Assembly: GCA_045633705.1 (NCBI GenBank)
Contig: JAZQYV010000005.1
Location: 24,561 to 88,560 of the forward strand
Reading direction: 5' to 3'
From: Candidatus Onthoplasma sp.
Lineage (GTDB): Bacteria; Bacillota; Clostridia; Christensenellales; UBA1242
Length of the DNA: 64,000 nucleotides
The notes under the pieces are model-generated. The model did no database searches. It had not been told where the DNA came from and worked only from the letters and a program-made list of their open reading frames with translations. Numbering within the stretch: position 1 is the first letter of the stretch; each line of letters begins with the position of its first letter. The translations under genes and the position numbers were made by a program. Of this stretch, positions 1 to 64,000 are shown in pieces.

Positions 1-2
1 TT

Positions 3-998
3 AAATTGCACAAAGTGATACACGATATGGACAATGATGGTATAGAATATGTTGTGATGGAGGTATCGGCACACGCATTAGCGCTTAACAAGGTTGACAG
101 CATTATGTATGATGTTGTGGGCCTAACAAATATTACTCAAGACCATTTGGATTATTTTAACAGTATGGAAAATTATGCAAAGGCAAAATCGCAATTATTT
201 ACATACAAACACGCGGGCAAGGCAATAATAAACATTGATGATAAATATTGTAAGGCAATTGCAAAAAAATGCGAAATACCATACAAAACGTTATCTATAC
301 ATAAGCCTGCCGATGTTATGATTGAAGAATGCAATTTTGAAACAGACAAAACACAGGCGATAATCAATATTGACCAAAAGCAATATATGCTTAACAGCTC
401 GCTAGTAGGCGAGTATAACCTGGCTAACGTGCTAATGGCAGTTAGTTTTTGTGAGGCACTGGGATTTGGGTTAAATGATATTTTGGAAGCTTTAAATGCA
501 TCAAACATTGTTGTGCCTGGGCGATTAAACTTAATTAAAACTCCCAATAATAGTATGGTTGCAATTGACTATGCGCATACACCAGATGGCATTGAAAAAG
601 TGCTTACAACACTAAACAAAATAAAAAAAGGCAAGCTTGTTGCCGTGTTTGGCTGTGGCGGCAATCGTGATGCCAGCAAGCGTGCCGAAATGGGAGGAAT
701 TGCAAGCAGATTGGCCGATTATGTTGTGGTTACAAGCGATAATCCACGTGATGAAAATCCATATCAAATATTAGCCGATATCGATAAGGGCATAGCCAAA
801 CAAAATTATGTTAAAATTGAAAATCGCACAAGCGCTATAAACTATGCGTTGGCAAGTGCGGGTGAAAATGATATTGTTGCCATACTTGGCAAGGGGAATG
901 AGCAATATCAAGAAATTAAAGGCGAAAAATTACCCTATAGCGACTACAAGGTAGTAGAAGATTATTTTAAAAGCGAATTATCATATAATTTGCAATAA
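3..998 (+). CDS. murE: UDP-MurNAc-tripeptide synthetase MurE (5'-truncated by window edge)
   Basis: MEVSAH, TNITQDHLDY, DYAHTPDG, FGCGGNRD, DNPR (meso-DAP-type) and GKGNE motifs; followed by mraY. Confidence 0.95.
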   Translation, partial: KLHKVIHDMDNDGIEYVVMEVSAHALALNKVDSIMYDVVGLTNITQDHLDYFNSMENYAKAKSQLFTYKHAGKAIINIDDKYCKAIAKKCEIPYKTLSIHKPADVMIEECNFETDKTQAIINIDQKQYMLNSSLVGEYNLANVLMAVSFCEALGFGLNDILEALNASNIVVPGRLNLIKTPNNSMVAIDYAHTPDGIEKVLTTLNKIKKGKLVAVFGCGGNRDASKRAEMGGIASRLADYVVVTSDNPRDENPYQILADIDKGIAKQNYVKIENRTSAINYALASAGENDIVAILGKGNEQYQEIKGEKLPYSDYKVVEDYFKSELSYNLQ

Positions 999-1073
999 TG
1001 AAATGATATAAAATTATTGAATGAACAAGAATCGTTAAACTTGTTGCATTGTAAAAAATGAAGGAAGGAAAGT

Positions 1074-2081
1074 ATGATAAAAATTATTGTGGGCTTTATA
1101 TTAAGCTTTGCTGTTGGCGTGATTTTAATGCCGCTTATAATCAAATTAATACGTAAGCTTAGTTGCTCACAAACCATTTTAGAATACGTGGAAGAGCATA
1201 AGTCAAAACAAGGCACACCAACAATGGGCGGTGTAGTATTTTATATATGTACACTAATTGTTGTGGTGTGCCTAATGCGATATAGTACGCCTTTGGCTGT
1301 TGCTATTGGAGTGGGCTTGGGATTTGCGTTGATAGGGCTTATGGACGATTTTATCAAAGTAAAGTTTAAACAAAATTTGGGGTTAAAGCCATATCAAAAA
1401 ATAATTGGACAAGTTGGTATTGCAATAATATTTGCTTGTTACATATATTTCTTTTCGCCCAACAAAGGTGTAATATATTTGCCTTTCACATTTAAAGCGA
1501 TTGACTTAGGGGTTTGGGTTATTCCGCTTGTAATTTTGGTTTGTTTAGCAACCACTAACAGTGTAAACCTAACCGATGGTTTAGATGGACTAGCTGGTGG
1601 GGTAAGCGTAATATATGGCGGAATATTTATAACACTTATCCTTATATTTTCAGGTATTGCATTTAATGCGGGCGAAACCGATGCTTTTGTGGGTATGTAT
1701 AAGGATATGGCGATTGTGCTAGCAATATTGATAGGTTCAATTATGGCATTTTTAGTGTTTAACACTAACAAAGCAAGTATATTTATGGGAGATGTAGGCT
1801 CACTTGGTATTGGTGGGCTGTTTGCATCAGTTGCTTGTGTTACTGGGTTTGAACTTATGCTGGCAATTGTTGGCATTATGTTTGTAATATCAGCACTTTC
1901 GGTAATACTGCAAGTAATATATTTTAAAGCTACCAAAGGTAAACGGATATTTAAAATGGCGCCTATACACCATCATTTTCAAATGTGCGGACATACTGAG
2001 GCAAAGATTGGATATATATATCAGGTTATAACATTAATGATAGGACTTGTAACAATACTTTTAACATTGTTTTTAACATAA
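1074..2081 (+). CDS. mraY: Phospho-N-acetylmuramoyl-pentapeptide transferase
   Basis: KQGTPTMGG, DDFIK, NSVNLTDGLDGL, FMGDVGS and MAPIHHHF motifs; multi-TM. Confidence 0.97.
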   Translation: MIKIIVGFILSFAVGVILMPLIIKLIRKLSCSQTILEYVEEHKSKQGTPTMGGVVFYICTLIVVVCLMRYSTPLAVAIGVGLGFALIGLMDDFIKVKFKQNLGLKPYQKIIGQVGIAIIFACYIYFFSPNKGVIYLPFTFKAIDLGVWVIPLVILVCLATTNSVNLTDGLDGLAGGVSVIYGGIFITLILIFSGIAFNAGETDAFVGMYKDMAIVLAILIGSIMAFLVFNTNKASIFMGDVGSLGIGGLFASVACVTGFELMLAIVGIMFVISALSVILQVIYFKATKGKRIFKMAPIHHHFQMCGHTEAKIGYIYQVITLMIGLVTILLTLFLT

Positions 2082-2108
2082 AAAAACACTTCAATAATGA
2101 AGTGCTTT

Positions 2109-2312
2109 TTAATCTTCTAAACCAGCTAAATAATCTATTGTTACACCAAAAAATTTAGCAACTAGCGCAGCTGAATCAATAGTTGGAATAATTATTCCCT
2201 TTTCCCATTTGTTGATTGCTGCTTGACTAATACCAATTGCTTTAGATAATGCATTTTGAGATAGTTTTTTATCTTCTCTTAAATCTTTTAATTTTTTACC
2301 GAAAATAGTCAT
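2109..2312 (-). CDS. XRE/Cro-CI family HTH regulator
   Basis: 67 aa; LKDLRE..LSQ..LSKAIGIS..INKWEKG..P..TIDYLAG pattern. Confidence 0.85.
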   Translation of the reverse strand: MTIFGKKLKDLREDKKLSQNALSKAIGISQAAINKWEKGIIIPTIDSAALVAKFFGVTIDYLAGLED

Positions 2313-2321
2313 AAGTAACCT

Positions 2322-2415
2322 TTATGAATATAATTATAATAAAAAATCGTTTAAAAGTCTTGACTTATAACTATGATTATAATATACTATAATTGGATTA
2401 TAACTATAATTATAA
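2322..2415. promoter_or_regulatory. Three 18-bp operator-like sites and a sigmaA promoter between divergent XRE genes
   Basis: TTATGAATATAATTATAA (2322-2339), TTATAACTATGATTATAA (2365-2382), TTATAACTATAATTATAA (2398-2415); TTGACT(2360)-17bp-TATACT(2383). Confidence 0.65.
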
Positions 2416-2431
2416 CAAGAGAGGAGAAATA

Positions 2432-2629
2432 ATGAATAATTTTGGTTTAAGATTAAAAAAATTAAGAGAAAGTAGAGGTGTTTCACTTAAGGAGTTGGCT
2501 GAAGCTATAAAAACTAGTAGACATCCACTAGAGTGTTGGGAAAATGGGGAGACGACTATTAAAATTATGCACTTAATTAAACTAGCTAAGTATTTTAATG
2601 TTACAACAGATTATTTGTTGGGTTTGTAA
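2432..2629 (+). CDS. XRE/Cro-CI family HTH regulator
   Basis: GAGGAG RBS then ATG 2432; FGLRLKKLRE..SLKELAE..WENG..VTTDYLLG. Confidence 0.85.
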   Translation: MNNFGLRLKKLRESRGVSLKELAEAIKTSRHPLECWENGETTIKIMHLIKLAKYFNVTTDYLLGL

Positions 2630-2684
2630 AAGTCTTTTATTAATTCAAGTTATTAAACGGACAAACTTTTAATATACATATTGT

Positions 2685-3785
2685 ATGATTAAGTCGTACA
2701 AAAATTCAATTATAATTGCGGTTTGCACTGTTATATTGGTTAGTGTTGGGGTGGTGATGGTTTATAGTGCCAGTAAGTATTCGGCTGACGTAAATTATGG
2801 CAACAAATATTTTTATATGACCAAACAACTAATCGGTGCAGTTTTGGGACTTGCTGCAATGATTGGTACTTCTTTGATTAATCATAAGTTATACAAAAAG
2901 TTTTATATAGTTGCATATATAATTGGCGTTGTATTGCTTGCAATTGTATTTATACCGGGGCTATCAAAAACCAGCTATGGTGCAACGCGTTGGATTAATC
3001 TGGGATTTTTTACAATACAACCTAGCGAAATTGCAAAGTTTTGCCTTGTGCTGTTTTTAAGCGTGGCGCTAACCCAGGGCAAAGATATTAACAAACCTAA
3101 CAAGCTGTTAACCATTTTGTTTGCAGGGGCGGTGTATCTAGTACTTATTATGCTTGAGCCTAATATGTCAATCACTATTTGTGTGGGGCTAGTGTTGGTG
3201 GTAATGCTGTTTGTTGGCGGACTTAACCTTAAAACTTTTGCTCTAGGAGCAATACCCATAATTTTACTTGGTGTAGGCCTAGTTGTGCTAGAGCCATATC
3301 GCATGAAGCGAATAGTGGCGTTTATCGACCCGTGGGAAAATCCATTGGAAGAAGGGTATCAATTAATTCAATCCTTATATGCAATATCAAGTGGCGGATT
3401 ATTTGGTGTGGGGCTAGGCAAAAGCCGTCAAGCACAATTATTTTTGCCATTTGCCGAAAGTGATTTTATATTTTCCATAATTTGTGAAGAACTTGGCTTT
3501 GTGGGCGGTGTGGCAATATTATTGGTATATCTTACTCTTATAATTACAATTATCAAAGTGGGAATCATGGCTAAGGACAATTATTCTAAATTTCTATGTA
3601 TTGGAATTGCCTGCGTGCTGGGCATACAAACCATGCTAAATATTTGCGTTGTTTCCGGCCTAATCCCACCAACTGGTTTGCCACTTCCGTTTATCTCTGC
3701 CGGCTCAACAAGTTTGCTTGTTTTTATGAGTGCTATCGGAGTTGTGCTCAATGTGGATAGGCAGAGCAGAAAAAACAAAATATAA
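2685..3785 (+). CDS. ftsW: SEDS family peptidoglycan polymerase FtsW/SpoVE
   Basis: GATRWI, IQPSEIAK, GYQLIQS, LPFAESDFIF and PTGLPLPFISAG motifs; dcw context. Confidence 0.93.
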   Translation: MIKSYKNSIIIAVCTVILVSVGVVMVYSASKYSADVNYGNKYFYMTKQLIGAVLGLAAMIGTSLINHKLYKKFYIVAYIIGVVLLAIVFIPGLSKTSYGATRWINLGFFTIQPSEIAKFCLVLFLSVALTQGKDINKPNKLLTILFAGAVYLVLIMLEPNMSITICVGLVLVVMLFVGGLNLKTFALGAIPIILLGVGLVVLEPYRMKRIVAFIDPWENPLEEGYQLIQSLYAISSGGLFGVGLGKSRQAQLFLPFAESDFIFSIICEELGFVGGVAILLVYLTLIITIIKVGIMAKDNYSKFLCIGIACVLGIQTMLNICVVSGLIPPTGLPLPFISAGSTSLLVFMSAIGVVLNVDRQSRKNKI

Positions 3786-3872
3786 ATTTTTAATAAAAAT
3801 GTATACATAATGCATGCAAACCGTATGCGTTTTTATTTTTTTATGGTATATTAAGAATGTTGAGGTGTGGGT

Positions 3873-4304
3873 ATGGAAAAAATAATTATTGGTGAAAAAA
3901 TAGAAAATACAAAATACGATTTTCGTGAAACCTGCTTTGGTATTTGTGTAAGAGATGGGAATTTGTTGCTTGTTAAGAAAAACGAACAATTTTCTTTTAT
4001 AGGTGGAGGTGTTGAAGCGGATGAAACACATGAAGAATGTTTAAAAAGAGAGTTTATTGAGGAATCAGGTTACGAAATATTGAATATTAAACCATTTGTA
4101 ACGATAGACTGTTTTTGGTTAGCTGCAGGCAAATGGCCGCTTGAATCACTTGCAAATTTTTATATTGTAGAGTTAGGAGAAAAAGTTTGCGAACCAACAG
4201 AAGAAGACAATATTGTGCAAGAGGTTGATATAAAAGATGTTGAACGGATTTTGCCACTGCCTTATCATAAAAAAGCATTGGAATTGTTAATTAAAAACCT
4301 ATAA
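3873..4304 (+). CDS. NUDIX hydrolase
   Basis: Nudix box GGGVEADETHEECLKREFIEESG; GAGGTG RBS. Confidence 0.85.
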   Translation: MEKIIIGEKIENTKYDFRETCFGICVRDGNLLLVKKNEQFSFIGGGVEADETHEECLKREFIEESGYEILNIKPFVTIDCFWLAAGKWPLESLANFYIVELGEKVCEPTEEDNIVQEVDIKDVERILPLPYHKKALELLIKNL

Positions 4305-4383
4305 TAGAATTTATATATTACATAAAAGAGCAAGTATGTTGCTCTTTTTTAACATATAATAAAAAGCAGACATATACTAATAT

Positions 4384-5646
4384 ATGAATACATATAACGA
4401 TAAATTTTTGGTAGTTGGGGGGAATGAATTACATGGTTCAACCACCATTCAAACTAGTAAAAATGCAGTTTTGCCAATATTGGCAGGGTGTGTACTTTGC
4501 GACAAACCAATACAAATAAACACCGTTCCAGACATATTAGATGTAAGAAATATGTTTGACATATTAAAACAATTAGGGGTTAAAATTGATTACATAGATA
4601 AAAATTGTTACATTAATGCATCAGACATAACAAGCACTACACTTAATCAGGATTTATGCAAGGCGCTTAGGTCGTCAATCTTTTTGCTTGGACCTTTGCT
4701 TGCCCGCATGAGAAAAGCTACAATTTCTTACCCCGGCGGATGTGATATTGGCAATCGTCCAATTGATTTGCACTTAAGTGGGTTGGAAAAATTGGGAGTA
4801 AAAATTATCAAGCAACATAGCTTGATATATTGTGACGCACGCAATATGCGCAGTGGCACGGTTCATTTAGATTTTCCTAGTGTTGGAGCAACTGAAAATC
4901 TTATGATGAGTGCCGTGTTTTTAAGCGGAACAACCAAATTAATTAATGTTGCTAAGGAGCCGGAGATTGTTGACCTACAAAACTTTTTAAATAGTATGGG
5001 CGCAAATATTAGTGGAGCAGGGACTTCCGAGATAACAATTTGTGGTGTAGATAAATTACACGCTACACAATATACCCCTATAAGCGATAGGATAGTAGAG
5101 GGAACACTAATGCTTGCAACTGCAATTTGTGGCGGAAAAGTAAAGCTAAATAATACAAAATATCAAAATAATCAAAGTTTAATTTCAAAACTTTCGTCAG
5201 TTGGTTGCCAAATAGATATTAAAAGTGATATAATATATATAACTTCAAGGGGAAGGCTTCCATCAATAGATTTAATTGATACACAGGTATACCCAGGATT
5301 TCCTACTGATATGCAGGCCCAAATGATGACTTTGCAAGCTGTAAGCGATGGCGTTAGCGTTATTTGCGAAAATGTATTTGAAAATAGGTATAAGCACGCA
5401 AAAGAACTAATTAAGATGGGTGCAAATATAATATTGCGTGATAGGGTGGCGGTTGTTAAAGGAGTTAGGGATTTAACTGGAGCGCCAGTAGATGCAACCG
5501 ACTTACGCGCTGGCGCAGGGCTGGTTCTTGCAGGGCTAAAGGCAAATGGTTATACCACAATTAACGATATTTATCATATTGATAGGGGATATGAAAAACT
5601 TGAAAATATATTAAAGGAATTGGGGGCAGACATTAAACGAATATGA
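4384..5646 (+). CDS. murA: UDP-N-acetylglucosamine 1-carboxyvinyltransferase
   Basis: SKNAVLP, PGGCDIGNRPIDLH, SVGATEN, PGFPTDMQ, DLRAGA and HIDRGYE motifs. Confidence 0.97.
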   Translation: MNTYNDKFLVVGGNELHGSTTIQTSKNAVLPILAGCVLCDKPIQINTVPDILDVRNMFDILKQLGVKIDYIDKNCYINASDITSTTLNQDLCKALRSSIFLLGPLLARMRKATISYPGGCDIGNRPIDLHLSGLEKLGVKIIKQHSLIYCDARNMRSGTVHLDFPSVGATENLMMSAVFLSGTTKLINVAKEPEIVDLQNFLNSMGANISGAGTSEITICGVDKLHATQYTPISDRIVEGTLMLATAICGGKVKLNNTKYQNNQSLISKLSSVGCQIDIKSDIIYITSRGRLPSIDLIDTQVYPGFPTDMQAQMMTLQAVSDGVSVICENVFENRYKHAKELIKMGANIILRDRVAVVKGVRDLTGAPVDATDLRAGAGLVLAGLKANGYTTINDIYHIDRGYEKLENILKELGADIKRI

Positions 5647-6524
5647 CAAAACGTGCGGTTATCATAACCACAAGTATTATTGTGGCTATAGTTGCAAGTT
5701 TGACCATTTTATTTGGCTTTGTTTTTCGCGTGCAAAATATTTTGGTAGTATCGCCTGATGACTTTAAATATAAAAACAATACAAGTCAGATACTAAAAGC
5801 TAGCAGTGTAGGCAAAAATGATAGCATTTTTAATATTGACCGCAATAAGGTGGCTGAAAATATTGAAAAAGAATTTCCTTACGCAAGAGTTGTGGCAGTA
5901 AATCTTAGTGCTACAAGTGTTAAAATAAAACTAACAAACAGAACGCCATTATATCACTTTGTTGAAAATGAAATATATTATATTTTAGATGAAGATTGCA
6001 AAGTTTTGGAAAAATTAACTTTAGATAATTATAACGAAAGGGGCTTAAATTTAATACAATTAACGAACGTGTTTAGCGCTGGCGAAAGTGTAGCTGAAGG
6101 TCAATTTATGCAAAACAAATATACAAATACATGTTCACAGCTATACAAAGCCCTATATTCAAACGCAATGTTAAATATTGGTGAAGATATAGACGTTGAT
6201 GGTATTGCGGACGAGAAGTATCTTGACCGCGAAGATATGTGTGATGTAATTGACAGTTTGGAGTTTAAGCAAGAATATGAACTTTCAGGGCAAGTGGACA
6301 AGCTTGTTATGACAACTAGCCACGGCTGTAAAATTTCAATAATAGAGCCATCAAAGCAAATGGGCATAAAGATTAATATGGCATTTTCGGCATTAAGGGC
6401 ATTAATCGCAGATGATAATGAAACTGGAGAAAATAAATCAACTAGGGGGATAATAGCTATTAGGTATAGCTATGGCGAAAACAACACAACAACCCCTGTT
6501 GCAGAATATTATAACGAACAATAA
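5643..6524 (+). CDS. ftsQ: Cell division protein FtsQ/DivIB (divergent)
   Basis: Single N-terminal TM followed by a POTRA-like segment; position between murA and ftsA. Confidence 0.7.
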   Translation: MTKRAVIITTSIIVAIVASLTILFGFVFRVQNILVVSPDDFKYKNNTSQILKASSVGKNDSIFNIDRNKVAENIEKEFPYARVVAVNLSATSVKIKLTNRTPLYHFVENEIYYILDEDCKVLEKLTLDNYNERGLNLIQLTNVFSAGESVAEGQFMQNKYTNTCSQLYKALYSNAMLNIGEDIDVDGIADEKYLDREDMCDVIDSLEFKQEYELSGQVDKLVMTTSHGCKISIIEPSKQMGIKINMAFSALRALIADDNETGENKSTRGIIAIRYSYGENNTTTPVAEYYNEQ

Positions 6525-6769
6525 CCGGCAAATATGGCGTATATAAACAATAAAGGACACAATATATTGTAAAAATTTTTCAATAATGTGTCCTTTTTTT
6601 ATTGCTTAAAAGTTAACAAGCTATTGTCAAATGATTGAATGTTATATTAAAAACTTTACAAAAAGCATGTTTGACGGCATAAAAATGCAACAAAGTGTGT
6701 TAAAATATTTGACTTATATGCTTTAAATGAATTATAATATATTAAATAATTAGGCTAAAAGGTGGGGTA

Positions 6770-7876
6770 ATGAAGAATTTAACATACATATTTGACATAG
6801 GTTCTTCAAAAATTAGCTTGCTAGCTTGCAAGATTCATAAAGGGGAATCTACAATAATTACAAGCATAAACTGTTCGTATGATGGATTTATGGATGGTGA
6901 GTTTTTTTCAAACGAGCAGTTGGGCGAAGTTATGCACGATTTGTTGAATGAAATGGGCAAGAGGATTGGTAGGTCGGTTGAAAATGTATATATTGGTGTT
7001 CCAAGTGAATTTTGTGCTTGCGTATGCAAACGTGTTACCAAAAACTTTATTCCTGCCAAAAGAATTATCAGTGCTGAAATAGCCACTATGTTTGATGGGA
7101 TTAATGATTTTGCCAACAAAGATGAATATGTAGTAACAAGCTTTAGTCCTCTGCAATTTAACATAGATGGTGTGGTTAGTATGACATTGCCATCACGCAC
7201 AGTAAGTCAATTTAGTATGGATTGCTGTTATGTGTTAGTAAAAAAGAATTTTAGTAAATTGGTTACCGAAATATTAACTGAATTGGGTGTTAAACATGTT
7301 GAATTTATTGCAACAGCACTGGCACAAGGTCAGTTTGCTATTAAGCAGATGGGAAACAGTTTAAATCCAGTTGCAATTGTAGATGTTGGGCATATTACTA
7401 CTAGCGTTGCGGTTGCAAAAGGCGAGGGCTTGATGATGGTTACCTCATTCTCACTTGGTGGCGGGCATATTACTGCAGACCTTATGCAAGTAAACAATCT
7501 AAATTATCAAGACGCTGATGCAATTAAGCGGAAGGTGTGCCTAACCGTGCAAAGCAAGAAAGATGAAAGGTATTTGGCATATAATGGCGAAAAGCCAGTA
7601 AGGGCACTTATTAATATTGCTAATGACATTGTAAAGGCACGAATTGAAAGTATTGCTAATGTAGTTAATAGGATATTGGATTCAAATCCAGCACTAAAAG
7701 ATTTGCCAATATATTTAACTGGCGATGGTGGGTGTCATTTTAGAGGAGTAATAAACATATTTGAAACAGTAACTAATCGTAAGGTGTATTTGTTAAAAAG
7801 CAAGTTACATAATGGCGATGACAAATATCAAACATCAAAAATATCTTTAGCAAAAATTGTTGGAGATTTAGTATAG
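6770..7876 (+). CDS. ftsA: Cell division protein FtsA (divergent)
   Basis: DIGSSKI, VDVGHITT, GGGHITADL and LTGDG actin-fold motifs; immediately upstream of ftsZ. Confidence 0.85.
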   Translation: MKNLTYIFDIGSSKISLLACKIHKGESTIITSINCSYDGFMDGEFFSNEQLGEVMHDLLNEMGKRIGRSVENVYIGVPSEFCACVCKRVTKNFIPAKRIISAEIATMFDGINDFANKDEYVVTSFSPLQFNIDGVVSMTLPSRTVSQFSMDCCYVLVKKNFSKLVTEILTELGVKHVEFIATALAQGQFAIKQMGNSLNPVAIVDVGHITTSVAVAKGEGLMMVTSFSLGGGHITADLMQVNNLNYQDADAIKRKVCLTVQSKKDERYLAYNGEKPVRALINIANDIVKARIESIANVVNRILDSNPALKDLPIYLTGDGGCHFRGVINIFETVTNRKVYLLKSKLHNGDDKYQTSKISLAKIVGDLV

Positions 7877-7885
7877 GAGGGGAAT

Positions 7886-9073
7886 ATGGAAAATTATTAT
7901 AACAATGTGTGTAACATTAAGGTTGTTGGTGTAGGCGGTGGCGGAAACAATGCTGTCAACCGTATGATTGAGGCAGGTATTACCAGCGCATACTTTGTTG
8001 CAGTTAATACCGACCAGCAAGTGCTTAATATGAGTAAGGCTGATAAAACTATTACAATAGGCCGCAAGATTACCAAAGGCCTTGGTGCAGGAGCAAAGCC
8101 TGAAATTGGGCATGATGCGGCTGAAGAAAGTGAACAAGAAATTAGAGATATGTTAGAAGGCAGCAATCTTGTATTTGTAACATGTGGTCTTGGTGGCGGC
8201 ACAGGTTCAGGGGCTGCACCAGTTGTTGCAAGAATTTCTAAAGAAATGGGTATTTTAACGGTTGGCGTGGTTACCAAACCTTTTGCATTTGAAGGCCGCA
8301 AGCGTCAAGAAAATGCTGAAAAGGGGTTGGAAGAGCTTCGCAAATATGTAGACACCCTTGTTATTATTCCTAATGACAAATTGTTAAAGATTTTAAAACG
8401 TGATATTTCATTGGTTGATGCGTTTAGATATGCCGACGACGTGCTTCGCCAAGGTATTCAAGGCGTTAGTGAATTGATTGTAAAGCCAAGCCTAATCAAC
8501 CTAGACTTTGCCGACGTTAATACCATTATGAAAGATAAGGGTCTTGCTCATATGGGCATTGGTAAAGGCCGTGGCGAGTATAAAACAATGGAAGCAGTGC
8601 GTCAAGCCGTTACTAGCCAATTGCTTGAAACCTCGATTGAGGGCGCTACAGGAATATTGATTAATATCACTGGCGGACGTGATTTGTCGCTTGCTGAAAT
8701 TTATGAAGCGGTTGACCTTGTGCGTGATGTAGTAGATAGCGAATGTAATATTATATTTGGTGCAACCATTGACGAAAACATTAAAGATGAGGTGCAAGTA
8801 ACAGTTATTGCTACCGGTTTTGATATGGAAAAACCAGCAAATCAACCAAAGCCAACCACTGCTCCAATTGCACAAGAATTAATTCAACCAGTACAACCAA
8901 TTCAACCAGTTCAATCAGTTGTTGAGCCAGCACAAGAGGAAGAAGAGTTGGAAGAAGAGCAAGATGAAGAAATCCAAGAGCCAGCGCATACAGTGGAAGA
9001 TATTTCATTTACTAGCAAAATCGACCTTGGCGATACATCAATCCCACCATTCTTAAGAAAGATGAAGAAATAA
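7886..9073 (+). CDS. ftsZ: Cell division protein FtsZ
   Basis: [25 protein letters not shown] and C-terminal IPPFLRK. Confidence 0.98.
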
Positions 9074-9093
9074 AATATACAATTAAAAACATT

Positions 9094-9129
9094 TAAAAGG
9101 GTTTATTTGTTATGAACCCTTTTATTTTT
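9094..9129 (+). terminator. Intrinsic terminator after ftsZ
   Basis: AAAAGGGTTTA / TGAACCCTTTT stem followed by a T-run. Confidence 0.7.
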
Positions 9130-9244
9130 GATTGATATAAAAATTTTTAATACAAAGTGTTGACAATGGATTAATTATTTGTTATATTATTATTGTGCAG
9201 TTGGTGCATATATTTTTTTGTGCCAATGGCATGTTTCAAAAATA

Positions 9245-9354
9245 AGCACTTGCAAATATTTCTTGTCGGTTGCCTATTGATTTTGGGTGATGATAGCTAA
9301 AAGCCTAAAAGCAAAGGTTGGCAGGGGAGTTTAGTTTGCAAGGAAGACTAAAAA
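9245..9354 (+). promoter_or_regulatory. rpsB (S2) leader RNA structure
   Basis: GCAC-TTGCAAAT...GGTTGCC...GATGA...TTTGCAAGGAAGACTAAAA; long pairing in the 5' UTR resembling Firmicute rpsB leaders; promoter TTGACA (9160)-TATATT upstream. Confidence 0.6.
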
Positions 9355-9370
9355 CAAGGAGGAAAAATAA

Positions 9371-10186
9371 ATGTCTGTTATTTCAATGAAACAATTACTT
9401 GAAGCCGGCGTTCATTTTGGTCACCAAACTAAGAAATGGAACCCAAAGATGAAGAAGTATATCTTCACTGACCGTAACGGTATTCACATCATCAACCTTG
9501 AAGATACATCTAAGCAAATTGATAAAGCTTATATGTTCATTAAGGAAAAGGCTGCTAGCGGTGCCAGCGTATTATTCGTAGGTACTAAGAAGCAAGCATC
9601 TGAGACTGCTATGCAAGAAGCAGAACGTGCTGGTATGTACTACATCAATAGCCGTTGGTTAGGTGGTACACTTACAAACTTCAGCACAATCCGTACACGT
9701 ATCGAGCGCATGAACAAGCTTAATACTATGGAACAAATGGGCGATTTTGAGTTGCTACCAAAGAAGGAAGTTATCAAACTTAAGGCTGAACGTGACAAGT
9801 TGCAAAACAATTTGTTAGGTATTAAGGATATGACAACACTTCCAGGACTAATCATCCTAGTAGACCCTAAAAATGAGCACATTTGTGTTAAGGAAGCTAA
9901 GCGTCTTGGTATTCCAGTTGTTGGTATCGTTGATACTAACTGTGACCCTGATGATGTTGATGTTTGCATCCCAGCTAATGACGATGCAATCCGTTCAGTA
10001 AAGCTTATTCTTAATGCTTTGGCTGACGCTATTATCGAAGGCCGTGACGGTGTTGTACTTCGCGATATGAACGCAAGTGATGATGATGTTTCTATGGACG
10101 CAGTTGTAAAGTCTACAGTAACTAACAAAGTTGCTGATGAAAAAGAACAACCTGCAGAAGAAACAACTCAAGAAGAAAATAAATAA
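9371..10186 (+). CDS. rpsB: 30S ribosomal protein S2
   Basis: [25 protein letters not shown] and PANDDAIRS. Confidence 0.98.
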
Positions 10187-10208
10187 TATAAAAGGGGAAA
10201 TGATTTTT

Positions 10209-10880
10209 ATGGAAATTAGTGCAAAAATGGTTGCTGAACTTCGTCAAATGACAGGAGTTGGCATGATGGAATGTAAAAAGGCTTTAATTGAAGCTGAAGG
10301 CAATATGGACAAGGCTGTTAAAATCTTAAGCGAACAAGGCAAGGCTAAGGTTGCTAAGAAGGCTGGACGTATTGCTGCTGAAGGTGTGGTAGGTTACTAC
10401 GACCACATGAATATGCACCAAAAGTTTGCTATGGTAGAACTTAACTGCGAAACTGACTTTGCAGCTAAGAACCCTCAACTTTTCGCTACTGCTAAGGATT
10501 TGGCTATGCAAGTTGTTGCAACAAGCCCAATTGCGGTTAGACCTGAAGATTTGCCAGCAGGCTATGTTGATGAGCAAAAGGCTTTGTTCCTAGCTCAACT
10601 TAAAAATGACCCTAAAAATGCAAATAAACCTGAAGCTGTGCTTGAAAAGATTATCGAAGGTAAAATTAACAAGCACTTTGAAGAAGTTTGTTTGTTAAAT
10701 CAAGCATTCATCAAAGATGGCGACAAGACTGTTCAAGACGTTATTAACGACTTGACACTTGTTATCGGCGAAAAAATCACAGTTCGTAGATTTGTTCGTT
10801 GGGAAGTTGGTGAAGGTTTGGAAAAACGTCAAGATGACTTTGCTGCAGAAGTTGCTGCACAAGCCGGCGGAAACGTTTAA
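10209..10880 (+). CDS. tsf: Elongation factor Ts (short form, about 223 aa)
   Basis: ELRQMTGVGMMECKKAL and VELNCETDF; alternative start at 10200. Confidence 0.96.
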   Translation: MEISAKMVAELRQMTGVGMMECKKALIEAEGNMDKAVKILSEQGKAKVAKKAGRIAAEGVVGYYDHMNMHQKFAMVELNCETDFAAKNPQLFATAKDLAMQVVATSPIAVRPEDLPAGYVDEQKALFLAQLKNDPKNANKPEAVLEKIIEGKINKHFEEVCLLNQAFIKDGDKTVQDVINDLTLVIGEKITVRRFVRWEVGEGLEKRQDDFAAEVAAQAGGNV

Positions 10881-10900
10881 TTACATTTATTAAAACTTTT

Positions 10901-10936
10901 AAAAAAGTAGGTGTTGGTTGGAACGCCTATTTTTTT
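10901..10936 (+). terminator. Intrinsic terminator after tsf
   Basis: GTAGGTGTT / AACGCCTAT stem followed by T7. Confidence 0.75.
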
Positions 10937-11112
10937 ATGCTGATTTAGGTTGATAATATTAATATGTGTGTGGGCAATAATGTCTTCAAAAATATATAAA
11001 CTAATAAGGCAAGTATACGCCTATATATAAAAATTAAAAAAATCTAAAAAAGCGATACAAATTTACAATTAATATGTTATAATAGTTTTGTTAAAAGGAG
11101 TTTTATTATATT

Positions 11113-11616
11113 ATGGATAAGTATACCAAGTCTTTTGTTATGGTTTTTAGAATTCCAATAGGAATTATTTGTATTTTGGCGGGAATTGGATTAATAGGCC
11201 TGTCTGTTTGGGTTTCAACATTTTCAGATATTGCTAGCATGATATTCATAATATCGTTATTAGGTGGGGGATTTTCAATTAATTTGGGGATAGGGTATGC
11301 GTTTTTAGGTGATGAATATAAATCAACTCATATAGTTCGTGATGGTAATACCGTTTTTGCTCCAGTTGAGTCAACGAAGTTTTTGAAAAGAAGAAAAATA
11401 GTGACTTTTATAGGATTTATTTCATATATACTGCTGTCAATATATTACATTATAAGATTAATTTTAGTTAATAAATATATGAAGTATCTTCAACATATTA
11501 ATTTTAATACAAATGTTACCGCCTTAATTATTTTTGCAATTGTTTCTTTGGTTTTTGCTTTTTGTTTATTTATGATATACAAGCGAACTAAGCATATAGA
11601 CTTGAATGAAAAATAA
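11113..11616 (+). CDS. Hypothetical membrane protein (4 TM)
   Basis: Four hydrophobic segments, AAGGAG RBS, AT-rich. Confidence 0.75.
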   Translation: MDKYTKSFVMVFRIPIGIICILAGIGLIGLSVWVSTFSDIASMIFIISLLGGGFSINLGIGYAFLGDEYKSTHIVRDGNTVFAPVESTKFLKRRKIVTFIGFISYILLSIYYIIRLILVNKYMKYLQHINFNTNVTALIIFAIVSLVFAFCLFMIYKRTKHIDLNEK

Positions 11617-11710
11617 AGTTTAATAAAAATTATTAACAAAAAAGAACATATGGTTAAACACATGTTCTTTTTTATTGTATTTATTTTAAACCCATTATAA
11701 TTTAGGCCTG

Positions 11711-12487
11711 TTATTTTATATCCTTATGCATTTGCTTAGCGCAGGCGATAGCCAGCGGAATCATATGATTGCGACGGTCTAGTTCGTAGTTGCGTAGATG
11801 GCGTGGGTCCCAATAATCGCTATCAAGATTGTCTGCAGAATAGAACAATTGGCCATAATTGACCTTTCTAAACTTGGCAACAGCAATCATTGCCGAACAC
11901 TCCATATCTACAACTCTACAACCCATTTCTTTACGGCGCTTAACTTTGGCTTTGGTTTCGCGATAAAATGCATCATTGGTCCATGTTTTTGCCTTTATGT
12001 AACCATGTTCACGCTGCTTTAATACCTTTTCAAGGCATTTCACAACGCGCGCATTCATGCGGATTTCATCGTTTTTAGGGAAGTAGTGATAACTTGTACC
12101 CTCATCGCGTACGGCTTCGTGAGGTATAATTATTGAAAACTCTTCAATAGACTTGTCAAGGCAACCGCAAGAGCCTACCGCAACTAAGTTTTTAACACCA
12201 AGAGCAATCATTTCCTCAAACTGTAGCACTGAAGCGGGAGCCCCAATCATTGAACGATATACAGCAATATCAACGCCATCTTCACTTATTTTGTAGATGG
12301 GGAAACTACCTGAGCTATGGGATAACTCTGCAATCTTTTTGGGACGATACATTTCCACAAATTTTTGAGTTAGTGCCTTAGAGTAAAAGCATATTGCAGT
12401 CTTTGGAAAGTTTTTAATATTACGCGTAACCGATGCGTCTGGATTTACAACCGAGGACACCTCGTGGTCAAATTCATCTAAAATCAT
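11711..12487 (-). CDS. Nucleoside phosphorylase (uridine phosphorylase / PNP_UDP_1 family)
   Basis: IGAPAS, GSCG, RDEGTSYHY, WTNDAFYRET and VDMECSA. Confidence 0.9.
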   Translation of the reverse strand: MILDEFDHEVSSVVNPDASVTRNIKNFPKTAICFYSKALTQKFVEMYRPKKIAELSHSSGSFPIYKISEDGVDIAVYRSMIGAPASVLQFEEMIALGVKNLVAVGSCGCLDKSIEEFSIIIPHEAVRDEGTSYHYFPKNDEIRMNARVVKCLEKVLKQREHGYIKAKTWTNDAFYRETKAKVKRRKEMGCRVVDMECSAMIAVAKFRKVNYGQLFYSADNLDSDYWDPRHLRNYELDRRNHMIPLAIACAKQMHKDIK

Positions 12488-12721
12488 ATATACCCCTTAA
12501 TAAAGTTAGGCAAAAAGTTGATAAACAACAAATATATTTTGCCTAGATTATTATTTAATTTAAGTATATTAAAAAACAATAAAAAAAGCAAACACTTTTT
12601 ATATAATTAATTAAAGTGTTTAAAATATTTGACTTTATTAAATAAATTTTGTAACATATTTATAACAATTATAAAAGTTTGATAAGTTTTTACACATATT
12701 AAGGATATTAGGGGTAATAGT

Positions 12722-13249
12722 ATGATTGAAAATTATGAATACACATCTGAACAATTAGATGAATTAAAAAAATATAAAGTAATGAAGGTTTTGTTTTTGC
12801 TGTTAGGCTGTTTGGTATTGTTGTTGCAGTCTATTAGTTGGCTAGTAGTGTGGATGCGAGACATTCCAGTAAACCTTACCAATAAAATCTTTGTAACAAT
12901 TACGCTGGCTGCCACATTTTTCTTTGTAGCATCACAATGTTTTTTCTTAATTCGTAACAAGAAGATTACAAACATTGTTAAAACTGAAGGAAAGTATGTT
13001 GGCGCAAGATTAAAATTACGTTTTTCAAACAAGGGTTCTTGGGCGGGAGCATTTGTTGTGTTTTTTAGGATAATAGCTGTAGTATTTTTGGTGTTGCTGG
13101 GCATATTAATTGTAAGCTTTATTCAAAATTACTTAAGTTGGGGTAAAATCATATTAAAAATGCCGCTAATGGTGCTGTTGGCTGTTCAATTTTTAAATTT
13201 GTCAGCTGAAATCAGATACCAAACAATGCTTGAAAAAGATAAAAGATAA
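12722..13249 (+). CDS. Hypothetical membrane protein (4 TM)
   Basis: Four hydrophobic segments; AGGGG RBS. Confidence 0.75.
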   Translation: MIENYEYTSEQLDELKKYKVMKVLFLLLGCLVLLLQSISWLVVWMRDIPVNLTNKIFVTITLAATFFFVASQCFFLIRNKKITNIVKTEGKYVGARLKLRFSNKGSWAGAFVVFFRIIAVVFLVLLGILIVSFIQNYLSWGKIILKMPLMVLLAVQFLNLSAEIRYQTMLEKDKR

Positions 13250-13283
13250 AACAAAAAAATAAATGCAATTATGCATTTATTTT

Positions 13284-13820
13284 TTAATCCTCAATTATTT
13301 TTGCATACACGTGTTCAAATATACTAGGAGCCATTTCGCGCCATTTTTTGCAGGCAACAATTGCGTTGTGGCGTGTGTCAGTTTTGATTGATATATCAAA
13401 TATTGAATCAGTTGTAAGCGGCTCTAATATCCTTAATTCAACTGTGTATGAGCCATCAATGTTTTTGTAGTACTTACCAACATATTCTTGATTACGTTTA
13501 AAGTGTAATTTGTTTTCACTAGCAAACTTGGCAATTGAATTGCGCAAGCTTGCAGGGATTTTAGTAAAAAATTGTGACAAACATTCACGCCCCGCAACGG
13601 TTATATTATATCTACTTTCATTATTGGTTGTATTTGGCTTGTAAATAAATTTAGCGTTAAGCAATTGGTACAATAAATCTTTACAATCCATATAATTAAT
13701 CCAATTGTTTTGGCTAGAACATATTTCCAAAATAGAAATCTCAGTAAGAGGGATTTCCATCTTATCTAGTACAAACAATAGTATTAATTTATTGACAGTA
13801 TTATCAGCAACAAAATCCAT
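13284..13820 (-). CDS. DUF4364-like winged-helix protein
   Basis: KLILLFVLDK..PLT..NWINY..YNITVAGRECL pattern typical of the clostridial DUF4364 family. Confidence 0.7.
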   Translation of the reverse strand: MDFVADNTVNKLILLFVLDKMEIPLTEISILEICSSQNNWINYMDCKDLLYQLLNAKFIYKPNTTNNESRYNITVAGRECLSQFFTKIPASLRNSIAKFASENKLHFKRNQEYVGKYYKNIDGSYTVELRILEPLTTDSIFDISIKTDTRHNAIVACKKWREMAPSIFEHVYAKIIED

Positions 13821-14052
13821 AATTTCCTCGTAAAACTATAATAGCAAAAATATAAAAATTTGACAACTTTTTTAATGGGGGATTTTAAAAATATTATTAA
13901 AATTTAAAAGAATACCTAAACACAGATTACAAATTTAAATAATGTATTTTAAATTTGTTGCATTATAGATTTTGATTTTGTTATAATATAACCATATAAA
14001 AAGCTGTATAGTAAAGTTATGTTATTATTAACCTAGCTATTTAAGGGGGAGT

Positions 14053-14733
14053 ATGAACAATTTGGATTTAAAGCAGTTTAATAGCGCCTGTGATGATTTT
14101 GTTGCAGGCAAATATATATTGGCCAATATTAAGATTAAGGCGTTGATAAATATAATTAATCAAAATGAAAAGCTTACAGACATTGTATCAGGTTGTTTAG
14201 ATGGTTTTGATTTTAATATTGCTTTTAAGGAGAGTGTAACCAAAGATGGTCTAACTCTTCCAAGTGAAACTAAAAACATAGTGGCGTATTGTTTTAATGT
14301 ATTATATAACTTAGATGTTGGCACTGTAACATTTTTAGACTTTTTAAGTAAGTATTTTTCGTCAGCAAAATTAAGCGGTGGGGAAGAATTTAAACTATTT
14401 ACCAACACAATTGTTATACCATTTAAAAACGCCATAAATATTGAATACACCAACACGTACGAAATTACAGCAACTGAAGACTATCAAAACAATCTGTATC
14501 ACAAATTGAGTAGCATTGCACAAGCCAACATTGAAAACTTAGATGATATTAAGCTTAAAGATATAGAAAAAGAAGAACTGGAATTATTGCTTAATGCAAT
14601 GGTTGACGCCAGCAGTAAAAATGATAAAAATTTGGTGTATACGCTTATGGTTGGTATAGAATATTTTGTTAAATACAACAAACGTGCAAAACAGATATAT
14701 TTGCAATTAAAAGATTGTTTTACTCAAAATTAA
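14053..14733 (+). CDS. Hypothetical protein
   Basis: 226 aa ORF with AAGGGGGAG RBS. Confidence 0.75.
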   Translation: MNNLDLKQFNSACDDFVAGKYILANIKIKALINIINQNEKLTDIVSGCLDGFDFNIAFKESVTKDGLTLPSETKNIVAYCFNVLYNLDVGTVTFLDFLSKYFSSAKLSGGEEFKLFTNTIVIPFKNAINIEYTNTYEITATEDYQNNLYHKLSSIAQANIENLDDIKLKDIEKEELELLLNAMVDASSKNDKNLVYTLMVGIEYFVKYNKRAKQIYLQLKDCFTQN

Positions 14734-14776
14734 CCAACATATTGTGTATTATACAATTTTGACATACAATATACGG

Positions 14777-15727
14777 CTAAATCAATAAAAGCAACATTAT
14801 TACTGAAATGGCTCCAGTGATTAGGGCTTGCGTTATTTTTTGTTTTATGATGACGCTTTTTTTGATACCTATTTTGTTTAAAAATGCACAGCTTTGCAAC
14901 ATTATACAAACACCAGAAAAGGCAATTAAAATCGACGACAATACAATTTGTAGTGGAACAGAAATTGAAGCTGAACCCAACATTATAAGTCCATTTGTTA
15001 TTTCAATTATCCCACACAAAAAACTTAATACTACATCATAGTCGAAGCAATGAATTTTTGATATAAGATAAGCAAAGCAAGGTAAAATATTTGTTATATT
15101 AAGCAGCTCAATTATTACTGAAGAAAATATAATGTATCCACCAACAAGCAATATTGAAATTATGCTGTCGTACATAATGTCGTTAAGGCTTGTTTTTGAT
15201 ATAGTGGCTTTAAACTGATTTTGAGTAGAGAGTTTTCCTCGATATACAATGCCATTTATAAAACTACCTAGCACATGAGAGATAAGAAGAATGTAACCAA
15301 CTGTTACGTTTTTGAAAACACCAATCCCTATTGTACCAACAATAAACATTGGGCCTGATGTGGAGCAAAAACTGAACATTTTTGTAGCAGTGGCTTTATC
15401 GACATTTCCACTTTCGTAATAACTGCTAATCATCTTTGCGCCAACGGGATAACCCGATAGTAAGCTTAAAAAATATATAAGGCCCGAATTATTTGTGCGA
15501 AAAAATTTTGAAGTAAACCTATCTAAAGGCCTGATTGATGTTTGGTTAAGCGAAGTGATAATGCGTGTTAGTATAAAAAATGGCAACAATGCCGGAACTA
15601 CATTTAACAACCAAACTTTAGAACCTTTTAGCGTGGCTTGCATACAACTTGTGGGATTGATAATAAATAGTGTGATACAAAATAATAATATAATAGTTAA
15701 AATGGTTTTAGATTTTAATTTTGACAT
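14777..15727 (-). CDS. ylbJ: Sporulation integral membrane protein YlbJ
   Basis: VVPALLPFFI, SGYPVGAK, SGPMFIVG and GIIEITNG; divergent from a patatin gene as in ylbJ-ylbK; start reassigned to MSKLK. Confidence 0.85.
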   Translation of the reverse strand: MSKLKSKTILTIILLFCITLFIINPTSCMQATLKGSKVWLLNVVPALLPFFILTRIITSLNQTSIRPLDRFTSKFFRTNNSGLIYFLSLLSGYPVGAKMISSYYESGNVDKATATKMFSFCSTSGPMFIVGTIGIGVFKNVTVGYILLISHVLGSFINGIVYRGKLSTQNQFKATISKTSLNDIMYDSIISILLVGGYIIFSSVIIELLNITNILPCFAYLISKIHCFDYDVVLSFLCGIIEITNGLIMLGSASISVPLQIVLSSILIAFSGVCIMLQSCAFLNKIGIKKSVIIKQKITQALITGAISVIMLLLLI

Positions 15728-15732
15728 ATAAT

Positions 15733-15763
15733 ACATTATGAAAAATGCGTAAAACAATATGAC
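15733..15763 (-). promoter_or_regulatory. sigmaE-type promoter of ylbJ
   Basis: Minus strand GTCATAT-16bp-CATAATGT, then 5 nt to the ATG. Confidence 0.65.
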
Positions 15764-15812
15764 AGACCATATAAAATTGATTATCAAACGAATATAAAAT
15801 TTAAGGAGTAAT

Positions 15813-16607
15813 ATGAAAAAATTAGCATTAGTATTAGGTGGCGGAGCAACAAAAGGGTATGCTCATATAGGAGTGTTGCAAGTGTTGGAGCAACACGGCA
15901 TAAAGCCTGATTTGATTGTTGGGACAAGTATGGGAGCAATTGTTGGTGGGGCTTATGCGTCGGGTAAATCATGCGACTGTCTGGTAAACATTAGTCAAAA
16001 ATTCACACGTAAAAATTTAATGGACTTTAACCTGCTTAATCCATTTTTTACTACTGCGATTTTGAGTGGGAAAAAACTAAAGAAATTGTTAACTAAAGAA
16101 ATTGGTAACAAGCTGCACGCGGAAACAAGCATTCCATTTGTTGCAGTTGCTACTAATATCGATACGGGCAAATTAGAGATATTAAAAGAAGGCTTAGTGG
16201 TTGATAGCATGCTTGCAAGTTCTGCAATACCAGGCGTATTTCCAGTTGTTGAACGAAATGGAAAAACATTGTGTGATGGCGGTGTATTGAATAATGTTCC
16301 TGACGACATTGCACGCAAACTGAAAAAAGATTATATAGTATTATCGATTGACGTGATAGCAGATTATGCTAAACAGGTAGAAAATTGTAAATCCAAGATA
16401 GTTGGTGTAACAACAAATGCATTAACATTAATGCAAACCTATATAACAAAGCTAAAAGGTGACAACAGTGATTTAATAATAAGAATATCTCAACCTGATG
16501 TCTCCCAAATGAGCTTTGATGCAAACAGCGCTCAAAAATCGATTGATTATGGAGTTGCGGCAATGAATAAAAATATTAAAAATTTAAAAAAATTGTTAGA
16601 ATATTAA
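15813..16607 (+). CDS. Patatin-like phospholipase (YlbK-like)
   Basis: GGGATKG, GTSMG and DGG motifs. Confidence 0.92.
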   Translation: MKKLALVLGGGATKGYAHIGVLQVLEQHGIKPDLIVGTSMGAIVGGAYASGKSCDCLVNISQKFTRKNLMDFNLLNPFFTTAILSGKKLKKLLTKEIGNKLHAETSIPFVAVATNIDTGKLEILKEGLVVDSMLASSAIPGVFPVVERNGKTLCDGGVLNNVPDDIARKLKKDYIVLSIDVIADYAKQVENCKSKIVGVTTNALTLMQTYITKLKGDNSDLIIRISQPDVSQMSFDANSAQKSIDYGVAAMNKNIKNLKKLLEY

Positions 16608-16661
16608 AATTTGTGTGCTTTTTTGCTTTACAAAATTTATTAAGTGAGCTATTATAAATTC

Positions 16662-17624
16662 ATGGACATTATCAGTAGATTATATAATAAAGCAAAAGAA
16701 AAAAATGTAAAGATAACATTGCCCGAGGCAGTGTTAGACGAACGCGTGATGAAGGCTTCAATTAAACTGGTTGAAGATGGTATTTGCAATTTGGTATTAA
16801 TTGGCAAACCTGAACAATACCCTAAAGAACTTCGCACCAGCGAAAGGGTAACAATTATAAATCCTCATGCATTTGCGCGCAAAGAGGAAATGATTAAGTT
16901 GTTAATGTTAAAACGCAAGAAATACAATCTTACACGAGAACAGGCTCTTGAATGGTTGGAAGACCCTAGGTATTTTGCAACAATGCTGGTAGAGATGCAA
17001 ATAGCCGATGGAATAGTGCTTGGAGCTTATTACACTTCAGCAGATGCATTAAGGCCAGCCTTGCAAATTATTAAGGGCAAGGACGGCAAACATGTTGTCG
17101 GCTCTATGATTATCAATCGTGATGATTTTGCAGAACCTCATATATATGCCGATGTATCGTTAAATGCCAACCCAGATGCAACAATGTTGGCTGAAATTGG
17201 CGTTGCTGGTGCCGAGTTTTATGATAAGGTATTTAATCGTGAACCAAAGGTTGCATTTTTGTCATATTCAACTATGGGCAGCGCTGAAGGTGAGTTGGTA
17301 CAAAAAGTGCGAGAGGCAACTGCTATTGCAAAAAATAACAATGACTACATCATTGAGGGGGAAATGCAGTTTGATTCGGCTTTTGTGCCACAAGTTGCAA
17401 AAACCAAGTGTCCAAATTCATTTATTGCCGGTAAGGCAAATGTATTTGTGTTTCCAGATTTAAACTGCGGAAACATTGCTTATAAAATTGCTGAAAGGTT
17501 GGGGCATTGCCAAGCGGTTGGCCCTATAATGTTGAATTTTAAATATCCTGTTAACGACCTTTCACGCGGGTGTTCGGTTAAGGATATTTATGATACAGTG
17601 GTAATCACCACTTTACAAGTTTAA
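16662..17624 (+). CDS. pta: Phosphate acetyltransferase
   Basis: LSYSTMGS, GEMQFD, FPDLNCGNIAYK and NDLSRG; upstream of ackA. Confidence 0.93.
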   Translation: MDIISRLYNKAKEKNVKITLPEAVLDERVMKASIKLVEDGICNLVLIGKPEQYPKELRTSERVTIINPHAFARKEEMIKLLMLKRKKYNLTREQALEWLEDPRYFATMLVEMQIADGIVLGAYYTSADALRPALQIIKGKDGKHVVGSMIINRDDFAEPHIYADVSLNANPDATMLAEIGVAGAEFYDKVFNREPKVAFLSYSTMGSAEGELVQKVREATAIAKNNNDYIIEGEMQFDSAFVPQVAKTKCPNSFIAGKANVFVFPDLNCGNIAYKIAERLGHCQAVGPIMLNFKYPVNDLSRGCSVKDIYDTVVITTLQV

Positions 17625-17635
17625 GGAGAAAATTT

Positions 17636-18826
17636 ATGAAGATTTTAGTTATTAATGCGGGAAGTTCTTCCCTAAAGGCACAACTTATTGATAGTCACAC
17701 ATCAAAAGTTTATGCAAAATGCACATGCGAACGTATTGGCCTTGATGCATCATTTATTAAGTTTGAAAGCGATAAAGGTAAAACAAAACTTGATTATGTT
17801 ATGCGTGAACACACTGATGCAATCAAGGGCTTAATTGAGCTACTTTTAAGTGAAGATTATGGCTGCATTAGCAATATGAGTGAAATTGACGCTATTGGTC
17901 ATCGTATGGTGCACGGTGGCGAAAAGTTTACTAAGTCAGTAGTAGTAGATGAGCCTTTGATGAAAGTGCTTGAAGAAATGATTCCTCTTGCACCACTTCA
18001 TAATCCAGCAAATATTATTGGTATCCGCGCATGTATGGAGGCTATGCCAAACAAGAAAAACGTTGTAGTATTTGATACTGCTTTCCATGCTACAATGCCT
18101 AAAAAAGCATATATGTATGCAATCCCTTATGATATGTATACAAACCACCAAATTCGCCGTTATGGGTTCCATGGCAGCTCACACAGATATGTATCTGAAA
18201 AGCTTGGTGAAATGCTTGGCGGATTGCAAGGCAAAAAGGTTATTTCTTGCCATTTAGGTAATGGCAGTAGTATTACAGCCGTTAAGGACGGAAAGAGTGT
18301 TGACACATCAATGGGATATACTCCACTTGCGGGTGTTGTTATGGGCACACGTTCAGGCGATATTGACCCAGCAATCGTACAACAAATTATGAAGATTAAA
18401 GGTTTTGATATCGACCAAGCTATTCAATATTTAAACAAACAAAGCGGATTATTGGGCATTAATGGTGAAAGCAGCGATATGCGTGATATTGATGAAAAGT
18501 GCCAAACGGATGTAAGATATAAGCTAAGCTTTGATATGCTTTGCTATAGCATTAAAAAGTATATTGGCGCTTATGCAGCTGTTATGGGCGGTGTTGACGC
18601 AATCATCTTTACTGGCGGTATTGGCGAAAATGACGAGTTAGTGCGTGCAGAGGTTATGAAGGATATGGAATACTTGGGTGTTGACTTTGATTTTGAAAAG
18701 AATGCTACAATGCCTCGTGGTACAACTGAATGTATTACAAAGCCAGGTTCTAAAGTTCAAGTATATCGTATTCCTACAGATGAAGAGTATATTATTGCTC
18801 GTGATACTGAAATGCTTGTTAAATAA
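17636..18826 (+). CDS. ackA: Acetate kinase
   Basis: INAGSSSLK, GHRMVHGG, APLHNPAN, YGFHGSSH and TGGIGEN. Confidence 0.97.
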   Translation: MKILVINAGSSSLKAQLIDSHTSKVYAKCTCERIGLDASFIKFESDKGKTKLDYVMREHTDAIKGLIELLLSEDYGCISNMSEIDAIGHRMVHGGEKFTKSVVVDEPLMKVLEEMIPLAPLHNPANIIGIRACMEAMPNKKNVVVFDTAFHATMPKKAYMYAIPYDMYTNHQIRRYGFHGSSHRYVSEKLGEMLGGLQGKKVISCHLGNGSSITAVKDGKSVDTSMGYTPLAGVVMGTRSGDIDPAIVQQIMKIKGFDIDQAIQYLNKQSGLLGINGESSDMRDIDEKCQTDVRYKLSFDMLCYSIKKYIGAYAAVMGGVDAIIFTGGIGENDELVRAEVMKDMEYLGVDFDFEKNATMPRGTTECITKPGSKVQVYRIPTDEEYIIARDTEMLVK

Positions 18827-18962
18827 TAAATTAATAAAGAGTTTAGTAGGTTTCTAAACTCTTTTTTATAATTTTAAAATTTATAAACAAAATCGATTTA
18901 ACTATTGATATTTAATGTTTTCTGTGCTATATTATATTTAACAAAAGAAAGGAGATATTAAT

Positions 18963-19586
18963 ATGACGAGTTTATATAGGGAAATTGAAAAATTAAACAT
19001 GGAGAGAAACGAAGTGCATAATCAGCTAACAGCAATTGAGCATTCGCTTAAGATTGATAAGAAAAGTCTTGCGAAAGTAAACGGTCAATATATGGCTATT
19101 GATAGACAAATAAAAGAAATTGAAAAAGCACATAAAATTGGCATACATGAAATGAATGAGATGTTAAACAATCATACTGGAAAGAAGTATAAGCTAAAAG
19201 TTTTTCAAGAAATGCGATTTTATAATGGCAAAAATAATTATACACGCCACTTCGTTGCCTGCTATTTAAACAGAAATCACCCATATTATAGCAAAAAAGA
19301 TACAGAAATAATTTATTTGTTTCCACATGAATACACTGACCTTATACATTCACTAACTCCAGCGAATGCAATAATATTTTCATCTGATGACAGTATGAAT
19401 TTTGAGCCAATTGACCCATACATGTGCTTAGAAACTGTAAATTACACGCATTTACTTACAAGAGGGTATATTGATGAAGGCTTAATAAAGAAAGAATTTA
19501 TTGAAAAGGTTGCGCCACTAATTCGTCTTAAACTGGAACAAACTCTTGTTGAGAATGAAGAACAAGATTTAAATTATGGAATATAA
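18963..19586 (+). CDS. Hypothetical protein with N-terminal coiled coil
   Basis: AAGGAG RBS, own promoter-like TG-TATTAT; 207 aa. Confidence 0.7.
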   Translation: MTSLYREIEKLNMERNEVHNQLTAIEHSLKIDKKSLAKVNGQYMAIDRQIKEIEKAHKIGIHEMNEMLNNHTGKKYKLKVFQEMRFYNGKNNYTRHFVACYLNRNHPYYSKKDTEIIYLFPHEYTDLIHSLTPANAIIFSSDDSMNFEPIDPYMCLETVNYTHLLTRGYIDEGLIKKEFIEKVAPLIRLKLEQTLVENEEQDLNYGI

Positions 19587-19706
19587 AAATTATTAAAATT
19601 TGACATTAAATTTTTCAAAAACAGTTGACAAATGCTAAAATTTAGTGTAATATATATTCGTATTTATGGATTCGCTGTATAAGCGGAAATATTTTAGGAG
19701 GAAAAA

Positions 19707-19898
19707 ATGGCTGTACCAAAAAGAAAAGTTTCAAAGTCTAGACGTGATAAAAGAAAAGCAAATTGGAAGATATCTGTTCCATCAGTAGTAGAATGTCCAC
19801 ATTGCCACGAAAAGAAAGTTGCTCACCAAGTATGCAAAAACTGCGGATACTATGATGGTCAAGAAAGAATTGTTGTAGACGAGAAAAAAGACAAGTAA
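19707..19898 (+). CDS. rpmF: 50S ribosomal protein L32
   Basis: MAVPKRKVSKSRRDKR with CxxC..CxxC. Confidence 0.98.
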   Translation: MAVPKRKVSKSRRDKRKANWKISVPSVVECPHCHEKKVAHQVCKNCGYYDGQERIVVDEKKDK

Positions 19899-19900
19899 TT

Positions 19901-19933
19901 AAAAAAATGAGATGATTTCATCTCATTTTTTTT
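19901..19933 (+). terminator. Intrinsic terminator after rpmF
   Basis: A7-TGAGATG / CATCTCA-T8. Confidence 0.75.
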
Positions 19934-20000
19934 GTGCTTAAATTTTAAAATATGCTAAAAATAAGTAAAAATCTGAGGCTTAATGGCCTCTTTTTTGTAC

Positions 20001-20231
20001 TCATTTATATTTAATTTCAAATAGGTCATCAATTGATACATTAAACAATTCAACCAATTTTAGCAGGTTGACCAAGTTTGGCATACTTACATTGTTTTCA
20101 TAAGCCTGATAACTTTGCGTTTTTATGCCAATGCTTTCAGCAACTTGTTTTTGTGTTAGTTTTCGTGCCAATCTTTCGATTTTTAGGTTTGTGGCAAAGT
20201 TTTTGCAATACTTATAGAATATTTTCTCCAT
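20001..20231 (-). CDS. XRE family HTH regulator
   Basis: LKIERLARKLTQKQVAESIGI..YQAYEN..P..SIDDLF. Confidence 0.85.
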   Translation of the reverse strand: MEKIFYKYCKNFATNLKIERLARKLTQKQVAESIGIKTQSYQAYENNVSMPNLVNLLKLVELFNVSIDDLFEIKYK

Positions 20232-20243
20232 ACAACCATTTTA

Positions 20244-20289
20244 CAGTTTGAAACTGCATAGCGCACATAAATCAGTTTAAAACTGATTT
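20244..20289. promoter_or_regulatory. Two palindromic operator-like sites
   Basis: CAGTTTGAAACTG (20244-20256) and CAGTTTAAAACTG (20273-20285). Confidence 0.6.
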
Positions 20290-20370
20290 GGCCTTCTACA
20301 AGCACTATGATATGATACTATATAATTGGTAATTATATTAAAAATACAAAAGATTTTATGGAGGGAATTT

Positions 20371-22428
20371 ATGAATAGTGCTTTGGAAGAGGAGAGTGCA
20401 TATAAAGGAATTGACAAAAGCAAATGGATTTGGGTGGAAGCAGACCCCAATGAACCGCGTGATATTAGAGCAAAATATATGGAAACACATAGTGGTGTTG
20501 GCTTTGATCCAACTAAAAATATGTCAACACGGGTTTTCAAATTGGTAGATAGGTTAGAGTATGAAGTGACCAACAATCCAGAAAGATTATCTCAATTGAG
20601 ACAAGAAAATCCAAAACAGTGGACTAAAATAGTTATGAAAAATATGGACTTGCTAACTAGTGCGGAGGAGGTTGAGTATTTTTTTGATGAGGCATATAGA
20701 CAAGGTATTCAATGGTTTAAAACTAGCGAATATAAAAAACTAAACTCTTCAATACGAAATGATAAAAATTTAATCAAAACTTTGTTTGAAAAAGGTCTTA
20801 ATTTTGTTGGTTTTGCCGATAAAGAAACTCAAAAACAATTAGTTTTAGAAGATGAAAAATTTTTAAAATATGTTCCAAGAAATTATGTAGAAGAATTTAC
20901 AGAGGCAATTAAATTACAAAATGTACAACAGGATTTTCAAGAAGAAAAGATTGAGGCAAATGAAGAAATAGTTCAAGAAAATGTTAAGTTAAATGAAGAT
21001 TGGAATGACTACAATTTTGTGATGAAAAAAGTTCAAGAGGATGGTTACAATATTTGTAAGGCATCAAAAGAGTTAAAAAAAGACAAAAGTATTGTTATTG
21101 AGGCAGTAAAAAGCTGCCCAGATGTTATTTATTGGGATAAAGACTTGACAGAATATCTTGGAGACAAAGAAGTAATGATTGAGGCTGTTAAGCATGATGG
21201 AAGTGTGTTAAGGTTTGGTTCCGATGGGATTAAAAATGATAAAGATATTGTGGTTGAAGCGGTAAAACAAAGTAAAAGTGCAATAAGGTTTGCTTCCGAA
21301 GAAATTAAAGATAATGCTGAAATTATGACTGACTTAATTCAAGGTGATAATTTGGGAATAGCAATTGAAGAAGTATCAGACAGATTAAAAGATGATAAAA
21401 GATTTATGGAAAAAGCAATAAATGAAAATTATTATGCATTTGAGAATGCTTCTGCTAAATTAAGAGATGATGAAGGAATGGTTAAACTTGCAACAGAAAA
21501 ATATGGTTATCAAAAGTTAGAGTATGCAAGTTCAAGATTAAGAAGTGATTACAATTTTATGCAAGAACAAATATGGAAAGAGCCACACGCTTTTCAATAT
21601 GCCTCGCCAGTATTAAAAAATGATGAAGTTTTGGCGGCTAAAGCGGTAAGTCATGATTGTCGTATGTTTTTACAAGTAAGCGATAGGCTTAAAGAAAGTA
21701 AGAACTTTCAAGCAACAGCATTTAATAGTGCAGCATCACATGATTACATGATGGAAAATTTAGTTAACTGGACTACAAAAGATTTATTGATGCAAGTACT
21801 GGATAATCCTCTTGTAAATTTGGGAAATGTTGTACCATATTTAAGAGATGAAAAGAAAAATGATTTAGACATTATTACCAAAGCAGTTAAGCGCGATGGA
21901 CGAATGCTGGAATTTGCTTCTCAAGACTTGAGAGATGATGAAAAACTTATTGACATTGCCACCAAGCAAGATTATAAAAACATTAGATTTATTGGCGATG
22001 ATACTAAAAAACGTATAGACACAATAAGAACAACAAAAAAGGTTGTGTATAGCAGTGAAGAAAGTAAACAAAAATGGCAAAATTATAAGCAAATGCAGGA
22101 CATGAATAATATTATTGAGAGATATAAAACTGATGAGACTATGAAGTTGAAAGACATAAAAGGTGATTATTTTACCAATCCAACATTTTATAACGATGTT
22201 GTAAATGTAATGCGAGACAAAGTTATGTCACAATTTCATCAAATGACACAAGGCTTGCAAACTGATGAGGTTATAGATGCAAGGTTGCAACAAAAATTGC
22301 AACAAAAATTACAAGATGTGCAAGCAAAACTGGAAAGACGTAAGAATTTTGCAATTATGAAAAGTACAATCAAGCAATATTTCAAAGCAAGTTCAGTTTC
22401 TGGTAAGATTTCATCAATAGAGGTGTAG
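20371..22428 (+). CDS. DUF4116-like repeat protein with coiled-coil C-terminus
   Basis: Repeats of the type D[KE]xxVxEAVKxxGxxLxFASxxLK (e.g. DKEVMIEAVKHDGSVLRFGSDGIKNDKDIVVEAVK); GAGGG RBS before ATG 20371. Confidence 0.8.
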   Translation: MNSALEEESAYKGIDKSKWIWVEADPNEPRDIRAKYMETHSGVGFDPTKNMSTRVFKLVDRLEYEVTNNPERLSQLRQENPKQWTKIVMKNMDLLTSAEEVEYFFDEAYRQGIQWFKTSEYKKLNSSIRNDKNLIKTLFEKGLNFVGFADKETQKQLVLEDEKFLKYVPRNYVEEFTEAIKLQNVQQDFQEEKIEANEEIVQENVKLNEDWNDYNFVMKKVQEDGYNICKASKELKKDKSIVIEAVKSCPDVIYWDKDLTEYLGDKEVMIEAVKHDGSVLRFGSDGIKNDKDIVVEAVKQSKSAIRFASEEIKDNAEIMTDLIQGDNLGIAIEEVSDRLKDDKRFMEKAINENYYAFENASAKLRDDEGMVKLATEKYGYQKLEYASSRLRSDYNFMQEQIWKEPHAFQYASPVLKNDEVLAAKAVSHDCRMFLQVSDRLKESKNFQATAFNSAASHDYMMENLVNWTTKDLLMQVLDNPLVNLGNVVPYLRDEKKNDLDIITKAVKRDGRMLEFASQDLRDDEKLIDIATKQDYKNIRFIGDDTKKRIDTIRTTKKVVYSSEESKQKWQNYKQMQDMNNIIERYKTDETMKLKDIKGDYFTNPTFYNDVVNVMRDKVMSQFHQMTQGLQTDEVIDARLQQKLQQKLQDVQAKLERRKNFAIMKSTIKQYFKASSVSGKISSIEV

Positions 22429-22429
22429 T

Positions 22430-22564
22430 ATGACAAAACAAGAGATGGAACAATTAATTAATAACACGTTTTTTCAGCTTGAAATACATAAACCATTAAC
22501 AAAGCAAGAAATGATAAATAAAATTAATAATACTTTTGATAAACTTTTGATTAAAGCTGAATAA
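22430..22564 (+). CDS. Small protein (44 aa) with internal duplication
   Basis: GAGGTG RBS overlapping the upstream stop; MTKQEMEQLINNTFFQLEIHKPLTKQEMINKINNTFDKLLIKAE; followed by a terminator. Confidence 0.55.
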   Translation: MTKQEMEQLINNTFFQLEIHKPLTKQEMINKINNTFDKLLIKAE

Positions 22565-22742
22565 TGGCTAAAATAATTTATAAAAATTGAGGATTGTTGT
22601 CCTCATTTTTTTGTGTGTGAAATTATTTGACCTTTTAAGGAATATATTATATAATATTTAAAGTATTAAACAGGGCTATGGTAACAAAAGTAGCAATAGT
22701 TGATTTTTAATAGGGGTTGCCATAGCATGTAAAGGAGTTTTT

Positions 22743-23750
22743 ATGAAGATTGTAGTTGATGCTTTTGGTGGGGATTACGCACCACACGAGATTGTTTTAG
22801 GTTGTATTGAGGCGGTTAAACGCAACCCAGATATAAATTTAGTGTTGGCAGGAGATAAGGACCAGCTTGAAAAAGAATTTATGCAGGATATGTACGCTAA
22901 TGACCGTATTGAAATTATTCATGCGCCAGATATTATTACAAACAATGACCACCCAGCTATGGCTATTAAGAATAAGCCAAGTTCTTCAATAGTGGTGGCA
23001 TACGACTATTTGCGCAAAAATGACGATGCAATTGGCCTAATTTCTGCCGGCAGCACAGGTGCAACGCTTACAGGTGCAATTTTAAAACTTGGTCGTATTA
23101 AAAACGTGTCAAGGCCAGCTCTTGCCCCTATTTTGCCAACTATGACGGGAGGCCAAGTGTTATTGTGCGATTGTGGCGCCAACGTGGATTGTAAACCAAT
23201 AAATCTTGTACACTTTGCATTAATGGGCACAGCGTATATGAAAGCGCAAGGGGTAAAAAATCCTAAAGTTGCACTACTAAATGTGGGAACGGAAGATGAG
23301 AAGGGAGATGAATTAACCAAAGAAGCATTTACACTACTTAAAGAAAACAAAACAATAAACTTTGTTGGTAATGTTGAAGCGCGTGATGTGCTTAAGGGCA
23401 ATGTAGACGTGGTTGTTTGCGATGGTTTTGCTGGCAATGTATGCTTAAAGACACTCGAAGGAACCGTTGAATTATTGTTTGGTGCAATCAAGAAGGAAGT
23501 TAAGGCTAGCGTGTTGGCTAAAATTGGCTATGCAGTGTTTATGAAAGGTGCATTTAAAAAGGTTAAGGCACGTCTTGACTATAAAAAATTTGGAGGAGCA
23601 CCACTTTTAGGAACTGCTAAGATTGTTATAAAGTGTCATGGCAACAGCAAGGCAAGTTCAATAGCTAACGCAGTTGAACAGGTTATAACATTGCATAAAA
23701 ACGGAATGATTCAAAATATTAGCGAGGCAGTAGTTGTTGATGAAGAATAA
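22743..23750 (+). CDS. plsX: Phosphate acyltransferase PlsX
   Basis: VDAFGGDYAP, SAGSTGA, DCGANVD, CDGFAGNV and KCHGNS. Confidence 0.96.
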   Translation: MKIVVDAFGGDYAPHEIVLGCIEAVKRNPDINLVLAGDKDQLEKEFMQDMYANDRIEIIHAPDIITNNDHPAMAIKNKPSSSIVVAYDYLRKNDDAIGLISAGSTGATLTGAILKLGRIKNVSRPALAPILPTMTGGQVLLCDCGANVDCKPINLVHFALMGTAYMKAQGVKNPKVALLNVGTEDEKGDELTKEAFTLLKENKTINFVGNVEARDVLKGNVDVVVCDGFAGNVCLKTLEGTVELLFGAIKKEVKASVLAKIGYAVFMKGAFKKVKARLDYKKFGGAPLLGTAKIVIKCHGNSKASSIANAVEQVITLHKNGMIQNISEAVVVDEE

Positions 23751-24405
23751 TTTTTTGGAAACCTTTAATGCTTGTGATGAAAAGCTAAAGGATATCGCTT
23801 TTACGCATATTAGTTATGCTAACGAGCATAAGGCTACTAGCAACGAACGATTGGAATATCTTGGTGATAGCGTATTGGGCTTAATCGTGGGAGACTATTT
23901 GTATAATAACTATCCTGTAAATGAAGGAAAGTTAAGCAAAGTTCGCAGTACTTTTGTATGTACCCAAAATCTAAGCGCAATAGCAAAAGAGTTGGGCATT
24001 AAAGAACGCATTAAAGTTGGCCACAGCCTTAAAAATGTGCCACTGTCTGATGCGATTCTTGAAGATACTATTGAAAGTATGATTGCCGTAATTTATCTTT
24101 GTAAAGGGCTAAAAACTGCATATAAAGTGGTTACAGAACTACTTGATATTAAGGCAAAACTCAAAAAAGGGGTTAAGCCTACTGATTATAAAAGCGAACT
24201 TATTGAGCACGCTAGTAAAAACAAGCTAAAAATTGAGTTTGTGATGTCAACATACACAACAAAGGGTGGCCAAACCAACTTTAAAAGTGGCGTTAGGTTA
24301 AATGGCGAATTTTATAAATATGGCACAGGTTCAACCAAGCGCGAAGCCGAACAAAATGCATCACGATTGACATTGGCCAAGATTGAGAAAGATGATAAAA
24401 AGTAG
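23734..24405 (+). CDS. rnc: Ribonuclease III
   Basis: AFTHISY and NERLEYLGDSVL signature; dsRBD with DYKSEL and GSTKREAEQNA. Confidence 0.93.
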   Translation: MLMKNNFLETFNACDEKLKDIAFTHISYANEHKATSNERLEYLGDSVLGLIVGDYLYNNYPVNEGKLSKVRSTFVCTQNLSAIAKELGIKERIKVGHSLKNVPLSDAILEDTIESMIAVIYLCKGLKTAYKVVTELLDIKAKLKKGVKPTDYKSELIEHASKNKLKIEFVMSTYTTKGGQTNFKSGVRLNGEFYKYGTGSTKREAEQNASRLTLAKIEKDDKK

Positions 24406-24414
24406 GATAAAATT

Positions 24415-24933
24415 TTGATTATAACAAGCGAAAATTTAGAGCAAAATATTGACAACAAAATCAAATATTTTAGCGACAAAACATATATTTTAAGTATTAT
24501 TAACACCGAGGGAAGCCTTGGTGTTGTTTGCTATTTGATTAATGATGTTTGGCAACCTTTTTGCTACGATTATGGAGTTAAAGGGTTTAAATATAAGGCA
24601 AAAACTTATAATGAATTAATTAATTGCGCACCACTACTTAATAGGGATAACATTGCGGACATTAAGGGCAAGTTTTACAACACCTTTGACACGCCGATAG
24701 AAGTTAATAATGAAATTTTGACCACAACATTTGAAGTCGTAAATAATGGGAAGGATAATGTGTTAGAACGTAAAACCTACTATCTAATAACCGATGTACA
24801 AGAATTAGAACGCACTTTTAATTCCAACATAATGCCTTGCGAAATTATTAATTTTAATAACATTGATGATTTATACAAAGACAAGCCCGTAGATGATAGT
24901 TTAAAACAGGTAATTTACAAAATGTTACAATAA
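24415..24933 (+). CDS. Hypothetical protein
   Basis: 172 aa ORF filling the gap in a co-directional gene string; TTG start. Confidence 0.65.
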   Translation: MIITSENLEQNIDNKIKYFSDKTYILSIINTEGSLGVVCYLINDVWQPFCYDYGVKGFKYKAKTYNELINCAPLLNRDNIADIKGKFYNTFDTPIEVNNEILTTTFEVVNNGKDNVLERKTYYLITDVQELERTFNSNIMPCEIINFNNIDDLYKDKPVDDSLKQVIYKMLQ

Positions 24934-24946
24934 CTAAGGGGGGAAT

Positions 24947-25546
24947 ATGAATATAGGAATTGATTTTGACGGGGTGTTGTTTGATACTGAAAGCATGTTT
25001 AGAGCAATGGCTCAGATATATAACTTGAAGATTTGTGGAAAAATATTAAATCCGGAAAAGCTGCGCTTTCAAGATAGATATGATTGGTCGTGGGAGCAAT
25101 GTACGGATTTTATCAACAAATATATGTTATATATACATAAACAAGCGCCAGTTATGCCGTACGCTAAAAACATTATAAAGGCATTGGAAAGCAAAGGACA
25201 CAATATATATGCAATAACCAGCAGAGGATTAGCGGTTGATGGCGAAATTGAAATTACCAATCAACGATTAAATGATGCGGGCATTAAATTTAAGCAAGTA
25301 ATTTATAATGGTAGTGACAAATTGGAAGCGTGTAAAAAATTAGGAATAGATTTAATGATTGATGATTTGCTTACCACAATAGAAAGTCTTTCAGATAATG
25401 GAATTAAATGTTTTTACTATCGGGACAATATTAATGATAAGTTTAAACATAAAAATGTTACCATTGTTCGTGATTGGGGAGATATTGCAGTAGAATTGGT
25501 TAAAATGGGCTTAATAAGCGTTGATGATATGGAGATTTGTCTTTAA
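24947..25546 (+). CDS. HAD-superfamily 5'(3')-nucleotidase-like protein
   Basis: IGIDFDGVL, ITSR, K and MIDD HAD motifs. Confidence 0.85.
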   Translation: MNIGIDFDGVLFDTESMFRAMAQIYNLKICGKILNPEKLRFQDRYDWSWEQCTDFINKYMLYIHKQAPVMPYAKNIIKALESKGHNIYAITSRGLAVDGEIEITNQRLNDAGIKFKQVIYNGSDKLEACKKLGIDLMIDDLLTTIESLSDNGIKCFYYRDNINDKFKHKNVTIVRDWGDIAVELVKMGLISVDDMEICL

Positions 25547-25658
25547 ATTTTAGTCAATATTTTGACAATTTTCAATTCAACACTTTTAGTTTTTTTTGTT
25601 GTGCTAATTTACAAATTTTTAATGTATCATATATTTGTATCATAAAGGAGGTATAATT

Positions 25659-26012
25659 ATGGATACAAACAAAATTTATGCAGAACATATTGCAAACGAA
25701 TATTCTAAAAAGGAAACTAGCAAAGTTAATCAATTACGCAAACTTGACGCAAAAGCAAAGCGTCCAGCAAGTATATTTGCTTACACTTTTGGCATTATCA
25801 GCGCATTGGTATTAGGTACGGGTATGAGTCTTGCTATGGGTGTTGTTGGTAGCGGAAATATTGCTTTTATAGGGGGCGTTTTGATTGGAATTTTAGGCCT
25901 TGTTTGTTGTGGATTTAATTATCCAATGTACAAAAAGTTTTTACAACGTGGCAAAGATAAATATGCATCTGACATTTTGCGTTTGGCAAAAGAAATTAGT
26001 GAAGAAGAATAA
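25659..26012 (+). CDS. Small 2-TM membrane protein
   Basis: AAGGAGG RBS; LRKLDAKAKRPA..FAYTFG..LVLGTGMSL..NYPMYK pattern seen in a conserved Firmicute family. Confidence 0.75.
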   Translation: MDTNKIYAEHIANEYSKKETSKVNQLRKLDAKAKRPASIFAYTFGIISALVLGTGMSLAMGVVGSGNIAFIGGVLIGILGLVCCGFNYPMYKKFLQRGKDKYASDILRLAKEISEEE

Positions 26013-26028
26013 TTAGGAGGGCGGTATT

Positions 26029-26616
26029 ATGAATAAAGCAGAGAGCAAATATTATAATACTGCTCTTTTAATGAACCAAGCATTAATAGAATTATTAAAC
26101 AAAAAAGAATATGAATTTATTACAATTAAGGAAATTTGTGATAAGGCAGGAGTAAACCGTTCAACATTCTATTTACACTATGAAACAAAAGAAGATTTGC
26201 TTGAGGAGTGCCTTGGAAATACTAATAAACATTTTTTAACATATTTTAATGAAACAACACATCAATTTATTGACAAGCTAAAAACTTGTCCTATGGAGGA
26301 CTTGATTTTAATTACACACGATTATTTATTTCCATATTTAAACTATATTAAGGAAAATAAAATTATTCATCAGGTGGCGGTTAAGAATAAGGTTGTGATG
26401 AACACAATGAAAACGTTCAATATGTTAAATAAACATGTTTTTAAACCTATCTTTAATCGCTTCGGGATTGATGAAAAGTCTTCAAAATACATAATATTGT
26501 ACTATCTTAATGGAGTTAATGCAATTATTAATGAATGGATATTAAATGCTTGTAAAGACGAAATAGAGTTTATTGAAAAAATAATTATAGATTGTATTAG
26601 ACCATATGTAAAATAA
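26029..26616 (+). CDS. TetR/AcrR family regulator
   Basis: ITIKEICDKAGVNRSTFYLHY HTH. Confidence 0.9.
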   Translation: MNKAESKYYNTALLMNQALIELLNKKEYEFITIKEICDKAGVNRSTFYLHYETKEDLLEECLGNTNKHFLTYFNETTHQFIDKLKTCPMEDLILITHDYLFPYLNYIKENKIIHQVAVKNKVVMNTMKTFNMLNKHVFKPIFNRFGIDEKSSKYIILYYLNGVNAIINEWILNACKDEIEFIEKIIIDCIRPYVK

Positions 26617-26772
26617 CTTGTATATTTAAAAAGTATGTTGCTCATTAGTCCACTTGGCTTAAACTAAGGTATGGCTTGACAGGCTAGTTGAAAATTTGTA
26701 AAATTTGTTGATTTTTTTTGGTTTGCTTGCTACAATTTTAGTATTGTTGCGACAAAAACAAAAGGAGATAAA

Positions 26773-27807
26773 ATGGAAAAGAAAAAATTTGGAGAGTTTA
26801 TCAAAGTTAATCGACTAAAAAAGGGTCTTACTCAAAAGGAACTTGCGGATTTACTATTTATTGATGTAACTGCGGTGTCAAAGTGGGAAAGGGGTGTAAG
26901 TTATCCTGATATTACACTAATTTCGGGCATTTGTAAAAGTTTGGACATTAGCGAAAAGGAACTAATTGAAAGTAGCAACGATAGCGAATATCACAAGATG
27001 AAAAGCGAGGCAAAAAAATGGCGTGCGTTCAGTATGTCATGGAGTTTATTCTTTTACATATCATATGCCATTGCACTAATTCCTTGCTTTATTTGCGATT
27101 TGGCAATAAACAAAGGCTTGACTTGGTTCTGGATAGTGTTGTCAGCACTACTGCTGGCATTTACATTTACTAACCTACCAAAGCATATAAAAAAGCATAG
27201 GTTGATATTAATTCCACTATCAATGCTTACTGCTTTATATATTTTGCTGGGCGTGTGTTGTATTTATACTGGTGGAGATTGGTTCTTGACCGCAGTGCTT
27301 GGAGTGCTTATAGGGTATGTGGCAGTATTTTATCCTATTGTGTTTTATAAAACAAAACTTGGGTTAAGTAAAGAAAGATTTAGTAGATTTAAAAAGTGGT
27401 TTTTACTTACTTATGCTTTTGGTATGACGGTGGTTACACTATTGTTGTTGGTTGTAATTAATTGGAATAGACCATTTAATTTATTCAATGGTGTTATGAT
27501 TACATTGTATAGTTACACGATATTAGCAGTGTTTGGATTGATAGGATTGATAAAAACTAATGCACTTATCAAAATTGGACTTGGATTTATAAGCATATTA
27601 CCATATTTATTTGGACTAGAAATGGTTCTTGATAAGTTGTTGGGTGGAAATGATGGCGGAAGTTATTATGATGTTGATTTTAGTAATTGGTCAACGCATA
27701 TAAATGCAAATGTAACATTTATTGTAAAATTGTCTTTGTTGGGACTTGGAATACTATTTATAATAATTGGATTACTAATTCATTTAAAACGTAGAAAACA
27801 AAAATAA
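26773..27807 (+). CDS. XRE HTH fused to a multi-TM domain
   Basis: LTQKELAD..AVSKWERG..PDI followed by about 8 hydrophobic segments. Confidence 0.85.
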   Translation: MEKKKFGEFIKVNRLKKGLTQKELADLLFIDVTAVSKWERGVSYPDITLISGICKSLDISEKELIESSNDSEYHKMKSEAKKWRAFSMSWSLFFYISYAIALIPCFICDLAINKGLTWFWIVLSALLLAFTFTNLPKHIKKHRLILIPLSMLTALYILLGVCCIYTGGDWFLTAVLGVLIGYVAVFYPIVFYKTKLGLSKERFSRFKKWFLLTYAFGMTVVTLLLLVVINWNRPFNLFNGVMITLYSYTILAVFGLIGLIKTNALIKIGLGFISILPYLFGLEMVLDKLLGGNDGGSYYDVDFSNWSTHINANVTFIVKLSLLGLGILFIIIGLLIHLKRRKQK

Positions 27808-28040
27808 TAAAACAAAAAACTTGAATTTAAGGTTCAAGTTTTTTAATATTTTTAAGTTATTTGAAAATATATTGAAAATTAAGTGAAAATTATTCAAAAA
27901 TTACAAAAAAATTCTTAAATATAGGGTTATTTTGCTTTACAGAAATCTTATTTTGTGCTAATATTCAGTTATGAAATAGGGAATTGGGGTATAATTAGTA
28001 TAACTAATGTATTCAATTCTAGCATAAGGGGGAATTTATT

Positions 28041-28238
28041 ATGTTATTTGAGCCACCTATTGATGAAATTGCAAACAAGATAGGTAATGTGTACACTGCA
28101 ACAATTATTATTGGAGCAAGGGCTAAGGAGTTAGAGAGTAAAATCCCTACATTATTGAACGGTAGTTCAAACCTTGCAATTGAATATGCCTGCAAGGAAG
28201 TTCATTCTGGCAAGGTAATTGCACAAAAAGTTAAATAA
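28041..28238 (+). CDS. rpoZ: RNA polymerase omega subunit
   Basis: MLFEPPIDE..Y..ARAKEL..A..EV..GK; upstream of priA. Confidence 0.8.
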   Translation: MLFEPPIDEIANKIGNVYTATIIIGARAKELESKIPTLLNGSSNLAIEYACKEVHSGKVIAQKVK

Positions 28239-30415
28239 TGATTGCAGAAGTTGTAGTTGATATATCTAATGACTCGGTTGATCGAGTCTATGATTATTTT
28301 GCGCTACCAACAACGCAAGTTGGTATGCGTGTGCGTGTACCATTTGCAAATAGGTTAGTACTTGGCTATGTACTAAAACTAAAATACGATACAGATTTTG
28401 ATAAATCTAAGTTAAAAAGTATTAAGGAAAATCTTGACGATTTGCCTTTGATTAAGCCTGAGCTAGTTGAATTAACCGACTTTATGTCTAGTCGGTTCTT
28501 TTTGCGTAAGGCCGATATATTTAAATTAATTTTACCTGCAAGTATTCGTAACGACACAGTTAAGGAAAAGACCTTTGAATTAATCAAATTTACAGGCGAT
28601 TTGTCTGAGATTTTGCCAAGTATGAACAGGAATGCAAAGTCGCAAATAGCTGTATTAAATTATCTAAACGAAAAGGGTGAAGAGGTACGCAGTAAATTAA
28701 GCGAAAAGTTTGGTGCAAGTGCGGTTAAAGGGTTGATTGACAAAGGCTTAGTGCAAATTGAAATGGTGCATCAAAACCGTACCCCAAGCGCTGAAAATTT
28801 GGAAGATAAGCGCGTGAAGTTAAATAAAGGCCAACAATATGCGGTAGACACTATACTTGCTAGTGCCGACACATATTTATTAAAAGGCGTTACTGGCAGT
28901 GGTAAAACCGAAGTGTATATGAACGTGATTGAAGCACAGCTAAAGCAGGGCAAAACTGCTATTATGCTCGTGCCAGAAATTTCGCTTACACCACAAATGT
29001 TAAACCGTTTTACATCACGTTTCCCAAACAATGTGGCGGTACTTCATAGTGGACTTAGTGATGGCGAAAAGTTTGATGAATGGCAACGTATATTTAAGGG
29101 GGAAGCGAAGGTTGTGCTGGGCGCAAGGTCGGCGATTTTTGCACCAGTTGAAAAGCTTGGCGTAATTATCATTGACGAGGAACACGATAATTCGTATGTG
29201 AGTGAAAGTAACCCTAGGTATATCACCGAAGATGTGGCAATTTGGCGTGGTAAATTTAATAATGCACCAGTAATTTTGGGTAGCGCAACACCTAAGATTG
29301 AAAGTTATCAAAAGGCACTTGATGGAACGTTTAAATTAATTGAGCTTAACGAGCGCGTAAACAATCTTGAAATGCCATGTATTCAAGTGGTAGACATGCT
29401 AACCGAAGTGCTTGATGGTAACACTTCGCCATATAGTAGGTTGTTGATTGCAAAACTTAAAGAGTGTGTAGATAACGGCAAGCAAGCAATATTATTTATC
29501 AATCGTCGTGGCTATGCATCGTTTATGATGTGCCGTGAGTGTGGCTATATTGCTAAGTGTGATGACTGTGCGGTGTCGCTAGTTTATCATAGCAACGAAG
29601 AAGAATTAAAATGTCATTTTTGCGGAAAACGTTATAGGGCATTACGTAATTGTCCTAATTGTAAATCAACATCAATTAAGTATGGGGCATTGGGTACGCA
29701 AAGGGTGGTTAATGAGCTGAAAGAAATCTTCCCAGATATTCCTATTTTCCGTATGGATAATGATACTACAAGGCAAAAAGATGGGCACAAAAAGATACTT
29801 ATGCAATTCAGCCAAACTAGTCCTAGTATTTTAGTAGGTACTCAAATGATTGCGAAAGGTCATGACTATCCAAATGTGGCATTTGTAGGGATACTAGACG
29901 CAGATGTAAGCCTATACACTAGTGATTATAGGTCAACCGAGCGCACTTTCCAACTGGTTACTCAGGTGGCGGGGCGTACTGGGCGTAAGAATAACGATGG
30001 TTTTGTAGTTTTACAAACCTACGCACCAAAGCATTATGTGTATCGTTTTGCTAGTCAGTACGATTATGTGGGTTTTTACAATAAGGAGATTAATTTAAGG
30101 GAAACTACAATGTTTCCGCCATTTAGTCATATACTTCGTATACTAGTTAGTAGCGAAGATGAACAAAGATGTATTCAAACTACTAAAAAAATTTACGATA
30201 GGGCATTGAAATTGAAGGAAAAATATGGTACAATGTTTATGTTTTTACAAGCAATGCCCGCACCAGTTAAGCGTATACAGCGTAAGTTTAGGTATCAAAT
30301 ACTTATGCGTGTAGGACTAGATGATAACTTGGTGAGTGATATATACAACATTGCGGATATTATAGAAAAGGACGTGTCAATATTTATTGAACACAATCCA
30401 AATAATTTACGATAG
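28238..30415 (+). CDS. priA: Primosomal protein N'
   Basis: GVTGSGKTEVY, DEEH, four CxxC pairs, GTQMIAKG and QVAGRTGR. Confidence 0.97.
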   Translation: MIAEVVVDISNDSVDRVYDYFALPTTQVGMRVRVPFANRLVLGYVLKLKYDTDFDKSKLKSIKENLDDLPLIKPELVELTDFMSSRFFLRKADIFKLILPASIRNDTVKEKTFELIKFTGDLSEILPSMNRNAKSQIAVLNYLNEKGEEVRSKLSEKFGASAVKGLIDKGLVQIEMVHQNRTPSAENLEDKRVKLNKGQQYAVDTILASADTYLLKGVTGSGKTEVYMNVIEAQLKQGKTAIMLVPEISLTPQMLNRFTSRFPNNVAVLHSGLSDGEKFDEWQRIFKGEAKVVLGARSAIFAPVEKLGVIIIDEEHDNSYVSESNPRYITEDVAIWRGKFNNAPVILGSATPKIESYQKALDGTFKLIELNERVNNLEMPCIQVVDMLTEVLDGNTSPYSRLLIAKLKECVDNGKQAILFINRRGYASFMMCRECGYIAKCDDCAVSLVYHSNEEELKCHFCGKRYRALRNCPNCKSTSIKYGALGTQRVVNELKEIFPDIPIFRMDNDTTRQKDGHKKILMQFSQTSPSILVGTQMIAKGHDYPNVAFVGILDADVSLYTSDYRSTERTFQLVTQVAGRTGRKNNDGFVVLQTYAPKHYVYRFASQYDYVGFYNKEINLRETTMFPPFSHILRILVSSEDEQRCIQTTKKIYDRALKLKEKYGTMFMFLQAMPAPVKRIQRKFRYQILMRVGLDDNLVSDIYNIADIIEKDVSIFIEHNPNNLR

Positions 30416-30424
30416 GAGAAAATT

Positions 30425-30886
30425 ATGGCAATACGTGAAATTGTTCAACATACTGACCCTTTTATTAGAAAGAAGTCACGAGATGTTAAATTTATTGATG
30501 ATAATATTATTGAATTACTTGATGATATGAAGGAAACTGTGCTAACGGCTAATGGCTCAGGGCTTGCTGCTGTGCAAGTGGGAGTATTAAAACGCATTTT
30601 TGTAATCAACATTAATGGTGCATACCTTGAATTTATCAATCCAGAAATAATCAAGCAGTCAGGCGAGCAACATCAAGTGGAAGGTTGTTTAAGTGTTAAA
30701 ATGCCTTATGGCTATGTTAAACGCCCTATGCATGTAACAGTTAAAGCACTTGACCGCAGTGGCAACGAATTTACTTTTAGCGGAACAGATTACACCGCTA
30801 TTGCTCTTTGCCACGAATACGACCATCTTGACGGCATAATCTACACCGACAAGTGCGAAAGATTTTTGAAAAAAGATGAAGAATAA
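30425..30886 (+). CDS. def: Peptide deformylase
   Basis: GSGLAAVQ, EGCLS and HEYDH. Confidence 0.96.
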   Translation: MAIREIVQHTDPFIRKKSRDVKFIDDNIIELLDDMKETVLTANGSGLAAVQVGVLKRIFVININGAYLEFINPEIIKQSGEQHQVEGCLSVKMPYGYVKRPMHVTVKALDRSGNEFTFSGTDYTAIALCHEYDHLDGIIYTDKCERFLKKDEE

Positions 30887-30903
30887 TCAAAGGAGAAAAC
30901 TAG

Positions 30904-31422
30904 ATGTTCTATATTGATAACAAAATTTTGAATATGGAAAACAATAAAGAATATGTACAAATTGTAAAATATCTTGAAAATTTATTTTTAAATGACAATA
31001 ATGTAGACATAATTGTATCAATAGTAGGATATTCGTGGTATCTTTTTGTTGAAGGTCCATGTCTTTTCCCTGAAATATCAAATAAAGATTTGGAATATTT
31101 AAAAACCGCATGGTTAAAATATCATGATATGGCATTAACTCACTATAAAGATAATGATGAACTATACTTTATTTTGGGATATACTTTTTACTTACATGGA
31201 TTTTATATTAAAAATATAACAAATAATGAACAAATTGGATTAGGCTTAATAAGCAAAAGTAATAGTATTACAAAAAATGATGAACTAAAATCAATTATAG
31301 AAATTTTTATAAAAAGAAGTAAAAATAAAAAGACAAATAAAATTGATTATTCATCTTCAATATTTAAAACCAACTCTTTGTTAGATATGTATTTTAGGGA
31401 AATGTTTTATATAATCAAGTAG
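30904..31422 (+). CDS. Hypothetical protein (very AT-rich, between def and fmt)
   Basis: AAGGAG RBS; 172 aa. Confidence 0.65.
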   Translation: MFYIDNKILNMENNKEYVQIVKYLENLFLNDNNVDIIVSIVGYSWYLFVEGPCLFPEISNKDLEYLKTAWLKYHDMALTHYKDNDELYFILGYTFYLHGFYIKNITNNEQIGLGLISKSNSITKNDELKSIIEIFIKRSKNKKTNKIDYSSSIFKTNSLLDMYFREMFYIIK

Positions 31423-31440
31423 ATAAATAAAGGATAAATA

Positions 31441-32367
31441 ATGAACATAGTATTTTTTGGAACTAATGAGTTTAGTGCTACGGTGGCGGAAAGTATACTT
31501 AATAGCGAACATAAGATTTTGGCGATAGTGGCACAACCCGATAAAGCAAACAGTAGGGGTGGCAAGGTTAAGTTTAATGCACTTAAACAATTTGCATTAA
31601 ATAATAATATTCCACTTCATCAATTTGCTAAACTTAATATTGAGGGTGAAGAAGTGTTGCGTGAATACAATGCTGACTTTTTTGTAACCGCATCGTATGG
31701 TCAAATTATCAAGCAAAACATACTTGATTTGCCTAAATATTGTATTGTTAATGTGCACGGCTCGTTGTTACCTAAATATCGTGGACCAGCACCTATACAA
31801 TGGAGCATAATTAATGGCGAAAAGGTTACTGGTGTAACTATTATGAAGACCGAGTTAGGTCTTGACTGCGGTGAAATGTATTTAAAAAAGGAAATTAAAA
31901 TTACACCAGATGACACTAGCGATAGTTTGTTTAGCAAAATGGCTATTGTTGGTGGCGAGGCGATAGTTGAATTTTTAGATAATGCCGAGCATTACATAAA
32001 TAACGGCGAATTGCAAAACGAAATCGATATGACATATTACCCAATGCTAACCAAGGAAATGGCACATATTGATTTTAATACTGAAAGTCAAAAACTAGTC
32101 GACCTAATTCGTGGGCAATATAGTTGCAATACAATGTACTTTACCTTTAATGGTGCTAGATATAAGGTTGGTTTTGCACGTGTTGTGGAAGGACAAGGAA
32201 GTGCTGGCGAAGTATTAGAGGCAAGTGCAAAGAAAGGACTTATAGTTGCCACAAGCGATAGTGCTATTGAAATAATCAAAATCCAACCAGAAGGCAAACC
32301 AATGATGGACGCCCGTGCATTCTGCAATGGCGGAAAGATAAAGGTTGGAGCCTTTATCAATGAATAG
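31441..32367 (+). CDS. fmt: Methionyl-tRNA formyltransferase
   Basis: FFGT..F, QPDK, NVHGSLLPKYRGPAPIQ and GLDCG. Confidence 0.96.
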   Translation: MNIVFFGTNEFSATVAESILNSEHKILAIVAQPDKANSRGGKVKFNALKQFALNNNIPLHQFAKLNIEGEEVLREYNADFFVTASYGQIIKQNILDLPKYCIVNVHGSLLPKYRGPAPIQWSIINGEKVTGVTIMKTELGLDCGEMYLKKEIKITPDDTSDSLFSKMAIVGGEAIVEFLDNAEHYINNGELQNEIDMTYYPMLTKEMAHIDFNTESQKLVDLIRGQYSCNTMYFTFNGARYKVGFARVVEGQGSAGEVLEASAKKGLIVATSDSAIEIIKIQPEGKPMMDARAFCNGGKIKVGAFINE

Positions 32368-32395
32368 TGAAAAATTGCGTACGATATCACATTTA
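32359..32395 (+). repeat. Degenerate heptamer-repeat element overlapping the fmt stop
   Basis: AATGAAT AGTGAAA AATT... Confidence 0.45.
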
Positions 32396-32409
32396 TTACA
32401 AATGAATTA

Positions 32410-32536
32410 TGTCATACCGACCGAGTAAGGCGAGTGGAGTGTATCTGGCTGAAAGTTTAATTATAGTTAACATTAATTTTAACATTTGACCATTAACCAG
32501 ATACTCTCGACGCGCTACGCTTGCTTCGGTATGACA
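32410..32536. repeat. GC-rich palindromic REP/MITE-like element
   Basis: Terminal IR TGTCATACCGA / TCGGTATGACA and inner IR GAGTGTATCTGG / CCAGATACTCTC around an AT-rich core. Confidence 0.75.
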
Positions 32537-32567
32537 AAACAATAATAGCAAAAAAGGGAAAACAAAA

Positions 32568-33593
32568 GTGAAAATATTAGCGGATTATAGTTTAAACGAA
32601 TTACAAGAGTTGCTTAACTTGCCTAAGTTTAGGGTTAAGCAGATTTTTGATGCAATAATGCAAGCTAAGGACTATAATCAAACCACTATTCCTAAAAAGA
32701 TGTATGAAGAGTTGCAAGGCGAGTATATTTTAAAGCCGGTTGAGATTTTTGAAGTATACTGTTCACAGGATGGTACTAAAAAGTATTTGTTAAAGTTGTG
32801 GGACAACAATATTATCGAATGTGTGTTCCTAACTCAAAACTATGGCAACACTATTTGTATGTCAACGCAAGTTGGTTGTCGTATGGGGTGTAAATTTTGT
32901 GCATCTACTACTAATGGCCTAATTCGTAATTTAAGTGCGGGCGAAATGCTAAGTTGTATTGCAACTGTTAGTGCAGATAATGGCAAGTGCAACGAGCGTA
33001 ATTTTACCAACATTGTGCTTATGGGTAGTGGTGAACCATTTGATAACTATGACAATGTAGTTAAGTTTTTAAGGCTGATTACCAACACTGATGGCTTTAA
33101 TGTTAGCGAACGCAATATTTCGCTTTCTACTTGCGGGCTTGTACCAAAGATTTATGATTTTATGAAGGAGGAACTGAATGTAACACTTTGTGTATCGTTG
33201 CACGCCAGCACGGACGAAGTGCGTAAAACTATAATGCCTATTGCTAATGCGTATACAATTAAGGAAATTGTTGAGGCGTTAAAGGTGTATAGCGAAACTA
33301 CTAAGCGTAGAGTGGTATTAGAATATTGCCTAATTAAAGATGTAAATGATAGTTTTGATGATTGTAAGCGACTAGCAAATTTATTTAAAGGTATTACCTG
33401 CCACTTTAATGTGATATGCCTAAATCCTAATGGTGGAAGTTTAAAGGCAACCACTAAAAAGGAAGCATATGCGTTTGTAAGGAAACTTGAAAGTTTGGGC
33501 TTAAGTGCAAGTTTACGTCGAAGTCAAGGCAGTGACATCAACGGCGCTTGCGGTCAATTAAGGGCAAAAAGATTAAAGGAAATTTGTGAATAA
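32568..33593 (+). CDS. rlmN: 23S rRNA/tRNA m2A methyltransferase RlmN
   Basis: CRMGCKFC radical-SAM motif, MGSGEP and ACGQL. Confidence 0.93.
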   Translation: MKILADYSLNELQELLNLPKFRVKQIFDAIMQAKDYNQTTIPKKMYEELQGEYILKPVEIFEVYCSQDGTKKYLLKLWDNNIIECVFLTQNYGNTICMSTQVGCRMGCKFCASTTNGLIRNLSAGEMLSCIATVSADNGKCNERNFTNIVLMGSGEPFDNYDNVVKFLRLITNTDGFNVSERNISLSTCGLVPKIYDFMKEELNVTLCVSLHASTDEVRKTIMPIANAYTIKEIVEALKVYSETTKRRVVLEYCLIKDVNDSFDDCKRLANLFKGITCHFNVICLNPNGGSLKATTKKEAYAFVRKLESLGLSASLRRSQGSDINGACGQLRAKRLKEICE

Positions 33594-33736
33594 ATTTAAA
33601 GTTGATGTCAATAGTTTTTGACATTAATTTTTTTATGTGGTATAATGATAATATAAATAATTTTAAGGCAAATAATATTAATTAGGACAAACATTATTAA
33701 GCTTTATCTAAAATAAAAATACATAAGAGGTGAATT

Positions 33737-34393
33737 ATGGCAAAAATTGTAGTAAGTGCATCAAGCTTGCCAGCAGGTAGAAATATGTCTAGTCAGTTGG
33801 ACTATATTAAGAAAATGCAAAATTTTGGCGCGGACATGTACCACTTGGATGTAATGGACGGCCTGTTTGTTAAAAATCAAACAGTAGATTACACATATTT
33901 GGAAGAGTTGAAGATGAGCTCAACATTGCTTTTTGATGTGCATTTGATGGTGCAGTACCCAACCAAGGTTATAGCAAAATATGCAAAAGCTGGCGCAAAT
34001 ATTTTAACTATACATTATGAGGCGTTTGCCAACGATAAGCTTTTTGTTAAAACTTTAAAAAAGATTAAACATCTTGGTATGATGGCAGGTATTGCTATTG
34101 ACCTTGACACCGATATTAGCATTATTCAACCATTTTTAAAATATTGTGACCTAGTGCTTGTAATGACGGTTAAGGCAGGCAAAGGCGGTCAAGGCTTTAT
34201 TGAAAGCGCACTAAAAAAGGTTAAGGCAATTAAAAAGGCTGATAAACGAATTTTGGTGGAAGTTGATGGCGGAATTAATGATGTTACAGGTGCAAAAGCA
34301 GTAAAGGCTGGTGCTGATATACTTGTTAGCGGCTCATACATTTATAACAACGATTCCTATGAGGCAATCCAAAGCTTGAAAGGTAAAAAGTAA
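33737..34393 (+). CDS. rpe: Ribulose-phosphate 3-epimerase
   Basis: HLDVMDG, DVHLMV, VMTV..G.GGQ and VDGGIN. Confidence 0.92.
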   Translation: MAKIVVSASSLPAGRNMSSQLDYIKKMQNFGADMYHLDVMDGLFVKNQTVDYTYLEELKMSSTLLFDVHLMVQYPTKVIAKYAKAGANILTIHYEAFANDKLFVKTLKKIKHLGMMAGIAIDLDTDISIIQPFLKYCDLVLVMTVKAGKGGQGFIESALKKVKAIKKADKRILVEVDGGINDVTGAKAVKAGADILVSGSYIYNNDSYEAIQSLKGKK

Positions 34394-35121
34394 TGGATAA
34401 TAGATACTTTTTTGAATACAACCAGCAAGTAAATGCTGGCGATATTATAGAATTAGACAAAACCGAAACATCACATCTAGTAAAAGTGCGCCGCGCTAAA
34501 ATTGGCGACACTATTACAGGCTTTTGTGGTGATGGATTTGACTATACTTTAATCATTGATGAAATAGGCAAGACCACTAAATGCCGTATTGATGGGAAAG
34601 TTAAAAATAAGGCGGTTGATGTTACACCGGTAACGGTGTTTTTGTCTACGCTTAAAAATGACGCGTTAAATGAAAGTATTGATAATCTTACTCAACTTAA
34701 TGTTAAAAACATTGTGTTATTTGACACCAAATTTAGCGTTGCAAATATTGATGAGGACAAGCTTGAGAAATTGCGTACTCGTAGTATTCAAGCATGCAAA
34801 CAATGTGAGCGTGCCGATTTTGTTAATATTACCAGTATGAAATATAAGAAAGTTATTAGCTGCCTTAAAGAATACGATTTAGTGCTATTTGCTTACGAAA
34901 ACACAAGCAATTCTTTTGAAAGCAATTTAAAAGAGTTTAAAGGTAAAAAGATTGCCTTAATAGTAGGTTGCGAAGGTGGATTTAGCCCTGAAGAGGCAGA
35001 AGAATTTAACAAAGTTGCAAAAACTATATCTTTAGGTAAAACTATACTTCGTGCGCCAGTTGCGTGTACGGCACTAGTGTCGGCAGTGATGAGCGGACTT
35101 GGCGAGTGGGGAAACGGCTAA
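34393..35121 (+). CDS. rsmE: 16S rRNA m3U1498 methyltransferase RsmE
   Basis: HLVKVRR, ACKQCER, VGCEGGFS and LGKTILRA. Confidence 0.9.
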   Translation: MDNRYFFEYNQQVNAGDIIELDKTETSHLVKVRRAKIGDTITGFCGDGFDYTLIIDEIGKTTKCRIDGKVKNKAVDVTPVTVFLSTLKNDALNESIDNLTQLNVKNIVLFDTKFSVANIDEDKLEKLRTRSIQACKQCERADFVNITSMKYKKVISCLKEYDLVLFAYENTSNSFESNLKEFKGKKIALIVGCEGGFSPEEAEEFNKVAKTISLGKTILRAPVACTALVSAVMSGLGEWGNG

Positions 35122-35179
35122 CGCCGAATGAAGAATGAAAAATGAAGAGTGAAAAACTAAAGGACGTTGTAGCATTATA
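35113..35179 (+). repeat. Heptamer-repeat element overlapping the rsmE stop
   Basis: AACGGCT AACGCCG AATGAAG AATGAAA AATGAAG AGTGAAA AACT..GCATTATA. Confidence 0.7.
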
Positions 35180-35246
35180 GACATCAAGACATAAAAATAT
35201 TTAGGAAGCGTTTGTGTTTATAACATTAAGATAAAGGGAGAAAATT

Positions 35247-35897
35247 ATGAAAGTGATTTTTGCAACAACTAATAATAGGAAATTGGAAGATTTGAATAAT
35301 ATTATTAGTGAAAATGGTTTAAATTTAGAGGTTTTATCTTTAGGTGATATTGGTTGGGATAGAGGCGAGATTGAAGAAAATGGAAACTCTATTTATGAAA
35401 ACTCATTAATTAAAGCAAATGCAGTTTTTGATTTTTGCAAACAAGCCAACATTAATTATCCAATTATTACTGATGATGCAGGTTTATTTGTAGATGCATT
35501 AAATGGAGAGCCTGGTATTTATACGGCAAGATATGCTGATTTTGAATTTTCTCAAAATAAAGATTTGCCTAAACATTATGTGTTGATTAAAATGCTTAAT
35601 AATATGGAAAATCAAATAAACAGAGATTGTGAATATAGATGTGCTATTACTATTATGTTTAATGATGGAACATATAAGCAATTTGATGGTTCAACCAAAG
35701 GATTGATAGATACTAAAATTAATGATCCAATAAAGAAACCTTATTTTTATTCATTGTTTATAGATAAAAACACAATGACACCATTCAATCAATTAACAAG
35801 CGAGCAATTAAAAAATACATATAGATATACAACACTTACTAAGGCGTTGAAGTTTTTGGACTTACAATCTTCAAAAACTAGAACTATTCAAAAATAA
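35247..35897 (+). CDS. HAM1/RdgB-like NTP pyrophosphatase (atypical C-terminus)
   Basis: FATTNNRK, EENG..ENSLIKA and DDAGLFVDALNGEPGIYTARY. Confidence 0.85.
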   Translation: MKVIFATTNNRKLEDLNNIISENGLNLEVLSLGDIGWDRGEIEENGNSIYENSLIKANAVFDFCKQANINYPIITDDAGLFVDALNGEPGIYTARYADFEFSQNKDLPKHYVLIKMLNNMENQINRDCEYRCAITIMFNDGTYKQFDGSTKGLIDTKINDPIKKPYFYSLFIDKNTMTPFNQLTSEQLKNTYRYTTLTKALKFLDLQSSKTRTIQK

Positions 35898-35914
35898 TTT
35901 ATATGGGAGAACTA

Positions 35915-37156
35915 ATGAAATTTAGCATAATAACGCTTGGGTGCAAGGTTAATGAGTATGAAAGTCAAAGCATGATGGCTCAACTAGAACAGGAGGGGCA
36001 TCAGGTGAGTGAAGGACTGGTGGTGGCGGATTATTATATTATTAACACCTGTGCGGTTACTAATATGGCGGAGCGTAAGTCAAGGCAAGTAATTGCAAAG
36101 ATTAAAAAACTTAATCCTAATGCCAAAATGCTGGTATGCGGATGTGCAAGTCAAAATAACTTGAAGCAATTTGAGGATTATGAGCAGGTTGTGGGAATTA
36201 TTGGCACGCATGGCAAGCATAATATTGTAAAGTATTTGGAGCACAAAGGCATACTTGATATGACTGAAGAATATACAAATATGAGTTTTGCAAAAAACAC
36301 ACTTACAAGGCAATATATCAAAGTGCAAGATGGTTGCAATAACTTTTGTACCTATTGTATAATACCATATACTCGTGGACGTAGCCGTAGCAGGGAATTA
36401 AATGATATATTGGAAGAGATAAAGCAAAATACAGCGCTTGAAATTGTGATTACTGGCATAGATGTTAGTGATTATAAAATTGATGGCGAAAAGGCTCTTA
36501 TAACATTACTTGAAGAAGTTAACAAACTTGGCAAGCGTTTTAGAATTTCATCTATACATTGTGGGGTATTAACTGAAGAATTTTTAACACGTTTAAGTAA
36601 GTGTGAAAACTTTTGTCCATTTTTTCATATAAGTATGCAATCGGCAAGCAATGAAACTTTAAAGCGTATGAACCGCCATTATGCTATTGAAGAATATATT
36701 GATGTATGTAATAACGTTAAGAGACATTTTCCAAACGCGTGTATTTCGACTGATATTATAGTGGGCTTTAAGGGCGAAAGTGAAGAAGAATTTGCTGAAA
36801 CTGTACTTAATTTAAATAAAATACCATTTGCTTTTATGCATATTTTTCCTTATAGCATACGCAAAGGCACGGTGGCGGAAAAGTTATCGGGTGATGTGCC
36901 TAGTGAGATAGTTAAGCAACGTGAAAAAGATTTAAAACAACTTAGCGATAAATTTTATGATAAATTTTTAACTGAAAATATAGGTAAAACACACAAGGTG
37001 TTGGTTGAAGAATATAGAGATGGATATAGCGTGGGCTATACTGAAAATTATATTTATACATATATTGACCAAAAGCTACCTAATGGCATTTACGAAGTTG
37101 AACTTATTGAAAAGTTTAAAGATGGGTGTCGTGGGCAAATTATTGCTAATGATTAA
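35915..37156 (+). CDS. mtaB: tRNA t6A37 methylthiotransferase MtaB
   Basis: TLGCKVNEYES, NTCAVT, GC and QDGCNNFCTYCIIP; follows rsmE. Confidence 0.93.
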   Translation: MKFSIITLGCKVNEYESQSMMAQLEQEGHQVSEGLVVADYYIINTCAVTNMAERKSRQVIAKIKKLNPNAKMLVCGCASQNNLKQFEDYEQVVGIIGTHGKHNIVKYLEHKGILDMTEEYTNMSFAKNTLTRQYIKVQDGCNNFCTYCIIPYTRGRSRSRELNDILEEIKQNTALEIVITGIDVSDYKIDGEKALITLLEEVNKLGKRFRISSIHCGVLTEEFLTRLSKCENFCPFFHISMQSASNETLKRMNRHYAIEEYIDVCNNVKRHFPNACISTDIIVGFKGESEEEFAETVLNLNKIPFAFMHIFPYSIRKGTVAEKLSGDVPSEIVKQREKDLKQLSDKFYDKFLTENIGKTHKVLVEEYRDGYSVGYTENYIYTYIDQKLPNGIYEVELIEKFKDGCRGQIIAND

Positions 37157-37200
37157 TTAATAATCAAGAGTGAATAATTGAGTGGTGCTTTGGCATTATA
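37148..37200 (+). repeat. Heptamer-repeat element overlapping the mtaB stop
   Basis: AATGATT AATTAAT AATCAAG AGTGAAT AATT..GGTGCTTTGGCATTATA. Confidence 0.7.
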
Positions 37201-37281
37201 TTTTATAAAAAACAAAAGTTAAAATTTATTTGGAGAAAATTAAAATTTGTGTTATACTAAAATTATATAGGAGAGGTTGGT

Positions 37282-37617
37282 ATGGAAGATTGTATTTTTT
37301 GTAAGATTAGAGTGGGTGAAATACCTAGCACAAAGTTGTATGAAGATGAAGATTTTATGATAATTAAGGACATCAATCCTGTTGCTAAAATCCATTTGAT
37401 TGCAATCCCTAACGAGCATTATGCAACATTAGAGATGCAAACAGATGAAGGCGCAAGAGTGCTTGGTAAGATTTTAAGCAAGATTGGTGACTTGGCAGAT
37501 AGCCTAGGCCTTGAAAATGGGTATCGACTTGTAATCAATCAAGGTGAAGATGCTGGTCAAACAGTACATCATCTACATATTCATATAATGGGTGGCGAAA
37601 AGCTTAAGAATTTATAA
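37282..37617 (+). CDS. HIT family nucleotide-binding protein
   Basis: DCIFCKI and AGQTVHHLHIHI. Confidence 0.95.
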   Translation: MEDCIFCKIRVGEIPSTKLYEDEDFMIIKDINPVAKIHLIAIPNEHYATLEMQTDEGARVLGKILSKIGDLADSLGLENGYRLVINQGEDAGQTVHHLHIHIMGGEKLKNL

Positions 37618-37840
37618 TTGAAATAACAAAAGATTTAGTGGTAAGACACTAAATTTTTTGTTTGTAACGATAATCAGCTTGTTATAAAACTGGTTTTAGG
37701 GGTTAATTTGGGAACATGATAAGTAAAAAATGTGTTAAAATATTAAAAAATTTGGAAAAGTTGTAAAAATCTATTGACAAAAGCGAATTGGGTGTGTAAA
37801 ATAGAAAAGAATTTATAAGACCAAAGGTGGTGAAAATAGA

Positions 37841-38029
37841 ATGAGTACAGTAAGAGTTGGAGAAAACGAATCTGTTGAAAGTGCTTTAAAGCGTTTTAAG
37901 CGTAAATGCCAAAAAGATGGCATTATTGGCGACTTGAGAAAGAAAGAACAATACGAAAAGCCTAGCGTTAGAAAGAAAAAGAAAAGCGAAGCTGCACGTA
38001 AGCGTGCTATGAAGAAGAGCAGATATTAA
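37841..38029 (+). CDS. rpsU: 30S ribosomal protein S21
   Basis: [27 protein letters not shown]. Confidence 0.97.
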
Positions 38030-38137
38030 TATTTAAAGATGTAACTTAACGGTTGCATCTTTTTTTGTGTCTAAGTTAAGTTATTTTATTTGTTAAAAAT
38101 TTAAGTTTGTGATATAATCTATTCAATTGGAGATATT

Positions 38138-40504
38138 ATGGATTATTCTACTTTACTTAATGAAGAACAATTAAAGGCGGTGCTTAATACTGAAGGGCCA
38201 GTATTAGTGTCGGCCGGTGCGGGCTCTGGAAAGACTAGGGTGTTAACATATCGCATAGCATATTTGCTTACCGAACTGCACGTAGACCCATACAGAATAT
38301 TGGCTATTACATTTACCAACAAAGCCACAAATGAAATGAAAGAACGTGTATGCAAAATACGTGAAGATGCATCTAATGTGCTGGTTGCAACATTTCATAG
38401 TTTTTGTGTAAGAATGCTACGTAAATATCAATCAGTGTTAACCGACTATCAACCAAATTTTAGTATATACACCGACACCGACCAAACCAAAGTATTTAAG
38501 CAAGTATTTGCAGATTTAGGCATTAGTGATGATGACACCAAAGGCAAGATAAAACATGCCATTAGCGCTATTAAAAGTGATAATATTCATATAGACGAAT
38601 ATTGCGAAATTAACAAGCATAGCAAAGGCATTGATGTTATAAAGCGTGGGTATTTAGCATATCAAAACGAGCTTAAGAAAAACAATGCAATGGACTTTGA
38701 CGACCTGCTTATAAACTTTTACAAACTTATTGCTACAAACCAGGATGTGCGCGAGAGTTTGCAAGAGCGCTTTCAGTATATTCACGTGGACGAATTCCAG
38801 GATACAAACAAATTACAATATGACATTATACGTATACTTGCCGACAAGCATCAAAATATATTTATAGTTGGAGATGAGGACCAATCAATATACAGCTGGC
38901 GTGGCGCGAATATTGGAAACATATTCCAATTTTCAAAAGACTTTAAGAACGTAAAGATATTTAAGCTTGAACAAAACTATCGTAGCACAAAGGCAATATT
39001 AGATAAAGCCAATATGCTAATTGAAAACAACAAAAACAGGTTGAGTAAAAAATTATATACCAACAACGACCAAGGAACTGATGTTAACTATTTTTGCGCA
39101 AGAGATGAACAAGATGAGGCAGATTATGTAGTGCGTCATATATTGCAACAACGTGCCCAAGGGGTTGATTTAAACAACATTGCAATACTGCTGCGCCTAA
39201 ATGCGCTTACGCGCCCATTTGAAGAAAAATTATTGGCATATAATGTGCCACACAAAATATATAATGGTGTAAAGTTTTATGAACGTGCGGAGATTAAAAG
39301 CACGTTATCATATTTGATTGCAATAGTGAACCCTAACGACAGCACAAGCTTTAGCAGGCTTATAAACTTTCCTAAACGTGGAATTGGCGAAACCAGTATA
39401 TCTCAAATTAAGGCACTTGCTGAAATGCGCCAATGCAGCATGAAAGATATAATATACAACTGCGAAACCGAAGATATAAAACCAGCATTAAGGGCAAAAC
39501 TGCAGCCATTAAAGCAATTACTAAAAGGTATTGATGAACAGGCACTAAAAGGCGACTTGTACGAGCTTATAACATATATCATCGACGAGGCAAAGATACT
39601 GCAAAGCTTTAATCAAAAAGATGAAACAGAACTGGATAGGTATATAAACGTTACATCTCTTATAAAATCGATTAAAGACTACCAAGAGGCAAATCCAGAC
39701 GCAACACTTAATGAATATTTAGAGAGTGTAACACTTATAAGCGATATCGATACTGAAAGCTCAAAGAACGGCGTAATTATTGCAACAGTGCATGCGGCTA
39801 AAGGACTAGAGTTTGACACCGTGTTTATATCAGGGCTAGAGGAAAAGATATTCCCTGTATCACGTGCCGACCAAGAAGACCAAGAGGAAGAACGTCGACT
39901 TATGTATGTGGCAATAACACGTGCTCGCAAAGATTTGTACTTAACTAGCAGTAGTTCACGCTTTATGTATGGTAAACGTGATGCGGCAGTTAAAAGTAGG
40001 TTCTTACGTGAAATTGATATGGTTAAGGACCAAGCATTTGGTTACGGCGGATATTATGGTAATGAGTATACAAGTGCATATGGCAAGTATCGTGCTGATA
40101 CTGAACAGGGCAGTTACAACAGCGATTATAGTTATGGAAGTTCAAACAAATATATAGCGCGTACTAATCCTGCATATAAGGGATATACTAGTTCTAGTTA
40201 TGGTAGTAGCCCTAGACCTACACAAAGCAATACAAATCTTAACTTTAAAACTAATAGTTTTGGTGGCGGAAGTACAATAGGCGGATTAAATATTGCAGGA
40301 ATAAGTAAAGGCGTTTCTAAGCAAAGTGTGGATACATCTAAAGTAGTGGCAGGAGCAAAGGTAAAACATATTAAGTTTGGCGACGGGGTTATAGCAGATA
40401 CAAGCACATACGCAAGCAACAAATGCGTTACTATTGATTTTGGAGTAATAGGCAAAAAGACATTGTCACTTGACTATGCGCCAATAACGTTTGTTAATGG
40501 TTAA
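38138..40504 (+). CDS. pcrA: ATP-dependent DNA helicase PcrA/UvrD
   Basis: AGAGSGKT, DEFQDTN, QNYRST, HAAKGLEF and EERRLMYVAITRA; C-terminal Tudor-like VKHIKFGDG. Confidence 0.96.
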   Translation: MDYSTLLNEEQLKAVLNTEGPVLVSAGAGSGKTRVLTYRIAYLLTELHVDPYRILAITFTNKATNEMKERVCKIREDASNVLVATFHSFCVRMLRKYQSVLTDYQPNFSIYTDTDQTKVFKQVFADLGISDDDTKGKIKHAISAIKSDNIHIDEYCEINKHSKGIDVIKRGYLAYQNELKKNNAMDFDDLLINFYKLIATNQDVRESLQERFQYIHVDEFQDTNKLQYDIIRILADKHQNIFIVGDEDQSIYSWRGANIGNIFQFSKDFKNVKIFKLEQNYRSTKAILDKANMLIENNKNRLSKKLYTNNDQGTDVNYFCARDEQDEADYVVRHILQQRAQGVDLNNIAILLRLNALTRPFEEKLLAYNVPHKIYNGVKFYERAEIKSTLSYLIAIVNPNDSTSFSRLINFPKRGIGETSISQIKALAEMRQCSMKDIIYNCETEDIKPALRAKLQPLKQLLKGIDEQALKGDLYELITYIIDEAKILQSFNQKDETELDRYINVTSLIKSIKDYQEANPDATLNEYLESVTLISDIDTESSKNGVIIATVHAAKGLEFDTVFISGLEEKIFPVSRADQEDQEEERRLMYVAITRARKDLYLTSSSSRFMYGKRDAAVKSRFLREIDMVKDQAFGYGGYYGNEYTSAYGKYRADTEQGSYNSDYSYGSSNKYIARTNPAYKGYTSSSYGSSPRPTQSNTNLNFKTNSFGGGSTIGGLNIAGISKGVSKQSVDTSKVVAGAKVKHIKFGDGVIADTSTYASNKCVTIDFGVIGKKTLSLDYAPITFVNG

Positions 40505-40547
40505 TGAATAATGAAGAATGAACAACTATTGATGCTTTCGCATTATA
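40496..40547 (+). repeat. Heptamer-repeat element overlapping the pcrA stop
   Basis: AATGGTT AATGAAT AATGAAG AATGAAC AACT..GATGCTTTCGCATTATA. Confidence 0.75.
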
Positions 40548-40561
40548 CTAACAAAACATAA

Positions 40562-42532
<1,971 letters not shown>

Positions 42533-42677
42533 AAAACAATCTAATCTTTTTTATATGCCTTATTTTGGGTAAATTTGCTAAAAAGCTATATTTTGTTTGG
42601 AAAAAAAAGAGAGTTTTGCTATAATATAGATACTTAAGTGTCTTTTTTATTGTTTACTAAGGACAAAAAGGGGAGTT

Positions 42678-45600
42678 ATGATTACTTTTAAGCAGATTGA
42701 AATGGCGGGGTTTAAGTCGTTTGCAGACCCTACAAAGATTAACTTTGATGGGGGTATTACCGCTATTGTTGGACCTAACGGTTGTGGCAAGAGTAACGTT
42801 GCCGATGCAATTCGTTGGGTATTAGGTGAACAACGTAAAAAGGAATTGCGTGGCGATAGCATGCAAGATGTTATTTTTGCCGGCTCGGAAAAGCGTAAAA
42901 AGCTATCATATTGTGAAGTTTCTATTGTTTTTGATAATACTCATAAGTGGTTTAACATCGATTATGATGAAATAATGATTACCCGCAAACTATACCGTTC
43001 TGGCGAAAGTGAATATTATCTTAACAAAAAGCTTTGCCGACTAAAAGACATTACCGACTTATTATACGACAGTGGTGTTGGCCGTGATGGATATTCAATT
43101 ATCGGTCAAGGAAAGGTAGAGCAAATTATATCTTCAAAGCCAGAAGATAGGCGTACAATATTTGAAGATGCAGCAGGTATATCAAAGTTTAAGGCACGTA
43201 AAAATGAGGCTGAAAACAAGCTTGCACGTTATCGTGACAACTTATCTCGTACCAACGATATTATGACCGAAATTGAGCGTCGTCTTGGACCGCTTAAACG
43301 TCAAGCTGAAGATGCTAAAAAATCACTTGCTTTGCGCGATACATTAAAGGATTTGGAAGTTAATGCCTACATTTACCAATTTGATAATGCAAGCACAGTA
43401 AAGGAAGAAATTAGTGTTCGTAAAAAGGGTTATAATGATAACCTTGCAATCAAGCAAAACGAGTATGAAAATCTTCAAATCAAATATGATGCCAATATGG
43501 CAGAAATGGATAGGGTTGACAAATCGGTTAACGAATTGCACGATAAGGTGCTTAACTTAACTGTTCAGCTTGAAAAGAAACAAGGCGAAAGCAACCTTTT
43601 AAATGAGCGTATGTCGCACATTGAGGAGCAAACCAAGCGTGTTGGGCTTGAGGTTCAAAACCTTGAATTAGAGCACACTCAGCTTGAAACATTGCTTGAA
43701 AATGCAACTAAGTCAAAGGCTGAAACAAGCGAAACATTAAAACAACTACGCATTCAAAGCGAACATTTGTCAAACGAATATTTGCAACTGGTTGATAAGA
43801 TTGCTGAAAATGAAGATACGAAAGAAGCTAGCCACCGTGCATATATTGACAACCTTGAAAAACTTACTGATATCAAATCAAATATGTCGGCATTACTTGC
43901 AAAGCGTGACGCAATGCAAGCCAACGCTTTGGCCGATGAAGAAAAATTAAATCATTTAAAGGCTGATTTTGATGTGCTTGATGCTGAAATCAAGGCGTTT
44001 AGTAAAGAAGTTGATGTTGCGGGCAAGGCTAAAAATAAGACTGAAGACGAGTTGGTTGCTTGCAAAACAAACTTGCAAGATTTGGAAGCACAATTATTAA
44101 ATTTAAATGATGAAATATTTACATATAAGTCAAGCATTACCAACGACACCAACAGACGTAACCTATTGCAAGGCTTGCAAAGCAATTTTGAAGGTTATCA
44201 GTTTGCAGTTAAGCGATTGTTAAATGATAGCAAAACTAACAAGCAATTATCATCATCAATCAAGGGCGTTATTGGAAATATTATTGACGTAAAGGAAACG
44301 TATTCAACCGCTATTGAAATTGCACTTGGTGCAAGCATTCAAAACATTGTAACCAAGAATGAAGAAGATGCAAAGGTGCTAATTGATTACCTAAAGGCTG
44401 GAAAACTTGGACGCGCTACCTTTTTACCTATGACAGCGGTTAAGCCTAGAAGCTTGTCAGCAGGTGACCGCAAGTTCTTAAACAGCAAAGGTTGTTTGGG
44501 TATTGCTAGTGAGATTATATCTTATCCAAGTGAATATAGCAAAGTTATTGAAAGTTTGCTTGGTAGCACAGTAATCGTAGATACACTTGAAAACGCGGTG
44601 CAAATTGCACGTGATAGCGGTTATTCGTTTAAGATGGTTACGCTTGATGGAGATGTGCTATCACCTCAAGGCTCAATGTCGGGTGGTAGCAAAAAGTCAA
44701 GCGATAGTTCACTGCTAGGCAAAGAAAATGAAATTAAGGCTCTTGACAAAAATATTGAAAAGAACACCAAATATTTGCAAGAAATTGAAAGTTCTAGCAA
44801 AAAAATAATGGAGCAAGTGGTAGAACTTAGAAAGCAACGCGAGGAATCAACTGCTAAGTTACAAAGCTTAAATACCGAATATGCTTCAAAAATGTCAACA
44901 TTGCAAGCGCAAGAAGATAAATTAAATTCGTTAAAAGAAAACATTTCTCAATACGAAGCACAATTAAAACTTGCTAAGGACTTTATTGCTGAATTGCAAG
45001 CCAAGATTGATAGTGTTGACAGTTTGGAAAGCGATATTACAAGCTCACAAAAACAAATGGACGAGTCATCTAACAGTTCTCAATCAATGTATGAACAACT
45101 AAAAACCAAGCGTGAAGAGTATAATACTCAAATTACAGACTACAAGATTAAGATTGCTAGTTGTGAGCAAAAGATTGAAACATTAGAAACCCAAATCGAT
45201 CAATATACATTGCAGTTAAGCGAAAGCACTCAAAATATCGAACGTGCTAAGTCTGAGCTTGCAAAGCAAGAGCAAGTACATGCTCAAGCAAAGGCAATAC
45301 AAATGCAAACATTGCAGGATATTGACGCGTCTGGCGTTGGCGAGGAGTTGAAAATCTTAAATGACAAACTTGCAACATTTGACCAATTTAAAGCGTCGAT
45401 TATGGCAGATTTAAAATTGATTAACGAGCAAAAGACCGAAACTCAAGAAGAAATATCTCGTCTTCAAAACAAGATATATCAAGAGGACACAAAGCTTCAA
45501 AAAGTTGATATTGATATTGAAAATATGCAAGAACGCATATACGAAGAATATGAGATGACTTATAACGATTGCTTGCCGTTTAAGAAAGAAGAATTTGATA

Positions 45601-46280
45601 TTAAGCAAGGCATGATTGAAATCAGTCGTATCAAAACTCAAATTGCAGCACTTGGTTCAATTAATATCAACGCTATTGAGGAATATAAAACTGAAGGTGC
45701 AAGATATGAGGAAATGAGTGCTCAGGTTGCCGACCTTCAAAAGGCTGAGGCAGACTTGATTAAAATTATTACCGACCTTTCAACCGAAATGCTACAAAAG
45801 TTTAATGTTGAATTTGCAAAAATCAACGAAAACTTTACACGAGTATTTAAAGAATTGTTTGGCGGTGGTAATGCTCATCTTGAATTACTTCCTAGCGAAG
45901 ACCCATTATGTGCAGGTGTTGAAATTAAGGCTTGCCCACCAGGTAAAGCTTTAACCAATATATCACTAATGAGTGGTGGTGAAAAGACAATGACAGCTAT
46001 TGCGATATTATTTGCAATATTAAAATTGCGTCCAATGCCATTCTGTTTCCTAGACGAAATTGAGGCTGCACTTGATGATGCAAACATTGATAGATACGCA
46101 CGTTACTTGCAACGCTTCTCACAAGAAACACAATTTATCGTAATTACTCACCGTAAGCCTACAATGGAACTTGCAGATAGCCTATTTGGTGTAACCATGG
46201 AAGAAAAGGGTGTGTCAAAAATCGTATCGGTTAAACTTAGTGAAGCAGTTAAGGTTACTGGTGAAAACAAAAAAGATTAA
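42678..46280 (+). CDS. smc: Chromosome segregation protein SMC
   Basis: GPNGCGKSN, hinge GRATFLP, SGGEK and LDEIEAALD. Confidence 0.98.
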   Translation: MITFKQIEMAGFKSFADPTKINFDGGITAIVGPNGCGKSNVADAIRWVLGEQRKKELRGDSMQDVIFAGSEKRKKLSYCEVSIVFDNTHKWFNIDYDEIMITRKLYRSGESEYYLNKKLCRLKDITDLLYDSGVGRDGYSIIGQGKVEQIISSKPEDRRTIFEDAAGISKFKARKNEAENKLARYRDNLSRTNDIMTEIERRLGPLKRQAEDAKKSLALRDTLKDLEVNAYIYQFDNASTVKEEISVRKKGYNDNLAIKQNEYENLQIKYDANMAEMDRVDKSVNELHDKVLNLTVQLEKKQGESNLLNERMSHIEEQTKRVGLEVQNLELEHTQLETLLENATKSKAETSETLKQLRIQSEHLSNEYLQLVDKIAENEDTKEASHRAYIDNLEKLTDIKSNMSALLAKRDAMQANALADEEKLNHLKADFDVLDAEIKAFSKEVDVAGKAKNKTEDELVACKTNLQDLEAQLLNLNDEIFTYKSSITNDTNRRNLLQGLQSNFEGYQFAVKRLLNDSKTNKQLSSSIKGVIGNIIDVKETYSTAIEIALGASIQNIVTKNEEDAKVLIDYLKAGKLGRATFLPMTAVKPRSLSAGDRKFLNSKGCLGIASEIISYPSEYSKVIESLLGSTVIVDTLENAVQIARDSGYSFKMVTLDGDVLSPQGSMSGGSKKSSDSSLLGKENEIKALDKNIEKNTKYLQEIESSSKKIMEQVVELRKQREESTAKLQSLNTEYASKMSTLQAQEDKLNSLKENISQYEAQLKLAKDFIAELQAKIDSVDSLESDITSSQKQMDESSNSSQSMYEQLKTKREEYNTQITDYKIKIASCEQKIETLETQIDQYTLQLSESTQNIERAKSELAKQEQVHAQAKAIQMQTLQDIDASGVGEELKILNDKLATFDQFKASIMADLKLINEQKTETQEEISRLQNKIYQEDTKLQKVDIDIENMQERIYEEYEMTYNDCLPFKKEEFDIKQGMIEISRIKTQIAALGSININAIEEYKTEGARYEEMSAQVADLQKAEADLIKIITDLSTEMLQKFNVEFAKINENFTRVFKELFGGGNAHLELLPSEDPLCAGVEIKACPPGKALTNISLMSGGEKTMTAIAILFAILKLRPMPFCFLDEIEAALDDANIDRYARYLQRFSQETQFIVITHRKPTMELADSLFGVTMEEKGVSKIVSVKLSEAVKVTGENKKD

Positions 46281-46325
46281 CAAACAAAAAATATACAACG
46301 TAAAAGTTGTATATTTTTTTAATGC

Positions 46326-47105
46326 CTATAATTTAACTCCATTATTTAGTTCACGTTTAAGTATTTGGGTTATAAATAAGTTTGAATATTCTTCAATCAA
46401 GTAGTGTTCGTTTTCCGCATTGATTTCATGTTGCAATAATTGAACATAATCTTCTAAGAAAACCTCTTGCTTTTCGCCCAACATTGAGGTTGTTTTTTCA
46501 CGTATTTTGGCAATACGTTGAGAATGCTCGGGCGTTATATATCTCCAATGCCAGCCTTCAGCTTTTTTTATACCTGTTGCTTCTTCTAGTCTATGCGAGG
46601 TAGGGTAGCTGAGTATAAAGCCATGCTTTTCCATAATCATACGTTTAGTTAAAAATTTTAATTCGCCAAGCCCTGCTTCAGGGAAACGCTGTTTGATTTT
46701 TTCAGGAACTTCAATATTTTCGGTTTTAATTGAAGCATCAAGAGCAAGGGATGAAAGGTGTTCGCTGTAACCAATTTGCGCGGTTTCGCTTTTTGTTTGA
46801 TTGATTGCTTTTTTTATTGATTTGGTATTTTTTAAAACTCCTGCAAATTTTTCAATTTTTGCAAATACTTGGTCAAAAGTTGTGCGACCGGCAGAATTTA
46901 GTTTACATTCGGCGCCAAGGGCAGTAAGTTCTTTTTCGGCTTCTTGATATGCGAGATAAGTTTGCTTTTCAACCGTGCCATATTTTTTGCCCCAATCGCC
47001 CATAGCAACGGGAACTTTTTCATATTCAAAACCCTTAAAAGCTTCGGGATTATATTTAGTATTTTTGTTAATGATTGTTAAGTATGGGTTTGTAATTTGT
47101 GTCAT
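46326..47105 (-). CDS. VanY-like D,D-carboxypeptidase (peptidase M15B)
   Basis: SAGR, SEHLSSLALD (SxHxxxxAxD), GFILSYP and EGWHWRY. Confidence 0.8.
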   Translation of the reverse strand: MTQITNPYLTIINKNTKYNPEAFKGFEYEKVPVAMGDWGKKYGTVEKQTYLAYQEAEKELTALGAECKLNSAGRTTFDQVFAKIEKFAGVLKNTKSIKKAINQTKSETAQIGYSEHLSSLALDASIKTENIEVPEKIKQRFPEAGLGELKFLTKRMIMEKHGFILSYPTSHRLEEATGIKKAEGWHWRYITPEHSQRIAKIREKTTSMLGEKQEVFLEDYVQLLQHEINAENEHYLIEEYSNLFITQILKRELNNGVKL

Positions 47106-47287
47106 AATAACTCCTTATAACTATTGTAACATAAAATTAATATAAAATCAAGAAATAAAATAGCCTGTTAATTAAAACAAATTTATAAAAAATACTGAAT
47201 ACAAGCAAAAGAACAATGTTTTGTTGAAAATCGTGTCACAAAATAGCAAAAACGAATAAAAAAATAAAAAATATTTAACCTAACTAT

Positions 47288-47875
47288 ATGATTTGGAAAA
47301 TAATTGTAATATTGATTATTTTTTTGTTAATAATTTTAATACCTATAAAAATCAAAGTTGATTTTAACATTTTAAAGCTTTCAGGTGCATGGGAAGTGCA
47401 TATTTGCAAGATAATTAAATTTAGGGTTAGGGTGCGCATTAGAGGTAGATATATTTACATCACAAAAAATGGCAAAACCAGGCGAGAAAAGTTAAGTTCT
47501 AAAAACTATAGCGTTGCATTAATTTTAAAACTTATAAATGAAACATACTTTAGAACCGAATTAAATCAGCTAACTATTAAAAGTGAAATTGGGTATTGCA
47601 ACAACGCCATGGTATCGGCAATAGGGTGTTCGGTTGTAGATATTATAACCAAATGCTCCAAGGCGAGAATTGCGCATAATAAAAAAGCTGCACATATTTT
47701 TGTGTTAAATGAACCAAAATATAATGGAGATTACTTAAATATTAAGCTGGAAAGTGATATTAAAATATCTATATTTGATATTGTATATTCGCTGACTAGC
47801 ACATTGTTAAGTTTGAAGGGAGATAATTATGAAAGAGAGAAGGCAGTGCACGAACAAAATCAAGAATTTGATTGA
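47288..47875 (+). CDS. YtfI/DUF2953-like sporulation membrane protein
   Basis: N-terminal TM; precedes ytfJ and dacB. Confidence 0.6.
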   Translation: MIWKIIVILIIFLLIILIPIKIKVDFNILKLSGAWEVHICKIIKFRVRVRIRGRYIYITKNGKTRREKLSSKNYSVALILKLINETYFRTELNQLTIKSEIGYCNNAMVSAIGCSVVDIITKCSKARIAHNKKAAHIFVLNEPKYNGDYLNIKLESDIKISIFDIVYSLTSTLLSLKGDNYEREKAVHEQNQEFD

Positions 47876-48218
47876 TTCGTCATTAGACAGTTTAAGGGGA
47901 ATGGTGGACGTTAACTGTGTTATTGGCGACCCAGTAACCTTGCCTGACAATAGCACTATTATACCAATATCTAAAGTATCGGTTGGCTTTGTGTCTGGCG
48001 GTGGAGAATATAGCGATTTAAACTCAAAACGTAATATGGATGAATTTCCCATGGCAGGTGGAACTGGTGGAGGGTATTCGGTTGCACCTATTGGTTTTTT
48101 TGTGCTTAAGGGCGATAAATTTAAGTTGGTGCATGCAGACAAGTCATCGGCATATATGACATTGCTTAAGAACGTGACAGAAGTGTTAAAAGCGCTAGCC
48201 GAGAAAAAGGAGAAGTAG
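47829..48218 (+). CDS. ytfJ: Sporulation protein YtfJ/GerW
   Basis: VDVNCVIGDPV, IIPISKVSVGFVSGGGE and GGTGGG..PIGF. Confidence 0.88.
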   Translation: MKERRQCTNKIKNLIDSSLDSLRGMVDVNCVIGDPVTLPDNSTIIPISKVSVGFVSGGGEYSDLNSKRNMDEFPMAGGTGGGYSVAPIGFFVLKGDKFKLVHADKSSAYMTLLKNVTEVLKALAEKKEK

Positions 48219-49364
48219 ATGAAACTAAAATATAAAGTAATATTTTCAGTACTGTTATGTTGTTTAATATTTACAGGCGTGGGGTTTAGTACTGCACAAA
48301 TAAAGAATGTACAAGCGGTGTCACTAACTAGCGCCAAAGGTATGTGCGTGTTAGAACAAAGCAGTAAAAAGGTGTTGTACCAAAAAGATATGGATAAAAT
48401 TTTGGCAAACGCATCAACCACCAAAGTTGTAACTGCAATTACAGCAATACAAAACTGCAAGGATTTAGATGAGGTTATAACAGTGCACAACAAAAGTATT
48501 GGCGTGGAAGGCACATCAATATATTTAAGAAAAGGCGAACAAATGTCGGTAAGAGATTTGTTATATGGCCTAATGTTGAGGTCGGGTAACGATAGTGCAG
48601 TAGCACTGGCATATCACATTGGAGGAACTGAAGAAAATTTTGTAAATATGATGAATGAGTTATGTGCAAGTATTGGGACTAAAAACACTCATTTTGCAAA
48701 CCCTCATGGGCTAGACGAGGCAGAGCATTATACAACCGCATACGACCTTGCACTGGTTACTGCTTATGCCTTAAGCAATCCAATATTTGCTGAAATCGTT
48801 TCAACCAAACATTACACAATCGAAGCAACAAATTTAAGCGAAAAACGATATTTAACCAACAAAAATAGACTGCTTAATAGCCTTGATGGTTGCGTTGGGG
48901 TTAAAACTGGATTTACTTCACGCGCAGGGCGTTGTTTAGTAAGCGCCATCAAGCGAAACGGAATAACACTAGTTTGTGTTGTGTTAAATTGTGGACCAAT
49001 GTTTGAAGAAAGTGTAGCACTGTTAAATAATGCTTATAACAATTATGATTTTAGCCCAATAGTGACAAAAAATGAGCCAATATATAATGAATATTATCAC
49101 GACAACAAGCGTGGAGAGTTATGTTTGTATTGTGATGAAACGTATATTTTGCCAGTATTAAAAACTGAAATTGACAAAATTAAGGTTGTGTATAGTTTGT
49201 TTGCGCTAAAAAACGACATAAAAGAAGATGAAATCGTGGGAGAAATTTCAGTATTTTATGATAATCACTTGCAAAAAACCTTAAAATTGTATACAATAAA
49301 TAAGATTGATGTGCTTGAAAATCAAGATATATTCAATTCAATAAAATTACAATGGGAAAAATAG
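48219..49364 (+). CDS. dacB: D-alanyl-D-alanine carboxypeptidase DacB-like (peptidase S11)
   Basis: Signal peptide; STTK, SGN and KTG motifs; NPHGL. Confidence 0.85.
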   Translation: MKLKYKVIFSVLLCCLIFTGVGFSTAQIKNVQAVSLTSAKGMCVLEQSSKKVLYQKDMDKILANASTTKVVTAITAIQNCKDLDEVITVHNKSIGVEGTSIYLRKGEQMSVRDLLYGLMLRSGNDSAVALAYHIGGTEENFVNMMNELCASIGTKNTHFANPHGLDEAEHYTTAYDLALVTAYALSNPIFAEIVSTKHYTIEATNLSEKRYLTNKNRLLNSLDGCVGVKTGFTSRAGRCLVSAIKRNGITLVCVVLNCGPMFEESVALLNNAYNNYDFSPIVTKNEPIYNEYYHDNKRGELCLYCDETYILPVLKTEIDKIKVVYSLFALKNDIKEDEIVGEISVFYDNHLQKTLKLYTINKIDVLENQDIFNSIKLQWEK

Positions 49365-50075
49365 ATGAGAATTAACAAATTTTTAGCAGATTGCGGGGTT
49401 GCTTCTCGCAGAAAATGTGACGAATTGATATTACAAGGCAAAGTTAAAGTAAACAACAAAGTGGTGCGTGAATTAGGGCTTGACATTAAGCCAACTGACG
49501 TTGTGTTGTTTGAAAATAGGGCAGTAAGGCCAAGCGTTAAGCGTGTATACTATAAGTTGCACAAGCCAAAGGGATATGTAACTACCGCCAACGACGAAAA
49601 AGGACGCAAGACCGTTGTTGAACTTATGCGTAAGGTACAAGAACGTGTTTATCCAATAGGACGTTTGGATTATGACACTGAAGGGTTGTTGATATTAACC
49701 AACGATGGAGATATTACCAATATTTTAACACATCCAAAGAATATGGTTAAGAAAACATATGTGGCCTCTATTGAAGGCGAAATAGCCACCGAAGATGTTA
49801 AAAAGATATCAAAAGGTGTTGATATTGGCGGATATGTTACTCAACCTTGCAGCGTTCAAGTGTTGGATAAGGACGAAAAGTTTACACGTGTTGAAATAAC
49901 AATTACCGAGGGTAAAAATCATCAAGTTAAAAAGATGTTTGAAGCTGTTGGTAAAAACGTTGCTTTCCTAAAACGTGTTAGCATTGGTGAAATTAAGTTG
50001 GGCGGTTTGGCGCGCGGCGAATATAAAACACTTACAACAAAAGAAATTGCGTATTTAAAGAGTTTGCAAAAATGA
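49365..50075 (+). CDS. rluB: Pseudouridine synthase RluB/RsuA family
   Basis: S4 domain ASRRKCD, GRLDYDTEGL and EGKNHQVK. Confidence 0.88.
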   Translation: MRINKFLADCGVASRRKCDELILQGKVKVNNKVVRELGLDIKPTDVVLFENRAVRPSVKRVYYKLHKPKGYVTTANDEKGRKTVVELMRKVQERVYPIGRLDYDTEGLLILTNDGDITNILTHPKNMVKKTYVASIEGEIATEDVKKISKGVDIGGYVTQPCSVQVLDKDEKFTRVEITITEGKNHQVKKMFEAVGKNVAFLKRVSIGEIKLGGLARGEYKTLTTKEIAYLKSLQK

Positions 50076-51298
50076 GAATTTATGATTTAATAATAATAGG
50101 AGCAGGAGCATCTGGTTGCATGGCAGGAATGTCGGCAGGAAGACGGGGTGCTTCTGTTTTGCTACTTGAAAAAAATGAAAAGATTGGCAAGAAGATATAC
50201 ATTACAGGAAAGGGTAGATGCAACCTTACCAACAATAGCGATATTGAAAACCACTTAAACAATACAATTCGTGGCGCAAAGTTTATGAATGGGGCAATCA
50301 GACAATTTAGTCCAGCGGACACCATTGAGTTATTTGAAACCTTTGTTCCGCTTAAAACCGAACACGGTAATAGAGTATTTCCAGTAAGCGACAAATCAAG
50401 TGACATTATATCGGCCCTTAACAAAATGCTAAACAATGCAGGGATTGAGGTTAAGCTTGATACACAAGTTAAAAACATAACAAAACAAGATGATATATTC
50501 AATATATTGTGTAGTAATAATCAAGAATACAAAACATATAGTGTGTTGATTGCAACTGGTGGAAAAAGTTACTCGGCAACAGGCAGTAATGGTGATGGCT
50601 ATAAATTTGCCGCAAGTTTTGGTCATAATATTGTTGATATTAAGCCAGCACTTGTACCAATTATTGTAAAGGAAAGCGTGAAAGAATTAGAGGGCTTATC
50701 GCTTAAATTTGTAGAAGCGAGTGTAGAGATTGGTGGTAAAATTGTTGCAAAAGAGTTTGGCGAAATGTTGTTTACAGACAATGGAGTAAGTGGCCCGATT
50801 ATTTTAACGTTATCTAGTAAAATAAATCGCCAAGACCTTACGAACGCAAAATTAAATATCGATTTTAAGCCAAAGTTAAGCGAACAGATGCTCAATGATA
50901 AATTTTTGCGAGAGTTTGAAGAATATGCAAAGAAAAATCTTTCAACATATTTAAAAACTTTGTTGCCAACAAGTATTGTGCAATATTTTATGTCAAAATT
51001 TGGATTGCCAGACAAAAAAGTTAGTGAAATAACTAAAAATGAGAGGAATATATTAATTAATGGGCTTAAAAAATTTGACTTATCTATAAAATTATTAGAT
51101 AATATAGAGAAAGCAATTATCACTAGCGGAGGGGTTGACATTAAAGAAGTGTCGCCTAAAAACTTTGAAAGCAAGCTTGTATCAAATTTATATTTTGCAG
51201 GGGAAGTATTAGATATTGATGCCCTTACTGGAGGATATAATTTGCAGATTGCATTTTCTAGTGGTTATGTTGTAGGAAATAGTGTGAGGTTGAAATGA
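50072..51298 (+). CDS. HI0933/BaiN-family NAD(P)/FAD-dependent oxidoreductase
   Basis: IGAGASG, TGKGRCNLTN, ATGG and GGYNLQ. Confidence 0.92.
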   Translation: MRIYDLIIIGAGASGCMAGMSAGRRGASVLLLEKNEKIGKKIYITGKGRCNLTNNSDIENHLNNTIRGAKFMNGAIRQFSPADTIELFETFVPLKTEHGNRVFPVSDKSSDIISALNKMLNNAGIEVKLDTQVKNITKQDDIFNILCSNNQEYKTYSVLIATGGKSYSATGSNGDGYKFAASFGHNIVDIKPALVPIIVKESVKELEGLSLKFVEASVEIGGKIVAKEFGEMLFTDNGVSGPIILTLSSKINRQDLTNAKLNIDFKPKLSEQMLNDKFLREFEEYAKKNLSTYLKTLLPTSIVQYFMSKFGLPDKKVSEITKNERNILINGLKKFDLSIKLLDNIEKAIITSGGVDIKEVSPKNFESKLVSNLYFAGEVLDIDALTGGYNLQIAFSSGYVVGNSVRLK

Positions 51299-51915
51299 TA
51301 TTTTGGATTTGTTTTGCAATTTTATTTTTGCCATTAACAATTTTTTTTCCAACAAGGGTTGTTAATCGCAAAAGATTGCCAAAAGCTAAAAAGCAGAATG
51401 TGATATTGGCGTGTAATCATATGAGCAACTTTGATTTGCCGCTGGTTGCAATTAATTTTAGGCGAAAGTTTACATATATTGGCAAGGCTGAATTATTTAA
51501 AAATAAGCTGTTTGGCTGGCTATTGAAAAAGTTTGATGTAATACCAGTTGACAGAACTAAGGCGGATTTGGGTGCAATTAAAAAGGTGCTTGGCGCGATT
51601 GCCCGTAAGCGCCATGTATGTGTATGTCCTCAGGGTACGCGCAGTAAGCCTGGCGAAATTGATGAAAACACAGTAAAAGATGGGATTTCCTTATTTGCGT
51701 TGCGCACAGGTACGCCAGTTTTGCCAATTGTAATATTGAAAAAACCTAAAATTTTTAGATTTAATAAAATTGTTGTAGGCGAATTGATTTATCCAGATAT
51801 GGAAAGGGCAAAGGACAAAGAATATAGCGAAGAATTTACTAAATTAATAGTAGCAAAAATGAACGAATTGTTGGCAAGCGGAGGTAAAAATGCAAACAAA
51901 AATGAACGAAGTTAA
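51295..51915 (+). CDS. plsC: 1-acyl-sn-glycerol-3-phosphate acyltransferase
   Basis: NHMSNFD (HxxxxD) and PQGTRS. Confidence 0.85.
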   Translation: MIFWICFAILFLPLTIFFPTRVVNRKRLPKAKKQNVILACNHMSNFDLPLVAINFRRKFTYIGKAELFKNKLFGWLLKKFDVIPVDRTKADLGAIKKVLGAIARKRHVCVCPQGTRSKPGEIDENTVKDGISLFALRTGTPVLPIVILKKPKIFRFNKIVVGELIYPDMERAKDKEYSEEFTKLIVAKMNELLASGGKNANKNERS

Positions 51916-52909
51916 TATTAAATTTACCCATTATAAACGTGGTGATATAATAACAGGAACAATTGTTATGATAACCAAGCGTGGAGCCGTTGTTAATATT
52001 GGTGGAATGAAAGATGGAGTTGTGCCAATTGATGAGCTTGACAGCGTGTACAAGGAGGGCGATGCAATACTTGTTATGGTTACCGACAAAGTTGATGAAT
52101 ATGGCTGTGTTGTGTTAGATGCAAAAAACGTAAACAAGGCCATTGAGCAACGTGAAAAAGTTAAGGATTTAAAAATTGGTTCTACATTTACATTTATAGT
52201 AAAAGACATTGGAACTGCAGGCATAAGAGGCGAGGCATATGGATTTAATGTGTTTTTACCATATTCACAATGCGCTAAAGACGATTATGTAAGCCGTGAT
52301 AATTTAAAGGATAGAGAGATTGATGCTGTTATTATTGAACTAAATAGTTTGCAAAAATCAATTGTTTGTAGCACTAAGCTATTGCAAAAAGTTGTTGATT
52401 ATTCTGAAATTGAAATTAACGTAAACGACATTGTAACAGGTGTTCCAATTAAGGTTATGGATAAATATGCAATTATTATGTTGCAAGACGGATTAAAAGC
52501 TAAATTAAACATTCAAGATGCAAGCTATGAGCATATTAACAACCTTAACGAAGTTGTTGAAGAAAATAAAGAATATCAATTTAAGGTTCTTGATAAAACT
52601 ATTGATAATTCAAAGATTAGCGTTGGTTTAAAGCAAATGAGCAAAAACCCATTAGATGCGGTTTTTGCAGAAATTAATCTTGGAGATGAACATACTGGAG
52701 TGGTTGAAAAAATATTCCCAAGTGGAGCCATGATAAGGCTTGATAATGGTTTGACAGCTTTTGCTTTAACACGTGAAAACAGCGAAAATGTAAATACTGC
52801 AACACACCATATCTACAAGCTTGGAGCAACAGTTAGTGGATACATTAGCAATATAGACATTGAAAATCATAAATTAAATATTATAACTCTTAAGAAAAAA
52901 GAACAATAG
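51890..52909 (+). CDS. rpsA: S1-domain protein (RpsA-like, about 4 S1 repeats, divergent)
   Basis: Repeated GxIxxGxV..GAxV S1 motifs; position after plsC. Confidence 0.7.
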   Translation: MQTKMNEVNIKFTHYKRGDIITGTIVMITKRGAVVNIGGMKDGVVPIDELDSVYKEGDAILVMVTDKVDEYGCVVLDAKNVNKAIEQREKVKDLKIGSTFTFIVKDIGTAGIRGEAYGFNVFLPYSQCAKDDYVSRDNLKDREIDAVIIELNSLQKSIVCSTKLLQKVVDYSEIEINVNDIVTGVPIKVMDKYAIIMLQDGLKAKLNIQDASYEHINNLNEVVEENKEYQFKVLDKTIDNSKISVGLKQMSKNPLDAVFAEINLGDEHTGVVEKIFPSGAMIRLDNGLTAFALTRENSENVNTATHHIYKLGATVSGYISNIDIENHKLNIITLKKKEQ

Positions 52910-52917
52910 GGGGAACT

Positions 52918-54198
52918 ATGTCCAAATTTGACTATATGGCTGAAGGCGAATTAAATTCACAATATTTGTTAGATTTGTTAAATGATTATCTTGATAAAAT
53001 TGAGCAGGCAAATGATATTAAGGGTATTGTTGAAGATAATTTCAACATAAACACCAAAGCAAATAAATTTGTTAGATTTTTTAAAGATAGATTTAAGCGT
53101 ATAAAATTTACTTTTACACATAAAGCATTACTGGAAAACTATAATAAAGTTTTGGTAAGTGAACATATAAAAAACATTAAAGAAAAAATCGCAATATTTT
53201 TACAAACCAATGTGCTTGAACCTAGACAAATTGTGCAATTAAAAAGTACTTTGACTGCAATTAAATTTAATATAGTTTTGCCAGAAATTGACGAGTATAG
53301 GCACAAGGGAATAAAACAAGCGCGCAAACGCCTTTTAACATGTTTAAATGACATTAAATACTTAAAAAATGCAAGCATTGACCACATATTATTCAACTCT
53401 CCTGTTAGAGATTTAAAGCCATTTATGAGCAATAAAGTAACTATGCATAAATTAAATATAAAAGAGTTGAGTAAGCTTGTTAAACAATTTATCGACACAA
53501 AGTGTGAAGAATTAAATTATTTCGAAATTGATGAAGTTGAACCTACATTTAAGGCAAAGCCGGAAGACTTTTATGCGGAAAGTATAATTGAAAATGGTAT
53601 TGGCGCTGAAGTTGAAGAGTTTATCCGCGATAAGATGGAAGATAAGTTTGAGATATTAAACCAAGAAGACCAATTACCGGAAGTAACGGCAATTAAGATT
53701 GACGCAATAAATAAATCGTTAAAAAAATTGAAGTTATTAAAGATTGAACAAATGATGCAAAAATGGGTTGAGTATAAAACCAACATTGCTCATGTAAAAG
53801 AAGTTGTAGACAATTGTAAAGAACTGATTAATTCTTCAACCTTAGCTAATAAGAAAAATATTTTCTTAATTATGGATAATTTGTATTATAAATTAACCAC
53901 CAAATGCGACCAACTACAAGGACAGATTAAATTAAAATTGCAACTTGTAGACAAGCAAAAAGTATTTGCAATGATAGAGTCTATGGACGAGATGGATAAA
54001 AACTCTGCAAGCGATGATGAATTTGAAACATTATCCATTCCTCAACGAAAAGGTAACATAAACAACAAGGCATATGCTAGTAAGGGTATAGCTTCAAATT
54101 TATATGATGATGAAGATGAACAACATGAAATTCATATTTCTGAGGATGACACTGATAGTGAGGCCGAAGAAGAAATTGTGATAGATGATAAAAATTAA
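52918..54198 (+). CDS. Hypothetical helical protein with acidic tail
   Basis: 426 aa ORF with AGGGGG RBS; D/E-rich C-terminus. Confidence 0.75.
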   Translation: MSKFDYMAEGELNSQYLLDLLNDYLDKIEQANDIKGIVEDNFNINTKANKFVRFFKDRFKRIKFTFTHKALLENYNKVLVSEHIKNIKEKIAIFLQTNVLEPRQIVQLKSTLTAIKFNIVLPEIDEYRHKGIKQARKRLLTCLNDIKYLKNASIDHILFNSPVRDLKPFMSNKVTMHKLNIKELSKLVKQFIDTKCEELNYFEIDEVEPTFKAKPEDFYAESIIENGIGAEVEEFIRDKMEDKFEILNQEDQLPEVTAIKIDAINKSLKKLKLLKIEQMMQKWVEYKTNIAHVKEVVDNCKELINSSTLANKKNIFLIMDNLYYKLTTKCDQLQGQIKLKLQLVDKQKVFAMIESMDEMDKNSASDDEFETLSIPQRKGNINNKAYASKGIASNLYDDEDEQHEIHISEDDTDSEAEEEIVIDDKN

Positions 54199-54290
54199 AA
54201 TTATTTAGCAATCACTAAAATTTTATTGCCAAAAATTAAATTAAATGCTAAAATATAGTAAATGATTGGTTGGTTTATCCAGCCAAGCAT

Positions 54291-54366
54291 GCTACTGTGG
54301 CTCAGTTGGTAGAGCAGCTGATTCGTAATCAGCAGGTCGGCGGTTCGATCCCGCCCAGTAGCTCCA
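54291..54366 (+). tRNA. tRNA-Thr(CGT)
   Basis: Cloverleaf, anticodon loop TTCGTAA, TTCGA, CCA end. Confidence 0.95.
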
Positions 54367-54388
54367 AATTTTATTAAAGGGGAGATAT

Positions 54389-55063
54389 ATGGGAAGAGGA
54401 AGTAGTTCTGGCGGTGGTAGCCGAGGATTTAGTTCATCTAGCGGAAGAGGATGGTCTTCATCAAGTAGAGGGCGTGGTGGTTCTCACACAACAGTTATAA
54501 TAGGAGGCACGCGTTATTATGGTGGTAGTGGCTCTGTTTCGCCACTAGCGGCGGCTATTATTTGTATTTTTGTTACACTTATTATTTTTGTTCTAGGAAT
54601 ATTTTTAATTGTTAATAACTTCGGGTATGGCACAGTACAAGGAACGGCGGTGTCAAATCGAGATGCAGGATTTTACTATTATACTACATATACTTACCAA
54701 ATCAATGGTCAACCGTATGTTGAAGAAAGCGAGACTGGCTGGGAACTTCCAGAAGAGATTGGCAAAAGTGTAAAGTTGTATTATGAAAAAGATGACCCAA
54801 CTAGCATCACAGAAGAAAATCCTAAAGTGCCAGCATTTGCAATTATAATCCTATTTGCAATAGGCGGAGCTTTTGCGGTAGGTGCGGTTTGTGCAATAAA
54901 GAGTTATGTTAACCGTTCAAACAATAGCGAATCTTCGAATGATTCGGATGAAGATATAAACTCTGGTTCGCCAAAAGGAAATACACAAACTCGATGCTCG
55001 TACTGTGGCTCTAAACACAATGCTCAAGGAGCATGTCCAAGTTGTGGTGCCAACAACGACTAA
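54389..55063 (+). CDS. 2-TM protein with Gly/Ser/Arg-rich N-terminus, DUF3592-like middle and C-terminal Zn ribbon
   Basis: MGRGSSSGGGSRG...; TM; YTYQING..IGKSVKLYY..DP; TM; CSYCG..CPSCG. Confidence 0.75.
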   Translation: MGRGSSSGGGSRGFSSSSGRGWSSSSRGRGGSHTTVIIGGTRYYGGSGSVSPLAAAIICIFVTLIIFVLGIFLIVNNFGYGTVQGTAVSNRDAGFYYYTTYTYQINGQPYVEESETGWELPEEIGKSVKLYYEKDDPTSITEENPKVPAFAIIILFAIGGAFAVGAVCAIKSYVNRSNNSESSNDSDEDINSGSPKGNTQTRCSYCGSKHNAQGACPSCGANND

Positions 55064-55262
55064 TACTTAATTTATTGTTAGCAAGCTAATCAGCATAAAG
55101 ATTAGCTTGTTTTTATTTGAATTTTTAAAATATTAAGGCGGTAAGCCAAAATAACTAAAGTTTCGACATTATTAGTTTAAAGACGGCATTTTATTGTATG
55201 TGTTTTATTTGGATTTATGGCGATTTAAGGGTAAAATGGTGCTAGTATATTAAGGAGGTAAA

Positions 55263-55598
55263 ATGACGGCAGATAAAAAATCAGGGGTTTTGTACAATAT
55301 GGCAAAACAAGCAAAACGCAGGATGAAAAACTTTAGCCAAGGAGGCATTAAAACATTGTCATATGCCAAACTGGCCAGTTCGGATAAAGACCAAATGCTA
55401 TACAAAAAGGTATGCAAAATGTTGCAAGAGGAACGCATTATTATAAACCCAATTAATGAGCTAGTTGATAAAAAATACTATGATACGCTTTCAGCTGAAA
55501 GTAAACAGCGTTACATATTAGACTTGTCTGATAAATATCGTGAGATGAAAGAACGTTACGACCGAGAGCATGCATTTTCTCGTGTATCGAATTATTAG
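55263..55598 (+). CDS. Hypothetical protein
   Basis: Perfect AAGGAGG RBS; downstream terminator; TTCGACA (Spo0A-box-like) at 55162. Confidence 0.8.
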   Translation: MTADKKSGVLYNMAKQAKRRMKNFSQGGIKTLSYAKLASSDKDQMLYKKVCKMLQEERIIINPINELVDKKYYDTLSAESKQRYILDLSDKYREMKERYDREHAFSRVSNY

Positions 55599-55736
55599 TA
55601 AATAAAAAAGCTATAACCTTTAAAGTTATAGTTTTTTGTTTTTAAATAGATATTTAATATTATTTTTTTAATTATTGGTTATATTTTAGTTGTCACAATT
55701 TTTTAAATGTGCTAAAATGCGTATAGGAGATTTTTT

Positions 55737-57056
55737 ATGATTTTTTGGGCTATATTTATTTATGTGTTTTTAATTCTTGCTATGAATATTGCTGTTGTTT
55801 GTTTGGAAACAGATTGCAAGAAGATTATTTTTTGGAACTTGATAGTAACAATTACATCAATTTTTGGATTTTTGGTTTACTTTATTTGGTTTTGTGATAA
55901 GCCAAAGCTTAAGAAGAGTATTAATACAAAGTTTGAAGAAGATGAAGTGTATAAAAATTTAGTTGAATTTTCAGTTGCAAAAACATCTTCTAACAATGAA
56001 ACTCTTAATTTTAATAAGAGGCATTATTCTGCTGAAATTTTTAAAAACAACAATATTAAAGTGCTTGATAGCCACGAGCAATTTATTAATAATTTGACTG
56101 CGGATTTGGATAAGGCGGCAAATTATATTATTATTGTTAATGAAAAGTTCTTAGATGGCTTTGGCGGCGATAATATTATTGCGCTACTTAAGGAAAAACA
56201 CGCAATGGGCGTTGATGTTAAATATGTATATGGAAGTGTGAAGTTTAAAAATCGCAAAATTTTAAAAGACCTTGTGCAAAGTGGGATAAGAATTTGTAGA
56301 TTTAACAAATTTGATAAATTTAACCGATATTACAAAAATGCAAAAGACATAATATCTATTGATGGCGAAAGCGCTTATATTTATAGCTCGTTGCAACGAA
56401 AAAATGCCGACAAGCCAATAAGCTATTCTAATCTATATTACAAGCTAACAGGCGAAATTGTAAAGAGTATTGATATTGATTGTCACTTAGATGTTACATA
56501 TGCAACCCATAAGTTTTATGACATGCAAAAGAAAGAGTTTTTGCCTAATGGCGAGATTGAAATGCAATATGTATCAAGCGTTGCAGATAAGGATTTTGAA
56601 GGCTTATTTTTAAAAGCAATTAACGATGCCAAAAAGCGCATAGTAATACATATACATAAGTTTGTTCCAACGCCGGCCATTAAGCAAGCGTTGCAAATGG
56701 CAATTTTGTCGGGCATTGACGTTAGGATAATGCTATCTAAAGCAAATTGCTCAATAAGTTATTATTCGTCACGTGCATATTTAAAGGAAATGGCTATGTA
56801 TGGGGCAACAGCATACATTTATGATGGTATGATAGGTTCTAATTTTATTGTAATTGATAATTTAACCTATGTTGGCAATCTTTCGTTGGTTAATCTTGAA
56901 ATTAGAAACAACTTGCAAAATGCATTGATAATTAATAACGTTGATTTTGCAAACAAAACATTGGCATATTTTAATGATATGATTAACAACAGCTACCGCA
57001 TATGCAAACCTAAAAATGTTCTATTCAAAGAAAAAATATTTAAAAAATTCAACTAG
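55737..57056 (+). CDS. Cardiolipin synthase-like protein with degenerate HKD motifs
   Basis: PLDc_N-like 2-TM N-terminus and two PLD-like halves; catalytic H/K replaced in both. Confidence 0.75.
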   Translation: MIFWAIFIYVFLILAMNIAVVCLETDCKKIIFWNLIVTITSIFGFLVYFIWFCDKPKLKKSINTKFEEDEVYKNLVEFSVAKTSSNNETLNFNKRHYSAEIFKNNNIKVLDSHEQFINNLTADLDKAANYIIIVNEKFLDGFGGDNIIALLKEKHAMGVDVKYVYGSVKFKNRKILKDLVQSGIRICRFNKFDKFNRYYKNAKDIISIDGESAYIYSSLQRKNADKPISYSNLYYKLTGEIVKSIDIDCHLDVTYATHKFYDMQKKEFLPNGEIEMQYVSSVADKDFEGLFLKAINDAKKRIVIHIHKFVPTPAIKQALQMAILSGIDVRIMLSKANCSISYYSSRAYLKEMAMYGATAYIYDGMIGSNFIVIDNLTYVGNLSLVNLEIRNNLQNALIINNVDFANKTLAYFNDMINNSYRICKPKNVLFKEKIFKKFN

Positions 57057-57182
57057 GTGCGTGGCGCACTGCCAATAAAGTAAATGCACCGATTGAAATT
57101 GCAAGGTGTATTTATTTTTGCGGTATATACTAGATATAATAAAGAGTTAAGATAGTTACATAAAAATAAAAAAGGAAAAGAA

Positions 57183-58025
57183 ATGATACCAAAATTTGGA
57201 GTTGCGGGTGTGCCTGTAAATTATAAAGGCAAACCGAAAGATTTTTATGATTGGCTAAAGGGTATGAATTTGAATGCGTACGAAATTCAATGTACTTTTG
57301 GCTTCAAGATGAGTGACAAAAATAAAGAGCTTGTTTTAAAAGCTCAACAAGACGGTTTTTATATAAGCATGCACGGACCCTATTATATTAATCTTGGAAG
57401 TGTAAACGGGCAGGTTGTAGAGCGCAGTATTGACATATTAACCAAAGGTGTGGAGCTTGCTAAAAGCGTTAATTGCAATCGCATTATTTTCCACCCAGGC
57501 GGTGGCCATGAAAACACTGAAGAAGGCAGAGCTCAGGCGATTAAACGCATAATAAATCATTTAAACAGCATATCATCAAGCATTGATATGGGAGATGTGC
57601 GATTTTACCCGGAAATTGGCGGAAAAACAGCCAATTTAGGCTCGTTAGATGAAATTATTGAAATATGTAAAAATTGTCAATATGCCTATCCTTGTATTGA
57701 CATTGCACATCTTCATGCGCGTGAAGTTGGTTCAATTACATCAAAGGACATTTTAAGGGCAAAATTAGAGCATTTAAAGCAAGAGTTGCCTGATAAGTTT
57801 AACAAAGTTCATTTCCACGCCTATACAATCAATTATGGAGATAAGGGCGAAATTAAACACTTAGTGCATGGAGAAAATATGCCGGATGGAAGTGAAGGGT
57901 TGCCAAATCTTGATTGGTTTGTAGAATTGTTGCACGAAATGAATATTGAACCTTGGGTTATCAGTGAGGCTAGCGATAGTCAAGAACAGGGTGCAAAATA
58001 TATGCGAGATAAGTATTTTGAGTAA
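57183..58025 (+). CDS. Endonuclease IV-like TIM-barrel protein
   Basis: HGPYYINL, FHPG, E..GK, DIAHLHAR, HFH, GE..H and ISE metal ligands. Confidence 0.85.
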   Translation: MIPKFGVAGVPVNYKGKPKDFYDWLKGMNLNAYEIQCTFGFKMSDKNKELVLKAQQDGFYISMHGPYYINLGSVNGQVVERSIDILTKGVELAKSVNCNRIIFHPGGGHENTEEGRAQAIKRIINHLNSISSSIDMGDVRFYPEIGGKTANLGSLDEIIEICKNCQYAYPCIDIAHLHAREVGSITSKDILRAKLEHLKQELPDKFNKVHFHAYTINYGDKGEIKHLVHGENMPDGSEGLPNLDWFVELLHEMNIEPWVISEASDSQEQGAKYMRDKYFE

Positions 58026-58034
58026 AATATATTT

Positions 58035-58865
58035 ATGGAAAAGTTAGAGTTTAAAGTAACTGAAAAAAGAGATTTAGGCAAGGAGTTAAGAAAGCGATTG
58101 CCCCTTTTTTCTAATTATCAAATAGAAAAGTTGTTTAAAAATAAAGATATAAAGGTTAATGGTGTTAGAAAAACAAAACCTTGTAAACTTGAGCCAAATG
58201 ATATTGTAGAAGTTTATTATCAAGGAGTAAACGACGAGCCTTGGTTTAGTATTGTGTTTGAAGACGATAATATAGCAATTGTAAATAAGCGCGCCGGGAT
58301 TGAAGTGGTAAGTGAAGATGACCGCAACCTACTAGACGTGTTAAAAATGCAATATCGAGAGCTTTATGCTGTTCATCGCATTGACCGAAATACTGAAGGC
58401 CTTGTCATATTTGCAAAAAATGAAATTGCAGAAACTGAATTGTTAAAAGCCTTTAAAGAGCGCACTATTATTAAGAAATATGCTTTAAAAGTTAAAGGCA
58501 AGGTTCAAATTGAGGCAATTAAGCATAAACTATATTTGAAGAAGCTTGCAGATGCATCAAAAGTGATTGTATCAGAGGTTAAAACTAGTGGCTACGAAGA
58601 GATTGTAACACGCTTTAATTTAATCAAATATGAAGACAATAACACTATTCTTGAAGCAGAACTTGTTACTGGCAAAACTCATCAAATACGTGCGCATATT
58701 TCATACTTTGGCCACCCTATAATAGGCGATGGCAAATATGGTGTGGGAGATAATCAGCAAATGTGCTTAACAGCATATTATATACAGTTTAAATTTGGTA
58801 AAAAATCAGTGCTAGAATATTTGAATGACAAATCGTTTGAAATACTTCCAACGTGGTGGAATTAA
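58035..58865 (+). CDS. RluA-family pseudouridine synthase
   Basis: HRIDRNTEG, TGKTHQIRAH and PIIGDGKYG. Confidence 0.92.
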   Translation: MEKLEFKVTEKRDLGKELRKRLPLFSNYQIEKLFKNKDIKVNGVRKTKPCKLEPNDIVEVYYQGVNDEPWFSIVFEDDNIAIVNKRAGIEVVSEDDRNLLDVLKMQYRELYAVHRIDRNTEGLVIFAKNEIAETELLKAFKERTIIKKYALKVKGKVQIEAIKHKLYLKKLADASKVIVSEVKTSGYEEIVTRFNLIKYEDNNTILEAELVTGKTHQIRAHISYFGHPIIGDGKYGVGDNQQMCLTAYYIQFKFGKKSVLEYLNDKSFEILPTWWN

Positions 58866-58914
58866 CTTCTTTAAACTTGACAAAAGACTATAAATATATT
58901 ATAATACTTGCATT

Positions 58915-59418
58915 ATGAAAGAAGATTTGATTAAATTTCCAAGCGATAAAGATATTGAAAAGTATATGAAAAATTGTATATACAAATTTAATTTATCCGA
59001 AGTGATTGATAAAATGCCAATCACCGCCAAAAATGACAAACAGATTTTGTTATACAAAACGTTTCCAAAAGATAAAGCAAGGTGCCGTTATTATATTATT
59101 GATATGAGTGGGCAAATTTTAGGTGTGATTGGGGCACACATTTTAGGTGAATCCGCATCATTAGATGCTGAAATATTGCCAGATTTTAGAAACTGTGGTG
59201 TTGGGGTGTCTGCGGTTAACGCTATTGAAAGAGATATTTTTGAATCTAGTGATGAAAGATTTAGCAAAATTAATTCACTAATAATTGAAACAATCCACGC
59301 CCCAGCTATTTCGGTTGCAAAAAAATGCGGCTTTAAGAGCGATTATAAGTATTTATATGTTTTAACGAAATCTGATTATTTTGCACAAAAAAATCAATGT
59401 GATAAAACGTTACTATAG
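58915..59418 (+). CDS. GNAT family acetyltransferase-like protein
   Basis: ILPDFRNCGVG motif A and AKKCGF; perfect TTGACA(58877)-17-TATAAT promoter. Confidence 0.65.
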   Translation: MKEDLIKFPSDKDIEKYMKNCIYKFNLSEVIDKMPITAKNDKQILLYKTFPKDKARCRYYIIDMSGQILGVIGAHILGESASLDAEILPDFRNCGVGVSAVNAIERDIFESSDERFSKINSLIIETIHAPAISVAKKCGFKSDYKYLYVLTKSDYFAQKNQCDKTLL

Positions 59419-59546
59419 TTATATAAAATAATAGTAAAGCAAAAATTAAATTATAGTAGGGCAGCAATGCTCTATTTTTTTTGGTTAAAAAGATTTTTGA
59501 AAGATACAAAGATTTATCTAAACAAAAATATACTATTGGCAATATT

Positions 59547-59703
59547 GTGGCACGACTAGGTGCAAATAGAGAATAAGTATGGTAAACTACGCGAAACAAA
59601 CTCTAACGAGTTTTAAAATGCTAAAGCATTTAGTGGCAATAGATGCCATATTTCGCAAGTTTTGAATTACGTCAGAAATTATTAAATGCCACTAAAGTGC
59701 CGC
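59547..59703. ncRNA. Candidate structured non-coding RNA (unassigned)
   Basis: Closing stem GTGGCAC/GTGCCGC, central A-rich bubble, inner GCGAAA/TTTCGC stem enclosing three mini-hairpins. Confidence 0.45.
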
Positions 59704-60042
59704 TTATAATTTCTTCCTAAATTATAAAATAAGATTAATTATGATAAAATTAGGCTAATTGTGGTTGTTTTGCGAATAGATGCAAACAGAAAATATATAT
59801 AAAAACACATGTAAGCGTAGAAATCTTTAAAAAATATAATAAAAAGTATGGGAAAGCTGTAAAATTAATTGACATTTGAGGTGAGATGGGGTAATATATA
59901 CAAGGAATCGAAAGATTGCATATAATGATATATATATTTGTACAAAAAACTTAAAAATTTTAAAATTATTTAAAAAATTTGTAAAAAATAGTTGACATTG
60001 TGTTAAATTTATAGTATCATAAATAAGTCAGCATATGAATAG

Positions 60043-60118
60043 CGGGGTGTAGCGCAGTTGGTAGCGCACGTGGTTTGGGACCATGGGGCCGGGAGTTCGA
60101 GTCTCTTCACCCCGACCA
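60043..60118 (+). tRNA. tRNA-Pro(TGG)
   Basis: CGGGGTG acceptor, loop TTTGGGA, CCA. Confidence 0.96.
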
Positions 60119-60126
60119 TCTCATTT

Positions 60127-60203
60127 GGACCTTTAGCTCAGTTGGTTAGAGCAACCGGCTCATAACCGGTCGGTCCGCGGTTCGAGTCCGTGAAGGTCCA
60201 CCA
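60127..60203 (+). tRNA. tRNA-Ile2/Met(CAT), probably Ile2
   Basis: Anticodon loop CTCATAA; GGACCTT acceptor typical of Firmicute tRNA-Ile2. Confidence 0.9.
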
Positions 60204-60260
60204 TTTAATTTATTTAATGGTTTAAATGAGAATATAAATGCTGAAAATCAAGGCAAATAT

Positions 60261-60337
60261 GGCCCGGTAGCTCAGTTGGTTAGAGCGCCAGCCTGTCACG
60301 CTGGAGGTCGAGAGTTCGAGCCTCTTCCGGGTCGCCA
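60261..60337 (+). tRNA. tRNA-Asp(GTC)
   Basis: Loop CTGTCAC, GCCA end. Confidence 0.96.
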
Positions 60338-60339
60338 AT

Positions 60340-60415
60340 GCCTCGATAGCTCAGTCGGTAGAGCAAAGGACTGAAAATCCTTGTGTCGTTGGTTCGATTC
60401 CGACTCGAGGCACCA
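60340..60415 (+). tRNA. tRNA-Phe(GAA)
   Basis: Loop CTGAAAA, ACCA end. Confidence 0.96.
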
Positions 60416-60468
60416 ATCACAAGATTTTCAAATCGAGTGCAGGACTAATACCGAATAGTCCTAAATAT

Positions 60469-60543
60469 GCTAGTGTGGCTCAACGGTAGAGCAGCTGACT
60501 TGTAATCAGCAGGTTGGGGGTTCGATTCCCTTCACTAGCTCCA
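60469..60543 (+). tRNA. tRNA-Thr(TGT)
   Basis: Loop CTTGTAA, TCCA end. Confidence 0.96.
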
Positions 60544-60547
60544 ACAT

Positions 60548-60633
60548 GGGAAGATTGCAGAGCGGCCAAATGCTACGGACTGTAAATCCGTCGTCTTATG
60601 ACTTCGATGGTTCGAATCCATCTCTTCCCACCA
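60548..60633 (+). tRNA. tRNA-Tyr(GTA)
   Basis: Loop CTGTAAA, long variable arm, ACCA end. Confidence 0.96.
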
Positions 60634-60634
60634 A

Positions 60635-60678
60635 GTTAATAAAAATAAGAGGTTGTGATGCCTCTTATTTTTATTAAC
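60635..60678 (+). terminator. Terminator hairpin after the tRNA operon
   Basis: GTTAATAAAAATAAGAGG / CCTCTTATTTTTATTAAC perfect 18-bp IR. Confidence 0.8.
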
Positions 60679-60679
60679 A

Positions 60680-60845
60680 ATGATATGTCCGTTGGACATG
60701 ATATGGCTTAGGCAATGATATATTTGCAAGCAAATATGATATGTTGCTTGTTGCAACATGGAGGACATGTCATATCATTTTGCCTAATGGCAAAATATCA
60801 TTTGATTAAATCAAATATCATTATGAACGTAGTGAATAATATCAT
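60680..60845. repeat. Symmetric ATGATAT x4 / ATATCAT x4 ladder with interspersed mini-hairpins
   Basis: ATGATAT at 60680, 60698, 60715, 60736; ATATCAT at 60772, 60795, 60815, 60839; spacers largely self-complementary. Confidence 0.9.
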
Positions 60846-60898
60846 CAAAATTGCATTAAATTATTGTAATATGCTTAATTTTATGATATAATATGGAT

Positions 60899-61243
60899 AT
60901 GAAAGATAATATATTATTAGAAAAATCAAAAGAGTTTGCGATTGAAATTATAAATTTATGCGATAATATAAAAAATTGCTCCATTATAACTAATCAATTA
61001 TCAAGAAGTGGAACAAGTATTGGCGCAAATATTCACGAAGCACAATATGCGCATGGTAAAGCAGACTTTATTGCCAAACTTGAAATTGCATTAAAGGAAT
61101 GTAGCGAAACAGAGTACTGGTTAGAACTTTTAGTAAAAACTCAAAAAATAAATGAAAAAGTTTTTAAAGATTTAAAGAATGACGCTGGAAGCATTAGGAG
61201 AATATTAATCAAATCTTGTACAACAGCAAAAGATAATAAGTAA
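60899..61243 (+). CDS. Four-helix-bundle protein (TIGR02436 / 23S rRNA IVP / Avd-like fold)
   Basis: KS..FA..II, QLSRSGTSIGANIHEA, DFIAKLEIALKE..ETEYWLELL; TTGTAA-17-TATAAT (with TG extension) ends 6 nt before ATG 60899 (alternative start 60893). Confidence 0.9.
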   Translation: MKDNILLEKSKEFAIEIINLCDNIKNCSIITNQLSRSGTSIGANIHEAQYAHGKADFIAKLEIALKECSETEYWLELLVKTQKINEKVFKDLKNDAGSIRRILIKSCTTAKDNK

Positions 61244-61260
61244 TTTAAAGGATAAGATAA

Positions 61261-61578
61261 ATGGATAGTAAAAAACTTATAGATCTAATCAAGTTAAAAG
61301 ATAAATATGCAATTGCTTTAATGGACTATTATATCGATAAAGGTGTTAATACAAAAGATTTGCAAAGATATATTGATAGTATATGTGATGAGTGGGCTAG
61401 AACTTTTATAGCAACGTATCACAATAACCTTACAGAAAAAGAGGTTCAAATAGCTATTTTTAGGTATTTAGATGGCATTGGAGCAAAACAATCACATTCT
61501 GGCAAACGTTTTAGTGAGGCATTGTATAGACAAATGCACAATTACGTAAATAATCAAAATTCGGAATTGTCTAAATAA
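61261..61578 (+). CDS. Hypothetical protein
   Basis: AAGGA RBS, 17 bp after the four-helix-bundle gene; 105 aa. Confidence 0.65.
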   Translation: MDSKKLIDLIKLKDKYAIALMDYYIDKGVNTKDLQRYIDSICDEWARTFIATYHNNLTEKEVQIAIFRYLDGIGAKQSHSGKRFSEALYRQMHNYVNNQNSELSK

Positions 61579-61628
61579 TTTTAAAATTTTGTTGACAATA
61601 CGGTTAAAGTGGAGTATAATAAAAATAT

Positions 61629-61658
61629 ATGAAGAAATGTTGCTGTAACTTAAAATAG
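61629..61658 (+). CDS. Putative cysS leader peptide MKKCCCNLK
   Basis: ATG AAG AAA TGT TGC TGT AAC TTA AAA TAG, 8 nt after a perfect TTGACA(61592)-17-TATAAT(61615) promoter. Confidence 0.7.
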   Translation: MKKCCCNLK

Positions 61659-61714
61659 ATTAGGTACAAGTATTTGTACACATTTTTGAGTGGTGCAATC
61701 AAGATTTAAATATC

Positions 61715-61749
61715 ATAGGTCAAGAGAACACGGCTCTTGACCTATTTTT
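61715..61749 (+). terminator. Attenuator terminator in the cysS leader
   Basis: ATAGGTCAAGAG / CTCTTGACCTAT 12-bp perfect stem with T-run, between promoter and cysS. Confidence 0.8.
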
Positions 61750-61751
61750 AT

Positions 61752-61785
61752 AGTGAAAAATGAATAATTATAGATGCTTTGATTT
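61752..61785 (+). repeat. Partial heptamer-repeat element in the cysS leader
   Basis: AGTGAAA AATGAAT AATT ATA GATGCTTTG. Confidence 0.55.
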
Positions 61786-61835
61786 TTAAATTTAAACAAA
61801 AAACATTTTAAATCATATATAATAAGGAGAATAAT

Positions 61836-63275
61836 ATGAGATTTTATAATAGTTTAACTAGGCAAATTGAAGAATTTAAGCCAGTAGATGAGAAAGTTGT
61901 AAAAATGTATACTTGCGGGCCTACAGTGTATCATTTTGCACATATTGGCAATCTTCGTAGTTATATTATGGAAGATGTGCTTGAAAAAACACTACGTTTT
62001 GTAGGGTATAATGTGGTTAGATGTATGAATATTACCGATGTAGGACACTTAACTGGTGATAGCGATGATGGCGAAGACAAAATGCTACTTGGTGCTCAGC
62101 GTGAAAATAAGACCGTATTAGACATTGCGCGTTTTTACACCGAAAAATTCAAGGAAGATTGTGCTGATTTAAATATTAAATGGCCTGAAATTGTTGTACC
62201 TGCTACAAGTTGTATTGACGAGTATATTAAGATGATTGAAGTGTTACTTGAAAAGGGCTTTGCGTATCAATCAAATGGAAACGTATACTTTGATGTAAGT
62301 AAGTTGGACAATTATTATACACTAACAAATCATAAGGCTGACGATATGCTTGTAGGCGTGCGTGATGGGGTAGAGCAAGATGATGGTAAACGCAACCAAG
62401 CAGACTTTGCGCTATGGTTTACCAAATCTAAGTTTGCCGACCAAGAGCTTAAATGGGATAGCCCTTGGGGAATTGGTTACCCAGGCTGGCATATTGAATG
62501 TAGCGGTATTTCGTGCAAGCACCTTGGCGAATATCTTGATATTCATTGTGGTGGGGTTGATAATAAATTCCCACATCATACCAACGAAATTGCGCAAAGT
62601 GAGGCATATCTTGGCCATAAGTGGTGTAATTACTGGTTCCACGTTGAGCATTTAAATGGCGAAAATGGCAAGATGAGTAAAAGTGAAGGCGGTTTTGTAA
62701 CAGTCGATAGCTTAAAGGAAAAGGGATACAGCCCATTAGCATATAGATTTTTCTGCTTGATGTCACACTATGCAAAACCGTTGGTATTTAGTTTTGACCG
62801 CCTTGATGGCGCAGTTTCGGCTTATAATAAGCTAAAAGAAAAAACTTTGGCATTAAAACGTGAAGCGATAAAAACTCACAATCTTAATTCGGACAACGAA
62901 CTATTAGATATGATAAACGAAAGTGTATCGGATGAGGCAGAAGAGTTTGTTGTTAGATTTAAAGATGCTATACAAGATGATTTAAATACATCTATGGCAA
63001 TCACTGTGTTGTATGACGCGCTAAAAGCAAATATTATTGATGAAGATAAGTTATATTTAATTAATGAATTTGACAAAGTGTTAGGTCTAGATTTATTAAA
63101 AGAAGATAAAATTGCAGATGAAATTCCGCAAGAAGTGAAAGCTTTGGCTCAAATTCGCTGGCAAGCAAAACTTGACAAAAACTGGGCAGTTGCAGATGAA
63201 ATGCGTAATAAAATCACAAGCCTGGGATATCAAATATTAGATAGTAAAGAAGGTTATGAGATTAAAAAGATGTAA
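61836..63275 (+). CDS. cysS: Cysteine--tRNA ligase
   Basis: YTCGPTVY, HIGN, PGWHIECS, FPHH.NE and KMSKS. Confidence 0.98.
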   Translation: MRFYNSLTRQIEEFKPVDEKVVKMYTCGPTVYHFAHIGNLRSYIMEDVLEKTLRFVGYNVVRCMNITDVGHLTGDSDDGEDKMLLGAQRENKTVLDIARFYTEKFKEDCADLNIKWPEIVVPATSCIDEYIKMIEVLLEKGFAYQSNGNVYFDVSKLDNYYTLTNHKADDMLVGVRDGVEQDDGKRNQADFALWFTKSKFADQELKWDSPWGIGYPGWHIECSGISCKHLGEYLDIHCGGVDNKFPHHTNEIAQSEAYLGHKWCNYWFHVEHLNGENGKMSKSEGGFVTVDSLKEKGYSPLAYRFFCLMSHYAKPLVFSFDRLDGAVSAYNKLKEKTLALKREAIKTHNLNSDNELLDMINESVSDEAEEFVVRFKDAIQDDLNTSMAITVLYDALKANIIDEDKLYLINEFDKVLGLDLLKEDKIADEIPQEVKALAQIRWQAKLDKNWAVADEMRNKITSLGYQILDSKEGYEIKKM

Positions 63276-63457
63276 CAATATATATTGTATTTAAGTTTAT
63301 ATATACACAATATATTGTTTGTGCTTAATATAAAATTTAATTAACTATAAACACTTATAAAAACTACAAAACAACCTAAAAAGAGCAAGGATTAGACAAA
63401 ACCTGCTCTTTTTTTTGCGTTTTTATATGCTACAATATTTAGCAGTTGGAGGGGGAA

Positions 63458-63769
63458 ATGCAAATTAAAACAAAAGTATATAATAATTCGCTATACGTGC
63501 TATTAATAGGCGAACTAGATGAGTGCTGTGCGCCATATGTGAGAACAACTTTGGATAATATATTTGAAACTGAAAAGCGATTTAACAAGGTTATAATTGA
63601 CCTATCACAGCTTGATTTTATGGATAGTACAGGTATTGGCGTTATGATTGGTAGATATAAAAAATTGCAATCAAGAAACATACCAATATATATCATTAAT
63701 CCATCACATCAAGCGGAAAAAATATTTAAAATGTCAGGACTGTATGATATTATGCCTAAAATTAGTTAA
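63458..63769 (+). CDS. spoIIAA: Anti-sigmaF antagonist SpoIIAA
   Basis: GELDE and FMDSTGIGVMIGRYK (STAS domain); precedes spoIIAB. Confidence 0.9.
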   Translation: MQIKTKVYNNSLYVLLIGELDECCAPYVRTTLDNIFETEKRFNKVIIDLSQLDFMDSTGIGVMIGRYKKLQSRNIPIYIINPSHQAEKIFKMSGLYDIMPKIS

Positions 63770-63864
63770 GTAAATAAGTATAAGTGGTACAAGCAAGGGT
63801 ATAAAACAATAAATTTTACAAATGCTAGAACGGCTAATTTGCCTAAAATAAATAAGGAGATTGT

Positions 63865-64000
63865 ATGAAAAATAAAATAGAAATTAAATTTAAATCGTTG
63901 CCAGAAAATGAGGCGTTTGCACGTACTTGTGTGTCGGCATTTTGCCTTAAATTAAATCCGACACTTGATGAAATTGGAGATATAAAAACAGCTGTAAGTG
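63865..64000 (+). CDS. spoIIAB: Anti-sigmaF factor SpoIIAB (3'-truncated by window edge)
   Basis: MKNKIEIKFKSLPENEAFARTCVSAF..LNPTLDEIGDIKTAVS. Confidence 0.92.
   Translation, partial: MKNKIEIKFKSLPENEAFARTCVSAFCLKLNPTLDEIGDIKTAVS

Follow-up and report, generated by a model that had tools for sequence, protein, structure and literature searches.

A clade-specific heptamer repeat behind gene ends in Candidatus Onthoplasma, probably an offshoot of four-helix-bundle cassettes

Why do several housekeeping genes in one stretch of a Candidatus Onthoplasma genome end in, or just ahead of, the same short run of heptamers? The window is the whole stretch of 64,000 nucleotides that was analysed; it belongs to G000, the source genome (1.1 Mb, 93% complete), and all other G-numbers are relatives compared with G000. 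The copies in the window belong to a clade-specific dispersed repeat, probably an offshoot of the heptamer arms of four-helix-bundle (FHB) cassettes that is likely read as single-stranded DNA and likely overlaps stop codons incidentally.

Copies in the window and their stop codons

The element consists of three to five ARTGAAD units followed by a short tail. The following features were located in the window:

32359..32398, + strand: decayed fmt copy, two units and a degenerate tail
32365-32367, + strand: fmt TAG stop; overlapped, together with the final fmt codons, by unit 1
32410..32536, no strand: imperfect-palindrome element, separate from the heptamer element and stacked 3' of the fmt copy
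35119-35121, + strand: rsmE stop; the array begins 5 nt past it
35127..35179, + strand: rsmE copy, five units and tail, mini-hairpin broken
37148..37200, + strand: mtaB copy, fused, five units and tail
37154-37156, + strand: mtaB TAA, at the unit 1/2 junction
40496..40547, + strand: pcrA copy, fused, four units and tail
40502-40504, + strand: pcrA TAA, inside the pcrA copy
40534..40541, - strand: GCGNNAGC DNA mini-hairpin motif, intact and on the non-mRNA strand
60680..60844, no strand: two-armed spaced repeat, Gut-1-like, ATGATAT words with small hairpins, then inverted
60899..61243, + strand: FHB gene (TIGR02436/PF05635); no other was found in the assembly
61715-61745: cysS leader terminator stem, adjoining the partial heptamer copy
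61752..61786, + strand: cysS leader copy, partial, the weakest; directly 3' of the cysS leader terminator

An earlier note had claimed five + strand copies. Every stretch was found where it had been placed, the host gene names were confirmed, and the four stop-codon triplets quoted for the fmt, rsmE, mtaB and pcrA ends match the letters. Only the pcrA copy has an intact GCGNNAGC motif. The cysS copy follows an attenuator terminator and not a gene end; the leader encodes a Cys-rich leader peptide, and an Rfam search found no T-box there. The Rfam search of 17 loci gave no match on heptamer arrays. No promoter or terminator was found within the element at the rsmE and pcrA copies; the mtaB copy showed four weak promoter-like sites, of which those on the + strand lie downstream of the element. 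When three window copies and that of smpB were folded by nearest-neighbour rules, as DNA and as RNA and on both strands, they did no better than shuffles (z −1.95 to +0.55). By eye, the palindrome at 32410..32536 resembles those on the flanks of a small GIY-YIG gene in G000 (C10:29313).

The note had further proposed that the element is fused to stop codons in one fixed phase. For mtaB and pcrA the junction stops are real, but they do not make a rule, as only 6 of 22 arrays in G000 contain a stop. The supposed first two heptamers of the rsmE copy (35113-35126) are not array units, the array starting at 35127, past the stop; in G054 the same element follows rsmE with a different stop, 10 nt upstream. 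Other phases were also observed, for example at mtaB of G048 and in other families. The N-[DEG] ending that the note gives for its four gene-end proteins is found in three of the six fused ones; smpB, a competence protein of ComEC type and a methyltransferase are fused without it. That the element produces this ending is not supported either: empty pcrA alleles already have D before the stop and empty fmt alleles (G052, G054) already have N at position −2.

That the element targets stops in a fixed phase and is selected for N-[DEG] protein ends is hardly credible, and position counts have already largely refuted it. In its favour, all 17 fused stops across the genus are TAA or TAG with 15 of them at a unit junction, and at pcrA the three filled alleles, which form no clade, have all acquired a single N codon ahead of the D/G-stop. 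Against this, the stop lies outside the array in 16 of 22 cases in G000 and 64 of 75 in relatives, fused ends vary, 17 of the 832 G000 proteins have an N-[DEG] end anyway, and TGA stops in other phases were seen in 7 of 11 crude fused calls from other families. Junction stops of the TAA/TAG type are expected, because the units contain a stop whichever frame is read, T is often the last letter of the 5' units, and TGA is rare in the host (30 of 832 stops in G000). Stop-codon fusion itself is ordinary. The overlap is likely a side effect of the unit letters and of landing behind gene ends, not a regulatory design, and an arm overlapping a gene end alters zero to five C-terminal residues, likely without consequence for fitness.

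Distribution across the genome and among relatives

With a profile learned from the genome, 16 arrays on 8 contigs scored above the best shuffled score of 18.8, and about 20 are present once decayed copies are counted. A tail-anchored profile gave 10 matches above its shuffled best. On array score alone the mtaB (16.8), cysS (14.7) and fmt (14.6) copies fall within the shuffled range; the mtaB copy is rescued by its tail score of 30.3 in the tail-anchored profile and the fmt copy by the complete element that G022 has at this junction, and the support for the cysS copy consists of its position and partial tail. All 16 top arrays lie on the sense strand, either in non-coding sequence or at the margin of a gene, and the closest gene upstream is co-oriented. 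Besides the six arrays containing a stop, 7 of the 22 non-coding arrays start 0-20 nt past one, 2 lie directly behind a terminator and 7 elsewhere. The 13 that contain a stop or lie no more than 20 nt from one compare with 183 of 1500 random intergenic points (p 2e-7). This part of the note, a dispersed and non-autonomous element that is strongly strand-biased and prefers gene ends, is borne out. The sense arrays are all on the G-rich strand, like 799 of 998 genes, and none was found behind a lagging-strand gene, sense and leading strand coinciding in this set. In a de novo periodicity scan period 7 was not commoner than periods 4, 5, 8, 10 and 11 (58 vs 43-88 segments), and the heptamer-array family occupies most of the top period-7 ranks. 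The number of units per array peaks at 4-5, a distribution whose short end is cut by the score threshold.

Among 64 congeners the tailed form was found in only 8 genomes, all related. Occupancy of orthologous junctions is patchy: 2 of 5 are filled at fmt, 4 of 7 at mtaB and 3 of 8 at pcrA, and the fmt junction has the full element in G022 and none in G052, G054 and G063. Monophyly of the filled alleles was rejected for pcrA (p-AU 0.0004) and for the two rsmE alleles (p-AU 0.002). It was not rejected for fmt and mtaB (p-AU 0.20 and 0.13), so occupancy there is explicable by inheritance with loss. Comparison of filled and empty alleles showed no fixed target duplication. Four DNA sequencing runs yielded only relatives mostly below 95% alike, too distant to show unit variation among strains; in one contig among them the fmt-rlmN spacer has 72 other letters instead of 228.

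The arrays could also have formed and dispersed without any FHB protein. Polymerase slippage would amplify AT-rich gene ends that happen to be unit-like, gene conversion between existing repeats, including the GIY-YIG-type palindromes at the same junctions, would spread the tail, and FHB genes would hitch-hike. The empty pcrA and fmt ends do already resemble a unit junction, orthologous copies differ in unit number and identity, several junctions carry different repeat families in different relatives, and an origin of heptamer repeats by slippage is the proposal that PMC4679880 summarises. However, 54 of the 64 congeners share the same gene ends yet have no strict array, the same unit occurs in two distant lineages (the G000 clade and G019/G079) that both carry FHB genes, and small stand-alone GIY-YIG genes were found in only 2 of 5 array genomes searched. 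We regard this explanation as unlikely.

FHB genes, the tail hairpin and the molecule that is read

The preferred origin from FHB cassettes depends on which FHB genes accompany which repeats. The earlier note had pointed to the gene at 60899 as the partner of the arrays. This gene, likely leaderless with a TATAAT ending at 60892, lies outside the subfamily that carries contiguous arrays; a spaced repeat of another kind accompanies it and its 79 closest genome relatives, which in the window sits between the tRNA-Tyr terminator and the FHB promoter (60680..60844). At the level of the family the association stands: in an order-level sample FHB genes occur in 20 of 27 array genomes compared to 45 of 274 without arrays, and in the genus sample in 5 of 10 compared to 1 of 54. 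No FHB match was found in the other 7 of 27 and 5 of 10 array genomes of these two samples.

The cognate subfamily was found in the congeners G003 and G079, where the same units head the FHB gene as an inverted pair, making a two-armed hairpin that has a tRNA terminator on one side and the FHB promoter on the other. Throughout this genus the FHB-linked arms precede both promoter and gene and come after a terminator, and the element tail was not seen in those inspected. A gene-less two-armed copy lies between smpB and tmRNA in G000 and G051. The tRNA-His site has an array and FHB cassette bounded by a 34-nt direct repeat in G003, a gene-less Gut-1-like element in G000, and is empty in G048 and G022. 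Exact direct repeats of at least 16 nt bound 12 of 130 FHB loci compared to 1 of 400 control pairs. On the FHB tree the array-type members, 14 of 140 rows, group together (3 changes vs 13.5 shuffled, 0 of 500 as low); this is a quick tree of few columns, and clustering by repeat type follows from physical linkage alone. This tracking of FHB subfamily by repeat type speaks against slippage; the cognate subfamily not being found in the G000 assembly, itself 93% complete, speaks for it. Since that protein was not found, the G000 copies are likely relics or were moved in trans by a protein encoded elsewhere. The arrays are likely gene-less, one-armed offshoots of the arms that head FHB cassettes. 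With two repeat types in one genome, one with a cognate gene and one without, and congeners supplying the missing protein, the system offers a direct specificity test of repeat-word reading and of DNA as the target.

The tails carry a short hairpin of fixed polarity, spelling the stable GCGNNAGC DNA mini-hairpin on the non-mRNA strand. Of 99 arrays, 29 are followed by the pattern GCGN(N)AGC on the opposite strand and 4 have it on the array strand; the arrays are not independent because orthologous copies are among them, and control windows gave 7 and 3 of 396, respectively. A T.G pair present only on the opposite strand is required in 14 of 33 tails, which were chosen by a pattern requiring the core, and covariation in the tail is weak (10 of 500 shuffles). 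At 73 FHB loci CG-N(N)-AG loops swap strand with arm orientation (265 vs 79; 170 vs 69). Reported melting temperatures are 76.5 C for d(GCGAAAGC), 72.0 C for d(GCGACAGC) and 39.0 C for RNA (PMC13037366). A mini-hairpin on the strand that is not the mRNA points to recognition of DNA rather than a TRAP-like recognition of RNA, and the element is likely recognised as single-stranded DNA.

In TRAP-type attenuation a ring protein binds RNA repeats at conserved sites on functionally related transcripts. The G000 arrays differ from TRAP in having no such sites, and the regulation of this kind that the note had suggested found no support: occupancy is not conserved among close relatives, the flanking genes are unrelated in function (translation, sporulation, competence, lipid synthesis, hypothetical proteins), and the structured motif, a hairpin of DNA type, is conserved on the non-mRNA strand. 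More broadly, the arrays could be RNA sites through which an FHB ring tunes operon read-through or translation, or 3' elements governing mRNA fate. Each of the 16 top arrays follows a gene on the mRNA strand, folding leaves the purine-rich units without structure as RNA, the structural relative Avd binds RNA as a pentamer (bioRxiv 10.1101/2023.10.23.563531), and post-transcriptional regulation has been proposed for TAACTGA arrays (PMC4679880). Yet 13 of 97 classified arrays begin just past an intrinsic terminator and FHB-linked arms lie between a terminator and a promoter, where little RNA is expected, and the cognate protein was not found in G000. Taken with the objections to TRAP, this makes an RNA role quite improbable.

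For a DNA role we can propose a mechanism whose prospects we judge evenly balanced. Solved FHB relatives are pentamers (2rld, 5 chains, E 1.6e-29), and a pentamer of the cognate subfamily would bind four to five units of a single-stranded arm while the GNNA mini-hairpin would mark the strand opposite the arm. Host replication or repair enzymes would then copy the arm to AT-rich sites that resemble units and lie 3' of stops and terminators; selection would remove copies that break up a gene or a ribosome-binding site, and the remaining ones would decay through unit slippage. Two other movers were considered and rejected: reverse transcriptase (PF00078) was found in 0 of 5 array genomes searched, and Y1 transposase (PF01797) was not found in G000, while the searches detected it in 1 of 10 array genomes, as a partial match, and in 7 of the 54 other genomes. 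A wider reading is tentative and, in our estimate, rather doubtful: DNA mobility without transposase or reverse transcriptase, in which FHB pentamers read their own words in single-stranded arms flagged by GNA/GNNA DNA mini-hairpins, host enzymes copy the flagged arms to sites 3' of stops and terminators, and the one-armed tailed arrays, as the minimal non-autonomous form, revisit the same junctions and rewrite the C-termini of core proteins. If true, it would bring the Gut-1 motif, 23S rRNA intervening sequences and the dispersed heptamer repeats of bacteria under one account. In the literature consulted, neither PF05635 proteins nor dispersed heptamer repeats have an explanation. A search of mostly open-access literature returned the parts and no work linking FHB cassettes with heptamer arrays.

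Comparison with known systems

REP and REPIN elements are short intergenic hairpin repeats, singlets and inverted doublets, patchy between relatives and clustered, and go with RAYT or IS200-type HUH transposases. The G000 arrays are likewise short, intergenic, equipped with a small hairpin, singlet or inverted doublet, patchy and stacked, but they have a tandem heptamer body and Y1 transposase does not track them. Classical MITEs have terminal inverted repeats and a short fixed target duplication, whereas most arrays are one-armed and without a fixed duplication.

Dispersed heptamer arrays are already known in Xanthomonas and Beggiatoaceae. As far as the accessible text of the two reports goes, Xanthomonas GGGAATC repeats lie mostly <50 bp behind a stop on the coding strand, some overlapping it and many forming inverted pairs (PMC4692102), and Beggiatoaceae TAACTGA repeats overlap the stop in 13 ORFs (MacGregor 2015, PMC4679880). 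With both the G000 arrays share many dispersed, short, intergenic tandem heptamers between aligned genes, and with Xanthomonas the coding strand, the position close behind stops and occasional overlap. They differ in the unit, in the conserved tail with a DNA mini-hairpin and in having no G-quadruplex potential. A link to FHB genes is not made in the accessible text on the other two arrays, and that of PMC4679880 has 0 matches to 'four helix'.

The 23S intervening sequence of Coxiella with S23p is described, in the available part of PMC4990558, as having variable tandem heptamers upstream of a PF05635/TIGR02436 gene inside inverted repeats. The 23S gene of G025 presents a case like such a heptamer-bearing FHB intervening sequence. 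The window copies differ in being gene-less, one-armed and located at protein-gene junctions, not in rRNA, and FHB-linked arms in the genus lie upstream of the FHB promoter instead of bracketing the gene.

In diversity-generating retroelements (DGRs), Avd is a pentameric four-helix barrel similar to S23 proteins, and the target hairpin is DNA with a GRNA loop near the gene 3' end, on the sense strand, with a GC-rich stem of 7-10 bp (PMC3240598; bioRxiv 10.1101/2023.10.23.563531; both from the portions accessible). The array-tail loops GAAA, GACA and GAGA fit GRNA, but the array hairpin is on the opposite strand with a stem of 2-4 bp, and no reverse transcriptase accompanies it in the five array genomes searched.

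The Gut-1 RNA motif (RF01706), called a non-coding RNA in the accessible part of PMC2864571, has RUGAAAU words separated by small hairpins. The array unit has a RUGAAAU-type core, although contiguous arrays give no RF01706 match. FHB-upstream repeats scored 33.9 bits (the one in the window) and 31.2 bits, below the gathering score of 50. In contrast to the description of Gut-1 as a non-coding RNA, the evidence here favours DNA as the target.

Heptamer arrays in the source genome

The five repeat stretches in the window and their stop codons match the description in the earlier note, and the genes at these copies are fmt, rsmE, mtaB, pcrA and cysS. Genes of the source assembly (G000; 1.12 Mb, 33% GC, 23 contigs; the window is C5:24561-88560) were called with our own codon-usage caller, which gave 998 genes. 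A matrix of the unit, trained on this genome, identified 43 arrays scoring >12, compared to 22 and 25 in two shuffled genomes (best scores 16.2 and 18.8). All 16 G000 arrays scoring >18.8 lie in non-coding DNA or at the edge of a gene, and each has its upstream gene on the same strand, a strong strand bias. With a tail-anchored profile 10 matches exceeded the shuffled best, and the fmt (17.7) and cysS (18.2) copies were just under it. The element is real. In its full form, three to five ARTGAAD units are followed by a last unit of the AATT type and by a ~20-nt tail. A tail-only relic is found at G000 C12:58949, and a single G000 copy, present in the relative G051 too, has a second inverted arm:

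G000 C19:27208-27303 (L009:308-410); L022: gene-less array with two arms that lies between smpB and tmRNA and stops a few bases short of the tmRNA 5' end

In another relative (G022 C5:54638, L044) an array 3' of a stop codon has grown to ~16 decaying units.

We surveyed the positions of 22 non-coding G000 arrays scoring >14.5 and of 75 arrays in nine congeners. In G000 6 arrays contain the upstream stop, 7 begin ≤20 nt after it, 2 are directly behind an intrinsic terminator and 7 have other positions; the respective numbers for the congeners are 11, 26, 11 and 27. For random intergenic points 183/1500 were ≤20 nt from a stop and 60/1500 behind a terminator. The preference for gene ends was thus borne out in G000 (13/22 at or near a stop vs 12.2%, p = 2e-7), though the random points ignore the room taken by ribosome-binding sites and promoters and part of the bias may therefore be selection. 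For Xanthomonas, PMC4692102 describes GGGAATC arrays on the coding strand, mostly ≤50 bp behind stops. All sense arrays fall on the G-rich strand, as do 799 of the 998 genes, and hence transcription and replication polarity are confounded.

Stop codons, protein ends and empty sites

In a period-7 array the reading frame shifts with every unit, TGA lies inside the unit and TAA or TAG arises at any junction following a T. T precedes the array in 51/94 cases and closes the first unit in 37/94. As TGA stops are also rare in the host (30/832 genes), stops at junctions are expected. The earlier note had proposed stop fusion in a fixed phase. Across the genus all 17 fused stops are TAA or TAG and 15 are at a unit junction; however, this is expected from the letters of the unit and other phases exist. 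The mtaB stop of G048 falls within a unit, and in other families TGA accounts for 7/11 fused stops (crude calls). For rsmE, contrary to the earlier note, the first heptamers do not supply the stop, since the array starts 5 nt past it; in G054 the same element at rsmE comes with a different protein end. The proposed N-[DEG] ending holds for 3/6 fused G000 proteins and fails for the remaining 3/6, and is found in 17/832 proteins genome-wide. MacGregor 2015 (PMC4679880) counted 13 ORFs that overlap TAACTGA arrays and regards such overlap as following necessarily from the sequence.

We compared junctions with the element (filled) and without it (empty) within the nine-genome clade of G000. Among the genomes examined the fmt junction is filled in 2/5, mtaB in 4/7 and pcrA in 3/8, while rsmE carries the heptamer element in 2/8 and another word-plus-hairpin repeat in 2/8. 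In G052 and G054 the empty fmt allele is equally long and already has N at -2. Empty pcrA alleles end in D-stop in 4/5 clade members and 8/12 more distant genomes, and each of the three filled alleles has one N codon added. Relative to the empty mtaB alleles of G045 and G063, filled ones have 3-5 extra residues, but the empty G054 allele is also 4 longer. These data, including the empty sites, refute the phase rule. Targeting of stops in phase would account for the junction stops, yet given the other phases and the empty alleles it is highly improbable; the overlap is probably a by-product.

A single clade for the filled alleles was rejected for pcrA (p-AU 0.0004) and rsmE (0.002) and was compatible with the data for fmt (0.20) and mtaB (0.13). 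Repeated gain, loss or allele exchange could produce this patchy filling and cannot be told apart here. When the relatives' arrays were mapped onto G000, many more junctions differed between genomes in being filled or empty; the genes flanking arrays share no function. Between rsmE and mtaB (window 35247-35897) we also observed an RdgB/HAM1-like gene whose G000 protein is unmatched in the regions examined in relatives, which makes this junction a hot spot for gene gain as well.

Association with four-helix-bundle genes

The suggested co-occurrence with four-helix-bundle (FHB; TIGR02436) genes was recovered in 301 genomes of the order: 20/27 array genomes have an FHB gene vs 45/274 others (Fisher p = 1e-9, kin not being independent). 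Of 64 congeners, 10 contain the strict three-unit pattern, 6 TIGR02436 and 5 both. G003 and G079 have the array units arranged as an inverted pair, located between the terminator of a tRNA gene and the promoter of an FHB gene; within the genus no two FHB proteins are closer than theirs (69%). Among 80 metagenome relatives of G003's FHB protein, 12 have a contiguous array. A quick tree was built from 140 rows (27/167 were dropped as duplicates, short or without upstream DNA); on it the 14 array-type proteins require 3 changes vs 13.5 when shuffled, a clustering that linkage alone can produce.

The window's FHB gene (60899..61243, + strand), the sole one found in G000, does not appear to be the partner of the arrays that it was taken for. 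It has its own two-armed upstream repeat of ATGATAT words spaced by small hairpins, its protein is outside the array-type group on the same tree, and 0/79 of its nearest genome relatives (a few with little upstream DNA) have a contiguous array. The match of the spaced repeat to Gut-1 is weak, at 33.9 bits against a cut-off of 50. G000 has two gene-less copies of this repeat, each directly behind a tRNA terminator:

L457:1030-1200 and L458:1080-1250: gene-less Gut-1-like two-armed repeats (tRNA-His shown; other tRNA judged by eye)

The heptamer arrays and the resident FHB of G000 are thus mismatched. Slippage and conversion might generate arrays without any FHB, which would suit this mismatch but leave the co-occurrence aside; we consider it unlikely.

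A tRNA or tmRNA lies ≤420 nt upstream in 33/104 FHB loci. Behind tRNA-His, array and FHB in G003 are flanked by direct repeats of a terminator, each 34 nt long. At this site G000 has the spaced repeat without a gene, whereas G048 and G022 lead directly into the gene that lies behind the G003 cassette. Exact flanking direct repeats of at least 16 nt were found in 12/130 FHB loci vs 1/400 control pairs; they may be either target duplications or the ends of cassettes.

FHB genes of the genus (window 60864-60901; L004, L048, L006) have a -10 box ~6-10 nt 5' of the ATG, a position that suggests leaderless mRNAs, and many genome relatives have a ribosome-binding site instead. Those of G023 (L006), G045 (L047) and G019 (L005, with an in-frame stop) differ in their words, which comprise an 8-nt repeat and two additional types of spaced word-plus-hairpin repeat. 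In G025 (L007/L008) the gene sits with inverted heptamer arms in 23S rRNA-like sequence (rRNA by eye), a classical intervening sequence (IVS); PMC4990558 describes a Coxiella IVS with variable-number tandem heptamers 5' of its S23p gene. A 105-aa ORF behind the window's FHB gene (61261-61578), without a match in Pfam or NCBIfam, is possible cassette cargo.

The tail hairpin and a possible mechanism

The tailed form occurs in 8/64 congeners, all within the G000 clade. On the strand opposite the mRNA the tail core reads GCGAAAGC, GCGACAGC or GCGAGAGC and lies behind 29/99 arrays, compared to 4/99 on the array strand; 396 control windows gave 7 and 3, respectively. We aligned 33 tails selected by a pattern that requires the core. 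They show a 4-pair stem with 90.9% of cells pairing on the opposite strand, and 14/33 need a T.G pair, the counterpart of which in the mRNA would be C.A. Modest covariation was seen (10/500 shuffles). As DNA 8-mers the three cores have a Tm of 76.5, 72.0 and 71.5 °C, and r(GCGAAAGC) melts at 39.0 °C, according to PMC13037366. The polarity of CG-N(N)-AG loops changes with the arm in 73 spaced FHB repeats: left arms carry 265 of these loops on the opposite strand vs 79 on the gene strand, and right arms 170 on the gene strand vs 69 on the opposite one. Standard folding did not single out the window copies, among which only pcrA has the tail motif intact. We infer that the element may be recognised as single-stranded DNA. 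TRAP-like regulation through RNA would agree with the same-strand upstream genes but not with pairing on the opposite strand, and appears rather improbable.

We favour a reading in which the arrays are gene-less, one-armed offshoots of FHB-cassette arms that act at the DNA level and overlap stops as a by-product; this is reasonably likely. Unit number peaks at 4-5, FHB relatives are pentameric (2rld), reverse transcriptase was found in 0/5 genomes searched and no Y1 transposase tracks the arrays (one partial match among 10 array genomes). For these reasons a cognate FHB pentamer might bind 4-5 units and host enzymes might copy the arm, a step with about an even chance of being right. The diversity-generating retroelement (DGR) described in PMC3240598, with Avd and a DNA hairpin of GRNA type close to the end of a gene, is a likeness only, as strand, stem and reverse transcriptase all differ. 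Earlier publications separately cover Gut-1, heptamers next to S23p and dispersed heptamer arrays 3' of stops; a search covering few subscription journals found no paper joining them. This locus adds the one-armed tailed form, the refutation with empty sites and the mismatched genome.

Further features were observed:

window 61629-61750: leader of cysS, containing a strong terminator and a leader peptide of nine residues that is rich in Cys, without a T-box match; resembles ribosome-mediated attenuation
window 46326-47105 (- strand): weak VanXY-type D,D-peptidase match, 40 bits, far below the family cut-off of 250
window 32410-32536 and L177:1420-2000: a family of imperfect palindromes that flanks a small GIY-YIG gene (G000 C10:29313)

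In G000 and G003, copies of these palindromes without a gene are often stacked directly 3' of the heptamer element.

What the first reader, a model, noticed from the sequence alone, without database searches (positions are those of the whole stretch)
60680..61578. Candidate new system: a stacked four-way-junction ladder element paired with an Avd-like four-helix-bundle gene
Seen: four exact ATGATAT heptamers followed by four exact reverse complements (ATATCAT). Spacers differ in sequence but are mostly hairpins: ATGTCC-GTT-GGACAT, ATATTTGC-AA-GCAAATAT, ATGTTGC-TTGTT-GCAACAT, ATTTTGCC-TAAT-GGCAAAAT, ATTTGAT-TAA-ATCAAAT, plus two imperfect ones. Nested pairing of left and right heptamers gives a rod with paired side arms, that is successive four-way junctions in ssRNA or ssDNA. 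Conserved structure with free sequence implies selection on the fold. The element lies between the tRNA terminator and the promoter of a four-helix-bundle gene, which is followed by a 105-aa orphan. Known: this fold includes the pentameric RNA-binding DGR accessory protein Avd and 23S IVS proteins, and standalone members have no established function. Inference: a protein with a repeat-structured nucleic-acid partner, acting as an RNP or as an insertion platform that carries cargo genes. The second heptamer family in this window may be related.
Basis: partly seen in the sequence, partly recalled or inferred. Interest (0 to 1): 0.85.

Follow-up and report, generated by a model that had tools for sequence, protein, structure and literature searches.

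The report
Hairpin-repeat element partnered with Avd-like gene
A 170-base block of four short repeats and their four mirror copies, separated by tiny hairpins, is a relative of an orphan "Gut-1" RNA motif and almost always sits just upstream of one clade of small four-helix-bundle genes of unknown function in gut Clostridia, which gives both orphans a testable partner.

Summary
It lies between the tRNA-Tyr terminator and the promoter of a PF05635/TIGR02436 gene.

It is not unprecedented. Each half is a sub-threshold match to Rfam Gut-1 (RF01706, function unknown), and equivalent arrays in relatives exceed Gut-1's threshold.

The pairing with the Avd-like gene holds. 67 of 73 homologous genes in Clostridia MAGs carry an inverted heptamer array upstream, against 2/69, 4/59 and 0/73 in controls. 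The heptamer changes with the protein clade, and left and right stay complementary. About half of the modules follow a tRNA or tmRNA.

Gene-less copies exist: 2 of 3 in this genome and dozens in another genome.

The association is clade-specific: 0 of 27 distant PF05635 genes show it.

The stacked four-way-junction ladder is not supported:
- position-specific heptamer variants are not mirrored;
- one-directional arrays exist;
- stable C-G-closed GNA/GNNA loops lie on opposite strands in the two halves;
- G·U pairs are not enriched.

Best reading (about 0.45): a dispersed module whose arrays display heptamers between mini-hairpins, probably as folded DNA, as the multi-site partner of the four-helix-bundle oligomer. 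Binding, strand and mobility mechanism are inferred, not shown.

The parts
60548..60633 (+). tRNA-Tyr, the last gene of a six-tRNA cluster. It is the anchor (context) after which the module starts.
   Evidence: ARAGORN; Rfam tRNA match at 55 bits.
60635..60678 (.). Long perfect hairpin (18-bp arms, 8-nt loop) flanked by an A-run and a T-run. It is a bidirectional intrinsic-terminator-type hairpin that opens the module.
   Evidence: I1. An equivalent long hairpin precedes the array in relatives, and its apex TTTGTCTACCGGACAAA is shared by loci that lie after different tRNAs (by eye).
60680..60757 (+). Left array: ATGATAT at 60680, 60698, 60715 and 60736, each followed by a short hairpin spacer (the second is imperfect).
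   Evidence: Rfam Gut-1 match at 60678-60747 (+), 25.6 bits, below the threshold of 50.
60758..60773 (.). Centre: a linker, then a copy of the 3' arm of hairpin 1 (GGAC, 60763-60766), then a degenerate reverse heptamer ATGTCAT (60767-60773) that overlaps the first ATATCAT. It is complementary to the first heptamer plus the 5' arm of hairpin 1 (60680-60690).
   Evidence: I10 (11 nt, 91%). The DNA fold of the left half closes with this helix. The same feature recurs in relatives: 26/61 against 3/113 for other arms, and 35 elements have 9-16-bp duplexes with different arm sequences.
60772..60845 (+). Right array: ATATCAT at 60772, 60795, 60815 and 60839, with hairpin spacers. The last spacer, TATGAACGTAGTGAATA, is of the conserved type with tandem G.A pairs and a C-GNA-G triloop.
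   Evidence: Rfam Gut-1 match at 60767-60847 (-), 33.9 bits. The GA-type spacer recurs in relatives.
60864..60892 (+). Sigma-70-type promoter read from the sequence: TTGTAA, 17 nt, TG-n-TATAAT. The -10 box ends 6 bases before the second ATG (60899), so the mRNA may be leaderless.
   Evidence: Read directly. A promoter-like site after the last right heptamer was found in 52 of 68 relatives by a simple score. No transcript data exist.
60893..61243 (+). Four-helix-bundle (Avd-like / 23S rRNA IVS protein family) gene of 116 aa. It carries the family motif R-x3-S-x3-N-x2-E (RSGTSIGANIHE).
   Evidence: PF05635 at 88.5 bits and TIGR02436 at 97.4 bits. PDB 2RLD at E 1.8e-30; that entry holds 5 chains of this sequence. 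The motif is as given in PMC3936711 (passage).

Best explanation
The feature is one copy of a conserved, horizontally spread module of gut Clostridia. The module has four parts in order:
1. a long terminator-type hairpin;
2. two facing arrays of 4-5 units, each unit a 7-nt repeat plus a mini-hairpin (each array is a Gut-1 / RF01706-type array);
3. a sigma-70-type promoter;
4. a PF05635 (Avd-like) four-helix-bundle gene.

The arrays are the cognate nucleic-acid partner of the protein. The spacers fold into very stable mini-hairpins with C-G-closed GNA/GNNA loops and tandem G.A pairs. The folded strand is the bottom strand in the left half and the top strand in the right half. Folding leaves the identical heptamers as short single-stranded linkers, giving 4-5 equivalent sites per half for an oligomer of the protein. 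The folded form is more likely DNA (unwound or supercoiled) than one RNA.

Gene-less copies elsewhere in the genome would use the protein in trans. The module and its gene-less derivatives settle at the 3' ends of stable-RNA genes and in or next to intrinsic terminators.

Shown: anatomy, linkage to the gene clade, dispersal, co-occurrence, selection on hairpins, strand asymmetry of loops.
Inferred: that the protein binds the array, the stoichiometry, DNA rather than RNA, and how copies spread.
For: Linkage to the gene:
- 67 of 73 homologs (57-76% identical; best 80 of 558 confirmed loci) have an inverted heptamer array within 450 nt upstream. Controls give 2/69 (far upstream), 4/59 (downstream) and 0/73 (shuffled).
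- The arrays upstream of the homologs L079, L067, L047, L045, L197 and L198, and one array after a 5S rRNA gene in G054 (L006), reach Gut-1's gathering score.

Heptamer class:
- It differs between elements (ATGATAT, GTGATAT, TCGATAT, ATGATG, GTGATG, AGTTAT, TGAAAT), while left and right stay complementary.
- It tracks the protein tree: 20 changes against 54 in shuffles, 0 of 200 shuffles as low (quick tree).
- In G054, by eye, the five complete PF05635 paralogs carry four different repeat classes.

Hairpins and loops:
- Terminal stems of at least 3 bp occur in 64/137 left and 79/156 right spacers, against about 10 and 7 in shuffles.
- Own copies C5 and C8 differ by compensatory double changes.
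- On the left (+ strand), 45/58 triloops are TNC and 19/27 tetraloops are TNNC, with 88/96 closed by C-G. On the right, 25/56 triloops are GNA, and 29 spacers have long (11-13 nt) loops, most of them of the GAGCGAAGCGA type. The stable strand therefore flips at the centre.
- Among non-Watson-Crick pairs, G.T (3) is no commoner than A.C (3) or C.T (5).

Dispersal and co-occurrence:
- There are 3 copies in this genome, all directly after a tRNA terminator in the same orientation, and 2 of them lack the gene.
- G054 has 120 triple-heptamer matches against 0 in the control.
- In the genus, hairpin-type RTGATAT arrays occur only in G000, G003 and G019. All three carry PF05635, against 3-4 of the other 58 genomes.

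Location:
- 36 of 73 modules follow a same-strand tRNA or tmRNA of 12 identities.
- G022 has the empty site.

Precedent:
- DGR targets need a DNA hairpin with a sequence-free stem and a 5'-GRNA loop. The authors suggest Avd might touch it (PMC3240598, passages).
- The homolog 2RLD has 5 chains in its entry.
Against: - No binding, expression or structure-probing data exist. The RNA contigs laid on the locus covered only the tRNAs and a conserved stretch of the gene.
- The protein is only mildly basic: pI 7.6 here, median 8.4 over 81 homologs.
- The association is absent from distant PF05635 genes: 0 of 27 in a phylum-wide sample.
- G019 has two ATGATAT arrays, but its only PF05635 gene carries an in-frame TAA and an ATGAAGG/CTTCAT array. 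This argues against strict one-protein-one-heptamer matching.
- In the TCGATAT clade I saw no clear terminator before the array, and a Shine-Dalgarno sequence follows it. There the array may be transcribed within an mRNA.
- One genus-mate (L201) has GNNA loops on the + strand of its left half, an exception to the loop asymmetry.
- My hairpin scoring penalises all mismatches, so the low G.T count is partly built in.
- Co-variation of heptamer class with protein clade is what co-inheritance alone would give.
Confidence: 0.45

Rival explanations
1. One RNA (or ssDNA) strand folds by nested pairing of left and right heptamers into a rod of stacked four-way junctions. This rod is the RNA partner of the protein (an RNP).
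For: - Left and right heptamers are complementary in every class.
- The commonest counts are 4 left with 4 or 5 right (32 of 68).
- The RNA minimum-energy fold pairs the first left with the last right heptamer, at z -4.05.
- RNAalifold on 6 ATGATG elements draws a ladder-like nesting.
- In G054:C3 the gene lies between the two arrays, like an ORF in the loop of an rRNA intervening sequence.
- In the TCGATAT clade the array may lie inside a transcript.
Against: - All heptamers within an element are the same, which a ladder does not require.
- Conserved variants are not mirrored. The first left heptamer is GTTATAT in 11 or more GTGATAT-class elements whose right heptamers are all GTGATAT-type. 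The fourth right heptamer is the G variant in AGTTAT-class elements.
- One-directional arrays of up to about 17 units exist.
- In most loci a terminator precedes the array and the promoter follows it.
- G.U pairs are not enriched, and loop types flip strand at the centre.
- The covariation term is +0.95 and only 4 of 52 pairs are compensatory, mostly in local hairpins.
Confidence: 0.15
2. The arrays are a selfish MITE/REPIN-like repeat copied by a host or unlinked enzyme. The four-helix-bundle gene is only a passenger, or a frequent neighbour that uses the same safe havens (terminators and the ends of stable-RNA genes).
For: - Dozens of copies in G054 have conserved ends.
- 4 of 9 scored copies (a fifth by eye) lie between copy-specific A-tract/arm and arm/T-tract halves of a split terminator.
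- The orthologous gene in G287 has an intact terminator at that place.
- Gene-less copies are in the majority.
- PF05635 genes elsewhere lack arrays.
Against: - The gene-array adjacency is too regular for chance: 67/73, at a fixed position and orientation.
- Each protein clade keeps its own heptamer class.
- Rare classes such as GCGATAT exist only beside their gene.
- No Y1/RAYT transposase or reverse transcriptase was found in G000 or G054.
- In the genus the arrays occur only in genomes that carry the gene.
Confidence: 0.15
3. The array is a double-stranded operator. The heptamers are binding sites through which the protein (or another regulator) controls the promoter that abuts the last right heptamer (autoregulation). 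Solo copies are decayed remnants.
For: - A consensus-like promoter starts 0-20 nt after the last right heptamer in most loci: 52 of 68 score at least 9/13.
- A ninth ATGATAT overlaps the -10 box here.
- Sites occur in both orientations, as expected for duplex recognition.
Against: - Duplex binding does not explain why the spacers are kept as hairpins with strand-specific stable loops.
- Site spacing is variable (16-26 bp start to start).
- Solo copies are conserved between species (own C4 and G019) and proliferate in G054.
Confidence: 0.1
4. Each half is a small RNA gene in the Rfam Gut-1 orientation. This gives two convergent sRNAs whose function is unrelated to binding the neighbouring protein.
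For: - Both halves match the Gut-1 model in convergent orientation.
- Weinberg et al. rated Gut-1 a likely noncoding RNA (PMC2864571, table and passage).
Against: - In that orientation the loops are C-G-closed UNC triloops and the tandem mismatches would be U.C/C.U. The stable GNA and G.A features lie on the opposite strand.
- By eye there is no room for a promoter before the left half, because the terminator abuts it.
- No RNA contig covered the array (uninformative).
Confidence: 0.1

Closest known systems
Gut-1 RNA motif (Rfam RF01706; Weinberg et al. 2010, PMC2864571)
   Same: The architecture matches: four conserved 7-nt linkers (consensus GUGAAAU-like) separated by three sequence-free hairpins. 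Both halves of the window element align end to end with the model. Equivalent arrays in relatives score 50.9-65.2 bits, above the threshold of 50.
   Different: - The window halves score only 33.9 and 25.6 bits.
- The unit here is ATGATAT.
- The element is an inverted pair or a longer array, not a single 77-nt RNA.
- The stable loop features lie on the strand opposite to the Rfam orientation.
- The main text I could read reports no function and names no linked gene. Its Additional files could not be opened.
Avd of diversity-generating retroelements, and the DNA hairpin of DGR targets
   Same: The protein belongs to the same fold family (PF05635; PMC10053308 passage). DGR targets need a DNA hairpin/cruciform with a sequence-free GC stem and a conserved 5'-GRNA loop on one strand (PMC3240598). 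This resembles the C-G-closed GNA/GNNA mini-hairpins here.
   Different: No reverse transcriptase was found in this genome or in G054, and I saw no template/variable repeat pair. The element has many hairpins plus a repeated heptamer instead of one hairpin. Whether Avd touches the DGR hairpin is itself only a suggestion.
ORF-bearing intervening sequences of rRNA genes (23S rRNA IVS protein)
   Same: The protein family is the same, and so is the habit of living with stable-RNA genes. In G054:C3 the gene sits between the two arrays, like an ORF inside an IVS stem-loop. PF05635 ORFs occur in 16S and 23S insertions of CPR bacteria (bioRxiv 2024.02.27.582315, passage).
   Different: The module lies after tRNA, tmRNA or 5S genes or terminators, not inside an rRNA helix. 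Heptamer-hairpin arrays were not mentioned in the passages I read about IVSs.
REP/REPIN elements with their RAYT transposase
   Same: Both are short structured extragenic repeats, often as inverted doublets, dispersed in tens of copies. Both have a single-copy protein gene flanked by its own repeat class. (This is recalled knowledge of REPIN-RAYT; the pattern seen here is.)
   Different: No Y1/RAYT gene was found (PF01797: 0 of 4 genomes). The linked protein is a 116-aa helical bundle with no known catalytic site. The unit is a heptamer plus a variable hairpin rather than one conserved palindrome.
Type III toxin-antitoxin loci (ToxIN-like)
   Same: A tandem repeat array lies directly upstream of a small protein gene (recalled architecture).
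   Different: The units are not identical repeats. The array is inverted. A promoter, not a terminator, separates the array from the gene. The protein has no PADLOC or PHROGs match.
Integron attC sites
   Same: Both conserve structure while leaving sequence free, both have 7-nt core sites in inverted orientation, and both function as a folded single DNA strand (recalled).
   Different: There are no cassettes between sites. The units are about 20 nt long. The heptamers do not fit the attC core consensus as I recall it. The presence of an integron integrase was not tested.

Membership tests
Rfam Gut-1 (RF01706) | Covariance-model score at or above the gathering score of 50 bits | tested here: not met
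   The window halves score 33.9 bits (60767-60847, -) and 25.6 bits (60678-60747, +). The best own-genome copy scores 49.7. Homologous arrays in relatives do meet it: L079 63.7 and 54.2, L067 58.4, L047 56.1, L045 50.9; L006 65.2, L198 65.0, L197 59.1; and 16 matches in G054. At E <= 10 the control genomes also give weak hits (9 of 14).
Rfam Gut-1 (RF01706) | Four conserved single-stranded linkers separated by three hairpins of free sequence | tested here: met
   Both halves align to the model from position 1 to 77.
PF05635 / TIGR02436 four-helix-bundle (23S rRNA IVS protein, Avd-like) | Profile score above the curated cut-off over the full length | tested here: met
   PF05635 at 88.5 bits against 33.8, residues 4-106. 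TIGR02436 at 97.4 bits against 24. PDB 2RLD at E 1.8e-30.
PF05635 / TIGR02436 four-helix-bundle | Conserved motif G-x2-R-x3-S-x3-N-x2-E (PMC3936711) | tested here: met
   RSGTSIGANIHE is read in the translation. The motif is taken from the passage. The leading G was not checked.
Diversity-generating retroelement (Avd as accessory) | A reverse transcriptase with a template/variable repeat pair nearby | tested here: not met
   PF00078 was not found in G000 (93% complete) or G054. No TR/VR pair was searched for.
rRNA intervening sequence ORF | The gene lies inside a 23S or 16S rRNA gene | tested here: not met
   The gene lies after a tRNA cluster and before cysS.
REP/REPIN-RAYT | A Y1 (RAYT / IS200-like) transposase gene flanked by the repeats | tested here: not met
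   PF01797: 0 of 4 genomes (G000, G019, G003, G054), while 6 of 14 control genomes give a hit.
Type III toxin-antitoxin | A ToxN-type endoribonuclease downstream of identical tandem repeats and a terminator | tested here: not met
   No PADLOC match. The units differ in sequence, and a promoter lies between the array and the gene.
CRISPR array | Direct repeats of about 23-50 nt with unique spacers of similar length | tested here: not met
   The repeats are 7 nt, the spacers are 9-19-nt palindromes, and the array is inverted.
Integron attC | An integron integrase and gene cassettes between the sites | not tested
   No cassettes are visible between the units. No integrase search was run.

The most novel reading that the evidence does not exclude
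Standalone Avd-like four-helix-bundle proteins are the dedicated partner, and the only encoded protein, of a previously unrecognised class of mobile hairpin-array elements. The protein oligomer would bind heptamers displayed between DNA mini-hairpins at both ends of the element. The element would settle at hairpin apexes: intrinsic terminators, the 3' ends of stable-RNA genes and, in other lineages, rRNA helices. This would also explain ORF-bearing rRNA intervening sequences and give the orphan Gut-1 motif a function as DNA rather than as an sRNA.
Probability: 0.25. Interest if true: 0.9.

Novelty: new variant of a known kind. Interest (0 to 1): 0.78.

Why it matters
Two long-standing orphans meet here.

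The Gut-1 motif has been in Rfam since 2010 with no function and, in the main text I could read, no linked gene. Standalone PF05635 proteins (Avd-like, '23S rRNA IVS protein') are still called functionally uncharacterised in a 2024 preprint I read.

A near-obligate adjacency in one clade, clade-specific repeat sequences, and gene-less copies in the same genomes turn 'function unknown' into a direct experiment: does this protein bind this array, in which strand and form, and with what specificity?

Genomes such as G054 carry several paralog/repeat pairs, which offer natural specificity swaps.

If the DNA reading holds, it would add a new kind of structured DNA element and a role for the Avd fold outside retroelements. 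If the RNA reading holds, it would define a new RNP.

Tried and rejected
- Expression. The run search gave only 0.05 shares. Laying four gut metatranscriptome contig sets covered the tRNAs and a conserved stretch of the gene from other organisms, and nothing on the array. This says nothing either way.
- Ladder covariation. RNAalifold on 6 of the 12 ATGATG/GTGATG elements I had listed gave no covariation support. I did not run the other 6 or the 17 TCGATAT elements.
- G.U test on the long-range helix (first heptamer plus arm against the centre): G.T 5 against C.A 3, so no strand call.
- A terminal inverted motif (TAGGGATTT / AAATCCCTA) is visible in G054 copies. It does not generalise: one chance-level hit near own C8 and no consistent position in the 80 loci.
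- The split-terminator flank test failed for L125, L135, L140 and L038. The script mis-set the end of L128. 4 of the 13 sequences lacked the right-end motif.
- Family-wide association is rejected: 0 of 27 distant PF05635 loci pass upstream, and 1 of 27 passes downstream.
- Phage or plasmid carriage. Only two UNVERIFIED fecal 'phage' contigs carry the same chromosomal-looking context. Plasmid hits are at most 47% identical, mostly cyanobacterial, and were not examined.
- The 105-aa ORF as a partner is rejected.
- The careful tree did not finish, so the quick tree was used.
- Literature. Searches for 'Gut-1 RNA', PF05635/Avd terms, 'rRNA-intervening sequence protein' and TIGR02436/23S_rRNA_IVP terms found no paper linking the motif to the protein. 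Weinberg's Additional files, which discuss Gut-1, are supplements and could not be read; they may already name neighbouring genes.
- Not done: predicted structure or complex jobs, the large protein searches, an integrase search.
Full report
THE OBSERVATION

The sequence holds ATGATAT at 60680, 60698, 60715 and 60736, and ATATCAT at 60772, 60795, 60815 and 60839. The window has 34 copies of the heptamer on both strands against 19.6 +/- 4.9 in shuffles (0 of 100 reach 34). Eight of them stand in strict 4+4 order within 166 bases.

The + strand folds at z -4.05 as RNA and the - strand at z -3.11.

- To the left lie tRNA-Tyr (60548-60633) and a perfect 18-bp A-run/T-run hairpin (60635-60678).
- To the right I read a promoter, TTGTAA-17-TGaTATAAT (60864-60892).
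- Then comes a 116-aa gene (60893-61243) that matches PF05635 at 88.5 bits and TIGR02436 at 97.4 bits, and PDB 2RLD at E 1.8e-30.
- The following 105-aa ORF has no family.

A DESCRIBED RELATIVE EXISTS

An E-value scan of Rfam matches each half to Gut-1 (RF01706): 60767-60847 on the - strand at 33.9 bits, and 60678-60747 on the + strand at 25.6 bits. The gathering score is 50. The alignments run over the whole model, which is four GUGAAAU-like linkers and three hairpins.

Weak Gut-1 hits alone mean little: at E <= 10 the same search gives hits in 9 of 14 control genomes. But the genome has three such loci, each an inverted pair:
- C4, 36.4 and 49.7 bits;
- C8, 27.2 and 34.2 bits;
- this one.

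G054, a genome of the same order, has 53 matches, 16 of them above threshold.

Gut-1 is listed by Weinberg et al. (2010) as a likely noncoding RNA found only in human-gut sequence, with no function (PMC2864571, table and passage). Their supplementary discussion could not be opened.

THE THREE COPIES IN THIS GENOME

All three lie directly after the terminator hairpin of a tRNA gene, in the same orientation relative to the tRNA. Only the window copy is followed by the four-helix-bundle gene. C5 and C8 are clear paralogs and differ by compensatory double changes in hairpin stems. G019 has the ortholog of C4.

LINKAGE TO THE GENE

Of 600 candidate stretches in the species-representative genomes, 558 encode a relative of the protein, and the best 80 (57-76% identity, Clostridia MAGs) were kept.

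A mechanical detector looked for one hexamer in at least 2 or 3 copies, followed by at least 3 or 2 copies of its reverse complement. Results:
- 67 of the 73 loci with 450 nt of upstream sequence pass (43 at the stricter 3-and-3 level);
- 2 of 69 pass in regions 950-1400 nt upstream;
- 4 of 59 pass in regions downstream;
- 0 of 73 shuffled sequences pass.

The arrays sit at about -250 to -50. The commonest counts are 4 left with 4 or 5 right heptamers (32 of 68).

Several of these arrays exceed the Gut-1 threshold: L079 on both halves, L067, L047 and L045 among 20 loci scanned; L197 and L198, and the L006 array after a 5S rRNA gene in G054, among 20 more.

Within the genus and in G054, the PF05635 genes also have upstream inverted repeat arrays. 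I judged this by eye, and some arrays are short or lack hairpins.

The association is not family-wide. In a phylum sample, 38 of 201 genomes have PF05635, and 0 of the 27 testable loci pass the detector upstream.

THE HEPTAMER VARIES, THE SYMMETRY DOES NOT

The classes seen are ATGATAT, GTGATAT, TCGATAT, ATGATG, GTGATG, AGTTAT and TGAAAT. In G054 and the genus I also saw GCGATAT, CATAAT, ACACAGT, ATGAAGG and ATATGTAATT. Left and right are always complementary.

The class follows the protein tree: 20 changes against 54 for shuffled labels, 0 of 200 shuffles as low. This is the quick tree; the careful one did not finish. Co-inheritance alone would give this, so it is compatible with co-evolved recognition but does not prove it.

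ANATOMY SHARED BY THE MODULES

In order:
1. A long hairpin, often a bidirectional terminator, whose apex is shared by loci that lie after different tRNAs.
2. The left array.
3. A centre that repeats the 3' arm of hairpin 1 followed by a degenerate reverse heptamer.
4. The right array, which includes a conserved spacer type with tandem G.A pairs and a C-GNA-G loop.
5. A promoter starting 0-20 nt after the last heptamer. 52 of 68 score at least 9 of 13, and the -10 box is often 6-13 nt from the ATG.

Because of the centre, the first heptamer plus the arm of hairpin 1 can pair with the centre over 9-16 bp. This is found in 35 elements with at least six different arm sequences. Arm-only scores of at least 6 occur in 26/61, against 3/113 for the other arms.

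In the window this helix is 60680-60690 with 60763-73, and it closes the DNA fold of the left half.

IS IT A LADDER?

The evidence is mostly against nested left-right pairing as the selected structure.
- A ladder does not need all rungs to be identical.
- Conserved position-specific variants are not mirrored. The first left heptamer is GTTATAT in at least 11 GTGATAT-class elements whose right heptamers are all of the G type. A G variant holds the fourth right position in AGTTAT-class elements.
- G054 has one-directional arrays of up to about 17 units.
- RNAalifold gives a positive (unfavourable) covariation term.

The GTTATAT variant does pair perfectly with the centre, so the long-range helix that is supported is first-heptamer-to-centre, not first-to-last.

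WHICH STRAND, AND RNA OR DNA?

Spacers are hairpins far above chance: terminal stems of at least 3 bp in 64/137 and 79/156, against about 10 and 7 in shuffles. The loops are strongly patterned.

Read on the + strand, the left half has:
- 45 of 58 triloops of type TNC;
- 19 of 27 tetraloops of type TNNC;
- 88 of 96 hairpins closed by C-G.

On the bottom strand these are C-GNA-G and C-GNNA-G.

The right half has, on the + strand:
- 25 of 56 triloops of type GNA;
- 8 of 13 tetraloops of type GNNA;
- 29 long (11-13 nt) 'loops', most of the GAGCGAAGCGA type, that is tandem G.A pairs around a C-GNA-G loop.

So the strand with the stable features runs 5'-to-3' from the centre outwards in both halves. 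This is opposite to the Rfam orientation.

Non-Watson-Crick pairs are rare, and G.T (3) is no commoner than A.C (3) or C.T (5) among about 966 pairs. My scoring penalises all mismatches, so the rarity is partly built in, but the lack of a G.T excess is not.

C-GNA-G triloops, including GCGAAGC, are known from memory as exceptionally stable DNA mini-hairpins. Triloops outnumber tetraloops here, and most arrays sit between a terminator and an outward-firing promoter. Together these lean towards folded DNA, but they do not prove it.

Exceptions:
- L201 has GNNA loops on the + strand of its left half.
- The TCGATAT clade seems to lack a terminator before the array and has a Shine-Dalgarno sequence after it.

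DISPERSAL

G054 has 120 triple-heptamer matches for GTKATAT against 0 in the control. Most are in (+ then -) pairs, and the copies are alignable over about 330-400 bp with conserved ends. The GCGATAT class exists only beside its own gene.

In one G054 locus the gene lies between the two arrays.

Gene-less copies look like ORF-deleted versions of the gene-bearing one. They keep a region alignable with the promoter, a terminator hairpin and an end motif.

Four of nine scored copies, and a fifth by eye, are bracketed by copy-specific A-tract/arm ... arm/T-tract sequences, that is a split bidirectional terminator. The orthologous gene in another genus ends with an intact terminator at that place.

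In this genus, hairpin-type RTGATAT arrays occur in G000, G003 and G019 only, and all three carry PF05635, against 3-4 of the other 58 genomes. Kin are not independent.

G019 is awkward for strict cognate matching. Its arrays are ATGATAT, but its only PF05635 gene has an in-frame TAA and an ATGAAGG array.

WHERE THE MODULES SIT

36 of 73 follow a same-strand tRNA or tmRNA of 12 identities. Others follow 5S rRNA plus tRNA. The TCGATAT clade follows a protein gene.

The closest relatives differ at this very locus:
- G022 has the tRNA cluster, a terminator, about 70 nt and the cysS leader, with no array and no genes.
- G032 and G003 have homologs of the 105-aa ORF (67% and 41% identity) but no four-helix-bundle gene.

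So the module is an insertion into a variable spot, and the 105-aa ORF is not its partner.

WHAT IT IS NOT

- Not a DGR: no reverse transcriptase in G000 or G054.
- Not REP-RAYT: no Y1 transposase in 4 genomes.
- Not a known defence or phage family.
- Not an rRNA intervening sequence.
- Not a CRISPR array.

The two 'phage' records with the module are unverified fecal contigs with the same tRNA or terminator context.

HOW IT MOST LIKELY WORKS (about 0.45)

The arrays are the multi-site partner of the four-helix-bundle protein. The mini-hairpins act as compact, sequence-free spacers that hold the identical heptamers single-stranded and close together. This gives 4-5 sites per half, possibly one oligomer per half. 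The homolog 2RLD has five chains in its entry; that Avd is a pentamer is recalled, not tested.

The two halves work on opposite strands, like the two ends of a mobile element or a symmetric origin-like site. Gene-less copies depend on the protein in trans.

The DGR precedent gives the idea some footing. DGR targets use a DNA hairpin with a free stem and a GRNA loop near an Avd-containing machine (PMC3240598).

What the complex then does is open. It could copy or maintain the element, control the promoter beside it, or something else.

Rivals, with my odds:
- a selfish repeat with a passenger gene, 0.15;
- a duplex operator, 0.10;
- convergent Gut-1 sRNAs, 0.10.

VERDICT

The element is a new variant of the Gut-1 kind.

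Its regular partnership with one PF05635 clade, its inverted-pair form, its strand asymmetry and its dispersal were not found in the papers I could search. The supplements of the 2010 paper were not seen.

Noticed in passing
window 61579-61835: The cysS leader has a consensus-like promoter (TTGACA...TATAAT), about 130 nt of conserved sequence and a strong terminator (GGTCAAGAGAACACGGCTCTTGACC plus a T-run). It is conserved in G022 and G028, yet no Rfam family (no T-box) matched at E <= 1. It may be an undescribed attenuator or leader.
   Followed up: partly
window 63274-63320: Two near-identical 14-nt palindromes (ACAATATATATTGT type) lie 33 nt apart between the cysS stop and the spoIIAA-like gene. 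They look like operators.
   Followed up: partly
L143 (G003:C8), about 80-330 nt upstream of the orf105 homolog: In G003 the homolog of the 105-aa ORF is preceded, after the tRNA terminator, by TTTTTCA x3 and then TGAAAAA-like x3, without hairpin spacers, followed by a promoter. This could be a hairpin-less or decayed inverted array beside a different small gene.
   Followed up: no
G054 copies (L123-L135; L038): The dispersed copies share a left hairpin whose loop reads TAGGGATTT and a right end that reads AAATCCCTA, which looks like a terminal inverted repeat. Several copies sit inside split intrinsic terminators. The motif did not generalise to the other loci.
   Followed up: partly
G225:C1, four places: Four PF05635 matches in one genome have identical scores. 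They may be copies inside repeated rRNA operons (intervening sequences). I did not look.
   Followed up: no
window 60043-60633 compared with L144 and L145: The order of the last two tRNAs differs from the closest relatives: Thr-Tyr here, Tyr-Thr in G022, G032 and G003. The end of the tRNA cluster has therefore been rearranged where the module sits.
   Followed up: no
G007:C1:159001-159103: A 16-nt tandem repeat contains ATGATAT (ATGATATAATAACATA type), in at least 7 units and without hairpins. It is a different kind of repeat that shares the heptamer.
   Followed up: no
L011 (G054:C33:570-900 and 1610-1780): One-directional arrays of up to about 17 units are built from a higher-order repeat of three units (about 57 nt). 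This suggests array growth by tandem duplication.
   Followed up: partly

Follow-up and report, generated by a model that had tools for sequence, protein, structure and literature searches.

The cysS gene of the window (the whole stretch of 64,000 nucleotides of Candidatus Onthoplasma sp. DNA that was analysed) is preceded by a leader that most probably, with a probability of roughly 0.85, acts as a classical ribosome-mediated transcription attenuator sensing charged tRNA-Cys. The short ORF, the cognate tandem codons, the terminator and the mutually exclusive helices of such attenuators were found in this leader. The original prediction had read it as a near-leaderless poly-Cys leader driving a terminator switch, and this central reading was supported by conservation of the leader, by synonymous variation of its Cys codons, by homologues carrying a Shine-Dalgarno sequence, by covariation and by a negative Rfam search. 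The mechanism itself is not new, and the idea is new only for Clostridia.

The ORF upstream of the leader ends at 61578, and a 245-nt spacer follows before cysS (Table 1). The TTGACA-17 nt-TATAAT pair is the sole 12/12 promoter match between 61200 and 63500, a region in which promoter-like sites generally occur at chance frequency (13 observed versus 12.1 expected). The leader sORF (ATG AAG AAA TGT TGC TGT AAC TTA AAA TAG) codes for MKKCCCNLK. The terminator is located about 85–90 nt upstream of cysS, and the Shine-Dalgarno sequence of cysS is unpaired, 75–90 nt past the terminator. The perfect promoter, the ATG 8 nt past the -10, the three consecutive Cys codons TGT TGC TGT and the strong terminator ahead of cysS (12 pairs and a TTTT tail) that the original prediction had described were all confirmed. 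The (TGY)3 pattern occurs 189 times on both strands of the 1.12-Mb genome, against about 48 occurrences expected from composition. Since promoter-like sites are at chance level and Cys triplets are frequent, the sequence of this locus alone would not carry the attenuator claim, and the case rests on context and conservation and not on the Cys triplet itself. Two sequencing runs shared words with the locus (word shares of 0.07 and 0.19); their contigs belong to relatives, mostly less than 90% alike, over the conserved parts of cysS, with no starts, ends or bridging pieces among them, and the single contig over the leader (61613–61728) came from a run of unspecified kind.

Table 1. Features of the cysS leader region, in positions of the window.
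Feature	Position	Strand	Remarks
-35 hexamer TTGACA	61592..61597	+	12/12 promoter, 17-nt spacer; kept in 8/8 genus copies
-10 hexamer TATAAT	61615..61620	+	part of the 12/12 promoter match
Predicted transcription start	61627..61629	+	A 61627 (2-nt leader) or A of the ATG; placed by distance to the -10
Leader sORF MKKCCCNLK and stop	61629..61658	+	Cys codons 61638-61646
Region 1, 5' strand of anti-antiterminator P1	61639..61655 (61639-61643 and 61648-61655)	+	over Cys codons 1-3 and the Asn-Leu-Lys codons
P2 hairpin GUACAA-GUAU-UUGUAC, nested in P1	61664..61679	+	predicted fold; stem invariant in the 8 genus copies
Region 2, 3' strand of P1	61684..61699 (61684-61691 and 61695-61699)	+	common to P1 and the antiterminator
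Probable antiterminator hairpin	61688..61736	+	from constrained folds of 8/8 genus copies and pair counts; -13.9 kcal/mol
Intrinsic terminator (stem-loop 61715-61745, U tail to 61749)	61715..61749	+	12 pairs, 5 of them G-C, 7-nt loop, TTTT; -17.4 kcal/mol
Shine-Dalgarno sequence AAGGAG of cysS	61824..61829	+	6 nt 5' of the ATG at 61836
cysS, cysteine--tRNA ligase, 479 aa	61836..63275	+	TIGR00435, 423.7 bits versus a cut-off of 340

Of 61 relatives, 59 have CysS. Four of the 29 readable upstream regions (those of the window's genome, G000, and of G003, G022 and G028) share this arrangement of promoter, sORF, hairpin and terminator, and the remaining readable regions contained a T-box, a cysE-like ORF upstream, or a plain promoter followed by a short leader. 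A covariance model (R1) was built from these four leaders, and its search of the genus located the leader in 8 of 64 genomes, directly ahead of cysS each time. The peptides encoded by this genus form (type A) are MKKCCCNLK, MKKCCCNLK(I/V) and, in G077, MKRCCCNLK with TGT TGT TGT as Cys codons. With one genome taken for each GTDB species, an exact scan for ATGAARAARTGYTGYTGYAAY, the codons for MKKCCCN, located 76 loci, 13 of which sit 130–230 nt ahead of cysS: six correspond to type A and seven to a second form (type B). The latter was found in metagenome-assembled genomes labelled Clostridia, Lachnospiraceae and, in one case, Gastranaerophilales, and one of its hosts (G230) belongs to the family of the window's genome. 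Its parts are arranged in the order promoter, 18–25-nt leader, MKKCCCN-stop, hairpin and terminator, and a GGA/GAGG Shine-Dalgarno sequence lies 8–11 nt 5' of the ATG in seven of seven copies. Types A and B can be aligned over their full length and are therefore homologous. The runs of Cys codons upstream of cysS, which the original prediction had proposed to look for in relatives, are conserved in eight of the 64 genus genomes and in the seven type B loci.

The other 63 MKKCCCN loci do not adjoin cysS. Twenty-one of them were inspected and all were rejected as chance matches: 16 included a recurrent Nostoc sORF (MKKCCCNSLGSASGR) and Herpetosiphon matches, which are read out of frame inside long ORFs (e.g., ...EEMLLQQ...), and further loci with no gene nearby, and the remaining five were 7-codon loci without promoter or terminator context. 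The other 42 were judged from their listed distance to cysS alone.

The leader RNA has a minimum free energy (MFE) of -32.5 kcal/mol (z = -4.1), and none of 200 shuffled sequences was as stable. In G000, P1 with P2 amounts to -14.5 kcal/mol. The pairing over the Cys codons anticipated by the original prediction (its 1:2) forms part of the MFE fold and is conserved across the 15 sequences aligned, eight of type A and seven of type B. In this alignment, 95.1% of the cells of P1 and the terminator are paired, with seven pair changes on both sides (slid controls, 35–49%), six of them in the terminator and one in P1; the 15 sequences form about three to four divergence groups and related sequences can beat every shuffle, so that these and the following covariation counts reflect few independent events. 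Separately, the P1 helix (columns 19–29 with 64–74) is 92.1% paired over the 15 sequences and the terminator 98.2%, both bases differing from type A to type B in 6 of its 11 pairs, and the antiterminator core (columns 68–74 with 117–123) is 92.4% paired, with three changes on both sides (slid controls, 30–69%). In L076, a synonymous TGC to TGT change in Cys codon 3 is matched by a G to A change on the opposite strand of P1, which is the pattern that would be expected of a helix overlapping a translated frame.

The alternative structure was obtained from folds in which the bases under a ribosome stalled on the Cys codons were masked and the transcript ended 5 nt into the 3' arm of the terminator. 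These constrained folds gave an identical hairpin in eight of eight genus copies, in which region 2 faces the 5' arm, the loop and the first 3'-arm bases of the terminator. In G000 it is composed of GAGU:GCUC (61688–61691 with 61733–61736), GUG:CAC (61693–61695 with 61729–61731), UC:GA (61699–61700 with 61724–61725) and GAUUUA:UAGGUC (61703–61708 with 61716–61721). Since region 2 is common to P1 and this hairpin, and 61729–61736 are common to the hairpin and the terminator, its formation excludes both P1 and the terminator. Type B sequences, as read directly, have a plainer antiterminator of the same design, in which CAGUUGUCUA pairs with UAGAUAACUG. Five of the eight type A copies have a mismatch at the central antiterminator pair (columns 72–119), and three of the eight have lost the outer one. 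We regard it as likely that the antiterminator is this hairpin of region 2 with the loop and arms of the terminator.

The original prediction had placed the antiterminator elsewhere, in a pairing of UUUUUGA (61683–61689) with UCAAGAG (61720–61726) within the same kind of attenuator. These bases are indeed complementary, with two G-U pairs; 81.9% of the cells of this pairing are paired over the 15 sequences, with one change on both sides (slid controls, 44–63%), and column pair 68–107 goes from G-C to C-G between types. However, this pairing contributes -1.1 kcal/mol, against -13.9 kcal/mol for the alternative hairpin, it was chosen in none of the constrained folds of the eight copies, its only G-C pair is lost in three of the eight genus copies (G022, G068 and G077), and four consecutive pairs are left of it in type B. 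Although present in the letters of the sequence, it is thus distinctly unlikely to be the antiterminator.

The P2 hairpin, whose loop is of 3–7 nt across the eight genus copies, has an equivalent of other sequence in type B. In the predicted folds P2 would stabilise P1. That P2 might act as a pause hairpin for the U run that follows it (61683–61687) is speculative, and stays so because type A and B copies do not share a NusG-type TTNTTT pause motif downstream of P2. P2 was also considered as a DNA operator, and this was ruled out because the spacing of its arms varies by 3 nt among the genus copies.

According to the proposed attenuator mechanism, transcription would start at the ATG or 2 nt before it, and MKKCCCNLK would be translated without a Shine-Dalgarno sequence. 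When Cys-tRNA-Cys is ample, the ribosome would complete the sORF and depart, leaving region 1 to pair with region 2 around P2; once P1 was formed, the terminator would fold and transcription would end about 85 nt short of cysS. When Cys-tRNA-Cys is scarce, the ribosome would stall at codons 4–6 and mask region 1, so that region 2 and the stretch following it would be free to pair with 61716–61736. With this antiterminator formed, no terminator would fold and RNA polymerase would read into cysS. A ribosome at the stop codon falls short of region 2, and termination under ample cysteine therefore needs its prompt release, which is assumed here. A stall at codon 4 would leave a 3-residue peptidyl-tRNA, which may be prone to drop-off.

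The coding signature of the sORF is conserved. Its start and stop codons are kept in 15 of 15 copies, three adjacent Cys codons precede cysS in all of them, and every one of the three varies between TGT and TGC from copy to copy while specifying Cys throughout; the leader Lys codons vary among AAA, AAG and AGA. These observations bear on a second explanation, in which the leader is an RNA-only element (a riboswitch, or a tRNA-binding or protein-binding RNA) containing an incidental sORF that is not translated. Such an element would agree with type A being devoid of a Shine-Dalgarno sequence, with sORF translation being a prediction, and with the position of much of the sORF inside P1, which would conserve its sequence regardless. 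Yet the Cys codons (columns 12–18) are mostly outside the conserved helix and still always specify Cys, with synonymous variation, and besides the invariable start and stop there is a correctly spaced Shine-Dalgarno sequence in seven of seven type B copies. An unrelated leader (type C; see below) again has Cys codons in a 9-codon ORF before cysS, and cognate-codon sORFs are found at ileS and tyrS too. In addition, no Rfam family matches the leader, and there is no conserved UGGN box that would bind the tRNA 3' end, GUGGUG being replaced by GUUGUG in G068 and G077. We consider an untranslated RNA element very unlikely.

As to how translation of the sORF would begin, six of the eight genus copies have 8 nt between the -10 and the ATG, G068 has 6 nt and G077 has 7 nt, so there is no room for a Shine-Dalgarno sequence in any genus copy. 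Transcription usually starts 7 nt after the -10, and with a spacing of 8 nt the G000 transcript likely begins 5' AUAUG, with a predicted 2-nt leader; the spacings of G068 and G077 fit a true leaderless start. A census of promoters with at most one mismatch per hexamer showed that 21 long ORFs of the window's genome begin with an ATG exactly 6 nt past a good -10, while each of the other spacings from 4 to 12 nt was found for one to six long ORFs. By this frequency, leaderless mRNAs look routine in this genome. The sORF of G000, with its ATG 8 nt past the -10, does not have the 6 nt typical of the leaderless genes of its genome.

It is extremely unlikely that there is no regulation at all, with the hairpin merely ending transcription that arrives from upstream or begins at the strong promoter, and with cysS expressed from a promoter downstream of 61750: the 85 nt from the terminator to cysS are A+T-rich with weak promoter-like hexamers (e.g., TTTAAA-17-AATAAT at 61807–61835, a 9/12 match) and most relatives have a plain promoter and a short leader at cysS, but this 9/12 site ends at the cysS ATG and so could not supply a Shine-Dalgarno sequence, the Shine-Dalgarno sequence of G003 and G028 follows the terminator after only about 45 nt, the leader stays with cysS while the upstream DNA differs among genomes, and the conserved, covarying antiterminator and anti-antiterminator would be purposeless.

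In textbook accounts, aminoacyl-tRNA synthetase genes of Firmicutes are controlled by T-boxes. An Rfam E-value scan (E <= 10) of 58000–64000 gave no T-box or other family in 61560–61835, a negative outcome that the original prediction had expected, and it detected six tRNAs at 60043–60630. The cysS leader does not belong with the T-boxes (RF00230), which are recognised by a stem I with a specifier loop, a T-box sequence and an antiterminator bulge to which the tRNA 3' end pairs. An RF00230 search of the genome gave three T-box-like matches, located ahead of pheS, valS and thrS. Among 140 cysS upstream regions of the family a T-box regular expression found no match, and a spot check of 20 family regions with Rfam gave no family at E <= 0.01. 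T-box matches directly ahead of cysS were found in two other families of the order, with 83.6 bits (E 1.6e-17) and 40.3 bits (E 2.4e-6), both below the Rfam gathering score of 93 bits; L017 and L028 gave nothing at the gathering threshold, and their T-boxes were recovered in the E-value run. The proposal that the leader stands in place of a T-box therefore holds by comparison with these two families of the order, but not within the family, where most cysS genes are without a recognisable leader.

The distribution of the leader in the family was analysed with a second model (R2), built from types A and B, which among 150 other family genomes found G230 only. Three weak R2 matches (E ~0.005) were discarded, as they were plain terminators with neither a Cys sORF nor cysS. 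A similarity-independent survey covered 140 cysS upstream regions from 138 of the 147 CysS-matched family genomes; the nine left out were G196 and G203 (less than 35 nt upstream), G112 and G222 (partial matches), G014, G230, G221, G180, and G000. An sORF with at least two adjacent Cys codons was present in 21 of the 140 regions, four of which were inspected at the sequence level, and a terminator-like hairpin followed the Cys sORF in only two of the 21, in G183 and G153. The candidate of G153, with a TTG start, was rejected as probably being the end of the upstream gene. The region of G183, a member of another genus, consists of TTGACT, a 17-nt spacer, TATAAT, 6 nt, an ATG, MKTIICCSK-stop and a terminator, and two alternative partners are available to its region 2, one being the Cys codons and the other the terminator's 5' arm and loop. 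Judged from its sequence, this leader (type C) is a real third form, unrelated to types A and B. G135 looks like a decayed type B copy, in which the hairpin, region 2 and the terminator have been kept, while region 1 is gone and one of the three Cys codons is left. Nothing similar was found in the other surveyed cysS upstream regions of the family. In a CysS tree, the type A carriers of the genus fall into two clades that stand apart, the sister clade of each having no leader, and type B forms one clade; this pattern fits an old origin followed by repeated loss, or transfer. Since 56 of the 64 genus genomes and most of the family are without the leader, it is dispensable.

Classical leader-peptide attenuators are those of trpL, hisL and pheST of Proteobacteria. 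In bacilli, His leader peptides are reported to take the place of T-boxes at hisS paralogues and at hisZ (Naville and Gautheret, 2010, PMC2965389), a precedent for a leader peptide where Firmicutes usually have a T-box. All these systems share with the cysS leader the logic of anti-antiterminator, antiterminator and terminator and the presence of cognate codons in a short ORF; unlike the cysS leader, they have a Shine-Dalgarno sequence. Region 2 of trpL is covered by a ribosome that has reached the stop codon, whereas that of the cysS leader is out of reach for such a ribosome. Also unlike the classical attenuators, the cysS antiterminator takes its 3' strand from the terminator, whose loop and initial 3'-arm bases it uses, and the decision would therefore fall very late.

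Several published systems involve Cys codons. A 2005 survey states that no aminoacyl-tRNA synthetase gene of Firmicutes is under classical attenuation, and describes Cys leaders without terminators in Actinobacteria (PMC1262725). The uORFC-8-2 motif is a predicted Cys-codon uORF before cysS in Rhodobacterales (Breaker laboratory, RNA Biol 2021, PMC8632094). As far as the accessible part of that report describes it, the motif resembles the cysS leader in its conserved tandem-Cys uORF, stem and U-run terminator directly before cysS and in the proposed stalling on Cys codons leading to read-through, both systems being predictions; it differs in being alphaproteobacterial, in having two Cys usually at uORF positions 14–15 versus three at positions 4–6 of nine, and in not being described there as leaderless. 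In the search of the Rfam families (E <= 10) no sequence relation between the two was detected, and the clostridial leader, with a 9-residue peptide and Cys at positions 4–6, falls outside the motif and would work alike. In Deinococcus deserti, a leaderless 10-residue peptide with two Cys precedes cysS (PMC4007540). By the portion of that report at hand, and compared by description only, it is like the clostridial leader in its cysS target, in a peptide of about 10 codons beginning at the transcription start and in the attenuation proposed, and unlike it in belonging to another phylum and in having two Cys versus three; the start was mapped by dRNA-seq there and is predicted in the clostridial case, and no alternative structures are given in that portion.

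In mycobacteria, leaderless polycysteine sORFs such as Ms5788A act on translation (bioRxiv 10.1101/834739). On the evidence of the available part of the preprint, Ms5788A is alike in being a leaderless sORF whose consecutive Cys codons respond in cis to the supply of Cys-tRNA, which was experimentally tested there. It is unlike the cysS leader in sequestering a downstream Shine-Dalgarno sequence, in having no intrinsic terminator, in controlling cysteine-biosynthesis operons and not cysS, and in its length of about 30 codons with the Cys run at the 3' end. With its terminator and the unpaired Shine-Dalgarno sequence of cysS, the clostridial leader is not a translational attenuator of the mycobacterial type. 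A full-text literature search found no clostridial cysS gene described as having a Cys leader, although supplementary tables (PMC8632094, PMC2965389) may list some. The novelty suggested by the original prediction thus stands in so far as no clostridial cysS case was found, and does not extend to Cys leaders before cysS as such, which the sections available of two reports describe for Rhodobacterales (PMC8632094) and Deinococcus deserti (PMC4007540).

The window's genome was also scanned for other leaders composed of an sORF and a terminator. At ileS the leader MKTINANIIIINIIA has seven Ile in 15 codons and begins 11 nt past an extended -10, without a Shine-Dalgarno sequence, and at tyrS the leader MKNLFALNSYYYYYK (YYYYY) has one. 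The ileS leader was found in nine genus genomes, namely all eight that carry the cysS leader (G000 among them) and G063, with its ATG 7–11 nt past the -10; its peptides are MKTINANIII(I)NII.A and MKTIIANIIIIINT, with a truncated MKTINANIIIII in G063. A joint reading of these data, for and against which we see the chances as evenly balanced, is that in one gut Clostridia clade with genomes of about 1 Mb (Candidatus Onthoplasma) leaderless mRNAs would be routine, and that attenuators with cognate-codon mini-ORFs, several of them leaderless or nearly so, would have taken over at least three aminoacyl-tRNA synthetase genes (cysS with CCC, ileS with seven Ile in 15 codons and tyrS with YYYYY), leaving T-boxes to pheS, valS and thrS alone. 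The cysS leader would then be one of at least three unrelated or diverged solutions in the family, repeatedly lost and decayed in one genome.

If this were true, the family would be a natural series for the mutual replacement of T-box and leader-peptide control, and a 9-codon leaderless ORF, with a stall after a mere tripeptide, would suffice for amino-acid sensing. The cysS, ileS and tyrS leaders would represent a lineage of Clostridia with tiny genomes in which the ribosome itself is the sensor, and those of cysS and ileS, having no ribosome-binding site, would link amino-acid sensing to leaderless translation beyond Actinobacteria and Deinococcus. The aspects of most interest are the leaderless start and the companion leaders at ileS and tyrS.

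Regarding the physiology of the host, the genome, which is 93% complete, contains one tRNA-Cys(GCA), and Cys accounts for 1.39% of its codons. No match to cysK was found in this 93% of the genome, and none to cysE above the cut-off (best score, 18.7 bits). By its gene content, the organism looks like a cysteine importer, for which making more CysRS when charging falls would be a sensible response.

For annotation, the signature to be sought would be a promoter, an ATG, a run of cognate codons and two competing helices sharing the terminator loop. Leader sORFs of this kind usually go unannotated.

Analysis of the genome of the window revealed two further leaders with synthetase-matched codon runs outside the window, one upstream of ileS and one upstream of tyrS (see table). 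The gene behind the Ile-codon leader was identified as ileS (TIGR00392, 733 bits), and the locus is arranged in the order promoter, sORF, terminator and ileS. Its promoter consists of TTGACA, a 17-nt spacer and TG-n-TAAAAT, followed 11 nt past the -10 by the ATG of the sORF MKTINANIIIINIIA, which has no Shine-Dalgarno sequence and in which 7 of the 15 codons are Ile codons. This leader is kept in nine genomes of the genus, including those of the seven other carriers of the leaderless cysS leader, with a -10 to ATG spacing of 7-11 nt across the nine. The candidate Tyr-codon leader precedes tyrS (TIGR00234, 394 bits) and comprises a promoter, the Shine-Dalgarno sequence AAGGAG, the sORF MKNLFALNSYYYYYK with five consecutive Tyr codons, and several hairpin-plus-U-run sites before the gene.

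Leaderless genes look common in this genome. When promoters with at most one mismatch per hexamer and ORFs of at least 60 aa were considered genome-wide, 21 ORFs had their ATG exactly 6 nt past the -10, and each of the other spacings from 4 to 12 nt was represented by 1-6 ORFs. Only three T-box-like matches were detected in the genome, and their scores (76-90 bits) were slightly below the gathering score of 93. No cysteine synthesis genes were found in this 93% complete genome with the queries used: cysK (TIGR01139) had no match, and the best match to cysE (TIGR01172) reached 18.7 bits against a cut-off of 210.65.

Features of the window, its genome and other genomes of the family
Feature	Location	Strand	Remarks
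T-box-like match	G000:C12:132254-132491		before 379-aa ORF and pheS
T-box-like match	G000:C8:40604-40827	-	before valS
T-box-like match	G000:C17:15323-15530		before 169-aa ORF and thrS
Ile-codon leader	G000:C4:35990-36157 (L119:91-258)		upstream of ileS; outside window
Tyr-codon leader	G000:C19:50540-50892 (L120:90-444)		upstream of tyrS; outside window
Six-tRNA gene cluster	window 60043-60630	+	~1 kb upstream of cysS leader
Two Rfam Gut-1 matches	window 60678-60847		sub-threshold: 33.9 and 25.6 bits against a gathering score of 50
107-aa ORF	window 63446-63769	+	downstream of cysS
Start of another ORF	window 63865-63999	+	downstream of cysS
Third Cys leader, leaderless	L239:249-400 (G183:C2)		upstream of cysS; another genus of the family
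Decayed-looking type B leader	L224:300-420 (G135:C1)		same genus as G230, a type B carrier

The third cysS leader, from G183, is unrelated to the other two forms (leaderless type A and Shine-Dalgarno-bearing type B). It encodes the sORF MKTIICCSK, with a gap of 6 nt between TATAAT and ATG, and its region 2 has two alternative pairing partners, the Cys codons on the one hand and the terminator's 5' arm plus loop on the other. The G135 leader is apparently a decayed type B copy: its region 2 (UUUCAGUUGUCUAA) survives, as do the hairpin and the terminator, but the sORF (MIRHCYLY) contains a single Cys codon. Since region 1, the sORF-side strand of helix P1, has been lost while region 2 and the terminator are kept, the antiterminator would form constitutively.

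Around the cysS leader of the window, the Gut-1 matches lie between the tRNA cluster and an ORF at 60893, and the two ORFs following cysS appear to resemble the anti-sigma-F antagonist/anti-sigma factor pair (SpoIIAA/SpoIIAB) of sporulation.
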